DNA of 64,000 bases from an uncultured Chlamydiae bacterium (GTDB lineage Bacteria > Chlamydiota > Chlamydiia > Chlamydiales > SM23-39), in NCBI GenBank assembly GCA_963730605.1, contig CAVSSM010000007.1:32001-96000 (forward strand), in the 5' to 3' direction. Positions 1 through 64,000 of this stretch are shown here, piece by piece. Position 1 is the stretch's first letter, and each line of letters opens with the position of its first letter. The position numbers were made by a program, and so were the translations under genes. The notes beneath the pieces were generated by a model, which was not told where the DNA came from, searched no databases, and saw only the letters and a program-made list of their open reading frames with translations.

Positions 1-279
1 ATCTTAGGTGCTTTTTCGTTTTTAAGACTTGAATTTTCCCCATTTTTTTCCCACCTGCTCACAACAGTACACAACAACCAAAACATCGGTAAGAGTCGTG
101 TTGAAAACGAGCATTCAAATCAGCTTTTTCATAAGGAAATGTGAAAAAATTGGGGAAAACACATGTTCTCATTCCAAAATTCATTGGGAAAAACTGGTTG
201 AAGAACATGAGATATGCAATCTCCTGTTGCTTAGTTTTCGGCTCTTACGGTACACTTTTTCAACTACTTAGGGGAGCAT

Positions 280-1341
280 ATGGCATCGATCAAACAACGC
301 AAAACGAAAGACGGTAAAACTCGCTACTACGTACAGGTGAGACTGAAAGGGCAAGATCATCAGTGCGCCAGCTTTGAAAGAATCACGGATGCAAAAAAAT
401 GGATTCAAAATATGGAGTCAGACATTCGATCTGGGCGCCATTTCAAAACGGCAGAGTCCAAGAAGCATTCTCTTGGCGAGATGATCGACAGGTACATGGA
501 AAACGTTCTTCCCCTAAAGGAAAAGTGCCTCAAGCGGCAGGGGGCGCAACTCCTCTGGTGGAAAGAGCAACTGGGGAATAAATTGCTTGCGGATATCACT
601 CCTGGGTTGATTGGTGAGTTCAGGGACAAGCTTCTGAAAGAAACTACCGTACGAAAGAAGCTCCGAGCCCCTGCCACAGTCGTTAGATATTTAGCGGCTC
701 TGAGCCACGCTTTTTCTATTTGCGTGGATGAATGGGGCTGGTTGGATGATTCTCCGATGAGAAAAGTGACAAAGCCTAAAGAGCCTCGGGGGCGTGTTCG
801 TTACCTTTCGACAGAGGAAAGAATGAGTTTGCTCAATGCTTGTAAAGAGAGTTCGAATAAATATCTTTACCCCATTGTGGTCATCGCATTGTCAACAGGG
901 ATGAGATTGTCCGAGATCATGGGCCTATGCTGGTCCGATATCGACTTCGAAAAGGGAAGAATTGTTCTCGAACAGCAAAAAAACGGTGATCGATCTACGA
1001 TTCCTGTTGCCGGATTGGCATTGCAGCTTCTAAAAGAATATAGCCAACGTCGATCAATCGCCAGTTGGCTACTCTTCCCTAGCAAAGAAAATCCCAATAA
1101 GCCAATCGATATACGCTTCCCCTGGGAAAAGGCTTTGAAACTCTCAGGTGTTAAAAATTTTTCATTTCACTGCCTGAGGCACTCGGCGGCTTCTTATCTC
1201 GCGATGAATGGGTGCAGTCTTATTGAAATCCAAAAAATCCTCCGACACAAGGCTATTTCTCAAACAGTCCGATATTCCCACCTGTCAGATGATCACATGG
1301 GAGAAGCTATGGCACGCATGAACGAAAAGATTTTTGGATAA
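280..1341 (+). CDS. int: Tyrosine recombinase / phage integrase
   Basis: Catalytic motifs TGMRLSE, HCLRH and LRHK...RY. Confidence 0.95.
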   Translation: MASIKQRKTKDGKTRYYVQVRLKGQDHQCASFERITDAKKWIQNMESDIRSGRHFKTAESKKHSLGEMIDRYMENVLPLKEKCLKRQGAQLLWWKEQLGNKLLADITPGLIGEFRDKLLKETTVRKKLRAPATVVRYLAALSHAFSICVDEWGWLDDSPMRKVTKPKEPRGRVRYLSTEERMSLLNACKESSNKYLYPIVVIALSTGMRLSEIMGLCWSDIDFEKGRIVLEQQKNGDRSTIPVAGLALQLLKEYSQRRSIASWLLFPSKENPNKPIDIRFPWEKALKLSGVKNFSFHCLRHSAASYLAMNGCSLIEIQKILRHKAISQTVRYSHLSDDHMGEAMARMNEKIFG

Positions 1342-2308
1342 CCGATTATGAAATCCGTGATGTCGAAGTTTTTTGTAGAGAAGCAATATGTCCATGATGG
1401 CGGGCTGTTATTGAAATTTTCTGAAGAAGAAATGAGGCAATGGGAAGAGGCGCTTTTACAAGATCGTCTAACTGTTGATGATTATAATATTCTATTACCG
1501 CTTTGGTGTTGGGAATTGGGATTCATTCCATTCATTCTAAATGGCTTAAAAGTATTTAAGATTTCTCTTGGAGACTGCGAGGGGGATGAACCAAATCTTC
1601 CCCCTTCCTCCAATCGCGTTATTCCCGTTTTTCTGAAAGCATGGGAGGCTATCCAACAAGGAAATTTGTTGGTCGAAAAAAGTAATAGATCAGTTCAGAT
1701 ATCCATTTCTGAGGCAATTCATCGACCTCGAAGTGTTGTCTCTAATAAATTAATAAATGAATTTTGTAATAATGCAGGCGATTTTTGCACGGAAATTAAA
1801 TCTTCAAAAGTAATTGAGTGGGCTATTTTAAATAATATTCAGATGGATAAGACGTTGTTGACCTTGCTGTCCCTATACCAGGACCCTCCTATAGAGGAAT
1901 TGTGTGAGGAGACTATAGGCAATCGCACCTATCGGAAAAAAATAATTAAAGAGTCGAAAGTAACAAATCCAGAAAAATATGAAGTAGAATATCTAGCTGC
2001 GGCTCAAATGCTTTGGTCTCAATACAAAAGAAGGAATAAATCACAAATTGCCAGCAACCTGTTAATGCGAGAATTTGGCCCTCCAGGCGGATATAGCAAA
2101 GAGGGTGGCAATATCCTAAAGAAACTGAGTATCATTGATCCTTTTGAGCAAAAAAAAGGGCGAGGACGACGACCAAAACCAGAAGAGAAAGAATTCGCTC
2201 TGCTTCCAATCCCAGGAATTGTCATTCAGGAAGATGGCAATAGGAAAATTGATTTAAAAAGATCAAAAGTTGCATTTTTTGCATTTATTCAGATGCTTAA
2301 AAAAATTA

Positions 2309-3425
2309 TACCGCTCGTGATTCAAAATTTTGATGCGTGAAAATTTCCCTTGACTGCACAATGGCTGCGTGAATTTTTTAACCGACTCAGAACGACAGGA
2401 ACTCAAACTCCGGCACCGGGGGGACCGCGATGGGCGGGTGCGTGATCGAATAAAGGCTGTTCTCCTCTATGATGAGGGGTGGGCTCCCAAAGACATTGCC
2501 AGGGTTCTGTTGATTTCTGACGAAGCAGTTCGTCACCATGTTGACGCATACAAAACGTCGAAAAAATTGCGCCCCGAAAGCGGCGGCTCCGAGGAGAAAC
2601 TATCCCAAACGCAGTCCGAGCAACTTGAGGCTCATCTTCAAGAACACACGTACCTTTACGTCAAGGATATCGTCGCATATGTAGAAGTGACTTTCGGTAT
2701 TGTCTATACCGTCCACGGATTGAGGGATTGGCTGCGAAGACACGGATTTTCCTACAAAAAACCCGCCGTTGTACCCGGGAAAGCCAACAAAGAGCAGCAA
2801 CAAAAGTGGCTCGCCGGATACGAGAAACTCAAGGCAGAACTCCTCGAGGATGAGACTATCTGCTTTATTGACGGCGTTCATCCAACGCACAATGTGCAGC
2901 CTGCTTATGGGTGGATCAAAAAAGGCGTGCGTAAAGAGATCCCAGCAAACACAGGACGTGCCAGGCTCAATCTTTCAGGGAGCATCGATGTCATCACCCA
3001 CAGTGTGGTAATCCAAGAAGACGAGACTTTAAACGCAGAATCGATAATCCGGTTTTTCCAAAAGATCGAAGAATTTTACCCGAGTAAACGAAAGATCCAT
3101 GTATTTTGCGATAATGCACCGTACTATCGGAATAGGGCTGTGAGGCAGTACCTAGAAACGGCAAAAGTTTGTTTGCACTTTTTACCGCCCTATAGCCCCA
3201 ATCTAAACCCGATAGAACGACTGTGGAAATGGATGAAGGAGCGGGTAGTTTACAATACTTATTACGAGTACTTTGAAGACTTTAGAGGAGCGATTCTTGG
3301 TTTTTTCGCTGTATTGGCGACTGTGACCGCGGAGTCAACTTTAGGCCGGGATTTAAGAAGCCGGGTTAGGGATAAATTTAGTCCCTTTCAGGCACCTGCT
3401 GCCAAGTTTTGAATTTCCTTGGGTA
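2309..3425 (+). mobile_element. IS630-family insertion sequence
   Basis: Imperfect TIRs TACC...ATTCAAAA, TA duplication at 2307-2308 and 3426-3427. Confidence 0.92.
2369..3412 (+). CDS. IS630-family transposase
   Basis: HTH N-terminus; DDE motifs FIDG, DNAPY and LPPYSPNLNPIERLW. Confidence 0.95.
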   Translation: MNFLTDSERQELKLRHRGDRDGRVRDRIKAVLLYDEGWAPKDIARVLLISDEAVRHHVDAYKTSKKLRPESGGSEEKLSQTQSEQLEAHLQEHTYLYVKDIVAYVEVTFGIVYTVHGLRDWLRRHGFSYKKPAVVPGKANKEQQQKWLAGYEKLKAELLEDETICFIDGVHPTHNVQPAYGWIKKGVRKEIPANTGRARLNLSGSIDVITHSVVIQEDETLNAESIIRFFQKIEEFYPSKRKIHVFCDNAPYYRNRAVRQYLETAKVCLHFLPPYSPNLNPIERLWKWMKERVVYNTYYEYFEDFRGAILGFFAVLATVTAESTLGRDLRSRVRDKFSPFQAPAAKF

Positions 3426-3755
3426 TAAGACGGAAATTCAAGCCGATGAAGTGTGGGATCACCAAGTCATTAAATTTTACTTCTCCGATCTTCACCCTCT
3501 CGTCCAAGACATATTCAAAGAGTGGTTGAACGATTTAGTCGTTTTGAAAGAGCCATTCAAATCTAAGCGAACTATCGTGGAAACAAATCGAAGCTAACAG
3601 GGCTTGTTTTGGCTGGATTCCGGGGCCTTTGTTAATTCCTATTTTCAGATTTTACCGTTCTAAAATCAGGAATTTTTGCGATATCACCAGTGCCTTACAC
3701 TGGTGTTGTTGAGTAATGCACAATATTCCAAAAATTTTTAGGAGGGACATGGCTA

Positions 3756-4016
3756 ATGCAAGAGATGAATGATCAACAAAAAGCACTATCCTATAGAGAA
3801 CCGGCGAAATACCTGACTTGTGCTCAGTGGATTGCAAAGTATGGGTTTCCAACGATAGGCGGATTGAGATGGTGGATTTTTAAGGCTAAGAATGACCCTG
3901 CTTTGAGAAAGATTTTCATTCGAGTTCGAAGGCGCGTGTTACTGAAGGAAGATGAAGTTCTTCGATATCTGGAAGAGATGAATGAGAAGGATTTGGCCGG
4001 AGGGAGGAAAAAATGA
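3756..4016 (+). CDS. Small DNA-binding protein (excisionase/AlpA-like)
   Basis: 86 aa, basic, winged-HTH-like pattern, directly upstream of the primase-helicase. Confidence 0.55.
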   Translation: MQEMNDQQKALSYREPAKYLTCAQWIAKYGFPTIGGLRWWIFKAKNDPALRKIFIRVRRRVLLKEDEVLRYLEEMNEKDLAGGRKK

Positions 4017-6106
4017 CAGCCTCCCCAAAAATCAAACCCACTCCTGACAGAGTGGGTTTAGACAAAACTAGCGAAGTTTTTCCAGCTCATCATGTCGCAT
4101 CACCCATTTGTTTGTCATCATTTTTAGATTCAACTCATTGTAATGAGACAATCAGAATTGAAGGACAGGTAGAAGACACAAATCGCATTGAATCTCTCAT
4201 TACCGATTCCAAAGGATCTGAATGGGTTTCAGAAGCCCCTCCAATAGGTGAGTCGAGACGCAAAATCGAGTTCTTGATTATTCCGAACACTCTGACCGCA
4301 AAGAATCAGTTAGAGGCTCTCGTTAAGACCGAGAAAGAGCGCCTTTCCCTCATTTGGCGAGGAGCAAATAAATTACCAAACGGTAAGTGGCCGAAATCCG
4401 ATACCCCGTATTACAGCGTTTCAAAGGAAAAAAGGGACGATTTATTGCGCACTTTCAAGAAGTTCGAAATTCCACAGGAAGAGATCGAAATCCGTGAAAT
4501 TCCTGTCCCTCCTCCCATCCCAAAACATCTGAAGAAAGCGCAGAAGATACAGGCTCTTGGCGACCAATATCACGAGGCGCTCAAGGTGATTGAAACGAAG
4601 GAGGCGGAGGAGCTGGCAGACACCAAACAGCGGTTCGTCGAAGAAGACATTTCCGCCACTGATTATGCGAGCCGGACAAAAGAAATTCGGGACAGGTACG
4701 CGAAGGAAAAAGAATTTCTCTCTTGCAACGCGAACCGAAACTACCGGGCCGCCGACGTTATTCATGATGATGGGGAAGGGACAAGCAGCGGCGACCAGAC
4801 GGAAGAAGAAGTTGTTAGAGAGTTCAACTCACGATTCTCTATCTTAGAAAACCCTTTCTGCATTCTTGAGTATCACGAGGATACTTTTTCACTCCAAAAA
4901 AAACGGGACTTTAGAGACCGTTACCAGAACCAAAAAATTCAAATCGAGGAAAAAAAATCGAAATGCAAGGCAGATGTTTGGCTTGATTCACTGATCAGGA
5001 ATACGTTTTTTAAAATGGAGTTTCGTCCCGACAAACTTCCAAGAGAATATTATGAGGGAGAGAGAAAATATCTCAACCTCTGGAATGGATTCGGCATAAC
5101 ACCAAAACAGGGGTGCTGCGAGAAAATCAAACGGCACATGCTCGAGGTTATCTGTGGCGGCGTCAAGCGCGATTTCGACTACCTCTGGAAACTGGAAAGC
5201 ACATGGGTTCAGCACCCAGAGAGAAGAACTACCGTTCCGGTTCTGACATCTCCCCATGGCGCAGGAAAAGGGCGGCACGTAGACATGTTCGCGAAAATTT
5301 TCGGAAATGCCTTTTATGAGACAAGCTGTCCTGACCATGTGTTTGGCAACTTTAACGCGGCGGTCGCAAACAAGGTTCTAGTTCACCTGGACGACGCTCT
5401 CTTCGGCGGGGACAAACGGCTCATGGGACGCCTCAAGACCTTTTCCACAGCGGATCAAATCACCATTGAATACAAGGGGAGAGATCCGATTTTAGTACGG
5501 AACCCACGAAAGCTGATAATCTCTTCAAACGAAACCTTCGCAATTCCTATAGAGCCAACAGAAAGAAGATATCTTTTTCTGACAGTAGCCTCACATCGCG
5601 TCGGAGACAAGACGTATTTCGTTGAACTCACACACGAGATTGAAAACGGCGGAGTGGAAGGTTTTCTTTACGAGTTGCTTCAGACAGACTTGACCGAGTT
5701 TAATCCGAGATTTTTGCCGGAAGGCTCCCAAGGCGGTTTTGAGAACAAAATCGAATCCTCAAGCACATTCACGCAATATGTATTCCAGGCACTAAAAGCC
5801 GGAACGTTCTTTTTGCAAGACACCGCCGGACAATGGAAATCTGAGATTCGCACAGATTTGCTTTACGAAAGTGGATACCTTGAGTTTTGCAACCGCCGGA
5901 AAATCCACAGACCTGTTACGGACGAAATGGGAGGGAAAGAGCTCGGATCAATCCTCAAAGGATCAGAATTTAAGCGCGTGCGCCGTCGCGCTGAGGGAAC
6001 TCGATTCTATTCGTACGAGTTCCCGAACCTCGCGTCTTGCCAATCCGCCTTCGCCAAGCACTTCAACACGCATAAAGACATAATTTTCCCAGACGATGAA
6101 GACTAA
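4013..6106 (+). CDS. Primase-associated SF3-type helicase (DUF5906/D5-like replication protein)
   Basis: Walker A SPHGAGKG, FGNFN, Walker B VHLDD, IEYKG, ISSN and ERRY motifs; YLNLWNGF. Confidence 0.8.
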   Translation: MTASPKIKPTPDRVGLDKTSEVFPAHHVASPICLSSFLDSTHCNETIRIEGQVEDTNRIESLITDSKGSEWVSEAPPIGESRRKIEFLIIPNTLTAKNQLEALVKTEKERLSLIWRGANKLPNGKWPKSDTPYYSVSKEKRDDLLRTFKKFEIPQEEIEIREIPVPPPIPKHLKKAQKIQALGDQYHEALKVIETKEAEELADTKQRFVEEDISATDYASRTKEIRDRYAKEKEFLSCNANRNYRAADVIHDDGEGTSSGDQTEEEVVREFNSRFSILENPFCILEYHEDTFSLQKKRDFRDRYQNQKIQIEEKKSKCKADVWLDSLIRNTFFKMEFRPDKLPREYYEGERKYLNLWNGFGITPKQGCCEKIKRHMLEVICGGVKRDFDYLWKLESTWVQHPERRTTVPVLTSPHGAGKGRHVDMFAKIFGNAFYETSCPDHVFGNFNAAVANKVLVHLDDALFGGDKRLMGRLKTFSTADQITIEYKGRDPILVRNPRKLIISSNETFAIPIEPTERRYLFLTVASHRVGDKTYFVELTHEIENGGVEGFLYELLQTDLTEFNPRFLPEGSQGGFENKIESSSTFTQYVFQALKAGTFFLQDTAGQWKSEIRTDLLYESGYLEFCNRRKIHRPVTDEMGGKELGSILKGSEFKRVRRRAEGTRFYSYEFPNLASCQSAFAKHFNTHKDIIFPDDED

Positions 6107-6119
6107 CCACGATCAGGCT

Positions 6120-6403
6120 GTCCCTAGCTACCTAGGGACAGCAGTTTTTGCTAGGGACACTCAAGTTACTAAGCCTATAAGTCTAGCCCTAGTGTCCCTA
6201 GTGTCCCAAGCTAAAACACACGTTCTTGCGTGCATGAAAGATGTGGTGGTGATGGAGTGGGCAAAAAACACAAAGTTTCTATTGCCTCGCCTAAAAGAAT
6301 ATTCATTTTTCCTAGGGACGGGGGGGACACTAGGGACAGAAATTGATAATCAATTGGTTATGAAACAATTTGCTAGGGACAGAGCTAGGGACATGCTAGG
6401 GAC
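6120..6403. repeat. Iteron cluster, putative replication origin
   Basis: CTAGGGAC forward at 6132, 6151, 6312, 6330, 6373, 6385 and 6396, reverse at 6120 and 6194; AT-rich palindrome AATTGATAATCAATT at 6341-6355. Confidence 0.8.
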
Positions 6404-6433
6404 AGCATTGAAATTTGCTCAAGCGAGGCTATC

Positions 6434-8050
6434 ATGATCCACCTCCGCCTCCGCGATTATCAATTCCAATGCCTCGAGGCGATCGCCTCCAATCGCGCCG
6501 CCGGGATCATGCGCCAAATCATCAACTTGCCAACAGCCGCAGGCAAGACAGTGATTTTCGCCTCGCTCATCGCCCAGGCCATCCAGCAAGATCCAACAAT
6601 CCGAGTCCTGATCCTGGCATTTTCGTGCGACCTTCTTAGCCAGGCCCGTGATAAGATCCACATGATTAACTCAAGCCTCGATGTTGGGTTCGTCGACGCC
6701 AGCCATAAGGAATTCGACAGGCAAATCGTGGTCTCCTCCATCCAAAGCGCCCGAATCCCCGGAAACTTGGAGCGATTGCAATCCCAAGGGTTCACGATCT
6801 GCATTGCGGACGAATGCCATCACTTCGCCAGCGATAGCGCACGCCTCGTACTCCGCGAGCTCGGATTCGACGCCGAATGCACTGCACAAGGCCGCTTGTT
6901 AGTCGGATTCTCGGCCACGGCCGCCAGAAACGACGATCGGGGACTCGGAGAGGTGTTCGAGCGTATCGTTTACAGCAAATCAATCAGCGAATTGATTGAC
7001 GGCGGGTATCTTGTGCGGCCGTCCGGCGTCAAGGCAATGACCGATTTGGATCTTGGAAAGGTCCTGTTGGATCAAAGCGGGGACTACTCCGCTGCCAGCC
7101 TGTCTGACGTCATGGACACACCAGAGATGCTAGACCTCGTTGTTCGCTCATTTGAAGAAAAAGGAATGGGCAGGAAGCGGACGATAGCCTTCTGTACTTC
7201 GATTGCCCATTCCGAGCATTTAGCGGCCTGTTTTAGGCGCTCTGGCGTCAACGCCTGCGCGATTCATAGCAACCTGCCAAACAACGAAAGAAAAGCCATC
7301 CTAAAGCGTTTTAGAGACGGCGAGCTGGAAGTTCTGACGAATCCGCTTTTGCTTACGGAAGGGTTCGATTGCCCTGAGATCGACTGCGTCATCGTATCGA
7401 GGCCGACGAAGTCGGTTGGACTGTATACGCAGATGGTTGGGCGTGGGCTTCGTTTGTTCCCCGGCAAGGACGACTGCCTCATCATTGATTTTTGCGATAA
7501 GGCGCACAGTCTTTGCAGCGTGGCAATCCTGACCGGAGACGTTGACCAAGAAAAAATTGAAATCGTCCGGGAAAAACAAATTGAGGAAACTATTGGCAAA
7601 TTGCCTCCTACCCTCAATCAAAAGCTAAAATCCGCTCTTATGGAATTCGACCCAATCGGGAAATCGTTCACCTGGGCGAAAGAATTCGACGGAAGCTATT
7701 CCATGAAAGGCGCCGGGGAAATTTTCCTTAAAATAATTCCTGCTGAGAATTCGAAATACACAGTCATCGTAGAAGGAATTTCCGGTTCGCAAACCCTCTC
7801 GGATGGACTCGATTTTGAATGGGCGTTCAGCACAGCCGAGGATTTTGCCAGGGAAAATAAATCGCGGTTCACGATCTCCGACTTAAACGCGTCTTGGAGA
7901 GATTTGCCGATCAGCGAAAAACAAATGGCCGTGTTCCGATCTTCCGGATTTCGATCTGGGATCGGTGACTTAACGAGGGGCCAGGCATCGCTGATTATCG
8001 GAAGTGGAGTGTTAAAAAAAAGAACTGGAAAGAATCGGAAAAATTGGTAA
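6434..8050 (+). CDS. DEAD/DEAH-box SF2 helicase (ResIII/IRC3-like)
   Basis: LRDYQ, PTAAGKT, DECHH, SAT, TEGFD and QMVGRGLR motifs. Confidence 0.92.
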   Translation: MIHLRLRDYQFQCLEAIASNRAAGIMRQIINLPTAAGKTVIFASLIAQAIQQDPTIRVLILAFSCDLLSQARDKIHMINSSLDVGFVDASHKEFDRQIVVSSIQSARIPGNLERLQSQGFTICIADECHHFASDSARLVLRELGFDAECTAQGRLLVGFSATAARNDDRGLGEVFERIVYSKSISELIDGGYLVRPSGVKAMTDLDLGKVLLDQSGDYSAASLSDVMDTPEMLDLVVRSFEEKGMGRKRTIAFCTSIAHSEHLAACFRRSGVNACAIHSNLPNNERKAILKRFRDGELEVLTNPLLLTEGFDCPEIDCVIVSRPTKSVGLYTQMVGRGLRLFPGKDDCLIIDFCDKAHSLCSVAILTGDVDQEKIEIVREKQIEETIGKLPPTLNQKLKSALMEFDPIGKSFTWAKEFDGSYSMKGAGEIFLKIIPAENSKYTVIVEGISGSQTLSDGLDFEWAFSTAEDFARENKSRFTISDLNASWRDLPISEKQMAVFRSSGFRSGIGDLTRGQASLIIGSGVLKKRTGKNRKNW

Positions 8051-8058
8051 TCGGTTTT

Positions 8059-8087
8059 TTGCTAAACAAACATTTTTTATTTATACT
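8059..8087 (+). promoter_or_regulatory. Sigma70-like promoter for the terminase module
   Basis: TTGCTA-17-TATACT. Confidence 0.5.
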
Positions 8088-8112
8088 TACGATTGATTAA
8101 TGTGAGTTCAAT

Positions 8113-8262
8113 ATGCCACAAGAATTAGAAGAACAAAAAATCCATAGCCAGCAACCGGATTTTCTCAAAAACCTCGCGCCAGAAGAATGGCGCAGCATTC
8201 TCAATACAATCGACAATACAAGCGAACTTGCGGGAGAACTCTATGCCAGCACGTCGAACTAA
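8113..8262 (+). CDS. 49-aa hypothetical peptide (MPQELEEQKIH...) overlapping the terS start
   Basis: Open frame after the promoter; below the ORF-track length cutoff. Confidence 0.4.
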   Translation: MPQELEEQKIHSQQPDFLKNLAPEEWRSILNTIDNTSELAGELYASTSN

Positions 8263-8668
8263 ACGCCAACCGCATGAAGATCCTGGCGGCCGACCTCAAG
8301 TTTATACCGACACCTGGATCGAAGAAGAGGCGGATCGCCTCCTTGCCTGGATGGAATTGCCTGAGTCTATATTTCTTAAGTCATTCGCAGTGGAGAGAAA
8401 ATATCATCCGAATCGCCTGCAAGAATTCGCTGACAAAAACCAGAAGTTTTCGGGAGTTTTAGAATTAGCTAAGTCTTGGCAAGAATCAAGACTTATTACC
8501 TATTCCCTTTTTAATAAGATCAATTGCGGGATGACTAAGTTTGTTTTGGCGAATCATCACGGTTATTGTGAAAAGACCCAAGTTTCAGGAGACGTGTCCA
8601 ATCCGCTCGCTTTGGCCATGACCAGGGCCGACGGCTCCTCTAAGGCTCTCGTCAATGATGGCAAATGA
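8243..8668 (+). CDS. terS: Terminase small subunit (P22 gp3-like)
   Basis: GGRP..YT motif, KFVLANHHGY.EK, directly upstream of and overlapping terL. Confidence 0.75.
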   Translation: MPARRTKRQPHEDPGGRPQVYTDTWIEEEADRLLAWMELPESIFLKSFAVERKYHPNRLQEFADKNQKFSGVLELAKSWQESRLITYSLFNKINCGMTKFVLANHHGYCEKTQVSGDVSNPLALAMTRADGSSKALVNDGK

Positions 8669-10208
8669 ACTCGACCACATTATCCTCGATCCGCTTCTGC
8701 GTCTAAACCGTCTTTACTCCATCATTGATAAAGGCGGCCAAAAACAGATATTTCGCCTCAATTGGGCGCAGCGCCAGCTTTACGACTCTATGCACTTTTG
8801 CAATATCATCTTGAAGGCGAGACAGCTGGGCATAAGCACCTTTATCTGCCTCCTCTTCCTCGACAGATGCCTCTTTAATTCGAATTTAGCGGCCGGGATC
8901 ATTTGCCACACACGAGAGGACGCGGAACACATGTTTAAGCGCGTGAAATTCGCCTACGACGCCCTGCCCCAAGCGATTCGCTCCCTTCGCACCGCCACCG
9001 TCGATAGCGCCCGCGAGCTGGTCTTCAGCAACGGGAGCAGTCTCCGCGTCGGCACATCGATGCGCGGATCTACTCTCAACTACCTCCACGTGAGCGAATT
9101 TGGAAAGATCTGTTCGCATTACCCTGAGAAGGCGCGAGAGATCATCACGGGATCGCTCAACACCCTATCCCCAGGGCAATATTGCTTTATCGAAAGCACG
9201 GCCGAGGGCCGGGACGGCCACTTCTTCGAGATGAGCCGCAAGGCCCAGGCCATGCGGGATGCAAAGGAACCTCTCTCCAAGCTCGACTTCCGCTTCCATT
9301 TCTTCCCTTGGTGGCGCTGCCCGGATTATGCCCTCGACCGCCTAATCCCTGTCCCTCCCGAGCTGGCAAAGTATTTCGAGTCTCTTGCCGAGATCGGCAT
9401 CGCGCTGACGCCCCAGCAAAAATCCTGGTACGCAGCCAAGCAATCCGTTCAGCAAGACGATATGCGCAGAGAATTCCCCTCCACGCCAGCCGAGAGCTTC
9501 GAGACGTCCGCACAAGGCGCATACTATGCCCAGCAGCTTGCCACAGCACGGCATCAGGGGCGTATCAGCAACGTGCCCTATGACGAAGATGTTCCGGTTC
9601 ATACGGCATGGGATTTGGGTTATGGCGATTCAACGAGCATCTGGTGGTTTCAAATCGTCGGCAAGGAAATTCACATCCTCGAATATCATGAGGAGAGCCA
9701 GAAGGCATTGACGTATTATCTCAAGCTCGTGAAAAGCAAAGACTATAGCTATGGCAAACATCTGGCTCCCTTCGATATCAGTGTTCATGAGTATTCCAGT
9801 GGGCATTCCAGGCAGGAGCTAGCAGCCAGGCACGGCGTTAACTTTATCCGCGTCCCCGATGTTGGCATCGATGAAGGCATCGACGCCGCGCGGCTCCTGT
9901 TCCCTCGCCTTTGGTTCGATGAAAGGCGGTGCGAGCTGGGCTTAAAAAGCCTCGACAGCTACCGCCGTCAATGGAACGAAAAGCAAGGCTGCTGGGGAGC
10001 AAAGCCCCTCCACAATTTCGCCAGTCATGGCGCCGACGCCTTCCGAATGCTGGCCGTCGGTCTCAATCTGATCGTCGGAGATGGAGAAATGAACGAGGCG
10101 AAGGCTGCTGCGCTTGAGCGAAAGGCAATGTATGGCAAAGAGGGGTTCAATATTGATCTAGAAGAATCCCATCCTCTTTACGCTGGTTACGCCAGACTGA
10201 ATTACTGA
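8655..10208 (+). CDS. terL: Terminase large subunit
   Basis: ILKARQLGIST Walker A, LHVSEFG Walker B, ESTAEG coupling motif, nuclease motifs AWDLG and HGADAFR. Confidence 0.93.
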   Translation: MMANELDHIILDPLLRLNRLYSIIDKGGQKQIFRLNWAQRQLYDSMHFCNIILKARQLGISTFICLLFLDRCLFNSNLAAGIICHTREDAEHMFKRVKFAYDALPQAIRSLRTATVDSARELVFSNGSSLRVGTSMRGSTLNYLHVSEFGKICSHYPEKAREIITGSLNTLSPGQYCFIESTAEGRDGHFFEMSRKAQAMRDAKEPLSKLDFRFHFFPWWRCPDYALDRLIPVPPELAKYFESLAEIGIALTPQQKSWYAAKQSVQQDDMRREFPSTPAESFETSAQGAYYAQQLATARHQGRISNVPYDEDVPVHTAWDLGYGDSTSIWWFQIVGKEIHILEYHEESQKALTYYLKLVKSKDYSYGKHLAPFDISVHEYSSGHSRQELAARHGVNFIRVPDVGIDEGIDAARLLFPRLWFDERRCELGLKSLDSYRRQWNEKQGCWGAKPLHNFASHGADAFRMLAVGLNLIVGDGEMNEAKAAALERKAMYGKEGFNIDLEESHPLYAGYARLNY

Positions 10209-10843
10209 AGTCTTAAATTTACAGCTCTATTGTCATGTACTTGGCGATCGTGCTTTTGGCGGCGGGAAAACTTGGGTAGTCTTAGTCTTGAAAACCAACT
10301 CTGGTGCAAGAAAACCAATCCGGCGATGGAAGTGATAAGTTGTCTGAGTTCCTCAAACTTCACCAGGTTGGGTTCCCTTGAGACGTACGAGCCGGTAGCC
10401 AAATCTTCCAGTAGGTCAATGGAAGCTCTGTAAGCTCGCATTTCATTATTCCTTACGGCGCGCATTCTGGCCTCATGAGCCTTAATAGCCGACTCTAACC
10501 ATTTCAGATGGTCTGCGATTCCGGGTGCCGTTCCGTGCAGCACCATTAACCCTGTTCGCAACTTTTTCACGGAGGCAAATACGTTCTTTTGGAATTCAAA
10601 CTGTTCCCCATCCGGTTTGCTTGCCTTGAAACGCCAAAAAAGGGAATTTATAGACTCCTCTGCAACATCCAATAATTCAAGCACTTTCCAAGAGTTTTCG
10701 TTAGCATTTTCTATGCGCTTCTGACGTAGAAAACGCTGCCAAAAGAAAGGCAGCCCGGTTAGCACCAGCAAAACGCCAATAATCGCGGCGATGTTGGCGC
10801 CAATAGAAAATATTTCGCTCCAAGTCATCGAGGTTTCCATCAT
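10202..10843 (-). CDS. Hypothetical protein with N-terminal membrane anchor
   Basis: 213-aa ORF with a hydrophobic N-terminus, coupled to the HTH gene. Confidence 0.6.
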   Translation of the reverse strand: MMETSMTWSEIFSIGANIAAIIGVLLVLTGLPFFWQRFLRQKRIENANENSWKVLELLDVAEESINSLFWRFKASKPDGEQFEFQKNVFASVKKLRTGLMVLHGTAPGIADHLKWLESAIKAHEARMRAVRNNEMRAYRASIDLLEDLATGSYVSREPNLVKFEELRQLITSIAGLVFLHQSWFSRLRLPKFSRRQKHDRQVHDNRAVNLRLQ

Positions 10844-11037
10844 GGGCGCTTGTTTTGCTTGCTTTCACTTAGCCTTTTGCGGATCCAATTTTCTATCGCC
10901 GTCCGCTCGAATTTCCAGTCACGACCCATCTTAAATGCCCGGATCTCTCCGGATTTCACTAATTTATAGAGGGAAAGCCGCTTCGTCTTCAATAGGGCGC
11001 ACGCCTCTTTGGTCGTTAGGATTTCCATTTCAAACAT
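10840..11037 (-). CDS. Excisionase-family HTH DNA-binding protein
   Basis: ILTTKEACALLK...LYKLVKSGEIRAFKMGRDWKF. Confidence 0.85.
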   Translation of the reverse strand: MFEMEILTTKEACALLKTKRLSLYKLVKSGEIRAFKMGRDWKFERTAIENWIRKRLSESKQNKRP

Positions 11038-11164
11038 CCAGTATAAGCTCATTCATACATTAAAAAACTAATTCGTACAAGACGAAAATTCGCAGCCTCT
11101 CTATGATTTCATGACGAAAACATCACGTCTTCGAAAATACGAAAGCCAACAACGTGAGATCAAG

Positions 11165-11578
11165 ATGAGAGCAAGACATTTATCTATAATTATTTTTACA
11201 ACTTTTTTAAGCGGATGTGCTACCGCATATCAAAAAGAAGGGTTCTTCAATGGAGGATACTCGGAAATAGTAGCGGGACCGGATTCCTTTATTGTGACAT
11301 TTAGAGGAAATTCATCTACATCTAGAGAAAGAGTGTCGAAACTCTCTCTGCTAAGAGCTTCTGAATTGACCCTTCAAAATGGCTACAAGTATTTTGTCAT
11401 TCTTTCCTCATCTGATGCATCTTCCAGAACTAGTGTCTCTACGCCGCTTTACGGCACATATTATACAAGTACATATGAACAACCTGGGAGCAGCATCCGA
11501 ATCAAATGTTTTAAAAAAGATCCAAATCTTACAGAGGCGATTGATGCAAATTACTACTGGGCCGCGAATCACGAATAA
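11165..11578 (+). CDS. Lipoprotein (CC0125/CC1285-like)
   Basis: Lipobox LSGC; GGYSE...VTFRGNS...RASELTL..GY.YF. Confidence 0.7.
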   Translation: MRARHLSIIIFTTFLSGCATAYQKEGFFNGGYSEIVAGPDSFIVTFRGNSSTSRERVSKLSLLRASELTLQNGYKYFVILSSSDASSRTSVSTPLYGTYYTSTYEQPGSSIRIKCFKKDPNLTEAIDANYYWAANHE

Positions 11579-11653
11579 ATGGCCTCAATTCATCAAAACT
11601 CGGCCGGCTGTAGGGCAAGATTGCGGCCTTCCTACTGATTTTCCTAGAAGGCA

Positions 11654-12031
11654 TCAAGCGTGCAATCTTTTTAGATTTGTGTTCTTCGTAACATGAATCG
11701 ATGGAATGACTGCCTTCCCCAAAGTCGGTTTGATCTCAAGATCGCATCCCAGGCAAATCAGATAATTCATTAATCTCTCGATTGTAAATTCTGATAACAG
11801 ACCTCTCACAATCCTTGAAACCTTGGGTTGGTCTACTTTCATTAATTTTGCGGCCTGTGACTGAGTTAATTTTCTCTGTTTAATGATTTTTCTAATCAAT
11901 AATGCAAGGTCAGACTTTGCGTTCGCTTCTTTTGGATGTTTAAAGCCAAAATCTTCAAATATATTGCCCGAGCTAACTTCGTACTCAACTTTCTCGGATA
12001 TAAGTTCTTTAACTTTTCTTTTTCTTCCCAT
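11654..12031 (-). CDS. XRE-family HTH antitoxin
   Basis: SSGNIFEDFG, LTQSQAA...DQPKVS; downstream of the toxin gene. Confidence 0.85.
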   Translation of the reverse strand: MGRKRKVKELISEKVEYEVSSGNIFEDFGFKHPKEANAKSDLALLIRKIIKQRKLTQSQAAKLMKVDQPKVSRIVRGLLSEFTIERLMNYLICLGCDLEIKPTLGKAVIPSIHVTKNTNLKRLHA

Positions 12032-12389
12032 ACTGCTCCTTATAAATTTGATCTGCCCATTTGATCCTTTGCTCAATTAATTCTTTATCTTCTTTTGGAA
12101 CTTCTGATCTCTTTTTGCTCTTTTTTTGAAAAATGTGAATCACAAAAACCACTTCCTTATAGCGTACCGTGTACACCTCTCTAAATGTAGAATTACGATA
12201 ATCGCCTACCACTTCAAAAACACCGCTCCCATGATGCCTGTATGACTTTGCATCTTCGTGCGTTTCTCCATTGAGAGCTAGCTTCAAGGCGGTTGAAAAT
12301 AAATCTTTTATCTCTTGCGGCAGCTTCTCAGCATCCTTTTTTGAAGACCCCAGGTAAATAAGGTCTCGGTTCTTTTTAGGGTCGCTCAT
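12009..12389 (-). CDS. RelE/ParE-like (Gp49-type) toxin
   Basis: GVFEV...TFREVYTV...VIHIFQKKSK. Confidence 0.85.
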   Translation of the reverse strand: MSDPKKNRDLIYLGSSKKDAEKLPQEIKDLFSTALKLALNGETHEDAKSYRHHGSGVFEVVGDYRNSTFREVYTVRYKEVVFVIHIFQKKSKKRSEVPKEDKELIEQRIKWADQIYKEQYGKKKKS

Positions 12390-12409
12390 TCCTATTCCTT
12401 ATATTCTAT

Positions 12410-12438
12410 ATTATGCCACTACTAGCATAATTTGTCAA
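12410..12438 (-). promoter_or_regulatory. TA promoter with overlapping operator palindrome
   Basis: Minus strand TTGACA-17-CATAAT; inverted repeat TTATGC-N8-GCATAA at 12411-12430. Confidence 0.65.
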
Positions 12439-12488
12439 TGCTTTGTTGTAAAATTCATGTCGTTTTAATTGGCATAACTGGCTTGTTG

Positions 12489-13046
12489 TCATGGCTTTAA
12501 GTATTGATATACCGTCTCTCTTGTTATCCCGAAATCCTTTGCTATCCTGGTCTTGGATACTCCCAGCCTATTTTTCTCCTTCAGATCGGCCACTTGTGCC
12601 GCCGTGAGCTTTGGCCTTCCTCCTCGATAGAGTCCCTTTGCCTTCGCGATGGCAATCCCTTCCCTTTGCCGCTCCAACATCAGGGATCGCTCGAATTGAG
12701 CGAAAGCTCCCATCATGTCGAGCATTAGCTGGGACATTGGATCGGCTATTCCCTTCGAGAAGGTCAGATTCTCTTTCAGAAACTTCACCACAACGCCCTT
12801 ATCCGTCAGCGTCTTTACCGTGTTTCTCAAATCCCCAAGATTTCTTGCCAACCGATCCAGGCTATGCACCGTCAGCGTGTCGCCGTCTCTTAAAAACTTC
12901 ATCATTTCATCAAACTGCGGACGATCGAGGTCTTTGCCCGAACACTTATCCTCGAACAGGCGATCAAATTCTAAGCCGTCGAGCTGTCTGTCCAGCGTTT
13001 GCGTCGCCATGCTCACTCTTCGATATCCAATATTTTTCCCCAACAC
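12489..13046 (-). CDS. Serine resolvase/invertase
   Basis: GYRRVS, SLDRLARN, ERQREGI and a C-terminal HTH. Confidence 0.93.
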   Translation of the reverse strand: MLGKNIGYRRVSMATQTLDRQLDGLEFDRLFEDKCSGKDLDRPQFDEMMKFLRDGDTLTVHSLDRLARNLGDLRNTVKTLTDKGVVVKFLKENLTFSKGIADPMSQLMLDMMGAFAQFERSLMLERQREGIAIAKAKGLYRGGRPKLTAAQVADLKEKNRLGVSKTRIAKDFGITRETVYQYLKP

Positions 13047-13262
13047 GAGCTTTCTCCTTTTTGAACGGAGAGAATATAAGATGTGGGCGCAAAAATGTCC
13101 AATGAATGCGAAAACAGACTTTCATCTGACGCATTTTGGATTGTTAGGACAGATCATGGTCTGATCTTACACTGAAAAATGGATCATTTTTTCAAAATCA
13201 ATCTGATTATAAATTTTTATTCTTCTGATATAATCGAATAAGCAACACAAATTAGGTAAATT

Positions 13263-13952
13263 ATGCCTCAGATACAAATCTTGCCATACGTCCCATCTTT
13301 CGGAGAGCAACTCGCTCCAGTTCTAGCCCAAGCCCTCGGCGATGTCGGAAAGGGATTGCTACAACGCTCCGTAAATAAGAGAGATGAGACGATCATCGGC
13401 AAAATGTTTTCTCCAGATCTGACGGATCTCCAAAGAATCGAGCTTTCCTTGAAACTCTCACCAGAGCGCCGGGATTCATTTTACAAGGCTGTTGGCGCAT
13501 CGACCAAGGCAGAACAATTCGGCTACCAAAAATCTAGGGAAAAGCGTCTCGCCCATGCAGATCTTCTTGGCGCTTACGACAAAAAAATTTCTCAGATCAA
13601 CAACGACCTGAAGGAAACTGCGAGTAGGGAAGAGCGCAAGCGGCTTCGGGATCTGAAGGATAATCTCACAAGGGAACAAGCAGCAAACAGAACCCGCCTC
13701 CGGGGCGGAGAGCAGCCCGAATTTAAATATCTCGAAATGCAAGAGGCTCAAGCTCCCGCGCAAGCACCTCAGCCAATCCAACCCCAGACAGCCGCACCCC
13801 AGCCACAAGCCCCCATGACGCAGCCTATGGCACAAAGGATAAAATGGGACCCAAGAAACCCCGATCACATTGCCAGGCGAAATGCGGTACTGAATCAGGT
13901 TGGCAACAATCGCCAAGCTGCCCAACAGATTTTATCTGAGGAATTTGAGTAA
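13263..13952 (+). CDS. Gln-rich helical protein, putative DNA ejection/internal virion protein
   Basis: Q/A/P-rich, coiled-coil, translationally coupled to the 1570-aa protein. Confidence 0.5.
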   Translation: MPQIQILPYVPSFGEQLAPVLAQALGDVGKGLLQRSVNKRDETIIGKMFSPDLTDLQRIELSLKLSPERRDSFYKAVGASTKAEQFGYQKSREKRLAHADLLGAYDKKISQINNDLKETASREERKRLRDLKDNLTREQAANRTRLRGGEQPEFKYLEMQEAQAPAQAPQPIQPQTAAPQPQAPMTQPMAQRIKWDPRNPDHIARRNAVLNQVGNNRQAAQQILSEEFE

Positions 13953-16900
13953 TGGCAACGGCTCCAGATTTCTTCTCTGATCTTTCACAAAAACCAGAAG
14001 CGAATAAATTTTTCTCCGACATTCCTCAACAAGCCCCGGTTGTGAAGCCCAAGACGTCGCCAACCATGCAGATGGCTCCTGTGAATTTCTTTGCCGATTT
14101 AGAAGGGCAGCCATCCCTCCAAGATCAGCAAGCAAAGCCTCCCGGTTTTTTAGATAGGCTCGGTCAAGCATTTGCATATCAAATGCAATCTGGAGGACCC
14201 GCCGGCGCACCCTCTCTTTCTCCTGATCAAGCTAAGAAAGTTGCTGCCGAAGCCGGAACTCAAATTGCCATAGGAGAAGCATTCGCCCCATTGAAGATAC
14301 TGGCAACCGCATCGAAATACGCCCCTGGATTCCTTCGCTCCCTCGTCAACATCTCTCAGGCCGGAACCACAGGCGCCGCCATTCCAGCCGTCGAATCGCT
14401 CACGGAGAAAGGGGAATTGCCATCCAAGGGAGAATTGCTCAAACACGGAGCCATTTGGGCGGGGATTGACGCGGCAATCCAACTCACTCATGCCGGCGCT
14501 GAATTCGGTGTGATCGTCAATAAACTCAAAGCTGAAACCGGCCTTCCTACGCGTGAAGTTCTCAACCGCTTATGGCAGGGAGCGAAAAAACATTACGGCT
14601 GGAAGCATCCTCCAACCGATCCTGAAACTGGGGCCGCTATCATCGCCCCAGAGCAGATCGAAGCAATGGCCGATCTTGCTGTGAAAGAGCCGGAGACGAT
14701 CATTGAAGCTACGGTCAAAGAAAAAGGTCCTTCCCCAATACCCGAGCCAAAGGCTGCCCAAGAGCCGAAAGTGCGTGATTTCGAAAATATTGACGATGTT
14801 CGGGCGATGCTTTCAGATACCGACAAGAAAATCAAAGCACTTGAGGCACTAGGGCCCAGAGCTAATGCAAACGATGAAAGATTGCTCAATACACTGAGGA
14901 AAACCCGCCCTGGTTTGGTTGAAGTGTTGAAAGAACTAGAAACTAGAGGCAAGCCGTCCTATCTGGAGCCAGAGCCAGAAAAGTCCGTCACGACCGAAGC
15001 GCCTAAGCCAGTATCCGGCTATGTTCGGAAGCCAGAACCAAAAACCGTTCCAGAAAAGATTGCTCACTTATCGCAGAAGGTGAAAGAGAGCGAAGCCCAT
15101 GTCGAAAACATGCGCGAAGCCATAGATCAGCAAAAACAACTCATCGAAGACCTAAAGAAGAGAGAAAGCCAACTATCTCCCATTTCTTACCTACACCCTA
15201 CCAAAGAACAAAGAGACACCGAGCTGAGGAAAGCGAAAGAAAGAGGCGAGATCAAGGCATCCATCATGGGAGCAAAGGACAATCTGGAACAAAAAAGAGA
15301 TGGCTTGTCCTCTGAGAAAGACTATCTTGCCCAGCTGAAAGCCGGGCTAAGAGACTTAAAAGAAAAAAAAGAGGCATCCCGCTACGAAGTTCCACTGGGA
15401 AGAGGCGGTGCTTTAGAGAAAAAAGTCCGTATAAGGCCAGCCGAGAAGGAATTGGCAGAGAAGCAACCCAGCATCATGGGCAAGAAACAGGCGATCGCCC
15501 GCAGTGAAATTCTCAACCTGTTCCGCAAAGCATTCACCGATCCTATCCGTCTAGGTAAATTCGGACAGCGGGCATCAGGCATCCACAAACTGTGGTCCAG
15601 AGTCACCCGCCTCCTCAAGGACAACGATATCGAGACGGCGGCGCATGAGATCGGACATAACTTGCATACGACCCTATACGGCGGGGATGCCAAAACTCAT
15701 GTCGAACAGAGAGAAAACATCAATGCCGCCCTCCGTCCCTACCTCGACGAGCTGAAACCGCTCGCCCTCTATGAACCTTTTGGCATGGAAGGGTTCGCCG
15801 AGTTCACCCGTCTATATGTCACTAACCCGGACACGGCTCTAAAACTGGCCCCAAAGTTTTACGCCAAGTTCGACGCCGACCTGGAGGCACAATATCCCGA
15901 GCTACGCAACGCTCTTTTGGAAGCGCGAGACTACTACGAGCAGTACTTGCAAGGCACACCAGAATCGCGTATTCGTGCCCAAACCGACTATGGCGACGAT
16001 TCTTCTAAACTCGACAATCTGGTTGATTGGGTGAAATCCAGCCTTGACATGGACAAGCTGAAGACAAACTTCCTAGACGATGTCTTCCCGGCAAAGCGGT
16101 TGGTCGCAGAGGCGTTCGGAATATCCTTGTCCGAGGTTGAGAACCTCAAAGACCCGCGCAACCTCTATCGCTCTCTCCGCGTCCTGAAAGGGGCGATAGG
16201 AAGGGCTGATGTCTTCCTCACTCACGAGACCTTCGATGCCAAGACTCTGAAGCGAAAAGGAAGGGGCCTGCGCCAGATCCTCCGCAAGCTCAAAACTCCC
16301 GAGGAGTACAAGGAATTTAACGATTATTTGATCGCCCGCAGAGTTATGGAAAAAGGAAAACAGAACATCGAGACGGGGATCAACTACGGCGATGCCATCG
16401 TAACGGAAAGGAACCTGGCTCCAAAATATAAGAAACTAGCTGTCCTCCTGGATCATTACAATGATGCGCTCCTCACCTATGCCCGAGATGGTGGGGTTCT
16501 CTCCAATGAGCAGTATGCAGCCATCAAGAAAGCGAACATGATGTATGTCCCATTCCAGCGCGTCATCGAGAAACCAGCTGGGGTAGCGGCAATAGGCGGA
16601 CGGCTGCAAGCCGGAAAGCCGATCAAGCGCATGAAAGGCAGCACGCGGGATATAATTGCCCCTATAGAATCTGTCATCAAGAATACATACGCGATCATCG
16701 TCAACGCCGAGAAGAATCTTTCCGGCCAAGCGCTTGCAGAATTGGCAAAAATGAGAGGAATTGGACGGCTTGTGGAATATGTGCCCGCTCCAATAGAACT
16801 CAAGGCCAAGATTTCGCGGGAAGAAGCGCTCAAGCAGATGGAAGCTCTGCTAAAACAGAGCGGCTGGATTACCGAAGGCGGCGGTGGCTTAGGCGAGGAA

Positions 16901-18664
16901 AAGCTTGAGGACTTTGGGATTAAGCTCGCTGAAATCATGCCTGATTTCTTCTTGCGCTTCGGTCCAGGCACTTATCCTGCCGGGGAAAACATCATCACCG
17001 TATTCCATGAAGGCAAGCCGAGCTACTTTGAAGTTTCCCCAGAGATTTACCAGATGTGGACGAAGGGGATCGCTCCTTACACCGCCGACATCATCACCAA
17101 AATCCTCCGCATTCCAGCCAGGGCATTGCGCGCCGGTGCCATTCTCAACCCAAAATTCATGATGAAAAACATCGTGCGCGATACATGGGGCGGCTTTCTC
17201 TTCACCAAGTATGGGAAGAACATCAAGGACCCCCCTGCGCTGTTCCTGGACACTCTTTACGCCCCGCTTGCTCAATTGGGCATCGCAGCCAAACAAGCCA
17301 AGCTCTACGTCGAATGGATGAAATCGGGCGGCGGCATGTCTACCATGCAGTCGATGGATCGGGAAGCGATTATCAAGAAGCTCAAAGAAGTGCGAGACGG
17401 GTTGCAACCGCACCAAGTGATCCGGTGGCTCAGAAAGGTCGCCGAAATCTCGGAAGAGGCTAATCGGCTTGCTGAGTTCGGCCGCGCTTTGAATGTAGAG
17501 GGAGAGACGCGCTTGGGTAAAGAAATCGCCGCTTTCGCTTCCCGAGACCTGAGCATTGATTTCGCTAAGATGGGTCTGCAAACCAAGGCGTTAAACCAGA
17601 TCATCCCTTTCTGGAATGCAACTGTACAAGGCGGAGACAAGCTCATCAGAACGCTCGCCAGCGACCAGGATCGAGCCGAATTCATTGCCAGGGCAGTTGG
17701 GTTCATCCTCATCCCATCGCTAATCCTCGCCTGGATGAACCAGGATGATGAACGGGTCAAAGAATTCTACGAAGAAGAGAAAGACTTCAACTTCATCTCC
17801 TTCATCGGCGATACTGCTATCAAGATCCCCGTCCCCTTCGAAACCGGAGTCCTCGTCCACGGCCTGACGCAGCGTATGTATAACCACTTCATCAAGAAAG
17901 ATCCCCATGCCTTCGAAGGGTTCATAGGCAGCATTGCCTCTGCCATGCTCCCGAACTTCGTGCCCGCTTTCGCTAATCCGTTCGTAGAAGCGGCGGCGAA
18001 CCGGAATTTCTTTACCGGCGCGCCTATCATTCCTCGGGCTAAAGAAGGGCTAGTAGCCAAGTACCAATACAAGAATAACAGCTCGGCGACCGCCAGGCTT
18101 CTTGGCCGCGCCATGACCTACATGATGGGCCAGGACACGCGATCGAAAGCCGCCTCTCCTGCCGTCATCGACCACTTCATAAATTCGTGGGGAGCGGGCC
18201 TTGGACGGCTTGTCGTCTCTCTTGCCGATGCTGGATTGGAAGCCGCTGGACTGAGCGATAAGATCCCAGGGCCGGAGAAGACCATTACAGAAAGACTGGG
18301 TCTCGATGCGTTCGTTTCCCGGTACCCAAGAGCGTCTGCTAGGAACATCGAGAAGTTCTACGACATGTATGCCGATGCCACAGCTCGGCGCCGCTCCATT
18401 AAACAGGCTGAGAAGGTCGAGCTTGAGGAGCCGGAAGCGATCGAAGAGGCTTATGAGCGGGTCGAATCGCTTTACGACTACCCGACCTTACAGCGAGCCT
18501 ACAAGGCCATGCAGAAGAACCAGCGGGCGATCAACGAGATTTGGCAGAACCCCGATATCGACGAGAAGACCAAGAGGACCATGATCGACGATCTTTACTT
18601 GCAGCAAATCCAGTTCGCCAAAGAAGCCGTTGAGGATATCGAGAAATATCGCCTTGCTGGCTAA
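13952..18664 (+). CDS. Large polyvalent/ejection-type protein with zincin motif and LPD38-like C-terminus
   Basis: N-terminal FFxD repeats, coiled coil, HEIGH...EGFAE, C-terminal DFAKMG...IIPFWNA...KIPVPFE. Confidence 0.7.
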   Translation: MATAPDFFSDLSQKPEANKFFSDIPQQAPVVKPKTSPTMQMAPVNFFADLEGQPSLQDQQAKPPGFLDRLGQAFAYQMQSGGPAGAPSLSPDQAKKVAAEAGTQIAIGEAFAPLKILATASKYAPGFLRSLVNISQAGTTGAAIPAVESLTEKGELPSKGELLKHGAIWAGIDAAIQLTHAGAEFGVIVNKLKAETGLPTREVLNRLWQGAKKHYGWKHPPTDPETGAAIIAPEQIEAMADLAVKEPETIIEATVKEKGPSPIPEPKAAQEPKVRDFENIDDVRAMLSDTDKKIKALEALGPRANANDERLLNTLRKTRPGLVEVLKELETRGKPSYLEPEPEKSVTTEAPKPVSGYVRKPEPKTVPEKIAHLSQKVKESEAHVENMREAIDQQKQLIEDLKKRESQLSPISYLHPTKEQRDTELRKAKERGEIKASIMGAKDNLEQKRDGLSSEKDYLAQLKAGLRDLKEKKEASRYEVPLGRGGALEKKVRIRPAEKELAEKQPSIMGKKQAIARSEILNLFRKAFTDPIRLGKFGQRASGIHKLWSRVTRLLKDNDIETAAHEIGHNLHTTLYGGDAKTHVEQRENINAALRPYLDELKPLALYEPFGMEGFAEFTRLYVTNPDTALKLAPKFYAKFDADLEAQYPELRNALLEARDYYEQYLQGTPESRIRAQTDYGDDSSKLDNLVDWVKSSLDMDKLKTNFLDDVFPAKRLVAEAFGISLSEVENLKDPRNLYRSLRVLKGAIGRADVFLTHETFDAKTLKRKGRGLRQILRKLKTPEEYKEFNDYLIARRVMEKGKQNIETGINYGDAIVTERNLAPKYKKLAVLLDHYNDALLTYARDGGVLSNEQYAAIKKANMMYVPFQRVIEKPAGVAAIGGRLQAGKPIKRMKGSTRDIIAPIESVIKNTYAIIVNAEKNLSGQALAELAKMRGIGRLVEYVPAPIELKAKISREEALKQMEALLKQSGWITEGGGGLGEEKLEDFGIKLAEIMPDFFLRFGPGTYPAGENIITVFHEGKPSYFEVSPEIYQMWTKGIAPYTADIITKILRIPARALRAGAILNPKFMMKNIVRDTWGGFLFTKYGKNIKDPPALFLDTLYAPLAQLGIAAKQAKLYVEWMKSGGGMSTMQSMDREAIIKKLKEVRDGLQPHQVIRWLRKVAEISEEANRLAEFGRALNVEGETRLGKEIAAFASRDLSIDFAKMGLQTKALNQIIPFWNATVQGGDKLIRTLASDQDRAEFIARAVGFILIPSLILAWMNQDDERVKEFYEEEKDFNFISFIGDTAIKIPVPFETGVLVHGLTQRMYNHFIKKDPHAFEGFIGSIASAMLPNFVPAFANPFVEAAANRNFFTGAPIIPRAKEGLVAKYQYKNNSSATARLLGRAMTYMMGQDTRSKAASPAVIDHFINSWGAGLGRLVVSLADAGLEAAGLSDKIPGPEKTITERLGLDAFVSRYPRASARNIEKFYDMYADATARRRSIKQAEKVELEEPEAIEEAYERVESLYDYPTLQRAYKAMQKNQRAINEIWQNPDIDEKTKRTMIDDLYLQQIQFAKEAVEDIEKYRLAG

Positions 18665-18696
18665 TGCCGGATGCAAGGCGATTTTTATCAAAGACT

Positions 18697-19395
18697 TCAA
18701 GAGCTGGGTTTTAAATGTAGAGAGAGTCTTTGATCAATCTGGTTGCGGAGCGCTTTGACGAGTTCCTCCGCAAACCAATCAGGTCGATTATAGTGAGGGC
18801 CAATGCTCGCCAGGCAGATGGTGGTTGCCTGGGAAGGTGGAACATCACAACTGCTTGCCAAAAATCGTCCCGCAAAGCGCAACAGTTCTGTCACGGCTGC
18901 GGCTTTATTTGCATCGCTCAAATTTGATAGCTTGTATCCAGAGATGAAATGAGCCGCTAAAGCTCGTGTGTCTTCGAGCTCTGCCTTATAATCGCTCATG
19001 TATTTAGCTGGATCGGATGTGGTCATCAAACCTTGAGGCCTCCAGGAGGCATCAACGTCATTTTTAAGCTGATCAACTCCGTAACAAAGATCCGCGTCAA
19101 TTTGTTTGAGAGCTTGTTCTGCGCGTTCATAATGTTCATCTGTCCATCCAGAGGGGAGATCGATAGCTTTGTCAAGAGAGTATTGGACGTCTTGGGACGT
19201 TATTGACTGCTGTTTAAATGTCGACACCTGAGATTGCCATTTACGGAAGATATTGTCGGCATCACGTTTGAGCTGTTCTTTTTTGCGGAAACGTACCTGT
19301 TTTTCTACATTTGATATCTGGGTCATAACGAATTTTCTCCATGGTTTACTAACTTTTGAAGAAATACCATAACCAAGAAAGCTCGGAATTGTCAA
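18697..19395 (-). CDS. Hypothetical protein (true start may be ~19326)
   Basis: Long ORF; no recognised motif. Confidence 0.55.
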   Translation of the reverse strand: MTIPSFLGYGISSKVSKPWRKFVMTQISNVEKQVRFRKKEQLKRDADNIFRKWQSQVSTFKQQSITSQDVQYSLDKAIDLPSGWTDEHYERAEQALKQIDADLCYGVDQLKNDVDASWRPQGLMTTSDPAKYMSDYKAELEDTRALAAHFISGYKLSNLSDANKAAAVTELLRFAGRFLASSCDVPPSQATTICLASIGPHYNRPDWFAEELVKALRNQIDQRLSLHLKPSS

Positions 19396-19398
19396 CCT

Positions 19399-19611
19399 TT
19401 ACGTAAGAGAGAAGAAGAGTATCGCATCTACAAGCAGCCGTAGTCCAATCGTCACCAAACAAAGGCCTGTCACTCTTCTCCATGAGAAAAAAGGCATAAG
19501 CTTTTTGAAATCAAACATGTGTATCCCGCTGCACAAGCATAATGATCCTAAAAATATCCTCACCAGCAAGAGGATTATCATTCCTAAAGGACTGAGCATT
19601 ATTTCTTTCAT
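19399..19611 (-). CDS. Small two-TM membrane protein
   Basis: 70 aa with two hydrophobic segments. Confidence 0.55.
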   Translation of the reverse strand: MKEIMLSPLGMIILLLVRIFLGSLCLCSGIHMFDFKKLMPFFSWRRVTGLCLVTIGLRLLVDAILFFSLT

Positions 19612-19619
19612 TGAACCGC

Positions 19620-19949
19620 CTAGCTTGATTTTTTCTTGTTTTTGAATACGTCAATCACCCCACAACCAACGTAGCACAGGAGTCTCAGGAGCTCTGCGTC
19701 GACTTTATCGCAGGCATTCATGCATTTAATGAAACCATCCCGCTGCCAATCAGTCATGCCAGGAACAGGTTTGCCCATGCTTGGCATGGATTTGCCTTCT
19801 ACAGCAGGAACATTAGATAGCGCATACAAAGCAACGAGCGGCACTGATAGTTTTGAAATAGCGCTGGCTACTTGAAGCAATGCGGGCGCTGCTAAGGGCC
19901 CAAATACTCCGGGGCGAACTCCGTATTGAGAGATTGCTAAGGAACTCAT
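19620..19949 (-). CDS. Small Cys-containing, probably exported protein
   Basis: RBS GAGG; hydrophobic leader ending ALSNVPAVEG; two CxxxC motifs. Confidence 0.6.
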   Translation of the reverse strand: MSSLAISQYGVRPGVFGPLAAPALLQVASAISKLSVPLVALYALSNVPAVEGKSMPSMGKPVPGMTDWQRDGFIKCMNACDKVDAELLRLLCYVGCGVIDVFKNKKKSS

Positions 19950-20119
19950 GAGATCCTCAAGGTTGAAGGGTTTTAGAAAAAGGGAAGACACTAAGACACA
20001 AAAAATTTAGACGCAAGCCTAAATAAATAGTTTACAAACGTAGTATTTTTTAATTTAGTTTGAAAAATTCTGCATAGTTCTTATTGTTGATGAATTTTCA
20101 AAAGCCAAGGAGGTTTTTT

Positions 20120-20698
20120 ATGGCACTTCAAGCAGTAGGGACGAGCAACTTTCTTTCTGCATCCCTCGGAAATAACCCAATCCAAACACTCGGAATGCTC
20201 AGCATTACAATGCTGGCTGTAAACACTTTGTCAAATTTGCCAATGGCAAAAGCAGATGAAGGCGGATTCCCTTGGAGAGAATATTGCGAGGTTCAGTGCA
20301 CGCCAATTACTGGAGAAAAAACTGTCACACATCAAATCTGCGTCGAGACATGTCTAGTGGGAAAAGAAATGATTAAAACCACAACAGAACAGGCATTGAA
20401 GAATGGAAAATGGGAAGTTGTAAAACAACTCGGGAAAGTGGTGACGGCGATAAAACCAATTGGAGATGGCATAGATTGCTACTCAATTTGTAATAATCCA
20501 CTTTCAGCTGGTAGTAGGATGGCTGGAGATCTATTCATGGCTGGCTATAGTCTATGGAGCAAAAATTTACCTGATGCTGGTAGTTACGGTAAAAGTGCTG
20601 CTGCTAAAGCAGGGTGTGTTGCTCTTCTAATTACGCCAGCCGGAATTCCTGGTTGCCTGGCGTGTTGCGCAGGAACAAAGTACATCGGGGTTAATTAA
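20120..20698 (+). CDS. Cys-rich, probably exported protein
   Basis: RBS AAGGAGG; leader ending TLSNLPMAKA; several CxxxC motifs. Confidence 0.65.
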   Translation: MALQAVGTSNFLSASLGNNPIQTLGMLSITMLAVNTLSNLPMAKADEGGFPWREYCEVQCTPITGEKTVTHQICVETCLVGKEMIKTTTEQALKNGKWEVVKQLGKVVTAIKPIGDGIDCYSICNNPLSAGSRMAGDLFMAGYSLWSKNLPDAGSYGKSAAAKAGCVALLITPAGIPGCLACCAGTKYIGVN

Positions 20699-20715
20699 AA
20701 AAGGAAATGTAATTT

Positions 20716-21000
20716 ATGAAAACAGCCAATTCCATTCAGATAAGAGAACAAACGCACCACTCTAGTAATCAGATTAGTAAATTTTTAGAAAAACACCCCA
20801 TTACAAGAAAGCTTATTCTTTGTGGGTCAATTATAATTACTGGTGGATTTATCATAGCAAAACAGATCTCGTCGAGAACATTCACACCGAGCTTTACACT
20901 TCAAGAAGCAGTTGCTTTGACAGTTATGAATATCTTCTCACAGGAAATGTTGCGTTACGATCGCTCATTGGAAAACAAAAAAATCGAGCGCATCTCCTAA
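20716..21000 (+). CDS. Small membrane protein
   Basis: 94 aa with a central hydrophobic segment. Confidence 0.55.
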   Translation: MKTANSIQIREQTHHSSNQISKFLEKHPITRKLILCGSIIITGGFIIAKQISSRTFTPSFTLQEAVALTVMNIFSQEMLRYDRSLENKKIERIS

Positions 21001-21462
21001 TGGGGCGCTTTTCTCTTAACGAACTGCAAGCCCAGAAAATCGATCGACTAGCCTGACGGCTACCCTTCATATGCCTCGACTTGCGATAATAGATTCTAGA
21101 CCCAACCGACGAGGCGACCGAAGAGCGGTATCATGACGCGATAGATGCGATTAGGGGGAAGGATTAGCCTTGCGACGAACGAGCAGGAATGAATCGTTTT
21201 TCTGTGGGAGCCGGAAGCTGATGAGGCTCCAATGAAGTATTTCAATCATAACCTGCTATAAAATCATTATCTCATCCCTACTCCGGGCTTCTGCTTATAG
21301 GGCGCTAGGGCGAGGTTTTTCGAAGAATGCTTCTCTAATGCAAGTAAAATTTCTGATATAAATAGTTATTAATTAAACCATTCTTTTATTTCTGATTTGT
21401 GTATTATCTGCTCTGATTTTATATAAGTTGTTAGAAACTTTTCAAAACAAAATTGGAGATTT

Positions 21463-22708
21463 ATGCAAGCAGTATCAAAAGTAGAAATCTTAGATGTTCA
21501 ACCAAACATTCTCACGCAACCGATCAAAGCGACAGACGTTAATTCAACGGTAGGGAACATCAATGGCGGTTCCCAAAAAGCGACATTCCGCAAATTCGCT
21601 GCGGAACAGGCTCTTCAGCCTCAAGTTCAATTTGAGCAAAGCTTAACGGATCGTTTTAATTCAGGTTTGTTACAGAACGATATCCTAGTTAAGAAGATTA
21701 ACCCACATACCATGATCCATAAAGCAATCTTGGAAAATTCCCCTGTAGTAATCAGGAACCTATCCTCCAATTCTTCACGATCCCTTTACGGCACGCTTTT
21801 GGGCGCTTTTCGCGCCTCCGCCCTCGTAAAGATCACCGTCCCGATATTTACTTCGGGCGGTCGACGACGAAAAATCGCCTCAAAATCGACCATAAATGAA
21901 TCATTAAGAATTGGAGGATAGGTTCAGGTTTCTCCTAGCTCAAGGCGTGAGTGTCGATTATCCGGATTCTGATGGGATGTCACCACTTACTGTTGCACTA
22001 CTGAATCGATGCGACTATGCAGTTGATGTGTTGTTGGAGCATGGTGCCAATGTCAATCCAAAGATTCAGTGGAATGGAATGACTCTGCTGGAGATCGCAT
22101 TTTTAATGAAAGACCATAAATCAGTTCTCGCATTGCTGAAGCATGGTGCTGATATTAAGATAAATGAGATTGAACAAAGTGCTTTAGTTCAGGCAATCTG
22201 TTTAGCTCATGATTTCAAAACTAGATCTGAATGGGAAAAGATTGTTGAATTATTGATAGAAAAAGGATCAGATATTCATTCAAACAATTCCACTAGCAGT
22301 CCATTTTACGAATCCATTTTTCTTGCCCAACAAGGAGATTTCTTTGTTCTTGAACTCTTGCTTCGCAAGGGGGCCGATGTAAATATGAAGGTAGGTGGGG
22401 GTATTCCTTCTCTTTTTCTAGCTCTCAAATGGGGATCTCTAAATCCAAATTGGTGTATCCCTTTAATTGAATTGTTTATTGAAAATGGGGTTGATGTGAA
22501 TCAAGAGCATCAGAGCATGGGTACGCTTCTCCATTTAGCGATATCGGATTCTCGGTTTGATTTAGTGAAATTATTTATTGAAAATGGTGCCGATTTAAAT
22601 AAAAAATCGAAGGTGCAGGGTGAAATTCAATCTCCTTTAACCTTGGCTCTTAAACTACATGAGGTAGAAATCGTGCAGTACCTCGTGCAACATGGCGCAA
22701 AAGCCTAA
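21463..22708 (+). pseudogene. Ankyrin-repeat protein split by a 170-bp MITE (357 aa when reconstructed)
   Basis: Removing 21756-21927 restores VIRFLLAQG, as in the adjacent paralog. Confidence 0.88.
21756..21925. mobile_element. 170-bp MITE
   Basis: 20-bp perfect TIR GAACCTATCCTCCAATTCTT; AG duplicated on both sides. Confidence 0.88.
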
Positions 22709-22774
22709 TCAAGCAAGCGGGGCCGTTTCGTGCGTTTCCGCTTCTATTTATTTTTAAAATAAAAATGGAGACTT

Positions 22775-23731
22775 ATGCAAACGCAAAGAATAGAGAAAAT
22801 AGATGTTCGAGATAACATTGTTCAACCACTCTTTTTGGTTCAGGGAGAAAAAGCCGCTGCCATTAAAATCGACGGTTCCCCAAAAGCTGCATTCCGCAAA
22901 TTTGCTGCTGAAAATACTCCTCAGCCCAAAGCTCAATTTGAGCAGAGCTTAACGGATCGGTTCAATTCGGGTTCCTTACAAGAAGACGTTCGCTTAAAGA
23001 AGATCAATCCTCATACCCTGATTCACAAAGCGATTTTGGAGAATAATCCAGCCGTAATACGTTTCCTTTTGGCCCAAGGGGTAAGCGTCGATTATCCAGA
23101 TCAAAATGGAATGTCGCCATTGACGATCGCGATCTTGAATTGTTGCGATTATGCTGTGGAAATATTGCTTAAAAATGGCGCCAACACGAACCCAAAGGTT
23201 AAATGGAATGACATGGGTTTGCTGGAAACAGCCATATTCATGAAAGATCACAAAACTGCGAAATCGCTGATTGATCATGGTGTTAATTTGAATGAGAAAG
23301 CTGGCAATAAAGGTTCGCTTGAATTAGCGATCCACACAAGCCAAACATCTCAAGAGTATATTGAAATTGCTCTTTTAATGATCGAAAAGGGAGCAAATAT
23401 TCATTCAAACGAACCAGAAAACTGTCCTTTATTTGAAACCATCCTTGCTTATAATGGAAATGTAGCAATTCTAAATTCTTTAATTAAAAAAGGTGTCGAT
23501 TTAAATATGGAATTCAAGAAAAGCGCTAATGGCGGACAAACCGCCCTCACTGTAGCCATTGCAATAGGTGGAAGTTTGGATGTTATTGATCTTCTTGTTC
23601 AATCAGGTGCAGATGTAAACAGAAAAACACCATACCTTGGCATGGGTAATAAATCTCCTCTGCAATTAGCTATGCAAACACAGCAACCAGAAATCGTTCA
23701 ATATCTCTTGCAACACGGCGCAAAAGCCTAA
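22775..23731 (+). CDS. Ankyrin-repeat protein
   Basis: Repeated G.SPL..A...L+..GA.VN units; tandem paralog of 21463-22708. Confidence 0.9.
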   Translation: MQTQRIEKIDVRDNIVQPLFLVQGEKAAAIKIDGSPKAAFRKFAAENTPQPKAQFEQSLTDRFNSGSLQEDVRLKKINPHTLIHKAILENNPAVIRFLLAQGVSVDYPDQNGMSPLTIAILNCCDYAVEILLKNGANTNPKVKWNDMGLLETAIFMKDHKTAKSLIDHGVNLNEKAGNKGSLELAIHTSQTSQEYIEIALLMIEKGANIHSNEPENCPLFETILAYNGNVAILNSLIKKGVDLNMEFKKSANGGQTALTVAIAIGGSLDVIDLLVQSGADVNRKTPYLGMGNKSPLQLAMQTQQPEIVQYLLQHGAKA

Positions 23732-23741
23732 CCTTCACTAT

Positions 23742-23775
23742 AAAAGGGCGGCTTCAGAACCTGCCGCTCCCTTTT
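23742..23775 (+). terminator. Intrinsic terminator after the ankyrin gene
   Basis: AAAAGGGCGGC...GCCGCTCCCTTTT hairpin. Confidence 0.55.
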
Positions 23776-24002
23776 CGATGGCACAATTTTGACACACTGG
23801 CTTGCAAAATCTTACGGTTTCTCCGGGTATGCTATGAAAAAGGCTTCCTTTCTCTGCCTTGAGCAATTCCCCAAAATTTCCCCACTGGCTCACAAAAGTG
23901 ACCAATAATCAACAATTTCCATCAACTGTGAAAAAGTCCTTAACAATTTAATTCTATTGTTGTTAAGCTTTGATCATCGTTGTGGAAAGTGGAAATGAAT
24001 GA

Positions 24003-24046
24003 GACTGTTAATCCATTGGTCGCAAGTTCGAATCTTGCACCCGGAG
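24003..24046 (+). other. tRNA-Asn(GTT) 3' fragment, attR of island 1
   Basis: GACTGTTAATC anticodon loop, T-arm GCAAG-TTCGAAT-CTTGC, acceptor 3' strand CCCGGAG; no 5' half. Confidence 0.85.
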
Positions 24047-24059
24047 AATTTTAGATTTA

Positions 24060-24094
24060 GGCAGTTACGGCGAGAGCTATAACTGCCATTTTTG
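24060..24094 (+). terminator. Hairpin after the tRNA fragment
   Basis: GGCAGTTA...TAACTGCC followed by a T run. Confidence 0.55.
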
Positions 24095-24168
24095 TACCAT
24101 GGTGCACTCCTGGTGCACTTCGCCGCAAAAAATGGCAACAGCTCTTGTTGCCAACCCCAGCCTTCATC

Positions 24169-24207
24169 TTAGGGACAATTGGGACAAAAGGGACAAAAGG
24201 GACAAAA
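24169..24207. repeat. GGGACAA iteron-like repeats (x4)
   Basis: Four tandem GGGACAA copies resembling the TAGGGACA iterons at 6.1-6.4 kb. Confidence 0.65.
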
Positions 24208-24210
24208 CTA

Positions 24211-25124
24211 ACGCGATGTGCGAGTTTCCGAAGCGGAAAATCGCACATGATTAATGATGGACAAGATGCTCAAATTGCAAAGGCTCGTTCCTTATGCTCA
24301 AGCTAAGCTTTATGCTGGCCGTATGTGCCAGTAATTTTCTCCAAAACCTAGAGCATTGATGCCATAGATCTCAAGCCCGCACTTTCTCAATGTGAAATCG
24401 CTCAGTCAATTGTCCTATAACTGTTTCAACAAGACGTCGAGTCCCCATCATCCATCTCAAAAAATCTTTTGGTCGATCATCCTTACATATTTTCTCGTAA
24501 GGGGGTCTCCAAATTCAATCCATGCCCCTTAAGTTGACCCTGCAATTCAGGGACGAATATATCCCTTGTCTCCTAGTAGAAGCCCTTTGATTGTCTCGAC
24601 CAGTTCAGGACACGCATCCCGTTCATCAATATTTGCCTTTGTAAATGTGGCCCCTGTTATCACCCCGGTCGAACTGATCACAATGTGTCCTCGAAAACCG
24701 TAGTAACGTTCTTTTTTGGTAGCACAATAACCGTATGCAGCATCCCCCTTAAAAATGTGACTGAAGTGAGCTCTCGCAAAATTTGATCTGTCTGGGATTT
24801 TCGGGAAAAAATGAGACCAATGCCTTTTGAAATATTCCCAAATGGTTTTATCGCAATCCATCCCCAGGAATTCCCCCACGATTTCGATAGCGATTACCTC
24901 ACTGTCTTTCAGTCCTGGCCCAGGACCTCTCTGACGCAGTTTTTTCCCTCTAAGAATTTTTTCTAGTTCATCGTCTACTAGACAAAAGACAGATATGATA
25001 AAGTCGTCGATCGACATGCCTTGCGCTCCTGTTTGGTTTAAGCGCAAAACAGTGTGCAGAACGGCATGTCATTTTTCAATTATTTCATGTGCGATTTCCC
25101 GCTTCGGAAACTCGCACATCGCGT
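24211..25124 (-). mobile_element. Degenerate IS982-family element
   Basis: ~40-bp TIRs ACGCGATGTGCGAGTTTCCGAAGCGG; transposase fragment with internal deletion and early stop (24547-25047). Confidence 0.85.
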
Positions 25125-25539
25125 TAAAGTTGCTCGTGGAATGACAGGAGAAAGAAGCGACCTGAGAATGAATGAAGTGTCAGCATTGCTCTCCGCCCTG
25201 AGACCGAAGGATGAGACGGAAGCGATGCTTCTTGGACAATTCATTGCTCTGCAAGATTCAGGCATGAAATGTCTTAGACACGCCAACCTGCCGGAACAGG
25301 GATTCTACCACGAAGAGAGACTTTTTCTTCTTGCCAATAAGCTGTTTAATACAGCCAACCAGACCATGCAGACCATCTTGAAATATCGATCAGGCGGCCA
25401 ACAGACGGTGCAGGTGGTCCATGTTCACAACGAGGGCCAAGCGATTGTAGCCCAGAACCTCTCTCATTCAACCCCGGGGAGGGGATGCAAAAAAAATCTG
25501 AGAACTGAACCCCTTGGATCATTATGGCGCAGTGTGTAG
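25125..25539 (+). pseudogene. 5'-truncated satellite/island-associated protein
   Basis: PKDETEAML..Q and KYRSGGQQTVQVVHVH motif, typically found next to HGGxSTG genes; N-terminus replaced by the IS end. Confidence 0.6.
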
Positions 25540-25730
25540 CAAAAAGTAAAAGATCAGAGGAGCAGTGTCAAAAATTGGCTGTTCGTGGAAGAACGACTTG
25601 TCATATGCATGGAGGTACTTCAAAAGGCCCGAAAACGAAAGCAGGAAGAGAACACTCTCGCTTGGCAGTGTTAAAGCATGGGGGGTGTACGAAAGAAGCT
25701 AAAGCTGACCGCGTGCCGTATAACAATTAG
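25524..25730 (+). CDS. HGGxSTG-domain protein (possibly truncated)
   Basis: C.AKSKRS...C...CHMHGGTSKGPKT..G. Confidence 0.8.
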   Translation: MAQCVAKSKRSEEQCQKLAVRGRTTCHMHGGTSKGPKTKAGREHSRLAVLKHGGCTKEAKADRVPYNN

Positions 25731-25876
25731 GGGGCCAGACAAGCTCTTCAAAACACCTGATGAGCCCATTGTTAGGGCTGGTTTCGTCATGGTAGTAAGA
25801 GCGAAAATATGACATCCTTAACTCTTTTATAAACAGTCGGTTAATGTTGTTAGTTAAGAGTTTTTTAGTTATTTTA

Positions 25877-25905
25877 TTGATAAAAAAGCTTCATCTTTAT
25901 ATAAT
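25877..25905 (+). promoter_or_regulatory. Sigma70-like promoter of the his operon
   Basis: TTGATA-17-TATAAT. Confidence 0.7.
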
Positions 25906-25945
25906 GGGGCTATAAAGGATAGATTTATCCTGAGAGAGATGAATT

Positions 25946-26074
25946 ATGAAACAAGATTTTAACACTACTTTGTGGCTGTGCCGAGGGCAATCCTCACAGG
26001 CGCTCGCTGCAACAATTCTTCCTTCATTCGTTCTTGTCACCTCTCATTCTCACCATCATCATCACCATTCCTAA
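25946..26074 (+). CDS. hisL: His operon leader peptide (42 aa, ends HSHHHHHHS)
   Basis: Seven His codons at the C-terminus; lies between the promoter and the operon, followed by hairpins and T runs. Confidence 0.85.
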   Translation: MKQDFNTTLWLCRGQSSQALAATILPSFVLVTSHSHHHHHHS

Positions 26075-26193
26075 TATTTTTTATTCGTTGTTCTACAGCA
26101 ACGAGTAAATTGCCGAATTTTTATTTTTAAATTTTTTATCGACTTGCTGTTTTTACAGTTGGTTGTTTTTAACAATTTTTATTTTGGATTGGT

Positions 26194-27645
26194 ATGAAAA
26201 AAGCAATTATTTCTGTTTCTGACAAGTCTGGATTATTGGATTTTGTCAGAATATTAGCTCTGCAATTTGAGATTTTATCAACTGCTGGAACTTTTCAGTT
26301 TTTGAAAAGTGAGGGAATTCCTGCTCAAAAAATAGAGGATTACACGGGGATTCCAGAGCTGCTTGGTGGTAAGGTGAAGACGCTTCATCCGAAAATTTTT
26401 GCGGGTATTTTAAGCACTGAAGATTCGGTTCAAATTCCAGCGATTCGCCTCGTCGTTGCTAATCTCTACTCGATGGAGTTGGGGGAGATTGACATTGGCG
26501 GCTCGGCGCTTTTGCGTGCCGCTGCCAAAAATTATGAAAATGTCCTGGTTGTGTGCGATCCCGGTGATTACAAAGAAGTGGCCCAAAGATTAGCCACAAA
26601 CAGGATTGATCTTGAGTTTAGAAAGGCCATGGCAGCCAAAGCCTTTCGATTGACCGCCGCTTACGATGCAAGGGTAGCCTCTTCTATGGGTGAGGATGCT
26701 TTCCCCGATCTGTTCACTCTCTCTTTTTCAAAAGCAAGAGAGCTGGCTTATGGAGAAAATCCCTCCACGCAAGCAGCTCTTTACCTGGACGGCAATGGTA
26801 GCCAAGAAACAGCAGCCGGGGCATTGCAATTGCAGGGGAAACCGTTGTCTTACAACAATATTCTCGATGCGAATTCTGCTCTTGAGCTCGTAAGAAAGTT
26901 CAACGGGCCAGCATGCGCCATTATCAAACACAATAATCCTTGCGGAGTCGCCATAAAAGAGACCCCTGCCAAGGCATTTATCGAAGCGTTCGAGGCAGAC
27001 CCTCTTTGCGCTTTTGGAGGGATTGTTGCTTTCAATTGCCGCGTGGATTTTGAGACAGCTGAAGCCATGAGAAAAAGATTTTTCGATCTGGTTATTGCAC
27101 CCGACTATGACGAGAAGGCGATTGAATGTCTCAAGGGAAAAATCAATTTAAGAGTGTTAAAAACTGGCGCTTTTTCATCCTCCTTCAAACCGACAGCCTT
27201 TAAAGAAATTGCTGGAGGGTTATTGGTTCAAACAAACGAACCATTTCCAATTCAAGAGAGAGAGTGGCAAGTAGTCACTGATAAAAAGCCTACAGACGAG
27301 CAAATCCAAGACCTTCTCTTCGCCGCTAAGGTCAATCAAGAGGTGAAAAGCAATAGCAGCGTCGTCGCTAAAGATGGAGTAACGGTCGGCATCGGAGCAG
27401 GACAAATGAGTCGGATTGATAGCGTTTTTCTGGCGCTTCGCAAAGCAAAAGAGAGAGCGAAGGGATCGGTTCTGTCGAGCGATGGGTTTTTCCCTTTTGC
27501 AGATTCGATTGATTCAGCGGCTAAGGCTGGCATCACTGCCATCATACAGCCAGGAGGATCTAAGAAGGATCAAGAGGTGATTGACGCTTGCAACGCTCAT
27601 GGGATTGCTATGATTTTTACGGGGAAAAGGCTTTTTAAACACTAA
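26194..27645 (+). CDS. purH: Bifunctional AICAR transformylase/IMP cyclohydrolase
   Basis: AIISVSDK, VKTLHPK, IDIGG..RAAAKN, YGENP, KHNNPCG, SDGFFPF and RLFKH motifs. Confidence 0.95.
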   Translation: MKKAIISVSDKSGLLDFVRILALQFEILSTAGTFQFLKSEGIPAQKIEDYTGIPELLGGKVKTLHPKIFAGILSTEDSVQIPAIRLVVANLYSMELGEIDIGGSALLRAAAKNYENVLVVCDPGDYKEVAQRLATNRIDLEFRKAMAAKAFRLTAAYDARVASSMGEDAFPDLFTLSFSKARELAYGENPSTQAALYLDGNGSQETAAGALQLQGKPLSYNNILDANSALELVRKFNGPACAIIKHNNPCGVAIKETPAKAFIEAFEADPLCAFGGIVAFNCRVDFETAEAMRKRFFDLVIAPDYDEKAIECLKGKINLRVLKTGAFSSSFKPTAFKEIAGGLLVQTNEPFPIQEREWQVVTDKKPTDEQIQDLLFAAKVNQEVKSNSSVVAKDGVTVGIGAGQMSRIDSVFLALRKAKERAKGSVLSSDGFFPFADSIDSAAKAGITAIIQPGGSKKDQEVIDACNAHGIAMIFTGKRLFKH

Positions 27646-27658
27646 GGAGAAGGAAGTT

Positions 27659-27982
27659 ATGTTGCAGTTAGATTTTGACAAAGGAAGGGGTTTACTCCCT
27701 GTGATTATTCAAGAAGAGGGCACAAACGAGGTGCTGATGCTTGGATTCATGAACCGAGAGGCTTGGAAGAAGACGCAAGAAGAGGGAAAGGTTTGGTTTT
27801 ATAGCCGTTCCAAGAAGCGTCTTTGGATGAAGGGTGAAACATCAGGAAATACCCTGCAAGTGCGGGGAATTGCGATGGATTGCGACCGAGATACATTGCT
27901 CATTTGGGTCGATGTCGAGGGAATGGTGTGTCACCTGGGAACGAAGAGCTGTTTTTCAAGCCTTCAAGGAGAGAAAAAATGA
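27659..27982 (+). CDS. hisI: Phosphoribosyl-AMP cyclohydrolase
   Basis: LWMKGETSGN, DCDRD, CHLG..SCF. Confidence 0.95.
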   Translation: MLQLDFDKGRGLLPVIIQEEGTNEVLMLGFMNREAWKKTQEEGKVWFYSRSKKRLWMKGETSGNTLQVRGIAMDCDRDTLLIWVDVEGMVCHLGTKSCFSSLQGEKK

Positions 27983-28830
27983 TTAAACTGGGACTGCCCA
28001 ATAAGGGGCGATTGAGCGATAAGAGCCTGGAACTTTTGACGCAAGCAGGATTCCAGATTCAAACCAAGGAGCGAAAGCTCTCGGCTTTTTGCGAAAATTT
28101 CACGATGGAGGTGATTTTTGCACGAGCAGGGGACATTCCTGGCTTTATTCAGGAAGGGATCATCGATCTTGGGATTACGGGACAGGATTTGGTCGAAGAA
28201 AAAGGTGTTGAGATCGAGCAAATCTTAGAATTGGACTTTGGGAAGGCAGAGCTTGTCTTGGCTGTTTCAAAGGACTTTTGCAAAGAGGACCTCTTTACAA
28301 AGCGATTGAAGATCGCCACCTCATATCCAAAAACTACCAGAGCATTTTGTGACAGAGAAGGCATTCAAGCGGACATCATTGATATGTCAGGCGCAGTAGA
28401 ACTGGCTCCCAAATTGGGACTTGCGGATGCGATCGTCGATCTGACTTCTTCAGGAGAGACTTTGAAGATGAACGACCTCGTTTCGGTGATGACTCTTTTT
28501 GAGACGAAGGCGTGCCTATTTGCCAACAAGGAAAAAGCTCGGACTGAAAGGAAGAAATTCGACCAGATCATCATGGCCCTTCAATCGGTTTTGATGGCGA
28601 AGAACCAAAAGTTTTTGATCGCCAATCTCCCGAAGAAGAGCTTAATGGATTTGTCTGCTGTCGTGCCTGGTTTGAGTGGGCCGACGGTAATGTCGATTTT
28701 AGGTCGCGATGATCTTTGTGCGATCCAGGTCGTGGTGGACGATCGGGAAATGACCGGAGTCATCAATCACCTAAAGATGCTGGGAGCCAGCGGAATTTTA
28801 GTGACAAACATTGAACAGATGGTGCCCTAA
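27979..28830 (+). CDS. hisG: ATP phosphoribosyltransferase (long form)
   Basis: PNKGRL, DLGITGQD, GAVELAP, DAIVDL; C-terminal regulatory domain. Confidence 0.95.
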   Translation: MIKLGLPNKGRLSDKSLELLTQAGFQIQTKERKLSAFCENFTMEVIFARAGDIPGFIQEGIIDLGITGQDLVEEKGVEIEQILELDFGKAELVLAVSKDFCKEDLFTKRLKIATSYPKTTRAFCDREGIQADIIDMSGAVELAPKLGLADAIVDLTSSGETLKMNDLVSVMTLFETKACLFANKEKARTERKKFDQIIMALQSVLMAKNQKFLIANLPKKSLMDLSAVVPGLSGPTVMSILGRDDLCAIQVVVDDREMTGVINHLKMLGASGILVTNIEQMVP

Positions 28831-29124
28831 ATGAGCCAGATTTTTAAGGATTTAGAACAAATCATTGCAGAAAGGCAGAAGCAAAATGAGTCTCAGTTCT
28901 ACACGTGTCGTCTTTTGACTGAAGGGACGCTTGTGGAACGGAAAGTAAGTGAAGAGGCGTACGAGCTCATTGAGGCTGCATTCAAAGGAGACCGAGCAGC
29001 CATTCTCTATGAGAGTTGCGATCTTGTGTTCCATGTTCTGGTTCTCTTGCGCAAATACAATATTTCCCTTGAGGAGATTGAGAAAGAGCTGCTGAGCCGG
29101 AGGAAGAACGATGAAGACAATTGA
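28831..29124 (+). CDS. hisE: Phosphoribosyl-ATP pyrophosphatase
   Basis: KVSEEAYE, E..DLVFH motifs. Confidence 0.9.
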   Translation: MSQIFKDLEQIIAERQKQNESQFYTCRLLTEGTLVERKVSEEAYELIEAAFKGDRAAILYESCDLVFHVLVLLRKYNISLEEIEKELLSRRKNDEDN

Positions 29125-30373
29125 ACACCCTACTCGAGAAGCTCTCACACTCCTGAAGGAGCGAAAGATCGATTTTAGCTTGATCGTCGACAAGATGCGA
29201 CCTGTGGTTCGAGACGTCAGAGAGCAGGGAGATTCTGCCATCAGGCGATTTACCAGGCAGTTTGATCAGCGAGAACTGCTAAATCTTGCTGTGACAGAGG
29301 AAAGAAGAAAGGCTGCTCGAGATCAAGTATCGCTTCGCTTGAAAGAGGCTCTTAGATTCGCGCGTGAAAACATCTTGAAATTTCATGCTGAACAAAAGCC
29401 GAAGGAATGGTGGATTGAGGTTCTTCCAGGCATTGAGGCGGGACAGCTCGTTCGTCCCCTCGAAAAAGTGGGATGCTACATTCCTGGTGGAAGATATCCG
29501 CTTGTCTCTACGGTTTTAATGACGGTTCTGCCTGCTCGCATTGCAGGAGTGAAAGAGGTCATCGTTTGCACCCCGAAAGCGTCGCCAGAAATCTTATTCG
29601 CCTGCGAGCTCTGTGGCGTCGACCAGGTTTTTGAAGTCGGCGGCGCGATGGCCATTGCAGCAATGGCCTATGGAACGGAAACGATCCCCAAAGTGGATAA
29701 AATCGTAGGCCCAGGAAATCTTTATGTCTCGGCTGCCAAGAAAATCGTCTACGGCGATGTAGGGATCGATTTCATTGCAGGTCCGAGCGAAGTCGTCATC
29801 ATCGCCGATGAAAATGCCAATCCGTCCTATATCGCGGCAGATTTGCTCGCACAGGCAGAGCACGATGTGACATCCATGGCCATATGCATCACTCCTTCAA
29901 GAAAGCTGGGAGCTGAAGTCATTCAGGCAGTGGAGAACATGCTCGAGAAACTGCCCACGAAAGAAGTTGCGCGAGCGTCAATGGAGGCCCGTGGAGCGGT
30001 GATTCTCGTGGAATCCCTGGAAGAGGCATTTGCCACAGCCAACTTTTTTGCGCCGGAACACTTGGAAATCCAGGTTGACGATTCCACTGCATGGCTCCCT
30101 TTTGTAGAGAATGCCGGCTCGGTATTTTTAGGGGAAAATGCGCCGGAGGCAGCTGGCGATTATGCCAGCGGACCCAATCACGTATTGCCGACCGGAGGAT
30201 TTGCAGCTGCGCAATCGGGATTGAGCGTAAGGGACTTCATCAAAACCCCGACCGTGCAGCGCCTTTCCAAAGAGGGCTTAAGAGAGATCGCTCCAACAAT
30301 CATTGCCCTGGCAGAAGCTGAAGGGCTGGCAGGACACGCTGAATCAGTCAAAGTGAGGATAGAAAGATGTTAA
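29111..30373 (+). CDS. hisD: Histidinol dehydrogenase
   Basis: GPGN, AGPSEV, QAEHD, PEHLE and GPNHVLPT motifs. Confidence 0.96.
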   Translation: MKTIEHPTREALTLLKERKIDFSLIVDKMRPVVRDVREQGDSAIRRFTRQFDQRELLNLAVTEERRKAARDQVSLRLKEALRFARENILKFHAEQKPKEWWIEVLPGIEAGQLVRPLEKVGCYIPGGRYPLVSTVLMTVLPARIAGVKEVIVCTPKASPEILFACELCGVDQVFEVGGAMAIAAMAYGTETIPKVDKIVGPGNLYVSAAKKIVYGDVGIDFIAGPSEVVIIADENANPSYIAADLLAQAEHDVTSMAICITPSRKLGAEVIQAVENMLEKLPTKEVARASMEARGAVILVESLEEAFATANFFAPEHLEIQVDDSTAWLPFVENAGSVFLGENAPEAAGDYASGPNHVLPTGGFAAAQSGLSVRDFIKTPTVQRLSKEGLREIAPTIIALAEAEGLAGHAESVKVRIERC

Positions 30374-32049
30374 CTCCAAAGGAAACCATTCAAAAAATGG
30401 CCCCCTATTCAGATCTCGGCGAGGGAAGAATGGGAGCAATACGTCTCGACTTCAACGAGAACCTTCTCGGCGCAAGCCAGAAGGTGATGGAAGCAATCGG
30501 AAAAATCTCGAGAGAGGAATGCGGCTGTTATCCTGAATATGCAGACTTGAATAAAGCTCTGTCGCAATTCTTAAGCGTCAGAGAGGAATGTGTCATTGCG
30601 AGCAATGGGAGCGACGAAGCGATCAAGACGATTTTTGATGCGTATGTGGATAAAGGGGACGAGGTGATTTTGCTAACCCCCAGTTATTCGATGTATGAGC
30701 TCTATGCCCAAGTGGCAGGGGCTAAAATTATCTGGGTTCCCTATGGGAGCGACGGCTTCTCTTTTCCCATAGAGGAAATTTTGGAGGCAATTCGCCCGAA
30801 TACTCGGTTGATTGCATTGGCAAACCCCAATAACCCGACTGGTACTCTGATTGACCGGGAAGATCTCATAAAAATCATCGAAGCGAATCCAAAAATGGCG
30901 GTTCTCATCGATGAAGCTTACGGCCTTTACGCTCGGACGACCAACATCGATTTGGTAGAGCAGTATGGCAATGTTCTGGTCACGCAAACATTCTCTAAAG
31001 CGCACGGGTTAGCCGGATTGCGAATCGGGTATTTGATCTCTCGGAAAGAAAATATCGAAGTGATTTCCAAGATCCTTAGGCCCTCGTATAGCGTGGATTG
31101 CTTGAGCGCAGCTGCAGCGATCGCAGCGATTGAAGACAAGGCCTACGTGAGCACTTACGTCGATGAAGTTGTCGCTACTCGTGAGCAATTCGTTAAGGAC
31201 ATAGAAAATCTGGGATTCCAGGTGATCCCCAGCAAAGCCAATTTTGTTTTGATTCGCTTTGGCCAGTGGGCAGATAAAATCAAATCTGTTCTCGCCGAGC
31301 AGAAAATCCTCGTTAGGGAAAGGTCAGACCTCAAAGGTTTTTTGCGGTTTACCATTGGAACTTCGGCGCAAATGCAAAAGGTTTTGGCCATTTTAGAACC
31401 TCTTTGCTCTAACCCTGTGCTGATTTTCGATATGGATGGCGTACTCGTCGATGAAGGTGGATCGTATCGGCCATGCATTGTGAGAACCGCAGAATCGATC
31501 TTGGCCAGAGCAATCGATCCAGAGCTTATCCAAACCCTGAAGGCAAAGGGGGGCTACAACAACGATTACGACTGCGTAGAGGCCGTTCTCGCTGCCTATG
31601 GCGTTCAATCCAAGCGAGAAGAGGTGACCCTGCGGTTCGACGCTTATTATGAGAATTTCAAGCTAAGAGAAACATGGCTCCTTGACGAGCAGCTCCTCCT
31701 CAAGCTCAAGCAAAAATTTCGATTAGCCATTTTTACTGGCAGGCCAAAGAAAGATGCTCTTGAAGCTTTGAAGCGTTTTGGCAAGGAGGGCCTGTTTGAG
31801 GTGGTAATTACGGACGATGATGTGAAACAAAGAAAACCCAGCCCTGAAGGATTGATCCTCGCTTTAAAGCGCCTTGGAGCCAGCAAGGCGATCTATTTTG
31901 GCGACAGCAAAGATGATGCAGAGGCCGCTCGCTTCGCCTCTATCAAGTTCATTGGGGTTGTTCCGCCAGGCGGCAACTCGGAAACCCTCCGACAGGCAGG
32001 AGTTCAAACAATTGTCGAAAACATTAACAACCTTGAGGACGTCCTATGA
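30367..32049 (+). CDS. hisC: Histidinol-phosphate aminotransferase fused to a HAD phosphatase
   Basis: NPNNPTG, DEAY, FSKAHGLAGLRIG; C-terminal FDMDGVL, TGRP, KPSPEG and GDS.DD. Confidence 0.92.
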   Translation: MLTPKETIQKMAPYSDLGEGRMGAIRLDFNENLLGASQKVMEAIGKISREECGCYPEYADLNKALSQFLSVREECVIASNGSDEAIKTIFDAYVDKGDEVILLTPSYSMYELYAQVAGAKIIWVPYGSDGFSFPIEEILEAIRPNTRLIALANPNNPTGTLIDREDLIKIIEANPKMAVLIDEAYGLYARTTNIDLVEQYGNVLVTQTFSKAHGLAGLRIGYLISRKENIEVISKILRPSYSVDCLSAAAAIAAIEDKAYVSTYVDEVVATREQFVKDIENLGFQVIPSKANFVLIRFGQWADKIKSVLAEQKILVRERSDLKGFLRFTIGTSAQMQKVLAILEPLCSNPVLIFDMDGVLVDEGGSYRPCIVRTAESILARAIDPELIQTLKAKGGYNNDYDCVEAVLAAYGVQSKREEVTLRFDAYYENFKLRETWLLDEQLLLKLKQKFRLAIFTGRPKKDALEALKRFGKEGLFEVVITDDDVKQRKPSPEGLILALKRLGASKAIYFGDSKDDAEAARFASIKFIGVVPPGGNSETLRQAGVQTIVENINNLEDVL

Positions 32050-32639
32050 CGAAAAGAACCGCAACAATAAGTCGTTCCACGAAGGAGACCCAAATCGTCC
32101 TGACGCTCAATTTGGATGGGAAAGGCATCTCTAAGATCGATACAGGGATCGGTTTCTTTAACCACATGCTGGAGGCCTTTGCCAAACACGGCTGTTTTGA
32201 TCTAACGATCCTAGCGAAGGGCGATCTCGCGGTCGATCAGCACCACACTGTAGAAGATATCGGCATCGTTCTAGGCGAAGCATTTGCGGAAGCTTTGGGC
32301 GACAAAAGAGGGATCAATCGCACCGGTTATTTCGTTTTTCCGATGGATGAGGCCCTAAGCATTTGCGCTGCTGACTTAAGCGGTCGCCCTTTCCTTGAAT
32401 ATCGAATGAAAGTAGCCCAGAGAAAAATCGGTGATTTCGAGCCGATCAACTTGCCTAATTTCTTCTCAGGATTTGTGAATGGGGCCCGCTTGAACCTCCA
32501 TCTCGTCCTGGCCTACGGGAAAGACCCTCACCACAAGGTAGAGGCCTGTTTCAAGGCGTTCGGGAAAACAATGCGGATGGCTTGCTCGTTGGATCGAGCA
32601 ATGAAAGGTGTCATCCCCAGCACAAAGGGGGTCTTATGA
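32046..32639 (+). CDS. hisB: Imidazoleglycerol-phosphate dehydratase (monofunctional)
   Basis: DQHHTVED, PMDEAL, HHKVEACFK, PSTKG. Confidence 0.96.
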   Translation: MTKRTATISRSTKETQIVLTLNLDGKGISKIDTGIGFFNHMLEAFAKHGCFDLTILAKGDLAVDQHHTVEDIGIVLGEAFAEALGDKRGINRTGYFVFPMDEALSICAADLSGRPFLEYRMKVAQRKIGDFEPINLPNFFSGFVNGARLNLHLVLAYGKDPHHKVEACFKAFGKTMRMACSLDRAMKGVIPSTKGVL

Positions 32640-33226
32640 TCGTGATCATCGATTATGGCGCGGGCAATCTGCAGTCGGTCAAGAATGCTTTGGATCGACT
32701 CGGAGTTCCCTCACTGATTACAGACGATCGAGAGGCCATTTTAAAGGCTGATAGAGTGATTTTCCCAGGGCAGGGGCATTTTGGTGCTTGTGTCGCAGCG
32801 CTTCAAGAAAAAAAGCTTTTTGACGTCATTCGCGAGGTGGCTTGCACAAAGCCGTTTTTAGGAATATGCATCGGAATGCAGCTGCTCTTTGAACGAAGTG
32901 AAGAGGCTGTGGGCGTATCAGGTTTGGGCATTTTCAAGGGAGAGGTGAAACAGTTTGGCCTCGAACACAAACGGCCGCAAATGGGATGGAATCGCGTCCG
33001 GAGCCGAGACAAGACTTGGGTTTGTGAACAATTTTATTACTTTGCCAACAGCTATTTCTGCGTCCTAGAGGACGAAGATTGCATTTTAGCCGAAGGGTTT
33101 TACGGAGAATCCTTCGTCTGCGCGGTAGCCAAAGGGCAGCTGATCGCCGTGCAATTTCACCCAGAAAAATCAGGCGAGCAAGGGATGAAAATTCTCGAAC
33201 GATTTGTAAGAGGGGAGTCATGTTGA
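32636..33226 (+). CDS. hisH: IGP synthase glutaminase subunit
   Basis: DYGAGNL, GICIGMQ, QFHPEKS. Confidence 0.95.
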   Translation: MIVIIDYGAGNLQSVKNALDRLGVPSLITDDREAILKADRVIFPGQGHFGACVAALQEKKLFDVIREVACTKPFLGICIGMQLLFERSEEAVGVSGLGIFKGEVKQFGLEHKRPQMGWNRVRSRDKTWVCEQFYYFANSYFCVLEDEDCILAEGFYGESFVCAVAKGQLIAVQFHPEKSGEQGMKILERFVRGESC

Positions 33227-33975
33227 CTAAACGCATTATTCCCTGTCTTGATGTGAAAGACGGACAGGTTGTGAAAGGGAAATGCTTCGTTGATCTTCAA
33301 CAGGCAGGCGATCCCGTTGCAATGGCCAAATACTATGAGGCCCAAGGAGCGGATGAGCTCGTATTGTTGGATATCACTGCTTCCATCGAGGGAAGATCGA
33401 CCTTTCTAGATGTCGTCACGCAAGTGGCCAAACAACTTTCAATTCCACTCACAGTGGGAGGCGGAATTCGCTCTCTTAGCGACATTCGTCGCCTCCTGAA
33501 TGCTGGAGTGGACAAAGTTTCGCTGAATACAGCGGCTTTAAAAACTCCTCAGCTGATTAAGCAAGCAGCGGAGGCGTTTGGATCGCAGTGCATCATTTTG
33601 GCAATCGACGTCAAGAAGACAGACTCTGGATGGGAGGTCTTTTCTCACAGTGGAACCATTTCCTCGAGGTTTGACGCCCTCTCCTGGGCGCTTGAGGGAC
33701 AACGACTCGGCGCCGGAGAGCTTCTCGTCACCTCCATTGATCGAGATGGAACACAGGAGGGCTATGATCTTGAACTGATCCAGATGCTCAGCACCCATCT
33801 CTCAATCCCTATCATCGCCTCTGGGGGCGTTGGCAAATGGGAGGACATCAAAGATGTCTTCATTGAAGGGAAGGCGGATGCTGCTCTTGCAGCCTCTCTT
33901 TTCCACTTTAAAGGATGCTCGGTTGGAGAATTAAAAAGGCTTTTGGCAAAGGAAGATATTTTGGTGAGGTTATGA
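33220..33975 (+). CDS. hisF: IGP synthase cyclase subunit
   Basis: RIIPCLDV, GADELV.LDI, DRDGT..GYD. Confidence 0.96.
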   Translation: MLTKRIIPCLDVKDGQVVKGKCFVDLQQAGDPVAMAKYYEAQGADELVLLDITASIEGRSTFLDVVTQVAKQLSIPLTVGGGIRSLSDIRRLLNAGVDKVSLNTAALKTPQLIKQAAEAFGSQCIILAIDVKKTDSGWEVFSHSGTISSRFDALSWALEGQRLGAGELLVTSIDRDGTQEGYDLELIQMLSTHLSIPIIASGGVGKWEDIKDVFIEGKADAALAASLFHFKGCSVGELKRLLAKEDILVRL

Positions 33976-34664
33976 TTTATTGCAGTATCGATTTAATGGA
34001 CGGTAAGGCCGTTCAACTTGTTCAAGGAAAAGCAGAAAATAAAAAATTAGAGTTATCCGATGTGATCGGGCTCGCTTTGAAATTTTCTAAAATAGGCCCC
34101 ATCAATGTCATCGACCTGGACGCTGCGTTGGAGCAAGGAGATAACCGCGAGATCATTTTTAGCCTTGCAAAGCAGTTTCAAATTCGAGTTGGCGGAGGAA
34201 TACGCACGATAGAACGAGCTCAAGAGTACATCAGGGAAGGGGCGCAAAAAATCATCATTGGCAGTAAAGCAATGGATAGAAATTTTTTGGAGCATCTTTT
34301 ATTGGTTGTTCCAAAGGAGAGGATCATCATTGCCTTAGACTCTTTTAAGGACGAAGTTGTGATTCGGGGGTGGAAAGAGAAGACCAATATGCGCCCTGAA
34401 GACATCATCCAAATCTTAGAGCCCTACTGCTCCGAGTTTCTTTACACTCAGGTGGAACGGGAAGGATTGATGAAAGGCCCCGATTTTGAGCGACTGAAAT
34501 GTTTAAGAAATTTGACGGCCCATCCGCTTACAGCGGCAGGCGGCATTTCCAGCCTTGATGAGATCGCATCCTTGGACAATGAGAACATAGGAAGTGTTTT
34601 AGGGATGGCTCTCTACACTGGAAAGATTGATTTCACTGAACTGTTGGCTTTCGCTAGAGGCTAA
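33972..34664 (+). CDS. hisA: ProFAR isomerase
   Basis: SIDLMDGKAVQL, IDLDAA, GGGIR, AGGI. Confidence 0.92.
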   Translation: MIYCSIDLMDGKAVQLVQGKAENKKLELSDVIGLALKFSKIGPINVIDLDAALEQGDNREIIFSLAKQFQIRVGGGIRTIERAQEYIREGAQKIIIGSKAMDRNFLEHLLLVVPKERIIIALDSFKDEVVIRGWKEKTNMRPEDIIQILEPYCSEFLYTQVEREGLMKGPDFERLKCLRNLTAHPLTAAGGISSLDEIASLDNENIGSVLGMALYTGKIDFTELLAFARG

Positions 34665-34884
34665 ACATGATTTGCCCCAGTCCCTGGGGGGGGACATCCG
34701 GCAATTTTTTCCGCAAGTGACCAGAAACCAAGGGAATTTTATCTCTGTACTACAGCGTTTCATTAATTTTGCCAATTGTGGGGTAAAGCTTTTTTAGCTT
34801 GATTCTTGCGTCCTCAACTGTGAAGCGCCAGTCTATAACATGCGCATCCTTGTTTCTGCCCTCTAGCCAGGAGGCAACTTCTTT

Positions 34885-35166
34885 TTTAACCTCGACTATG
34901 TCTCTTAGGCGTCGGTTTAAACATTGCCTGGAAAGGTGGCTTAATTCGATTTCTGCCATGTTTAACCAGCTCCCATGTTTCGGCGTATAACGAAATTCCA
35001 GACGGTCTACGATCCTTTTCGCCTCTTTGGGCGGCAGAAGCTCATAAAGAGCAGCACCTGTATGGATATTTAAATTATCGCAGACCAAGAGGATCTTTTT
35101 TGCCTTGGGATAATGCTCCTCTACAAGTTTCTGTATATGTTTGGCCCAATCCAATCGAGTCCTTCT
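34885..35166. repeat. 282-bp target duplication, left copy (right copy 36994-37275)
   Basis: Direct repeat abutting both IS1634 TIRs. Confidence 0.9.
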
Positions 35167-36993
35167 CCTGACTTTGACACTTTGATCACCTAAAAACACA
35201 TAAGAATTTGATTCTCAATATCTATCGAAAAAATATGTTGTGCCTAAATAATTTTATTTTCATAAATATAATTTTGTAGTACATTGTTGTGCCATGTATG
35301 TAAGACTCAAGTCGTCAAAGAGCTCAAGGCACTCTACTCTCCAGATTGTTGAAGGCATTCGGGAGGGGAAAAAAGTTAGGCAGCGAGTAGTTGCATCTCT
35401 CGGCATTGTCAACGATCAAAAAAACCTGAAGAACCTTTTGAAGTTGGCTGAGAGTTTAATTCGGAAAATCGAAGAGCAGGGGCTCTCTGTCGCTCCTAAA
35501 GTTGAGATCAGCAAGCTCTTTCATACCATGACGGTTTACGATGGGTTCGGGACTGTCGTTAGCAGACTGATGCAGCTGACAGGGTTTTCCAAGATCCTTC
35601 GAGAAGCTCAGGGGAAAAACGAGTTCGATCTCGAAGAGACAATCAAACTGATGATCACCCAACGTCTCGATTTACCCAGCAGTAAACTACGAACATACGA
35701 GCGTCAAGTGGACCATGGTTTCGAGGGGATCGATTTGCATCATCTCTATCGGGCAATGGACACGATCGAGCCATTGAATGGTCAGATTCAAGAACAGGCA
35801 TTTAAATCTGCTTGTTCCATAAATAGTTGCCAAGTTGATTGCTTTTTCTTCGATGTAACAACACTGTATTTCGAGAGTATAACGCAAGATGAACTCAAGG
35901 ATTTTGGCTTTAGCAAAGATCAAAAACATCACAACGTACAGATCGTTTTGGCTCTCGTTGTTGATCAAGAGGGACTGCCACTTGCTTACGATACCTTCAA
36001 GGGCAATCTAGCAGAGACAAAAACACTCATCCCCGTACTCGAGTCGCTGAGGAGTCGTTTCTCTGTTCAGAACGTGACTGTGGTTTGCGATAGAGGGCTG
36101 GCAAGTAGTGCAAACGTCCAAGCTCTCCGAGCTGCTCAGTTTCATTACGTCATTGCTACAAAACTCCGTTCCATCTCGAAAAAACTCAAAATCAATGACC
36201 TATCAGCTTATGTCCCTCTGCCCAACCAAGACGGCATCCCGGAGGCTGAGCGAGTTTTAGTTCGCACTATGGAGCATCCCCAGTATGAGGATGCCCTACT
36301 GATTGCAACGTACAGTCCAAGCAGAGCAACAAAGGACAAACAGGACCGAGAACGGCTATTGCAAAAACTGCACAATAAAATAACCGATTCTCCAAACGAA
36401 GCCTCCCTTAAAAAAGTGATCAGTAATGCAGGTTATAAAAAATATACTACCGTTAAAACTGGTTCGTCGATCTCTCTCAATCAAGCAGCGATAGATGCCG
36501 ATGCTGCCTGGGATGGTTTTCATGGGATTGCAGTTTCGAATAGTGCAAAGTTGAATACGACAGAAGCGCTGGGGCGCTACCGAGACCTCTGGCATGTTGA
36601 AGAGACATTTCGCGTGGCTAAATCCACTCTTAAAACCAGACCTATTTTTCATTGGGCACCACACAGAATCCAAGCCCACATCCTCCTCTGTTTTATTACC
36701 CTATTTTTCGAGAGATTTTTGGAGGTTCTCCTACGACAGAAAAGCACGCCGCTTACGCCGGATAGAATCAGGTACTCTCTCTCAAAAGTTCATACGATGT
36801 ATTTCAAAGACTCAACCACAGACAAACAAGGAAAAATGGAATCCAGTCTCCCTGAGGATGCTGAGAATATTTTCGTAGCATTGGGAATTTCAGCAGAACG
36901 CACAATCGGAATGAACAACGGATGTTGTGCCTAAATTTTCGTTCTTATCTATTTGTAATCTAATGACTTATCCTAACAAGTGTCAAAGTCAGG
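35167..36993 (+). mobile_element. IS1634-family insertion sequence
   Basis: TIR CCTGACTTTGACACTT / AAGTGTCAAAGTCAGG. Confidence 0.9.
35294..36934 (+). CDS. IS1634-family transposase
   Basis: FFDVTTLYFES, GFSKD, VCDRG, Y..LW.VEETFR..K. Confidence 0.93.
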   Translation: MYVRLKSSKSSRHSTLQIVEGIREGKKVRQRVVASLGIVNDQKNLKNLLKLAESLIRKIEEQGLSVAPKVEISKLFHTMTVYDGFGTVVSRLMQLTGFSKILREAQGKNEFDLEETIKLMITQRLDLPSSKLRTYERQVDHGFEGIDLHHLYRAMDTIEPLNGQIQEQAFKSACSINSCQVDCFFFDVTTLYFESITQDELKDFGFSKDQKHHNVQIVLALVVDQEGLPLAYDTFKGNLAETKTLIPVLESLRSRFSVQNVTVVCDRGLASSANVQALRAAQFHYVIATKLRSISKKLKINDLSAYVPLPNQDGIPEAERVLVRTMEHPQYEDALLIATYSPSRATKDKQDRERLLQKLHNKITDSPNEASLKKVISNAGYKKYTTVKTGSSISLNQAAIDADAAWDGFHGIAVSNSAKLNTTEALGRYRDLWHVEETFRVAKSTLKTRPIFHWAPHRIQAHILLCFITLFFERFLEVLLRQKSTPLTPDRIRYSLSKVHTMYFKDSTTDKQGKMESSLPEDAENIFVALGISAERTIGMNNGCCA

Positions 36994-37500
36994 TTTAACC
37001 TCGACTATGTCTCTTAGGCGTCGGTTTAAACATTGCCTGGAAAGGTGGCTTAATTCGATTTCTGCCATGTTTAACCAGCTCCCATGTTTCGGCGTATAAC
37101 GAAATTCCAGACGGTCTACGATCCTTTTCGCCTCTTTGGGCGGCAGAAGCTCATAAAGAGCAGCACCTGTATGGATATTTAAATTATCGCAGACCAAGAG
37201 GATCTTTTTTGCCTTGGGATAATGCTCCTCTACAAGTTTCTGTATATGTTTGGCCCAATCCAATCGAGTCCTTCTCTCCGAAACATCAATGTATCGTTTC
37301 CCTGTTAGTGGCTCAAAACTCAGCAGAATATTACTCACGCCATTGCGCTCATATCCTGTATCAAAGCGTTCAACCTTACCTCGTTTTGCTGGAATGTTAT
37401 CCAGCTTTCCTGCCTCGTGTTGCTTACTCGACTCATCCATGCAAATCATTGGATATTCTGGATTGTATGGGCACTTATAGAGGCCTAACACATTTTCCAT
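36973..37500 (-). pseudogene. IS630 transposase OrfB, interrupted (3' end continues at 34750-34884)
   Basis: CMDE, CDNLN, YTPKHGSWLNMAEIE. Confidence 0.88.
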
Positions 37501-37550
37501 TCGGCAAACAAAGTCAGCGTTTTCCTCAGGAGGAATACACCATTCTTTCT

Positions 37551-38042
37551 TTAGCCAGGGCTTAAGTTCATTTTTTTTAAAGTGCGATGGACTGTGCTTC
37601 TGGAAATAGAATCAATAACTTCTAGCTGAACCAGTCTTTCGCTTAGCAATCTCAAGGTCCATTCTTTGCGCCCTTCCGGAGGAGCTCCGCAACATATGGC
37701 AACCAGATGGGCTTCTTGATCACCATCGAGTTTTCTTGGTTTGTATTGGCGATGTTTTTTTCGGTGCAAAGCAGCTTCCAGTCCATCGTTTGCGAAAGAT
37801 TCTCTGACTCGATGTACAGAGCGTTCGTGAATATTCAACCCTGCCGCAATAGCTTTTGCTCTCAAACCCGGCCCCTCTTCACCAGAATCTGCCTGCAATA
37901 GTATTCGAGCATGAGTGATTGTTTTTGCCTTCTGCTTTCCTTTATGCACAACTTCGAGTAATTGCTTGCGCTGACTGGGTGTTAACTTGACTTTATACTT
38001 CTTTCGCATACCTGCACTCCCACGAATTTTACAAGGCGTCAA
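37551..38042 (-). CDS. IS630 transposase OrfA (HTH), probably joined to OrfB by a frameshift at an A8 run
   Basis: ARILL.AD, PPEG...WTLRLL; T8 at 37571-37578. Confidence 0.85.
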   Translation of the reverse strand: MTPCKIRGSAGMRKKYKVKLTPSQRKQLLEVVHKGKQKAKTITHARILLQADSGEEGPGLRAKAIAAGLNIHERSVHRVRESFANDGLEAALHRKKHRQYKPRKLDGDQEAHLVAICCGAPPEGRKEWTLRLLSERLVQLEVIDSISRSTVHRTLKKMNLSPG

Positions 38043-38160
38043 GTATATTTTTTATCAAGAAATTATGTCAAAATTAATGAAACGCTGTAGTACAGAGTAA
38101 ATAATTATACATCCATCTTGAAAAGTGGGACTTGACCATAAATGCCTTTTTTAAGGAGAA

Positions 38161-38173
38161 TGAACGCTGTTCA
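38161..38173. promoter_or_regulatory. Putative TetR operator 1
   Basis: TGAAC-N3-GTTCA just before the tetR start. Confidence 0.65.
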
Positions 38174-38175
38174 AT

Positions 38176-38799
38176 ATGAAGACAGATAAACTTAGAAAAC
38201 AGGTCTTTGAATCAGCTCTCCGAATCGTAGAGATTCAGGGAGTTGAAGCATTAAACGCCCGCAAGTTGGCCGAAGAGAGTTCTTGCGCTCTCGGATCGAT
38301 TTACAACGCTTTTGGGAATCTTGATGATTTAAGATTTCATATCAATGCGACGATTCTTTCAAGGTTGTATGAGCAGTTGTCCCAAACTGCAGAGCGCGGA
38401 ATTTCACGGGAGGTTCCTTTACTTGCTCTTTTTAAAGAGTTGGGTATTTCTTATGTTCAATTTGCAAAGGAAAATCCGTCTCTTTGGAAAACGTTATTCG
38501 AATACATTCCGAGCGTCTCTTCTTTACCAGATTGGTATACAAAACGGGCACGTTCTGGGATTTATCAGCTTTGCGAAAGACTCTCGGCTGCGTATGGAAT
38601 TTCAGAAGAAACAGCCAAGCGGCTCGTCGGCTTTTTTTGGTCTTCGATGCATGGTATAAGCGCTATTATATTAAATAAAAAAATGGAAATGGTTTCGGAT
38701 CTTTTCCAAGGCGATTATCTAGATGATTTCATTGAATATAGTCTAGCAGGATTATTTAGGAGCAAATCGGACGAAATGAAGCAGCCTATCAAATCCTGA
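38176..38799 (+). CDS. TetR/AcrR regulator (WHG-like C-terminus)
   Basis: N-terminal HTH (G.EALNARKLA...GSIYN.F); WSSMHG. Confidence 0.9.
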   Translation: MKTDKLRKQVFESALRIVEIQGVEALNARKLAEESSCALGSIYNAFGNLDDLRFHINATILSRLYEQLSQTAERGISREVPLLALFKELGISYVQFAKENPSLWKTLFEYIPSVSSLPDWYTKRARSGIYQLCERLSAAYGISEETAKRLVGFFWSSMHGISAIILNKKMEMVSDLFQGDYLDDFIEYSLAGLFRSKSDEMKQPIKS

Positions 38800-38816
38800 T
38801 TTTTTTTCTCAGAAAA

Positions 38817-38829
38817 TGAACAATGTTCA
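38817..38829. promoter_or_regulatory. Putative TetR operator 2
   Basis: TGAAC-N3-GTTCA upstream of the carF-like gene. Confidence 0.65.
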
Positions 38830-38889
38830 AAATTTAACTGTACATGGTTCTTTCGATCTCCAACCTGCTTAATAACAAAAGGATATAAT

Positions 38890-39567
38890 ATGGAATTTAA
38901 TAAAATTCGAACAGATACACCGAAAGAAAAAATTGCTCTCTACATATCCATTGTCTTCCTGATTGTATGTAGTAGTGTTTCAATATTCACGAACCTACCA
39001 TTTTTCAGATGGATGTGGTATACGCTTGAGGTTTTTTTGCTGTGGATTGCTGCCGACTTTATTACAGGAATGATTCACTGGTGGGAAGATGCCTATGGCA
39101 ATCCAAATTGGAAAATTATTGGAAAATATGTTGTGGAGCCAAATCTAGTCCATCATGAGCAACCCCACAAACTGCTTGAAGGTTCTTATTGGACTCGGAT
39201 TAATACATCATTTTTTGCAGCCGCGATTATGGGTACGATCCTGTGGCTGATCGGTCTACATTCATGGCAGGTCATTGTATGTCTTCTTTTTTGTATACAA
39301 GGAAACGAAGTCCACGCTATGAGCCATCGCCCAGACAAGATCACCGGCCTTCTCGCCCGGTTTTTACAAAAAACAGGTATTTTTCAGAGCAAAAAAATGC
39401 ACAGATGGCACCATAAAGCCCCTTATGAAACAAATTTTTGTATCATGAGCGATTTTGTAAATCCGATTCTTAACAAAATTGCCTTTTGGAAAAGACTGGA
39501 ATATCTGATTTTAAAGATTTTTAAAATTGATGTATTACGCGCCTCTTCTATTCGAAAAGGATTATAG
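38890..39567 (+). CDS. CarF/TMEM189/FAD4-family lipid desaturase
   Basis: ADFITGMIHWWED, His boxes HH..P, NEVHAMSH and HRWHH, NFCI. Confidence 0.88.
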   Translation: MEFNKIRTDTPKEKIALYISIVFLIVCSSVSIFTNLPFFRWMWYTLEVFLLWIAADFITGMIHWWEDAYGNPNWKIIGKYVVEPNLVHHEQPHKLLEGSYWTRINTSFFAAAIMGTILWLIGLHSWQVIVCLLFCIQGNEVHAMSHRPDKITGLLARFLQKTGIFQSKKMHRWHHKAPYETNFCIMSDFVNPILNKIAFWKRLEYLILKIFKIDVLRASSIRKGL

Positions 39568-39571
39568 TGTA

Positions 39572-39918
39572 TACCGAGAGGGATTCAAAAATCGGAATAT
39601 GGCAAGGCTGCGGACACTTGAAAAAGCTCGGGGGTTCGAGCTTTTTCTAAGGGAGCAGACCTGAATTTGAGCCAGGCCTTGCCGGCGCCGGGTCCGGGGT
39701 CCCCGAAGACGCATCGTTTTTGGGGTGGGCCGTTGCAGCTAAACTTAACAAGTTTAGTGCTGCGGACACTTGCAAAAGAGCAGGGGTTCGCTCTTTTGCA
39801 AGGGAAGCAGGCGGGACACAAATTCAGTGGTTGCCCGACGCCGCACCCGGGGTCCTCAAAACCGCATCGGTTTTGGGGTGGGGCGTCGCCAGAACCGATC
39901 TTTGAATCACGAGCGGTA
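39572..39918. mobile_element. IS630-type MITE (copy A)
   Basis: TA-flanked; right TIR is the reverse complement of the IS630 left end at 2309. Confidence 0.85.
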
Positions 39919-39939
39919 TAATCGTGAAGCGACAAACCC

Positions 39940-41196
39940 TCAATTTGAAGAGACCCTCTGAGCGATCCATTTCCAATGATCGACAAATGCGCTGATATCA
40001 TCTTGTGTGTGCGCAGCAGAAATCTGTACGCGAATCTCATCGCGCCCCTTCGGAACTACGGGATAGTTGATATTGGTCACCAAAATCCCCTTTTCAAATA
40101 GTCCTTCTTTGAACACGGCTGTTTTACCGGCATCCCCAAGGAGAATTGGCTGAATCGGATGCGTCGAATGCGCTGCAAAAGTACAGCCCGCTCTTTCCAT
40201 CTCCTTTTGAAAATGCTCTCGGTTATGCACGAGTTGAGCGAGCAGCTTCTCTCCAGCGCTCGTCTGCATAAGTTCTATGGAAGCCAGAGCAGCTCCTGCC
40301 GTTCCTGGAGAAATGGAATTGGAATAGATATAGGTCGCAGCAGACTCGCGCAAATAATCGATGACAGTCTGATCCGCTGCGACATAGCCGCCATCGGCTC
40401 CGAAAGCTTTTCCCAGTGTACCGATGAGGAGATCTGCCTTTGCATGATATACTTCTTCCACGCCACGGCCAGTTTTGCCAAAAGCTCCAACTCCATGCGC
40501 ATCGTCTACGACAAGCCAAACTCCTTCAGCAAAATGATCGTTATGCGCATCGATCACTTGGCGCATCTTTTTTAGATCCTGAGCTTCTCCGAGCATGGAA
40601 AAAATGCCGTCTGTCACAACGATAACGCGTTGAAACGCCCCTCTATTCTCTGATAAAATTCGGTCTAGATCATTTAGATCTAGATGATTAAAAAGAGATC
40701 GCTGCTCTTTTGGCAAGTTTGCGACGCGAATGCCGTCGATGATGCTCCTATGATTCAGCGCATCGGAGGCGACCAGTGTATTGCCACTGATAACAGAATC
40801 AGCCGCTTGTCCTTTAATCAAACAGAATAGCACCGCGAGATTGGCCGCAAAGGCGCTGGAAAAGACCATGGCATCATCACGTCCATGAAAGGAGGCGATT
40901 GCACGCTCTAAATCGCGATGCACTTTAAGTGTGCCAGAGATAAAGCGAACGGCTCCTGGGCCTGTCCCGAATTCTTCCGAAGCAGCATGCTCGGCAGCTT
41001 TGAGGTCCGGATGAAAACGCAATCCGAGATAATCATTCGAGTTAAAGACGCGGTAGCATTTGCCATCAATCAGCGCTTGAGGAGAAGGTCTTTTGGTAAA
41101 ACCCTCGATCACTTTTTCAAAACGTTTGGGTGTCTTCGCCTGCCCGATGCGAGCGAGTTCTTTGCGAAGAGTTTCGATGAAATTCCTTTTACTCAT
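39940..41196 (-). CDS. kbl: 2-amino-3-ketobutyrate CoA ligase (class II PLP enzyme)
   Basis: SNDYLGL, VRFISGT, NHRSIIDG, DDAHG, TLGKA; coupled to the Tdh-like gene. Confidence 0.85.
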   Translation of the reverse strand: MSKRNFIETLRKELARIGQAKTPKRFEKVIEGFTKRPSPQALIDGKCYRVFNSNDYLGLRFHPDLKAAEHAASEEFGTGPGAVRFISGTLKVHRDLERAIASFHGRDDAMVFSSAFAANLAVLFCLIKGQAADSVISGNTLVASDALNHRSIIDGIRVANLPKEQRSLFNHLDLNDLDRILSENRGAFQRVIVVTDGIFSMLGEAQDLKKMRQVIDAHNDHFAEGVWLVVDDAHGVGAFGKTGRGVEEVYHAKADLLIGTLGKAFGADGGYVAADQTVIDYLRESAATYIYSNSISPGTAGAALASIELMQTSAGEKLLAQLVHNREHFQKEMERAGCTFAAHSTHPIQPILLGDAGKTAVFKEGLFEKGILVTNINYPVVPKGRDEIRVQISAAHTQDDISAFVDHWKWIAQRVSSN

Positions 41197-42152
41197 GCCA
41201 ATTTTACTCTTATTTGCTCGTACATGATTTCAGTGAGCTTTTTTAAGTTATAGGAGTAAGACCAGCCCCAATCTTTGCGCGCCTGCGAATCATCGATTGA
41301 TCGAGGCCAAGAATCGGCGATCTTCTGACGGCTATCTGGCTGATAGTCGCAGGTAAAACGGGGGTTATGTCGTTTTATCTCTTCAACGAGATCTTCCGGC
41401 GCGAAATGGATTGCAGAGAAATTATAACTCGTCCGGATCGAAATACTCTCTCTGGGCGCCTCCATGAGTTTGATGGTACCTTGAATCGCATCGTCCATGT
41501 ACATCATGGGAAGAATCGTCCCTCGATCGATGTAGGACACATAGCGACTCTGCTGAATTGCTCCATAAAAGATGTGAATTGCATATTCCGTTGTGCCATC
41601 TCCGGGAGGTGCCTTGTAGCCGAGAATACCAGGATAACGCAGACTCCGTACGTCTACTCCAAACCTTGTAAAAAAGTACTGACATAAGAGCTCCCCTGCG
41701 ACCTTATTGACCCCATACATTGTCTTGGGCTCCATGATTGTATGTTGAGGGACATGTTCCTTAGGAGTCGTTGGGCCAAATACTGCGATGGAACTAGGCC
41801 AGAAAACCTTGAATTGATGATGAACGGCCAAGTTCAAGACATTACGTAATCCGTTGACATTCACATCCCAAGCGAGCTCAGGATCCTTTTCTCCCCCTGC
41901 TGAGAGAATCCCTGCAAGGTGATATACTTCTGTAATCTGATATTTTTTGATGAGAAATTCAAGTTTATCGCGGTCGCGCACATCCCCTAACTCCAGAATC
42001 CCCTGAAAAGTGGACTCTGCATCATACTGTCTTAAGGCGACCACGCCCTCTTCGCCAATCTTTTTCTGTAGTGCAAGGACAAGATCCGTGCCCATGAGCC
42101 CAGCTGCACCAGTCACTAGGATTTTTCTTACCGGCAACAGTCGTATCCCCAT
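41193..42152 (-). CDS. tdh: L-threonine 3-dehydrogenase (SDR/epimerase type)
   Basis: GAAGLMG, PSSIAVFGP, YGVNK, PGDGTTEY, LPMMYM, RQ.IADSWP. Confidence 0.85.
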   Translation of the reverse strand: MGIRLLPVRKILVTGAAGLMGTDLVLALQKKIGEEGVVALRQYDAESTFQGILELGDVRDRDKLEFLIKKYQITEVYHLAGILSAGGEKDPELAWDVNVNGLRNVLNLAVHHQFKVFWPSSIAVFGPTTPKEHVPQHTIMEPKTMYGVNKVAGELLCQYFFTRFGVDVRSLRYPGILGYKAPPGDGTTEYAIHIFYGAIQQSRYVSYIDRGTILPMMYMDDAIQGTIKLMEAPRESISIRTSYNFSAIHFAPEDLVEEIKRHNPRFTCDYQPDSRQKIADSWPRSIDDSQARKDWGWSYSYNLKKLTEIMYEQIRVKLA

Positions 42153-42395
42153 TATAATCCAAGACAATAGAGTAATCAGAATTGTATGGAAAGAGGATTC
42201 TTTTAGCGGATTGCTTTTTTGAGATCCTCCTCGACTTTGTACAATTTTTGGCGAGCAGATCCAGAGGAAGCGCTCTGCAATTTTTTTCTTTTTTTGCGAA
42301 ATTCATAGCCGAAGGCGCTATTTATGAGTAAAAAAAGGAAAAAAGGGCCAGCGATTCTCTCGGAGATGCCGTCACAAAATTGTACAAAGTCGAGC

Positions 42396-42954
42396 TTACC
42401 ACTTACAGTCGTAAACGTCGTTGCACAATTGGTTGCCCCATACATCTGCGGAAGTGCAGTCTGTTCGAATCCAGTGGCAATCTCTGGAAATGGAAACTGC
42501 AGCTGTGGCCACGCAGATCACAACAATAGCTGCAAGTACAACGGCAGTGATGACGGCGTCCCAGCTGTGGCCACGCAGATCACAACAATAGCTGCAAGTA
42601 CAACGCCAGTGATGACGGCGTCCCAGCTGTGGCCACGCAGATCACAACAATAGCTGCAAGTACAACGCCAGTGATGACGGCGTCCCGTTTCCATCCTTTC
42701 TTATCGCGGACGATCACTGCAGGTGAGTCATCCACAATGACGGTTGGCGAACGGCGCACGACAACTGGGGGCGGGGAGATTACGGCCGGTGAATAATAGG
42801 GATTGTAGAATGACGGACCCCAGGATTGACGGATATAACTTGGGCCCGTTCGGATTACCCGCGTCGTGCAAGGAGAAGGAGCGCAGGTGGGAGGACAGAT
42901 TGGGGGGGATGGACGAGTAGATTTTCTATAAGTTGAACCTCGTACTTCAGGCAT
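42396..42954 (-). pseudogene. Pro-rich single-TM protein frameshifted by a 62-bp triplication (144 aa with one copy)
   Basis: With one repeat unit the frame reads through to ...CNDVYDCKW stop. Confidence 0.75.
42500..42685. repeat. Tandem repeat, 3 x 62 bp
   Basis: Units start at 42500, 42562 and 42624; one mismatch. Confidence 0.95.
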
Positions 42955-43070
42955 TTTGATCTCCTAGATTTGGCTAATGTTATACAGGGGTTTATTATCA
43001 TTTTGCAAGAGCAGGCAACTTGCATATTAAAATTTTGAGTTGATTTTTTGGCTATTGTGATCGGCATGAC

Positions 43071-44430
43071 TGAGGTGGTCCCAAGCGTCAAGACCAAAAA
43101 TCGCAAAAGCTAAGCTAATAACCTCGGGTTGCTAAAACTCTCTTTGTGGACTCCCAAGGCCCTATCGATGGGGCTAGAGCACAGTGCCCTTTGACCACCG
43201 AAGGAAGGAAACCAGATCCCCTCATGGGTGGATCGCGCGCGGCGGCAATCCAATCTACCTTTCAAAATAGACCTCCGCCGATGTCCGATACTCAAACCCC
43301 TGATGAGGCCGTTTCTCGTTATAAAAGTCGAAATACTTTTTCAGCCCTTGCCGAACTTCTTTCAGGCATTCATATCCTTTCGGATAGATGTCCTCATATT
43401 TCACGCTCCTCCAGAGCCTCTCGACGAACACATTGTCCAATGCCCTGCCCTTACTGATCTTGATCCCATTATTCTCAAGCCTTCCGGTAAATTGATTGCT
43501 CGTGAACTGCACCCCCTGATCCGTATTGAAAATCTCAGGCTTTTTCTTCAAAAGTCCTCTCTCTAAAGCCTCCATACAAAAATCGGTATCGAGCAGATTG
43601 GAGAGCTCCCACGCGATCACGTATCGGCTGAACCAGTCGATTATCGCAAAAAGATACCCGAACCCGGCCAGCAGAGGAATATAAGTGATATCCCCAGCCC
43701 AGGCCTGATCGGGATGGTCAACAACAAGATCTCTCAGCAGATAGGGAAACTTTTTATGTTCCTTGTTCGCTGTGCTCAAATTCGGCTTCGGATAAATGGC
43801 CTCCAATCCCATCACCTGCATCGCGGTTCTGACTCTCTTTTGGCCTACGAAAAATCCTTGTGATTTCATCGCTACTGTCATCCGCCGCCGCCGGTAATAG
43901 GGATGCTGAAGATACTCCTCATCGATCGCACGCATGAGTAGCAAAGCCCCTTCTGAAGGGTTTCTTGGCTCATAGTATAACCTTGAGCGGCCAACGTCGA
44001 GAAGTTCACACTGCTCCCTCTTGGAGAATCTGGCATTTTGTGACTCAATGAGGGCGCGTCGGTCATTCAGGTCAAAGTCCCCAATTTTTTTTTTAAGCCA
44101 CTCGATCTCCATCTTAAGACGACCGATTTGTTCAAACAGCTCGGCCTTCTCTTTCGCCTCTTCACTCGTCTTAGAGGCTTTTCTGGGCTTTTCAAAAATC
44201 TGAACCCCCATCTCTAAGAAATGCTTTTTCTAATCGGAGAGCACTATGGGGTGTACCCCAAATTCTCCAGCGAGCTGCGTTGCCGTTTTCTCTCCCTTCA
44301 AGACTTCCATCACCACCTTGAGCTTGAACTCAGGCGAATGCTTCCTCCGAATCCGGGTCATTTTTCTGCCTCCATTTCTTCGGAGGTTATTAGCTTAGAC
44401 AGTGGTCCGAATTTTTGGGACCATTATACA
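43071..44430 (-). mobile_element. Degenerate IS3-family element
   Basis: Ends TG...TGGTCCCAA...GACCA; orfA starts at 44361 with a premature TAG at ~44230; orfB motifs DITYI, NTDQG and ERLWRS. Confidence 0.85.
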
Positions 44431-44481
44431 ACGCCATCTTGAGAGAAAAACCACATTCTGGTTAAATCGATAACCTCAAGA

Positions 44482-44776
44482 GTTAATCCATGGGTCGCAA
44501 GTTATACCGCTCCCGCTCAAAAAGTGTGAAAAATGCCACTGCGAAATCATAAAAAAGGTCCTTGAATGGATCTTTTTTATGCGAAGCGGCGCCCTGAATT
44601 TGAGCCAGACAAAGTCGGCGCCGAAGCAGCCGAACTTGAAAAGTTTAGCGCCGGGGTCCCCGAAGACGCAGCGTCTTTGGGGTGGGGTGCAGGCGGGTCT
44701 CAAATTCAGTGGCTGCCTGACGCTGGCAGATTCACACTTTTTGAGCGGGAGCGGTATAGAATCTTGCACCCGGACT
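44482..44776 (+). other. Second, degenerate tRNA-Asn 3' fragment (att site) interrupted by a MITE
   Basis: GTTAATCCATGGGTCGCAAGT-TA-[MITE]-GAATCTTGCACCCGGA matches 24008-24045. Confidence 0.8.
44505..44756. mobile_element. IS630-type MITE (copy B)
   Basis: Perfect TIR TACCGCTCCCGCTCAAAAAGTGTGAA, TA duplication, core shared with copies A and C. Confidence 0.88.
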
Positions 44777-44836
44777 CTTATGAAAAAATAGGAAAAAAAA
44801 GATCTCAAAACCGAAAATTTTAGAAAAAAGGATCTT

Positions 44837-45379
44837 ATGCGAGTAATGAAAATCATCGGTTGCTTAGTTCTGGTTGTCGCGGCGCTCTTCATTTTCGGTG
44901 GGTGGCTCATCCCCAAAGAGTGGTCGGTATCTCGCTCAATAACAATTCAGGCCGCCCCAGAGCAAATTTTTCCTTATGTCAATGATTTTCAGGAGTGGCA
45001 TAAGTGGTCTCCATGGAATGAGTCAAAAGACCCTTCTTTAAAATACACCTATTCAGGTCCAGCGACGGGCCCAAATGCCAAACAGTTATGGACAAGCGAT
45101 GAGATGGGACAGGGTTGGATGCAAATGACCACTTCAGGTCAACAAATGGGCGTTGCTTACGATCTTTTCATCGACATGCAAGGAAAGCAGTCGAACTTAT
45201 CCGGAAATCTCCTCTTCAAAAAAATGGCAAATGGAACGGAAGTGACTTGGACGGATCATGGAAATTCCGGCAAAAGTTGGATGAATCGTTGGATGAGTCT
45301 CATCATCCAATCGATGCTAGGAGATGAGCTTGAGATAGGCCTTGCTTCGCTAAAGACTCTAGTGGAAAGCAGTAGGTAA
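44837..45379 (+). CDS. SRPBCC/polyketide cyclase-family protein
   Basis: VSRSITI.A.PE.IF...W.KWSPW; GTEVTW. Confidence 0.85.
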   Translation: MRVMKIIGCLVLVVAALFIFGGWLIPKEWSVSRSITIQAAPEQIFPYVNDFQEWHKWSPWNESKDPSLKYTYSGPATGPNAKQLWTSDEMGQGWMQMTTSGQQMGVAYDLFIDMQGKQSNLSGNLLFKKMANGTEVTWTDHGNSGKSWMNRWMSLIIQSMLGDELEIGLASLKTLVESSR

Positions 45380-45473
45380 AAAGCTCCTCCTTGCCAACTT
45401 CACGATTCTTCATGTTATTTGAGAATGTTTCAGTAAAATATTAATTACTATTTACCTAAATAAATATTCTATA

Positions 45474-45501
45474 TTGACATTTTTATTTCATTTGTTATAA
45501 T
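45474..45501 (+). promoter_or_regulatory. Consensus sigma70-type promoter
   Basis: TTGACA-16-TATAAT with extended TG. Confidence 0.7.
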
Positions 45502-45534
45502 GATTAGGTCTTAGTAAAAAAAAAGATATCGCCA

Positions 45535-46443
45535 ATGAGTGCAAGTCTGGTTAAAAGTTACGAAAGACCTCTGACAGTTCGAGGAAGCATCGCATCGGAC
45601 AAAGCCAAAGCGCGCCATCTTAAATCGAAAGATTTAACCAATTTGGATGCTCGAGTAAACGGTCTTTCCTCAAAAGCAAATCTCCTCCCTTCGTGGGTAA
45701 AACCGGCTTGTTATACAGCTCTTGCCATAACCGGACTTGGAGCTATGGCTCTTATCGGGATAAGTATTTCTCAACCATCCCCTTCCCCACCGCTGCCGCC
45801 TACCACCATAAAATCAACGGTATTTGGAGATATCGAAGTGCAAACATTAAGCGAGACGCCCCGGATCTATCGGCTGCCGAATTTTCTTTCGAACGGGGAA
45901 TGTGAACACCTGATCGATCTTGCGAAAGACTCTCTGACCCCCTCGATGGTGGTCGATAATAATGATCAGAGCGGGAATGGAATATTGAGCCCCGCGCGGA
46001 CGAGCAAGGGGTATTTCCTGGAAGAGAAAGATCGGGATGAGACGGTGCGAAAGATCGAAAAACTGATCGCGGAGGTCACAGGGATGCCGGTTGAAAACGG
46101 CGAACCGCTTCACGTCCTCCGGTATCCATTAAAGGGCGAATACCAGCCTCACCACGACTATTTTGATGCCCATTCGGATGGAGGCAAAGCGGCCTTGAAT
46201 CGGGGAGGGCAACGGGAAGTAACCGTCATCATGTATCTCAATACCCCGCAAAAAGGGGGAGAGACGAGCTTTCCGAAAACGTCCGTACAACCAGTCACTG
46301 CAAAAAAAGGCGACGCGGTTTTCTTCCATAATGTCCTGCCGAGCGGCGTGGAAGATCTATTGACCCTCCATGCTGGCAATCCTGTCCTTGAAGGAGAAAA
46401 ATGGATTGCGACTCGATGGATCCGCAAAAATAGCTTCTCTTAA
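45535..46443 (+). CDS. Prolyl 4-hydroxylase-like 2OG-Fe(II) oxygenase with a TM anchor
   Basis: NFLS..EC, RTS, Y.PHHDYF, GGETSFP, LHAG.PV..GEKW. Confidence 0.9.
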   Translation: MSASLVKSYERPLTVRGSIASDKAKARHLKSKDLTNLDARVNGLSSKANLLPSWVKPACYTALAITGLGAMALIGISISQPSPSPPLPPTTIKSTVFGDIEVQTLSETPRIYRLPNFLSNGECEHLIDLAKDSLTPSMVVDNNDQSGNGILSPARTSKGYFLEEKDRDETVRKIEKLIAEVTGMPVENGEPLHVLRYPLKGEYQPHHDYFDAHSDGGKAALNRGGQREVTVIMYLNTPQKGGETSFPKTSVQPVTAKKGDAVFFHNVLPSGVEDLLTLHAGNPVLEGEKWIATRWIRKNSFS

Positions 46444-46499
46444 GAGACCCACACAGAATGTTGACTGAGAATGCATAGCCTGGCAGGATATCGCTTCCT

Positions 46500-46814
46500 T
46501 TATAATGGTCTCAAAAATTCCGACCACTGTCTAAACTTATAACCTTCATGAAAATGGAGGTCAAAAATGACCCGGATACGAAGGAAGCATTCGCCTGAGT
46601 TCAAGCTCAAGGCTGTAATGGAGATTTTGAAGGGAGAAAAAACGGCAACTCAATTGGCTGGCGAACTTGGCGTACACCCTATGGCTCTCTCTGATTGGAA
46701 AAAGCATTTTCTAGAGGTGGGGGTTCAAATTTTTGAAAAACCCAGAAAGGCTTCTAAGATAAGTGAAGAATCAAGAGAAAAAGCTGAGCTGTTTGAACAG
46801 ATCGGCCGTCTGAA
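46500..46814 (+). mobile_element. IS3-family remnant (left end and orfA)
   Basis: Similar to the end and orfA of 43071-44430; truncated. Confidence 0.8.
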
Positions 46815-47080
46815 AAGAGCCAAGGAGAATCGTTCGATTGTTCACAGGGGATTAAAAACCAAGGCTTTGCTCCTGGGTAGGGGAATCCTTCCGTATATTT
46901 CCTGAGATAGTTCTCTCCAGCAAGTGTTGGTTTTACGAACAGTTGATCATCGCACACCAATGCGACCATTTTCCCATTGCAATAGACTCCATATTCGCCA
47001 AACATCTTTTTAGCAACGACCGCTCCTGCGTCGGCAATTTGTTTAAGTATGAAATTAATCGTAATTTGTTTGGATGACAT
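46754..47080 (-). CDS. TfoX N-terminal domain protein, 3' end replaced by the IS3 remnant
   Basis: KKMFGEYGVY..GK..ALVCDDQLFVK; PYPGAK. Confidence 0.8.
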   Translation of the reverse strand: MSSKQITINFILKQIADAGAVVAKKMFGEYGVYCNGKMVALVCDDQLFVKPTLAGENYLRKYTEGFPYPGAKPWFLIPCEQSNDSPWLFSDGRSVQTAQLFLLILHLS

Positions 47081-47184
47081 AAGTTTCACTTAAAGGAAAA
47101 ATTTTCCTTGGCCAACCGTGGGAGCTCTGCTCCTTTACGCTTGCCGCTCCTCGTTTCCCTGTGTTATTCTTGGCTTATTCCCTC

Positions 47185-47751
47185 ATGAACGAACAGGTTA
47201 TACTTACTACAGACCGGCTGGTTTTGCGTCCGTGGACTCAAAGTGATCTTGAGCCTTTGGCGGCTATGAATGCCGATTCTAGAGTGATGGAGTATTTTCC
47301 TGGAATCAAAAGTCATGCCGAGAGCGAAAAAGAGATGAAATCCCTACAGGAACATATCGAAAAATATGGGTGGGGTTTTTGGGCGGCCTCTCTGAGTGGG
47401 ACAGGACAGTGGATTGGATTGATTGGATTAAAGCATGCGAGTATTGCAGCCCATTTTACTCCGGCTATCGAAGTCGGCTGGAGGCTTAGCCAGCCATTTT
47501 GGGGAAAGGGATACGCGACGGAAGGGGCCCGCGCCTCCTTGAAATACGGATTCGAGGTCCTACGAAAGGTTCCCGAGATCGTCTCGTATACCCCAACCCG
47601 AAACATCCCTTCCAGACGCGTCATGGGAAGGATCGGGATGCGCCATGATCCAAAGGATGATTTTGACCATCCGAGATTGCCTGTAGGCCATCCATTGAGA
47701 CGGCATGTTTTATATCGACTAAAGAGTGCAGAATGGAAGGTTCTCGCTTGA
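47185..47751 (+). CDS. GNAT N-acetyltransferase (RimJ/RimL-like)
   Basis: T.RL.LR, EVGWRL...WGKGYATE, N.PS.RVM. Confidence 0.9.
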   Translation: MNEQVILTTDRLVLRPWTQSDLEPLAAMNADSRVMEYFPGIKSHAESEKEMKSLQEHIEKYGWGFWAASLSGTGQWIGLIGLKHASIAAHFTPAIEVGWRLSQPFWGKGYATEGARASLKYGFEVLRKVPEIVSYTPTRNIPSRRVMGRIGMRHDPKDDFDHPRLPVGHPLRRHVLYRLKSAEWKVLA

Positions 47752-48695
47752 GTGCATTTTCTGTCACACCGTTAACATTTGATCACGCCCCCCTATTGCA
47801 CAAATGGCTGCAAGAGCCTCATGTCATGAAGTTTTGGGATGATGGCGATCGTTCGCTCGAGGATGTGAGAAATCACTACTCTTCTCGATTTTTCCCCAAA
47901 GTCGATGCGATTTTGGGGGCCCCTTCGGATGTCAAATCGTGGATTGCTTCTTTCAATGAGACTCCCTTTGCCTACTTGCAGATCTATTTTGTGACCGAGC
48001 ATCATGAACTCAGCTTCTGGCTTTCGAAAAAGTATACTACGATCGTGCTCGATTTTTTCATTGGGGAACCCTCGTTTTTGGAAAAGGGGCTGGCTATCCC
48101 ATTACTTGAATGTTTTATCGATCAGATACTGAAGGATTATCTGCCCTTCAGGCTGCTTGTCGACCCGAATGTCAATAACGCCAAGGCTGTTCGCATCTAT
48201 GACAAAATGGGATTCGAGGCTCTGGGTGAATTTCAAAATGATGGCAAATCTTACAGAGTTCTGAAGAAAGATTGCAGTAGCCGCTCTGTGCAAATCGTTC
48301 CCTATGATCCAAAGTGGCCAAAAATGTTTGAAGAGGAGGCGTCTCGGATCAAAGAGGTGTTAGACCCAAGCGGCCTATGCGGCTCTCAAAGAGAATTTGG
48401 CAGGGCAGTACAAAGAACACAATGGCATGGCCTATTGCTATGCAAAAACAGAGTTTATCGAAGGCGTGCTCGCAAAAGCAGTCCAAGAGCGTCCTCAGTC
48501 AAAAGGCTAGATGTTGAAAATATAGGGTCTACAACCTTGCGGTTCCTGGAAATTTTCCGCGATCGTCATTTTGCCGATATCTCCCTTGCTCAATGGCTGG
48601 CATTCACTCCAAAGGAACTTGTCGAGGGCCATTTACACATCGATCCATCGATCCTCAAAAGTGTGTCCAAAAGGAAGAGTCCCATCGTCCCTTAA
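47733..48695 (+). pseudogene. Chimeric ORF: GNAT + deleted GrpB-like domain + oxalate decarboxylase C-terminal fragment
   Basis: DP...N.KA...Y.K.GF; IVPYDPKWP..F..E; ENIG...FLEIF...FADISLAQWLA. Confidence 0.65.
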
Positions 48696-48704
48696 ACGCC
48701 TCGC

Positions 48705-48890
48705 CTAGAAATCCAACCGGATTCCGTCGTCGTCATCGTCATCGTCCCTTCTATCCCGCCTCTCATCTCTCTCCCGATCTCGTCTATCCCCTCTATCCCC
48801 GCGGTCTTCGTCTCCAAGAACAGGCTTCGATCCTGTGCTGCAGGAACTGATCAGAAAAAGCCCAAGCATTACTATGATGTTTTTCATCAC
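48705..48890 (-). CDS. Small lipoprotein with an Arg/Asp low-complexity tail
   Basis: Lipobox ISSC; DRRDRERDE...DDDD. Confidence 0.5.
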   Translation of the reverse strand: MMKNIIVMLGLFLISSCSTGSKPVLGDEDRGDRGDRRDRERDERRDRRDDDDDDDGIRLDF

Positions 48891-49013
48891 TACCTCTCTA
48901 AATTGCTATGTAGGGTGCCCGGATATATTCTTCAAGAGTCCAGGGGACGCCGTTAGATTTTTTATTGAAAAAAAATCTCCCCATTCTCATACTCGCCTTC
49001 CATTAAGGGTGAG

Positions 49014-50057
49014 GTGGTTATGGTTGGTTCATTGAAGAGGTTGATCGGGGCATTGGGTATTTTGTGCGGCCTTCATATGAGCGCATTGGAAAGCGAGAAC
49101 TATGCGTTGGACGTCATCTCCTATGAGGACTTTGTGAAAGACGATCCAATGGCCCTGAATATTTTGAAGGGGGCTCTCTACAAAAATGGCATTGTCGGGA
49201 TCAGAGGCATTCCGGGCTTTAGGGAGAAACTCTCCCGTTTCATCGATGCGGCGAGTGGATTTACAGCCCTACCCGAACGAGTCAAGGAAAGCTATGCCCC
49301 GAATCACGACCTCGGAGAGACGTTTCTTGGCTATGAAATGGGCAAAGAGAAGTTCAAGCGCCCCGATGGCAGATGGGTCGTCGATGATCTTAAAACCTCT
49401 TATTATGCGTTCGTTCCAGACAGTCCGCTCAACAAATGGCCGAGGGAAGTTGATTTGAGAGCTCCAATGGAGGATCTCGGAGGCCTCATGTCCGAGATGG
49501 GCGAAGCCGTAATGCAGAAAATCGGGCTATCGGGGCGCGGCGCTCTCGTCGTCACCGAAGATTCCCCTCGCATCGGAAGGATGCTCTACTATCGACTAAA
49601 TGAGAGCGACGCCGAAGAAAACCCCTTTTGGTGCGGAGCCCATTTCGATCACGGCATGTTCACGGCGCTCACTCCCGCCCGTTATTTTGTGGAAGGGGTT
49701 GAAGTGGGAGAACCTGCGGAAGCGGGGCTTTTCGTCAGAAGCTCTAACCAGAGCGAGTTTAAGAAAGTCGCCTCCAACGATCCTGAAGTCCTCCTCTTTC
49801 AAGTGGGAGAGTTTGGCCAGCTGCTTCAAAACGATGCGATACGGGCTACCGAACACAGGGTCCACAAGGCCGCGGAATGGGTCGAGCGCTATGCGATGGC
49901 GCTTTTCTTTGATCCACCGATGGATGCGGTCGTCCATTCCACTTCGGAATTGACCCGGGATACCCGCTACGGAGGAGGTTCTAGCGATCCTTGCACCTAT
50001 CGACACTGGCATGAAGCCTCGTTCAAACGCTACCTCGCGAAGGAAGAAGAGCGTTAG
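49014..50057 (+). CDS. 2OG-Fe(II) oxygenase (isopenicillin N synthase-like)
   Basis: H.DHG.FT, GE..Q, ATEHRV, RYAMALF. Confidence 0.8.
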   Translation: MVMVGSLKRLIGALGILCGLHMSALESENYALDVISYEDFVKDDPMALNILKGALYKNGIVGIRGIPGFREKLSRFIDAASGFTALPERVKESYAPNHDLGETFLGYEMGKEKFKRPDGRWVVDDLKTSYYAFVPDSPLNKWPREVDLRAPMEDLGGLMSEMGEAVMQKIGLSGRGALVVTEDSPRIGRMLYYRLNESDAEENPFWCGAHFDHGMFTALTPARYFVEGVEVGEPAEAGLFVRSSNQSEFKKVASNDPEVLLFQVGEFGQLLQNDAIRATEHRVHKAAEWVERYAMALFFDPPMDAVVHSTSELTRDTRYGGGSSDPCTYRHWHEASFKRYLAKEEER

Positions 50058-50116
50058 AACCTGTCCTTGAGTTTTTTTTCTAAGATTGTCCACGATAGAA
50101 AGAGGGGCTCGCTTTC

Positions 50117-50998
50117 ATGCACAAAAAATTTCTCCTTCTACTCTTGTTATCGATGAGCGTTATTTGCTCAGCAAAAGAAGAAGTAGAAGGCCAAGAAACT
50201 ATTCCCATCGGCAATTTCTCGGTTCCCGCAGTAACTGAGATTGCTCCGCTTATCAGTTTTGGACAGCTTCTCGTTGGGGAAAATGCCCTTTTGGCTCAAG
50301 TTTCGGGATTTTACAGTCAAAAAAGTCACGGCCATTTGAACGGGATTGCGCCCAATGTGACCTATGGCATCCGGGATGACATGGCGCTGGTTTTCACTCT
50401 GCCGATCACGTTTCGAAACAAGGAAGGACCTTCCCATTCATCGGGGATAGGAGATGCTCTGCTCCAATATGAATATGCCTTTTATAACCGGACAAGAAAG
50501 GAGTACACGTTGCAGGCAACCGTTGTTGCAAATGTGCAGTTTCCAACAGGCTCGATAAGAAAAAATCCCCCTACCGGGAACGGATGGTTCAGTTATTTTT
50601 TAGGAACTACTTTTGCATTTATGTCGGCCGATTGGTTCGCCTTCGTGTCGCCTGGCGCGAATTTTCCAACGGCCCATCATGGAACGAAAGTGGGCAACTC
50701 TTATCTCTATCAGTGGGGTTTTGCCCGCTATATCAAAGCGCTCAGCCCTCCCGGCTGCATCTTTGATTTGATGATTGAATTCGATGGAACCTATTCTCGA
50801 AAGGATCGGAGCTCAGCAAAGGAGAACCCCGATTCGGGAGGCAACGTCCTTTTGGCAACGCCCAGCTTTTGGCTCGCCTCCACAAGCTGGCTGATCCAGT
50901 CGGGGGTAAGTTTCCCCATTTTTCAGAACTTGAATGGGGATCAAGACAAAATAGAATATGAAATTAGCTATGTGGCCGGGTTAGCCTTTCAGTTTTAG
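50117..50998 (+). CDS. Exported beta-barrel outer-membrane protein (transporter-like)
   Basis: Signal peptide, SGIGD, FPTG, C-terminal Phe. Confidence 0.65.
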   Translation: MHKKFLLLLLLSMSVICSAKEEVEGQETIPIGNFSVPAVTEIAPLISFGQLLVGENALLAQVSGFYSQKSHGHLNGIAPNVTYGIRDDMALVFTLPITFRNKEGPSHSSGIGDALLQYEYAFYNRTRKEYTLQATVVANVQFPTGSIRKNPPTGNGWFSYFLGTTFAFMSADWFAFVSPGANFPTAHHGTKVGNSYLYQWGFARYIKALSPPGCIFDLMIEFDGTYSRKDRSSAKENPDSGGNVLLATPSFWLASTSWLIQSGVSFPIFQNLNGDQDKIEYEISYVAGLAFQF

Positions 50999-51241
50999 TT
51001 CGATTTCCTTTAGCGACATCCCCCTGATCTCGATGCGCTTGAGCCGAGATGTCTGGCCCGAAACAAGACGGATGTGGGATTTTGGAACTTCGAAGCTCTC
51101 TGAAAGAAAGGAAATGAGCTCTTCGTTGGCTTCTCCTTTCTCTGGCACGGCATGGAGGCGGATGCGAAGGACATCCCCCTGCCATCCCTCGAATGCATTT
51201 TTCGAGGAGCGAGGAGTGATTTTCACCTGGATGATGGTCAT
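50981..51241 (-). CDS. DUF167/YggU-family protein
   Basis: VKITPRS, P..GEAN.ELI, G.TSR.K. Confidence 0.88.
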   Translation of the reverse strand: MTIIQVKITPRSSKNAFEGWQGDVLRIRLHAVPEKGEANEELISFLSESFEVPKSHIRLVSGQTSRLKRIEIRGMSLKEIELKLKG

Positions 51242-51286
51242 GGGAAGTTCTGTATACCCTCTTTCAAAGAAACTCTCAAGGCTGTA

Positions 51287-51581
51287 TACACAAGTGACTT
51301 CAAAAGGTGGGAATATGCCGAGGCTGCGGACACTTGAAAAAGCTCGGGGGTTCGAGCTTTTTCAAGGGAAGCAGCCCTGAATTTGAGCCAGGTTTTGCCG
51401 ACGCCGGGTCCGGGGTCCCTAAAAACGCATCGTTTTTGGGGTGGGCCGTTGCAGCTCAACTTGAAAAAGTTGAGCGCCGGGGTCCCCGAAGACGCATCGT
51501 CTTTGGGGTGGGGTGCAGGCGGGCTCAAAGGCAGTGGCTGCCCGACGAAGGCAGAAACCAACTTTTGAAGTTGTTTGTGTA
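51287..51581. mobile_element. IS630-type MITE (copy C)
   Basis: TIR TACACAA...ACTTCAAAAG, TA duplication, core shared with copies A and B. Confidence 0.85.
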
Positions 51582-51597
51582 TAATTTGAGATAATCA

Positions 51598-53328
51598 ATG
51601 AGAATCCAACACAGGCCCTCCTTTTTTGGATACAGGCTGCATGCAAGGCCAAGGGCAAAAATCCCGCGTTATTTAGCGGATCTCTTTTTGCTCATTTTAG
51701 GCTTAAGTCTTGCTTTCGGATTGAGTCTTTATGCGAGGCAATTCTTCGGGCCGTATCAAGAGAAAATAGAGATAAACCTCTCTCCATGGCATTTGCCTAA
51801 ATATACATTTTTCTCCATGTCCCGAGGGCTGACAGCCTACTTTTGCTCTTTGATTTTCGGACTTCTTTTGGGGTTCTGGGCAGCTAAAGACCGGATGGCT
51901 GAAAAAATCCTCATCCCTCTCTTAGACATCTTGCAGAGCATCCCGTTCTTAGGCTTTTTGCCCGGCATCGTCCTTCTCTTCGTGAATCTCTTTCACAAAA
52001 CCAACATGGGATTGGAAATGGCCGCCATCCTCCTCATTTTTACGGCCCAAGTTTGGAATATGGCCTTCGGGGTCTATCATGCAATCCGAACCATCCCTGA
52101 GGATAAAGTCGAGTGCGCTGCCGCCTATAATATCAGCGGATGGCAAAAATTTCATTGGATCGAGCTACCAGCCACGACCATAAGTTTGGTTTGGAACAGC
52201 ATCGTGAGCATGGCTGCCGGTTGGTTTTTACTTATGGTCAACGAAGCTTTTCAGCTTGGGGCTAGAAGTTTTCGATTGCCTGGGCTCGGCTCCTACATGA
52301 GCGTCGCAGCGGCGGAGGGGAATGCGGGGGCGATGATTTGGGCTATTTTGGCGATGATCGCGCTCATCGTCTTTTTGGATCAGATTTTATGGCGGCCGCT
52401 GGTGGTCTGGTCGCAGAAATTCCGCCTCGAAGAGACGGGTCCGTCTGTCGTAACGGAAACATGGTTTTTGAATGTATTGAAAAATTCCTATTTCCTTTTA
52501 GCCATTCGTAGACTGTTTCACATTTCAAGCAGATTTCTTCAAAATTTAATGAAGAATCGCAAACCCTCTAGAGGGTTTGCTCTTAAGCTCATCAGCCGCA
52601 TTTTATTGATCGCTCTTTTGGGGTTATTGATCACTGCAATAGCTTTTGTGATGCGCATGGTCAAAGGCGTCTCCTTTGGAGAGTGGCTTTATCTTGGAGA
52701 ACTCTTCCTATTGACTCTAGGAAGAGTCATCATCTGCTTAAGCCTTGGCGTTTTGATCGCTTTGCCTCTCGGACTCTTGGTGGGGCTCTCAGAAAAATGG
52801 TCGCGTCTATTAGAGCCGTTTATACAAGTCGGGGCTTCATTTCCCGCAACTCTCCTTTTTCCGATCGTGATCCTCTTTTTTGAAGCGGCTGGCTTTCCCT
52901 TAGGAATCGGGAGCGTATTTCTCATGTTGATGGGGAGCTTTTGGTATATTTTTTTAAATGTGATCGCCGGGGCAAGGGCAATGCCATCTGATTTGAGAGA
53001 AGTGGCGGAGAATTTTACCTTTAATCGAAGGCAGCGTTTCTTCTTTCTCAATTTGCCTGCGGTATTTCCTTACTTGGTGACGGGTCTTGTCACTGCGTCC
53101 GGAGGGGCCTGGAATGCGAGCATTGTTTCTGAATATGTGAGTTATAAAAATCAGATTTTAACGACCCCCGGCATAGGCTCATCGATTAGCTTGGCAGCCC
53201 AAAATAACAATATGCCCCTTTTAGCTGCCAGCATTGTTGTTTTGGTCGTTGTAGTCGTCATTATTAATTTGGCCGTGTGGCTAAGGCTTTACCATTATTC
53301 TGAAAAACGGTTTGCAATCAATGCCTGA
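51598..53328 (+). CDS. ABC transporter permease (NitT/TauT family, duplicated domain)
   Basis: Many TM helices; LDILQSIP; LPGLGSY. Confidence 0.88.
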   Translation: MRIQHRPSFFGYRLHARPRAKIPRYLADLFLLILGLSLAFGLSLYARQFFGPYQEKIEINLSPWHLPKYTFFSMSRGLTAYFCSLIFGLLLGFWAAKDRMAEKILIPLLDILQSIPFLGFLPGIVLLFVNLFHKTNMGLEMAAILLIFTAQVWNMAFGVYHAIRTIPEDKVECAAAYNISGWQKFHWIELPATTISLVWNSIVSMAAGWFLLMVNEAFQLGARSFRLPGLGSYMSVAAAEGNAGAMIWAILAMIALIVFLDQILWRPLVVWSQKFRLEETGPSVVTETWFLNVLKNSYFLLAIRRLFHISSRFLQNLMKNRKPSRGFALKLISRILLIALLGLLITAIAFVMRMVKGVSFGEWLYLGELFLLTLGRVIICLSLGVLIALPLGLLVGLSEKWSRLLEPFIQVGASFPATLLFPIVILFFEAAGFPLGIGSVFLMLMGSFWYIFLNVIAGARAMPSDLREVAENFTFNRRQRFFFLNLPAVFPYLVTGLVTASGGAWNASIVSEYVSYKNQILTTPGIGSSISLAAQNNNMPLLAASIVVLVVVVVIINLAVWLRLYHYSEKRFAINA

Positions 53329-54154
53329 GGAACCCCTCTTCGAAGTGAAAGAGATTTGGAAAGAATTTCCGCTCACCTTGGGACATGCCCTTTCCGTTTT
53401 GGAGAAAATCAGCTTTGCTTTGTATCCGAATGAAGTCCTCGCCATTATCGGCCCTTCGGGATGCGGTAAATCGACCCTCTTGAGGATCATCGCAGGGCTA
53501 ATCCCCGCCACAAAAGGGGAAATTTTCTACCGAGGGAAAAAGTGCGAGGGGCTCATGCCCGGAAATTCGATGATCTTTCAAAATTTTGCCCTCTATCCTT
53601 GGATGACGGTCCGGGAAAATATCGAGATCGCATTGAAAGCCAAACATGTCACTGCGGAGGAAATGGAGAAGAAGACAAAAGATGTTATTTCTCTCATTGG
53701 CCTCCATGGTTTTGAAGAGGCGTATCCAAGGGAAATCTCAGGGGGGATGAAGCAAAGGGTAGGCATCGCCAGGGCGCTCGTCAGGGACCCAGAAATGCTC
53801 TTCATGGATGAGGCTTACAGCAATCTGGATGCTTTTACAGCAGAAGGCTTAAGGTCGGAGGCGATCGAGATCTTGTCTAAAAAAGAATTGGGGCTTCAGT
53901 CCATCCTCATCGTCTCGCACGATATTTATGAAGTGACCTTTATGGCCGACCGGATCATCTTCTTAAGCACGAACCCAGCAAAAATCCATACGATCTTGGA
54001 AAACAAAATCCCAAGGCCCAGAGATTACAGCTCCGCCGATTTTCTAAACATGGTGAAAAAGTTGCATGATATTTACAGGGAAGTGGAATCGGCCCATCCA
54101 AAGCCAAAGATTGCAACTATACACAAGCCAAAGATTGCAACTATACACAAATGA
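53321..54154 (+). CDS. ABC transporter ATP-binding protein (NitT/TauT family)
   Basis: GPSGCGKST, ISGGMKQR, LFMDE, SHD. Confidence 0.92.
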   Translation: MPEEPLFEVKEIWKEFPLTLGHALSVLEKISFALYPNEVLAIIGPSGCGKSTLLRIIAGLIPATKGEIFYRGKKCEGLMPGNSMIFQNFALYPWMTVRENIEIALKAKHVTAEEMEKKTKDVISLIGLHGFEEAYPREISGGMKQRVGIARALVRDPEMLFMDEAYSNLDAFTAEGLRSEAIEILSKKELGLQSILIVSHDIYEVTFMADRIIFLSTNPAKIHTILENKIPRPRDYSSADFLNMVKKLHDIYREVESAHPKPKIATIHKPKIATIHK

Positions 54155-54158
54155 CACC

Positions 54159-56642
54159 TTAGTTAAGGGCATCCATGATTTCGAAACATTCGGCAAAGAT
54201 GTCCACTTGAGAGGGATCGAGGCCAAGCGTTAACCGAATCGTTGAGCGGTCTTTCCCATAGAGGATACTGATGTTAGGATGGTAAAATCCCAAACTCGGA
54301 CGGTAAAAGAGAGGGTGTTTTGCCTCCATGCATTTGATGGTCAGCAGCCCTCCAATTAAGGACGCTTTCAACTTATGGGCGGGCCCGAAGACTTTAATGT
54401 CGATAAAGCTGGGATCGGCTTCTTTTTCTATAGGAATAATCCGGTAATTGACGTTTTTGTTCTCAAAGAGCCTCTCGGGTACTTTGTTTAATAGAGCGCG
54501 CGTATGATCGAACACCTCTTTTCGGTAGAGATTCAATAGGGGGACGGCGTGTTTGTAGGCAAGGCAAAACCAATTGAAGCTCAGCCGGTCGTTTTGTAAC
54601 ATCGGATCGGTCAGGAGAAAGTCGAAAGGCGCCCACTTTGGATCTTCGTTGTGAATCATAAAAAAGGGCGCTCCAGAGTAATTGTCCATGCCAAAGAGAT
54701 CAAATTTGATACCGCTATGGTAACAAATGACGTTAAGAGCACCTTCTTCGATTGCTCCTTGGAACTCGACAAGTAAACTTCCAACCCGGGGCGAATCGAT
54801 ATAATCGAGTGTGCAATCTAAGGCAAGAGTGACGGGCTTCCCTTGCCTTGCATTTAAGGATGTGCGCAAGATGTCCGCAATTCTTTCGACTCGATACATT
54901 GTATTTTCATAATCGATCCTTTTCAAAGCAGGATTGAATTGGGCTAAAATGAGATCGGCTTCTTTCCAATCCTCAAAGCTTGCAAGCGCTATGGCGTTGC
55001 CCTCGCAGGAGAGCTCGAAGGCTCTGATATTTTCAAAGTAGGTGTTTTCTCCATAAAGAACGCGAGGGCGCCTGTCAGACGAATTCTTCACAGCTTTTAT
55101 GATGCCCGATAAGCTTGTCATGCCGGTCGAATGGACGCCGCAAGAGGTGAAGGACTTAAGATGCTCTGGAACCGATGAGAGCTGATCGAGGTAGATGCTC
55201 TGAAATTCCTCGGGGGCAAAAGGAGAGAAGATTTCAAGAAGCGCGGTCAGGTGGGCATGGATTTGCTCTAGGTGGGACGCCATATCGAAAAAGGAGATCT
55301 CTTCTCCCTTTTGATCTAAGAATGCAAGCTCCTCATGGATTTGGAAAAGAGAGAGGTGAACAATGGAAGAGCGGGTTGCACACTTCAGAGTAGCATTCCA
55401 CTCATCGATGCTCAAGAGAGAAAAGAGCCCCTTGAGCGTTTGCAGCGTCCCTTTGAACATGAGAGTCTTTTGGTAGCTGCTCGATTGCCACTTTCGATCA
55501 AAAAAATAGAGCTGCGAAACAAACTTTTCCCTGTCCAGGCCAGGGAGGCCGGGGACTTCTGCGGTTGCCCCAATACGTTTTCGAGAAGCGGCGTCAGCGG
55601 GATCGGTCCACCGATCTAGCTCTATCCGATTGGCCGAAATCCCAAACTTAGAAACCCACTCCAAGAGAAATTGATGCAAGGCTTCCGCCTCTTTTGCCGA
55701 TCGTGCGACAAGGGGAAGGATGCGAATCCCTCCCACCTCGCCCTTCCGCATCCTTTGGATGCAAAGGATCTCTTCCGGGTTCAATCCCCGTTCTTTGCAC
55801 TCCCGAGTGAATTGCGATCGATACGCATTCCACATTTGGAGCCATTTTTTGGGTTTTGATGAAGCAGGAAACACTCGCGTGAGATCAGCGACCATTTTTG
55901 AGCCTGGCCTTTGGCCTGCTAATTTAAGAACTGTCGTTTTGATCTCTTCCTTCTCAGGCACTTCCATGCAGGAGGGGAGGTAATCGTGGAGATCGAAAGG
56001 ACGGGTGAGAATCAAAGGGAAGAACCGAGGATGGGGAAGAGACTTTTTCCATTCCTCGACCCTATTTTTGTAGGTCTGCGATAATTTATTCGAAGGGTCT
56101 CTTGCGTAAGTGTTGGTCGTCTCGGGGTGGAGTTGGACGGAAATCCCAAAGCAGGGGCAAAACCATTTGATCATGGACGAGTAGACGCCAGCCGTTTTAG
56201 CAAGCCATCGCTTTTCCAAGAAAAGGAGGAGACGGTCATTTTCTTCCGTTTTAGCAGGAATTTGAGAAAGGAGCGTTTTATTGAGATGCCACGAGTTAAA
56301 AGAGGGATGGACCCCTTTAAAAAAAGACGCTCTGGATTTTTGGGGGATCCCCGAAAAAAAATGCTTTGCAGCGCTTGAGGTCAAATCACTGAAAAGAAGG
56401 CATTCATTTCCTAAGTTTGCTCCGCAAACCTTCCCGCCGAGCTTTGCCATAAGAGACAAAGAGCCGAACATCGTTCCCATGCCAAAATAAAGAGCTTTTT
56501 CAGAGAGTTTGTCGAAAAGGCTTTCCCTATGATCGGCCCCATCAGAGGCAGCCAAAGTCGGGATCCCAGAAACATTCGCGCCATGGAAGTTATATACTAA
56601 ACATAGGGAGAAGAGAGCGCATAGGATCGTTCGTTTCACCAT
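54159..56642 (-). CDS. Hypothetical 827-aa protein with possible signal peptide
   Basis: Long ORF; no confident motif. Confidence 0.7.
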   Translation of the reverse strand: MVKRTILCALFSLCLVYNFHGANVSGIPTLAASDGADHRESLFDKLSEKALYFGMGTMFGSLSLMAKLGGKVCGANLGNECLLFSDLTSSAAKHFFSGIPQKSRASFFKGVHPSFNSWHLNKTLLSQIPAKTEENDRLLLFLEKRWLAKTAGVYSSMIKWFCPCFGISVQLHPETTNTYARDPSNKLSQTYKNRVEEWKKSLPHPRFFPLILTRPFDLHDYLPSCMEVPEKEEIKTTVLKLAGQRPGSKMVADLTRVFPASSKPKKWLQMWNAYRSQFTRECKERGLNPEEILCIQRMRKGEVGGIRILPLVARSAKEAEALHQFLLEWVSKFGISANRIELDRWTDPADAASRKRIGATAEVPGLPGLDREKFVSQLYFFDRKWQSSSYQKTLMFKGTLQTLKGLFSLLSIDEWNATLKCATRSSIVHLSLFQIHEELAFLDQKGEEISFFDMASHLEQIHAHLTALLEIFSPFAPEEFQSIYLDQLSSVPEHLKSFTSCGVHSTGMTSLSGIIKAVKNSSDRRPRVLYGENTYFENIRAFELSCEGNAIALASFEDWKEADLILAQFNPALKRIDYENTMYRVERIADILRTSLNARQGKPVTLALDCTLDYIDSPRVGSLLVEFQGAIEEGALNVICYHSGIKFDLFGMDNYSGAPFFMIHNEDPKWAPFDFLLTDPMLQNDRLSFNWFCLAYKHAVPLLNLYRKEVFDHTRALLNKVPERLFENKNVNYRIIPIEKEADPSFIDIKVFGPAHKLKASLIGGLLTIKCMEAKHPLFYRPSLGFYHPNISILYGKDRSTIRLTLGLDPSQVDIFAECFEIMDALN

Positions 56643-56672
56643 AGGCTTAATTTACTCTATACACGAAACTTT

Positions 56673-57578
56673 TTATTTGACTAGGTTCGGGGGACTCGCC
56701 GCAGGTCGACTGAAAAAGATCGTCCAGATCCCTCCCGCGCAAACGAATGCGATCCCGATCCACGCCAAGAAATTGGGGACCTCTCCATAAAGGGCCCAAT
56801 CGAGGATGACCGAATAAATCACGGACGAGTAGAAGAACGGACCCAGCACTGTGGCTTTTGCGAAATGAAAGGCTCGGAAGTTGCACCACATCATCACCGC
56901 CGTGAGAATCCCGATCGCAAGGATTCCTCCCCAATCCCACAGCGTTGGAGAGACCCATTGGTAGAGGCTCACAGGAAGACAAGCTAGGCCTGTGATCCCG
57001 AAATAATAAAAGATCACCGTATGATTTCTTTCCGTATAGGACAAGAGCCGATTGCCTACGATGTTGATGCTCCCTAAGACTCCGGCAGCCAAAGCGAAAA
57101 GAGCGCCTATATTGACGATCTCTCGGGTCGGCTGCAAAATGAATGCGATTCCGAGGAACCCGCCGATCACCCCCGGCCAAAGCAGATGGTTGATCGGGAT
57201 TTTCTTCCAAACCCAAAATACCAATGGGACATAAAGAGGGCTGGCGTTAGCCAAAAGCAATGTATTGACCAAAGTGGTCTTTTGGACGGCAAGGAAAACG
57301 AGGGTAAACCCGACAATGCCCCCGACAAAGCTCCTAAAAAAAATCAAACCGAACCGCTTTGTCTTAAGCGATTCCAAACCATGGGCATAAAGCCAAGGCA
57401 AAATGAAGATCAAACCGATGAATCCCTGGAACATCAGAATCGTCGAAATGGGGACGTTTTTACTCGTATATCTCGAAATCAAAGATAAAAGGGAAAGTAA
57501 GAGCATCCCGAACAAGATATAGGAGATCCCAAGCCCTAAGTTACGGCGATGGGAGTGGACCTGGCTAACATCTGTCAT
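56673..57578 (-). CDS. DMT/EamA-family transporter
   Basis: About 10 TM helices in a two-fold repeat. Confidence 0.88.
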   Translation of the reverse strand: MTDVSQVHSHRRNLGLGISYILFGMLLLSLLSLISRYTSKNVPISTILMFQGFIGLIFILPWLYAHGLESLKTKRFGLIFFRSFVGGIVGFTLVFLAVQKTTLVNTLLLANASPLYVPLVFWVWKKIPINHLLWPGVIGGFLGIAFILQPTREIVNIGALFALAAGVLGSINIVGNRLLSYTERNHTVIFYYFGITGLACLPVSLYQWVSPTLWDWGGILAIGILTAVMMWCNFRAFHFAKATVLGPFFYSSVIYSVILDWALYGEVPNFLAWIGIAFVCAGGIWTIFFSRPAASPPNLVK

Positions 57579-57682
57579 GAGCTATACATAGAGTTAATTT
57601 TTTTAGTTCGCAAGCCTCTTTACAAATTGAGGCAAAAGCCTTATGTTCTTAGGCTTTAACGTCTCAGACTGAGGAGAAACAG

Positions 57683-58057
57683 ATGGCGATTAAAGGATTG
57701 GATTTAGCTTGGATTGTCGTGAACGATTTGAAAAAGGCGGTCCACTTTTATACCCAGGTCGTGGGCTTGAAGTTGGAAAATTTGGATGAGAAGTATGGTT
57801 GGGCGGAGCTCTCCGGCGCATCTGGGGGCGCGAAGTTAGGAATCGCTTTGGCCAATGACAAGGACAGCATCAAGCCGGGGCATAATGCCGTTGTGACGCT
57901 CACGGTAGAAAACCTGAAGGAGAGTGTGAAAGGCCTCGTCAAAAAAGGAGCTACAGTCATAGGGGAGATCCTGGAAGTGCCCGGGAATGTCAAGCTGCAG
58001 ATGGTCAAAGACCATGACGGGAATCACTTTCAGCTCGTCGAGAAGCTCGAAGCTTGA
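57683..58057 (+). CDS. VOC/glyoxalase-family protein
   Basis: V.DL.KA..FY..V.G; D.DGN.FQL.E. Confidence 0.88.
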   Translation: MAIKGLDLAWIVVNDLKKAVHFYTQVVGLKLENLDEKYGWAELSGASGGAKLGIALANDKDSIKPGHNAVVTLTVENLKESVKGLVKKGATVIGEILEVPGNVKLQMVKDHDGNHFQLVEKLEA

Positions 58058-59046
58058 TTGGTCGCAGTATACTTCCGAAAGACGCCAATGGGTGTCCTTG
58101 GCTCATACTCGCGCCGATGGAGGGAGTGGGAGACCGGGCCTTCCGAAAGGCGATGGCGTCGGTCGGCGGCTTCGACGAGGCTGTGCGGGATTTTTTGCGG
58201 GTGCCTCGCTGTCCTCACCTCAAGAGCCTTGCGCGCGAATACGATGCGGACGAGATCGCTCCCATTCCCTTAGCTGCTCAGATCATGGGATCGGAGCCTG
58301 ATCTCATGGGGGCGATGGCCGTAGAGCTGGCTGAGAGGGGAGCGCCGCGGATCGACGTCAATTGCGGATGTCCTTCCAATACCGTAACCGGCAAGGGGGC
58401 GGGCTCGAGCCTTTTGAAAGAGCCCCGCGCTTTATATGAGATCGCCAAAGCGGTCGTGCGATCGGTCTCTGTCCCTGTCACGATCAAGATGCGCTCGGGA
58501 TATGAAGATACCTCCCTCTTTTATGAAAATCTCGCGGCGGCCCAAGAGAGCGGGGTCCGGTATATCACCCTCCACCCCAGAACGAAAGCGGATGGCTATG
58601 GACCTCCGGCTAGATGGGACCTGATCGCCGCGGCCAAATCCTTTTTGAAGATCCCGCTCGTGGGCAACGGCGATATCCGCTCGGTCGAGGACGCGGTCGC
58701 TATGTTGCAGACGACCCGCTGCGACGCCCTTATGATCGGCCGGGGCAGCATCATGAATCCGTTTCTTTTCCATCAAATCCGCGCCCACTTTTCGAACGTT
58801 GCCTTTCAGCCGAGATGGGAGGACCTCTCCCGTTATTTTGGCGTTTATGGGGCTGAACTCGACACCGCAACCTCTCTCAAACAGCAAGTGGGAAAAATCA
58901 AGCAGCTTATGAGTTTTTTTTGCAAAGGCAACCTACGTCTCATGGAAAGGAGGCAGGAAATTCTGACCTCGGAGAGCCAAGATCCAGAAAGCTTTCTTGC
59001 TACATTAGAGCCGCTTCTAAAAGAACATTGGGGCGGCGGCTTATAA
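58054..59046 (+). CDS. dus: tRNA-dihydrouridine synthase family protein
   Basis: LAPMEG, IDVNCGCP, GAGSSLL, H.RT, GNGDI, MIGRG. Confidence 0.92.
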   Translation: MIGRSILPKDANGCPWLILAPMEGVGDRAFRKAMASVGGFDEAVRDFLRVPRCPHLKSLAREYDADEIAPIPLAAQIMGSEPDLMGAMAVELAERGAPRIDVNCGCPSNTVTGKGAGSSLLKEPRALYEIAKAVVRSVSVPVTIKMRSGYEDTSLFYENLAAAQESGVRYITLHPRTKADGYGPPARWDLIAAAKSFLKIPLVGNGDIRSVEDAVAMLQTTRCDALMIGRGSIMNPFLFHQIRAHFSNVAFQPRWEDLSRYFGVYGAELDTATSLKQQVGKIKQLMSFFCKGNLRLMERRQEILTSESQDPESFLATLEPLLKEHWGGGL

Positions 59047-59074
59047 AGTTCCCATCCTTAAAGAGGAAAGATCC
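59015..59074. repeat. Direct repeat of the dus 3' end (second copy at 61575-61634)
   Basis: TTCTAAAAGAACATTGGGGCGGC...CCCATCCTTAAAGAGGAA at both sites. Confidence 0.85.
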
Positions 59075-59167
59075 GTCTGCAGTCTGACCTGGAGAAGACT
59101 CAAAGCCCTCTGCCTGATATTTGGGTTCTTAACTCGCGTTTCTTAGACTTTCGCTTTTGGTTTGCGC

Positions 59168-59446
59168 CTAAAACGAATTAAAGGACGAATCTTTGGCTTT
59201 CGTGAGCTTAGCAGCCATAGGTCTACCGCCATTTGAGCGTTTAGCCAAAAATCGGGGGGTTGTCTTAAAGGCAGCCGCTAGTTTTAAAGCCATTTCAGGA
59301 GTCACGCTTGCCTTTTCATTGACAATTCGATTAATTACCTTGTAGTCACAACCTAAGTGACTAGCAAGATCCTGCTGTGTCAACCCAAGTGGTTTCAAGA
59401 ACTCCTCACTTAAGATTTCTCCTGGCGATGTCGGCTTTCTTTTCAT
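59168..59446 (-). pseudogene. higA: HigA antitoxin, frameshifted
   Basis: PGEIL.EEFL.PLG...; one extra base in the G6 run at 59254-59259 (removing it restores PDFWLNAQ). Confidence 0.8.
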
Positions 59447-59455
59447 ATCTTCCTC

Positions 59456-59699
59456 TTAATGATAATCCAAAATCCGGACATCATAGGGCTGGCTATCCCA
59501 TTTAAACACAACCCGCCACTGGTTCGGAGGGCACCGAAGATCTTCCAGCGTGCGGGAAACCGGCTAGAGAGCATAATGGAGCATATCGAGCTTTCTCTGC
59601 ACAACCGTCTTAACACTTGCCCATCCCTCTCTACGAGATACTCTTCCGCTTCTAAAAAAAAACTTCAGCATCATCATCTTGAAATGAACGTATGACCAT
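59456..59699 (-). pseudogene. higB: HigB toxin remnant
   Basis: IRSF...RKLDML...LEDLR.PP|NQWRVVFKW...ILDYH, with a stop and an internal deletion. Confidence 0.75.
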
Positions 59700-59720
59700 T
59701 ACGACCGTCAACCCGCTTTA

Positions 59721-59739
59721 TATACCTTGGCAAGGTATA
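59721..59739. promoter_or_regulatory. Putative higBA operator
   Basis: Palindrome TATACCTTG-G-CAAGGTATA upstream of higB. Confidence 0.6.
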
Positions 59740-59985
59740 CTAGCAATGGATATTCTTCAAGAGGAAATTAAAGATGGCATTGTTTTGAGGGCGGGTAAAT
59801 GCTAAAGAATTTATCCTGATATTTTTGCTCAAAACACCGAAAGGGTGCCTGGGATACCAGGGTTAAGGGGGCCTTATCTATCATGTATGTTTCCGAGATA
59901 TTTTTTTATTTACATTAATGCAAAAATTAACCATAATCGTTTCCAATTTTATTAAATCTTTTTTAACGTAAGAGGTAATATCGCT

Positions 59986-61549
59986 ATGTCAAGCATCACG
60001 CAAATCGGGATAGGTATCTGTTTCACAGGGATTGCGGCTGTGGCCTTTGGCACAAATCCTCTTTCACTATCATTTGTAGGACTAATAGTGGGAGGGCAAG
60101 CATTAGCGCGGGTCACGGATCTTGGGAAGTATTTTTGTCGTCGTTTTAGATCCTGATGAGCACTTAGACGATGATAGTTCGGAAGTTGCCAGAAGAATTC
60201 TAAATCCAACAGCAATTCCAGCTGGTACTCCGCCAGCTAGAGTGCTAAACAACGACGCGACTTCACAGCGGAAATCAGATGATAGTTTGGGCGGTGAAAA
60301 CAACAACTCGCCTCCAAAAATTCACTGGGAAGTGGCTACTCACCAATTAAGTATCAACTCAGAAGGAATTGCTGCGAAGATAGAAAAAAGTCATTCTTTA
60401 CAAACTCTGGATGTGAATGATAGTGAGCAACAAGAAGAATGCTCACCCTTGCAATATCTAACGGATAAAGAAAAGCAAGCCGTTGACGAAGCGTTTGGAA
60501 GCGATTCACGGCTAATCGATAGAATTGTATCCCAAATCGCACAAGGAGAATGGATGGAGCTTTTCCAATCCAGCTTGAAGGATCCTTCGCAGCTAAGCTA
60601 TTTATTTATCGTTGCTTACAAGCAGCGAAAAATCGATCTAGAAGACCTTGCAACGGCTATGATCTTTCACCGAGCTTTTTGCAATACACAAAGAGGTCAG
60701 TGCCATATTGTACCCATCTCGAGAGAGATTCTTGATACGATGGTTAATTTAACAGCAAAATCAAAGCGCAAAATTTTAGAAAAAACTAAAGATGTTAAAA
60801 ACAATCAAAAATTTATGATCCTTGTAGATCGAAAAGCGGTGGATGAATATACCACTACGTTAATAAAAGCGACCTTCAAAAATGGAATAGAAAATGAGGT
60901 AAAGGGTTATCTTCATCAATGCACAGGTGATGTAGAACGATTTGGAACCTTTTCCTTTGGTTTATGCCATTCTTTTTATCCTGAATTATCCCCCGTCATT
61001 CACTTAACGCCATCCATCGAAACGATGGCAGATCATACAAAAATTGGTATTTCAGATTTTGCTTTGTTTTTCCCTGAAGAAGATTCAATAACGCACGGCT
61101 CAACAGATAAAACTATTTTTGCACCAGTTCATGACTTATTACACACGGAAGCTAGAAGAGCGGTGGGGGATCTTTATGTCGCAACGCTGAATCGTGTGGC
61201 CCATGTTAAGGTGGATCCATCTGAGAGAACAGCCTATGCAGAAAAACAAAGATCTGTTGGGCGCCCCTATCCTTTTTTCCATAGATATGCCCGCGGAGAT
61301 CGCACGCCTCTGATTACTTGGAAAGGTGTAGAAAACTTTCTCGTGGATCGCATTTTAGGGGAAGTCGTTGATGCAAGTTATGAGCCTGACCTAGAATCTA
61401 CCGAAGATGTATTGCGTTATGTAGCAAAAAGCGTTTTTGAACGTGAGATAAACAATTTGCCAATTTTCGACCCGCGTAATCCTGAAGATATGAGACAATG
61501 GACAAATACCCGTCAAAGAGTTCTCGAAAGATTTGGAATCGGAGAATGA
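59986..61549 (+). CDS. Hypothetical protein; the hydrophobic 56-aa ORF (59986-60156) and the 475-aa ORF (60122-61549) are probably one frameshifted gene
   Basis: RBS and ATG at 59986; overlapping frames; the long ORF lacks a good start. Confidence 0.55.
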
Positions 61550-61600
61550 CCCGGATTTAGTTGAAACCACCCTTTTCTAAAAGAACATTGGGGCGGCTCC

Positions 61601-63101
61601 TCATAAAGCTCCCATCCTTAAAGAGGAAGTAGTCTGGAAGAGCCGTCTATTGAGAAGAATCTGAGCCCTTTGCTTGACAGATGGGTCGGGGATCATATTG
61701 ACGATTTCTAAAGCGGCCTGGTACAACAATCCTCTATTTATAGCCAGCTCAAAGAGCGTGGTGCTTTGCACAAGCGGGTTAGGAATGCTAAGGGCGACCT
61801 CTAAGGGTTCTTTTTTCAATTCCCTTGGCATTTCTAAAGAAATGCGCGAGAGCTTCAGACCTCTTGTTTACATCTGGAATGGTGAGCGCGATTTCAAAGG
61901 CTTCTTTCCATAAGAATTCCTTAAGCGCTCTCAGGGCGAGCTCAAAAAACGTGGTGCTTTTCCAGGGCTCAAGAGGAATTCTATTCGCGATCTTTAATTT
62001 TTTTTTCCATGGCACATTTTCTTCTAGGGCGAGAATGCCAAGCGCATTAGACTTGTATTCATTGTCAGGAATGCTGTCCGCGACTTGTTCAGCAACATCA
62101 GGTGGCAATTTACCCGAAATACAAATAATTCCCAGAGCTTCAGATTGGATCTTTGGATCAAGAATGCTGTTGGCGAGTGCTAAGGCTTCCTTCCACAAAC
62201 CCTCGTCTAGTACTCTAAGGGCAAGGTCATAAAGGACGCGACTCTTCATTGGCTCTTGTGTAATTTTTTTGGCGATTTCAAATGCTTTTTTTAATGGCAC
62301 CCCATCCCTACGCAAGAGTTCGCAAAGCACAGAAGTCTTTTTATCTTCATCAAAACTATCAGCTATTCGTTCAGCCACATCCACTGGGATATCTTTTCTA
62401 CAAGCAACTATAGACAGGGCGCCTGCCTTGTTATCGGGATCCGAGATGCTATTCGCAATCTCTATTGCTTGCTCCCATGTCACTTGACGGGACTTTTCTA
62501 TAACACTCCGCTTGCATTGATTTGAAGTAGTTTTGTAGCAGAGAATCTCTAAAGCAGCCTCCAATGAAAACTTCTTAGTAGATTGATGAAAAATCTGGAG
62601 TGAATCCAGAAATTGCTCCACAAATAAGCTATCTCCTGTATAACAGGCAAGAATGAATTGTTTCTCGACTTTGCTCGGAGAATCTCTCCTTAGCGTTTCG
62701 GTCATCTGGCGAGCAATAGCATCAACGAACTTATCCTTGTGTTTTTCTCTCGCTCTAATTACCGTCGGGGTCATCATAATGGCTGCGGTCCGCACAAAAT
62801 TCAGGGTGTAAAACATAATAGGGCGAGACTTGAGGGCATCGCTGATTTTTTTGCACGTTTCTGTAGGAAGGGTTCCCCAGTGCTCGATCAGGCGGCGCAT
62901 TGTCAAAGGAACACCCTGAAAGGGAATCCCCAGGCACTCCTGTTCATCCTTAGCAAAATATTCAGCAAAGCTGGCGCAGAGTATGTTCAAACCCTTGCTA
63001 GTTTGACCAAAACGGCTGAGCTCGCGTGCCGTAAGATTTGAGCACACAACTTTCAATATATCATTTGGAAGAATCGAAAAAGCACAAATTGTCATACACA
63101 A
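61601..63101 (-). pseudogene. F-box protein with helical repeats, frameshifted near 61840
   Basis: N-terminal LPNDIL..V.SNL...EL.....TSK; repeats A..IA.SI.D...KS..L continue in ORF 61601-61831. Confidence 0.75.
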
Positions 63102-63231
63102 TCCATTTTTTAATTTTTTCTACTAAAATTTTACATAAAAAAAACAATATTTTAAACTAATTATATTAATTTTTTAAAAAATTAACTTAAGTTGTTGATT
63201 TTCACTGATTTGAGTGGCGCCGCGTTAGCGA

Positions 63232-63579
63232 TTAGGGAGCCCTATGCAGTCTCACGACACATTCGACGTGGGAGGTTTGGGGAAACATGTCGAACGGTTG
63301 GATGGCGGAGGCCACGTATCCCAATTTCACGAGGTGGGATAGGTCGCGGGCAAGCGTTGCTGGATCGCAGGAGATATAAATCACCTCGGGAGAGGGGCGG
63401 AGAACCTGCACGAGTTCGGCAAAACCATGCCGTTTTCGCACTTCCGTCATCCGGGCAAGGACCCGTTCTCCAGGAAGAGCCCCGTCGACGAATACGGCAT
63501 AGCCATCTTGATGGCCCACCCCTGGCCCTAAGCTTCCAAGGCCGTGGATCTCAAGCAAAACCGTTTGATCTTCTTTCAT
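63232..63579 (-). pseudogene. rlmD: RlmD/TrmA 23S rRNA m5U methyltransferase with a large in-frame internal deletion
   Basis: TRAM N-terminus (VFV.GALPGE) fused directly to YISCDPATLARD...DMFPQT.HVE. Confidence 0.8.
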
Positions 63580-64000
63580 CTCTGATCAGACACTACGAGC
63601 GCCGATTTGAGATGGGCTAGCCAATGGGGAGAAATTCCAAGGTCAGCAAGGAGTTTACCGTTTGTTGTCGGAGGCTTCGCACAGGCCTTCACGGCTTCTA
63701 AAAACTTCTCTTTGTGGCTCACGCTCGGAGCCAAGTTATTTCGGATGAGGATGTCAGGATAAGTGTCATGGCCAACTTGGATCGCGGGGATGCCGGCCAA
63801 GGCAAATTGCGGGGCCATGCTGGTTTGGTAGTAGAGAACCGCATCGGCGAGGAGCAGCGACTCTTCCGAGGTGGTTTTTGAGATGAGGATAGGAAAGCCG
63901 CCGGAAAGGTTCGGATCGATTTCCCTTTTTTTATCGCCGGGATGGTGTTGCATGAGGACGATGTTTTCCGTCTGCTCGAGCTTCGATTCGCGAAGCAGTG
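63576..64000 (-). CDS. Hypothetical protein, partial (runs off the window)
   Basis: Open frame to the window edge, coupled to the rlmD start. Confidence 0.6.
   Translation of the reverse strand, partial: LLRESKLEQTENIVLMQHHPGDKKREIDPNLSGGFPILISKTTSEESLLLADAVLYYQTSMAPQFALAGIPAIQVGHDTYPDILIRNNLAPSVSHKEKFLEAVKACAKPPTTNGKLLADLGISPHWLAHLKSALVVSDQR

Follow-up and report, generated by a model that had tools for sequence, protein, structure and literature searches.

How could a mobile element move between cells if it codes for both subunits of a terminase and for putative DNA-ejection proteins, but shows no recognisable capsid, portal or tail gene? This question is raised by an island of an uncultured Chlamydiae bacterium that lies in a stretch of 64,000 nucleotides (the window, hereafter). 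The island is flanked by 50-bp att repeats and, given the exact repeat of the 3' end of a tRNA-Asn gene at its right end, measures 24,076 bp, in agreement with the preliminary description of the locus as a tRNA-Asn island of ca. 24 kb. ARAGORN detected no tRNA inside the window because the tRNA-Asn gene sits just outside it. Downstream of attR are a his operon and other metabolic genes. The features of the element are collected in Table 1.

Table 1. Coordinates of the island and its features (window positions, except those preceded by C7)
Feature	Position	Strand	Evidence or remark
tRNA-Asn(GTT)	C7:31899-31970		immediately left of window
attL	C7:31927-31976		50 bp, 3' end of tRNA-Asn; immediately left of window
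Tyrosine integrase	280..1341	+	PF00589 E 4e-33
Post-integrase gene	1348..3597	+	divergent family among islands (alignment); split by IS630
IS630 insertion sequence	2307..3427	+	transposase 2369-3412, PF13358; host multicopy element
Small HTH/excisionase-like gene	3756..4016	+	TIGR01764 (weak); cluster c22
Primase/replicative NTPase (DUF5906)	4013..6106	+	PF19263; phrog_1156 primase E 2e-24
Iteron cluster	6100..6410	.	TAGGGAC-type, both orientations
SF2 helicase	6434..8050	+	PF04851, PF00271, phrog_16
Terminase small subunit TerS	8228..8668	+	PF16677 GP3_package above cut-off
Terminase large subunit TerL	8655..10208	+	phrog_2 E 5e-29; full-length
Variable cargo, terL to ejection-type pair	10202..13046	.	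213-aa ORF and the four entries below
HTH, excisionase-type	10843-11052		profile matches
Lipoprotein	11111-11578		NF047637
RelE-like toxin/HTH antitoxin pair	11654-12389
Serine resolvase	12489-13046
229-aa helical protein	13263..13952	+	Gly/Ala-rich N-terminus; predicted ejection (pilot-type) protein
1570-aa phage polyvalent protein	13952..18664	+	HExxH metallopeptidase motif and LPD38; predicted virion-packaged ejection protein
Right-end cargo	18697..23731	.	hypothetical ORFs and two ankyrin-repeat genes
170-bp repeated element	21756-21926		splits first ankyrin-repeat gene
attR	24003..24052	+	50-bp copy of tRNA-Asn 3' end, exact repeat of C7:31927-31976

The left end carries the genes for integration and replication. 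The integrase is 65% identical to that of a related tRNA-Asn island in genome G088. The product of the next gene yielded a mostly helical model of low confidence (pLDDT 48.5); this poor model had no fold match at Z>=5 (best Z 4.4) and no HK97 fold was seen in it, while a word search of 5.8 billion proteins returned no further relative. The small HTH gene precedes the primase in several related islands as well, and a search for AlpA/MerR/Stl-type regulators gave only a weak excisionase-type match for it (E 0.011). Nine TAGGGAC-type sites are concentrated in the iteron cluster, versus 0.02 expected from the genome frequency, and this region is likely the replication origin; clustering of the motif was absent in the nine relatives checked.

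Both terminase genes have numerous relatives. TerS is 35-50% identical to the best 30 island and phage homologues listed, and a motif alignment of 43 TerLs showed that the large subunit retains the ATPase and nuclease motifs. The dN/dS values, proposed as a check in the preliminary description, were about 0.04-0.09 for TerL in those five of the 11 island pairs whose dS was not saturated, and about 0.08 for TerS in three close pairs. Values this low (below 0.1) indicate that TerL is under purifying selection among island pairs, judging from these alignments. For distant copies, the genes may have been in phages at the time when this selection acted.

Between terL and the ejection genes, where a complete P22-like podovirus prophage has its portal, major capsid and tail block, the island has only some 3 kb of accessory genes (HTH, lipoprotein, toxin-antitoxin pair and resolvase), as described before. 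The equivalent gap in relatives, up to the gene of the 229-aa type, is about 0.07-1.8 kb. Searches of Pfam and PHROGs (28 ORFs) and NCBIfam (23 ORFs) gave no portal, capsid or tail match. Profiles derived from the portals and capsids of related phages matched nothing in the whole genome, and the same profiles detect these genes in G406-G410; PF04860 gave no portal match in the genome either, with a positive control that did match. The element has no unexplained ORF of portal size, and its sole capsid-sized ORF of unassigned function gave a low-confidence helical model. The hidden capsid or portal that would have spoken against a satellite was not found, and the description of the element as capsid-less and portal-less with its own terminase holds in all of these profile sets. 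No capsid-morphogenesis (capsid-size-changing) gene was recognised by profiles. P4-like satellites carry Psu, Sid and Delta, none of which had a match among the ORFs of the element, and are devoid of terminase, whereas the island has both subunits.

The two genes behind the accessory region are predicted to code for DNA-ejection proteins, which in podoviruses are packed into the head and, once expelled, build the conduit for the DNA. The 229-aa family has 18 aligned members, from islands and podoviruses. Its structure model is helical (pLDDT 77.5), with an Atlas lead, to be taken as a lead only, to PF16928 Inj_translocase (0.86); Foldseek retrieved nothing for this model at E<=0.001 in viral or PDB libraries. 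The 1570-aa protein matches PF18857 LPD38 (E 2e-38, 132.9 bits for a cut-off of 27) and has a zincin-type HExxH metallopeptidase motif; H565, E566, H569, E613 and E617 are invariant in 43 of 43 sequences. LPD38-type matches occur in 376 of 50,697 GenBank phage records, including Stx phages and phages of Pelagibacter and Vibrio; the profile matched no solved phage structure. Scanning with the single 1570-aa sequence gave two loci in metagenome contigs and nothing in viral or genome contigs; relatives were recovered by alignment instead. The LPD38 gene closes the virion block in related phages. The gp47 of phage phi24B, as described in the available accounts, has the same metallopeptidase and LPD38 architecture, is present in the virion and has been proposed as an ejection protein; these proteins are phage-type and encoded near virion genes, whereas the island counterpart belongs to an element without shell genes (PMC5512222, 10.64898/2026.04.10.717836). 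When the C-terminal 1100 aa are compared, a complete phage has the nearest LPD38 relative (70% identical), so that the pair is common to islands and phages. The idea that the closest LPD38 relatives are all capsid-less failed once the full phage G407 was included.

TerL matches were found in 63 of the 401 genomes of the host phylum. We examined 28 near-full-length TerL loci from 24 other genomes, about nine of them on contigs too short to judge. Only one of the 28 had a portal or capsid nearby, and only one of the 24 genomes had a phrog_156 portal anywhere. Twelve loci, of 10-39 kb, have att repeats on both sides and occupy several different tRNA genes, and these islands all have TerL without portal or capsid. 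The count excludes G250, where the repeat encloses an adjacent terL-less element, as well as two matches, one of tRNA-Thr with tRNA-Thr in G194 and one of 14 bp in G228. Another 185 ORFs from the relatives' loci had no capsid or tail match in PHROGs; two matches to a "portal" family fall on NUDIX domains. Methyltransferases, nucleases and toxin-antitoxin genes are among the cargo of the relatives.

The same design appears as closed circles. Four of them in IMG/VR, with terminal repeats (19.1, 19.5, 23.0 and 30.2 kb), contain integrase, primase, helicase, terS, terL and the pair, and no portal or capsid; they could be intracellular forms. In one, a 46-bp perfect match to the 3' end of the tRNA-Phe of this genome adjoins the integrase. 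The order terS-terL-(cargo)-229-type-LPD38 without capsid thus recurs in the four circles and in chromosomal loci, as the preliminary description had asked, and the single loss of a structural block that it offered as the alternative is countered by this recurrence, by the closed circles and by the purifying selection on TerL. Since the pair is found in all four circles but in only two of the 12 other att-bounded islands, we consider it an optional module; the family core is int-primase-terS-terL.

This particular copy has suffered. One of 14 near-identical IS630 copies of the genome interrupts the gene after the integrase, the 170-bp element interrupts the first ankyrin gene, and residue 373 of TerL is Phe where the 42 other aligned TerLs have His. 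The gene set had been called intact; integrase, primase, SF2 helicase, terS, terL and the pair are indeed present, but the two splits and Phe373 do not agree with that word, and the copy may be partly disabled. In four soil read runs, island and flanking chromosome were covered at similar low depth, with patchy contigs only, and read mapping gave no clear excision joint for this copy, so the attP circle proposed earlier was not recovered there. In X2, the simplest explanation of the loose ends at 24003 and 24052 is the integrated attL junction. Promoter and terminator scans gave results at chance level.

The candidate helpers are P22-like podoviruses of 35-44 kb with a phrog_156 portal and a phrog_1357 capsid, whose structural/tail block closes with the pair (up to 70% identical). 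Three of them use a different terminase family. The host looks chlamydial; OmcB (PF03504) gave no match in its genome, in a search whose control was also silent. P22-like tailed phages, as a helper would be, do occur in the phylum sample. Genes of tailed phages in chlamydiae have already been published, as a plasmid-borne putative prophage in the account given (PMC7846284), and the isolated phages of environmental chlamydiae are described as microviruses (PMC5010888). A helper prophage, as had been suggested, was not found in the 83%-complete genome itself, either by portal and capsid profiles from related phages or by PF04860. Searches with two phage proteins (no positive control) and with PF12236 (control silent) gave nothing there, and phrog_2 gave only two weak extra matches.

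Since other genomes and closed circles show the same design, the island is likely a phage parasite of an undescribed kind. Our favoured reading, to which we lean somewhat, is that of a tRNA-integrated capsid-less satellite, which would take over heads and tails from short-tailed, P22-like phages whose hosts are likely chlamydial, and which likely represents a new satellite family. Upon infection by the helper, integrase and an excisionase would excise the island, with the primase and helicase then starting at the iteron origin to produce concatemers. Its own TerS would pick island DNA and its own TerL would dock on the helper portal for headful filling of helper proheads; having both subunits would free the island from matching the TerL of the helper. 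The products of the pair (229 and 1570 aa), optional for a core that is otherwise terminase-only, would be loaded into the helper heads and would deliver or protect the DNA on entry. The island would then integrate at a tRNA gene of the new cell, bringing its cargo. On the broader proposal, a satellite class that owns packaging motor and ejection machinery, steals the empty head and tail of uncharacterised P22-like podoviruses infecting obligate intracellular Chlamydiota and takes part in phage-driven gene exchange, our judgement is evenly balanced.

The alternative that survives best, although we find it rather unlikely, is that the island is a terminase-only satellite and the pair is a passenger captured from a helper phage, with no role in island transfer. 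The pair is indeed absent in ten of the 12 att-bounded relatives, island LPD38 genes interleave with those of two complete phages, and the pair is directly preceded by a resolvase in the window, G401, G403 and G323. A mere passenger is harder to reconcile with the four circles and G228, in all of which the pair is intact and follows the terminase genes in the same orientation, and with island copies that are 55-77% identical to each other, their synonymous sites being saturated. In the G095 island the pair is of another kind, its large gene being 58% identical to a phage contig in G252, and at least two separate captures (G095 type and LPD38 type) went into the same slot.

Less likely still, the island would be an integrative element whose captured terminase and ejection genes mainly sabotage podoviruses (by mis-packaging and defective particles), spreading rarely or by other routes. 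The methyltransferase, nuclease and toxin-antitoxin cargo of the relatives, the lack of a recognised capsid-remodelling gene and the unseen excision of this copy in the four soil runs would suit such an element, whereas a TerL with both ATPase and nuclease motifs, the existence of closed circles, and the spread of related islands over many tRNA sites and over many families in the phylum speak against it.

Also to be weighed, and improbable in our opinion, is that these are decaying prophages that lost the structural block several times independently. Island TerLs are not monophyletic (23 island and 13 phage rows, 4 label changes), a single origin being rejected by the tree test (AU p 0.031); together with the LPD38 interleaving this fits repeated capture but repeated decay as well. 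Broken copies exist (TerL and LPD38 split in G323, a TerL remnant in G088, TerL absent in L171), the G253 island holds phage-type RecET and repressor genes, and G285, a genome of the same order, has in a 137-kb contig an integrated relative with island-type terS/terL and a full structural block including portal and capsid. However, the int-unknown-HTH-primase left end was found in none of 81 portal-bearing loci, many of them seen only as +/-10-kb windows, and none of the ten pair-bearing phage records (seven at least 90% complete) has a tyrosine integrase. The nine-member island-only TerL clade (support 97), the TerL dN/dS and the closed circles that keep the same reduced gene set also speak against decay.

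Finally, a role of the terminase in moving host genes (packaging of chromosome beyond the att site, as in lateral transduction or by a gene transfer agent), with island transfer as a by-product, is very improbable: headful-type terminases can begin packaging in situ and metabolic genes do lie beyond attR, but the islands retain a replicon of their own as well as the integrase, occur patchily (in 7 of 103 family genomes) and form closed circles.

How does the satellite that we favour compare with known ones? PnaK_GI2 of Protochlamydia naegleriophila is likewise a tRNA-associated chlamydial island (15-kb) with a putative TerL and cargo, presented in that report only as a genomic island, with no satellite reading, family or ejection genes in its description (PMC5010888). 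The EPIPs of Mycolicibacterium also have their own virion protein related to DNA delivery (a tape measure protein) and rely on a helper; as described, they have a serine integrase, TerS only, head-tail and scaffold genes and a long-tailed helper, while the island has a tyrosine integrase, TerS and TerL and a podovirus ejection-type pair (PMC12822802). VEIMEs are integrative, with primase/helicase and in some cases TerS, and their concatemers fill full-size heads, as we infer for the island; by their description they have small subunits only and take TerL, capsid and tail from helpers, which sets them apart, although the datasets may hold TerL-bearing elements (PMC9618062). No described family with such a gene set was met in the literature covered.

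Further parallels are the PICIs. As outlined in PMC10085698, these integrate at tRNA genes and have a conserved order of integrase, a small regulator, a primase-replicase and TerS, with the cargo behind the terminase gene. The island agrees with them in its end-placed integrase, att bounds, tRNA site, primase-replicase, TerS, the order of these genes and the place of its cargo; its candidate for the regulator is the weakly matched HTH gene. The closed circles of relatives hint at the helper-induced excision, replication and packaging of PICIs. The island departs from them in its full-length TerL and LPD38 protein: PICIs typically have no other phage-like structural genes, and the island has TerL and two virion-type proteins. 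It is also larger than their median of 9.5 kb, with no capsid-morphogenesis gene recognised, a gene that type B PICIs often lack. Such islands would likely escape detection models that ask for a capsid or for four of the five PICI core components. They point to candidate tailed phages of environmental chlamydiae, and to a vehicle by which genes for defence, transport and ankyrin proteins would pass between intracellular bacteria. They also open the questions of whether a foreign TerL can run on a helper portal and whether ejection rather than shell proteins decide which DNA enters the cell. The cf-PICIs, by the same account, share with the island the PICI-like left end and their own TerS and TerL; the island lacks their capsid, portal and head-tail connector, adds the ejection-type pair and, unlike them, has a terminase common to P22-like podoviruses (PMC10085698). 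Thus, as these systems are described, PICIs steal the motor, having TerS only, and cf-PICIs build their own head, and an element with TerS, TerL and ejection-type proteins and no shell would fill the empty slot.

The claim of a ~24-kb island at a tRNA-Asn gene was borne out by its ends, since this gene terminates just left of the window and its last 50 bp are repeated exactly at attR, delimiting an element of 24,076 bp. Within it we found the genes listed in the preliminary description, namely a tyrosine integrase, a primase/NTPase, an SF2 helicase, TerS (PF16677), TerL (phrog_2), the accessory genes (HTH, lipoprotein, toxin-antitoxin pair and resolvase) and the operon of a 229-aa gene and a 1570-aa LPD38 gene (the ejection-type pair), together with the iterons claimed. 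The set had been called intact, and all of its genes are present, but three flaws had been overlooked: the gene after the integrase is split by an IS630, an ankyrin gene by a 170-bp repeat, and TerL residue 373 is Phe, versus His in all 42 other aligned sequences. The remaining TerL motifs agree with those of the TerLs of portal-bearing phages; KARQLGIST is presumably a deviant Walker A. The 170-bp element has many near-identical copies across the genome.

Features of the window
Feature	Coordinates	Remarks
Iteron cluster	6100-6410	TAGGGAC-type, n=9 vs 0.02 expected
170-bp element	21756-21926	inverted-repeat ends, MITE-like; sits in ankyrin gene
50-bp repeat (attR)	24003-24052	exact copy of the tRNA-Asn gene end
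Transposase remnant	24209-25126	between 42-bp inverted repeats, just right of attR
purH, then histidine biosynthesis operon	26194-34664	hisG, D, C, F, A (NCBIfam)
IS1634-family transposase region	34743-37000	read depth raised
Acetyltransferase-cupin fusion	47733-48695	23 kb from island

As had been stated, portal, capsid and tail families have no match among the island ORFs, and profiles made from the portals and capsids of related phages detected neither in the whole source genome. Profile and fold searches also uncovered no hidden capsid or portal among the island ORFs; the sole capsid-sized ORF left without explanation, the gene after the integrase, is a member of a divergent island family, and its model is poor, mostly helical and without a match in the fold search.

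From its sequence we take the host to be a member of the Chlamydiota. The histone-like Hc1 family is above cut-off in the source genome, in four genomes of the same order and in a named Parachlamydiales genome, and in none of five genomes reached via non-chlamydial records (a Bacteroides control genome does match), and the uL14 protein is 74% identical to that of the Parachlamydiales genome versus 49-66% for the five others. A profile search of the source genome did not find OmcB, nor did it match the control. Four soil runs from two studies contain near-identical DNA of both island and chromosome, and the reads of these runs revealed no excision of this copy. Histidine operons are unusual for chlamydiae. 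The transposase remnant is followed by a 161-aa ORF with homologues in the islands of another genome (G147), contigs of two runs join 34884 to 36994 (an IS1634 site lacking the element, or a further copy), and the acetyltransferase-cupin fusion resembles aminoglycoside acetyltransferase models weakly and below the cut-off.

TerL matches were present in 63 of 401 phylum genomes, the source included; in 24 other genomes, 28 matching places were near full length, and the DNA around every one was fetched. One place (in G014) belongs to a phage that has both portal and capsid; the remaining 27, about nine of them on short contigs, have neither in the fetched stretch, and G014 is also the single one of the 24 genomes with a phrog_156 portal anywhere. 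Twelve of the loci are bounded by att repeats, at tRNA-Met, -Phe, -Ser, -Tyr, -Lys, -Thr or -Leu; they measure 10-39 kb, and the largest two are compound. By gene clusters, a primase-type gene occurs in all twelve, an integrase and TerS in 11 each, and an ejection-type pair in two (G228 and G095). When 185 further ORFs from these loci and related ones were scanned against PHROGs, the matches were to methyltransferases, nucleases, helicases, transporters and transposases, with none to a capsid or tail; two 'portal'-family matches fell on NUDIX domains. Of 11 TerL pairs, five had finite dS, and their dN/dS was ~0.04-0.09; window against G375 gave pN 0.16 and pS 0.76. The capsid-less arrangement recurs in other genomes and, with the pair, in four IMG/VR records. 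Two genomes, G147 and G238 (L122-L124, L142-L143), have tandem integrase-primase islands at one tRNA-Met site, a single island of each array carrying terS-terL, and in G277 a cargo block of vWA, PP2C phosphatase and kinase directly follows terL (L112:10542-14449).

Scoring of 8000 candidates gave 146 relatives of the 1570-aa protein, in which an HExxH..E motif is invariant, and an alignment search with this family reached 8 genome loci and 72 viral loci. The case that its closest relatives are complete prophages had been named as one against the original proposal: the six top-scoring loci (the four IMG/VR records, G323 and the named Parachlamydiales genome, which has TerS and no TerL) are capsid-less, whereas over the last 1100 aa the nearest relative is a phage (G407, 70%) and the LPD38 proteins of islands and phages interleave. 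The IMG/VR records have terminal repeats, measure 19.1, 19.5, 23.0 and 30.2 kb, and each carry integrase, primase, helicase, terS, terL and the pair. Next come 35-44-kb phages with a phrog_156 portal and a phrog_1357 capsid, whose tail block terminates in the same two genes; none of the ten pair-bearing phage records has a tyrosine integrase, and the terminase of three (G406, G407, G409) does not match that of the window. The pair of G095 is a different one, and its large gene shares 58% identity with a phage contig of G252. The 229-aa protein is predicted to be helical, with PF16928, a DNA-injection family, as a weak lead. According to the available text of the sources, the LPD38 protein of phi24B is in the virion, outside the shell model, and is a proposed ejection protein (bioRxiv 10.64898/2026.04.10.717836), and LPD38 is classed among the domains specific to polyvalent proteins of the phage type (PMC5512222). 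LPD38 genes occur in 4 of 400 phylum-sample genomes and 2 of 103 of the family. Ejection-gene islands may be widespread. Distant LPD38 genes of Proteobacteria adjoin primase or integrase genes (L174, Methylocella; L175, Sideroxydans; L177, Ottowia), with no capsid cluster seen in the fetched stretch; in L174, TerS and a tail-lysozyme protein precede the LPD38 gene.

A TerL tree of 110 rows joins the islands and 14 rows of portal-bearing phages in one supported group of 47; within it, 25 rows include no portal-bearing phage (support 90). A 36-row tree has a nine-row island-only clade (support 97), and in it a single origin of island TerL was rejected (AU p 0.031). Judging from these trees, the islands therefore probably acquired their terminase from this phage group, or swapped it with the group, on more than one occasion.

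Candidate helpers were sought through phrog_156 portals, found in 18 of the 401 genomes. Most of the ten loci mapped, G014 among them, are stand-alone phage contigs, possibly mis-binned; one binned contig (G139:C101, L282-L283) is a 35.3-kb circular phage with a phrog_156 portal and a 137-bp terminal repeat. The tailed phages implied for this group occur in the phylum sample, one of them as an integrated P22-like prophage in a 137-kb contig of a same-order genome (G285, C1, about 38-78 kb; L278, L279, L281), but the source genome (83% complete) yielded no helper. The flanking genes of this prophage match the source genome; it has an island-type terS, portal, capsid and tail block, an island-type terL in two parts, with about 3 kb of small ORFs between them, and, in the ejection slot, 405-aa and 833-aa genes matching none of the fetched sequences.

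We consider it most likely, with moderate confidence, that the island is a satellite. Its genes, its ends, the circles of relatives and the modules in common with phages were observed directly, whereas all the dynamic steps are predicted. A helper would trigger its excision, replication would be primed at the iterons, its own TerS and TerL would package the DNA into helper proheads, its own ejection proteins would be loaded into these heads, and the element would integrate at a tRNA gene. At roughly half the length of a helper genome, the 19-kb circles would be compatible with dimers in normal heads; the 23-, 24- and 30-kb elements do not neatly fit. That the ejection pair is a passenger seems unlikely, and sabotage of phages by the island slightly more so. 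Decaying prophages are a still less probable source. The left end of the islands was not seen in 81 portal-bearing loci (many partial), which favours a PICI-like backbone that took up phage modules over phages that lost their middle part. Host gene transfer is very improbable.

Among known systems, as far as the available text of the sources describes them, the island works like a PICI and differs from it in having TerL and virion-type genes, and from cf-PICIs in missing capsid and portal (PMC10085698). EPIPs bring a tape measure protein, yet their terminase is TerS only (PMC12822802); VEIMEs are described with TerS (PMC9618062); archaeal SRCEs, some of which have a packaging ATPase and no capsid, are a loose parallel (10.1101/2025.02.15.638363). 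Already in print are a chlamydial tRNA island with TerL (PMC5010888) and, on a plasmid, a putative prophage that has terminase and tail-tip genes (PMC7846284). In the main texts searched, few of them subscription papers, no satellite is described that lacks a capsid and has TerS, TerL and ejection proteins. This is a real, recurrent satellite-like family, apparently undescribed, and this analysis adds its gene combination, its closed circles and the phage family that matches it.
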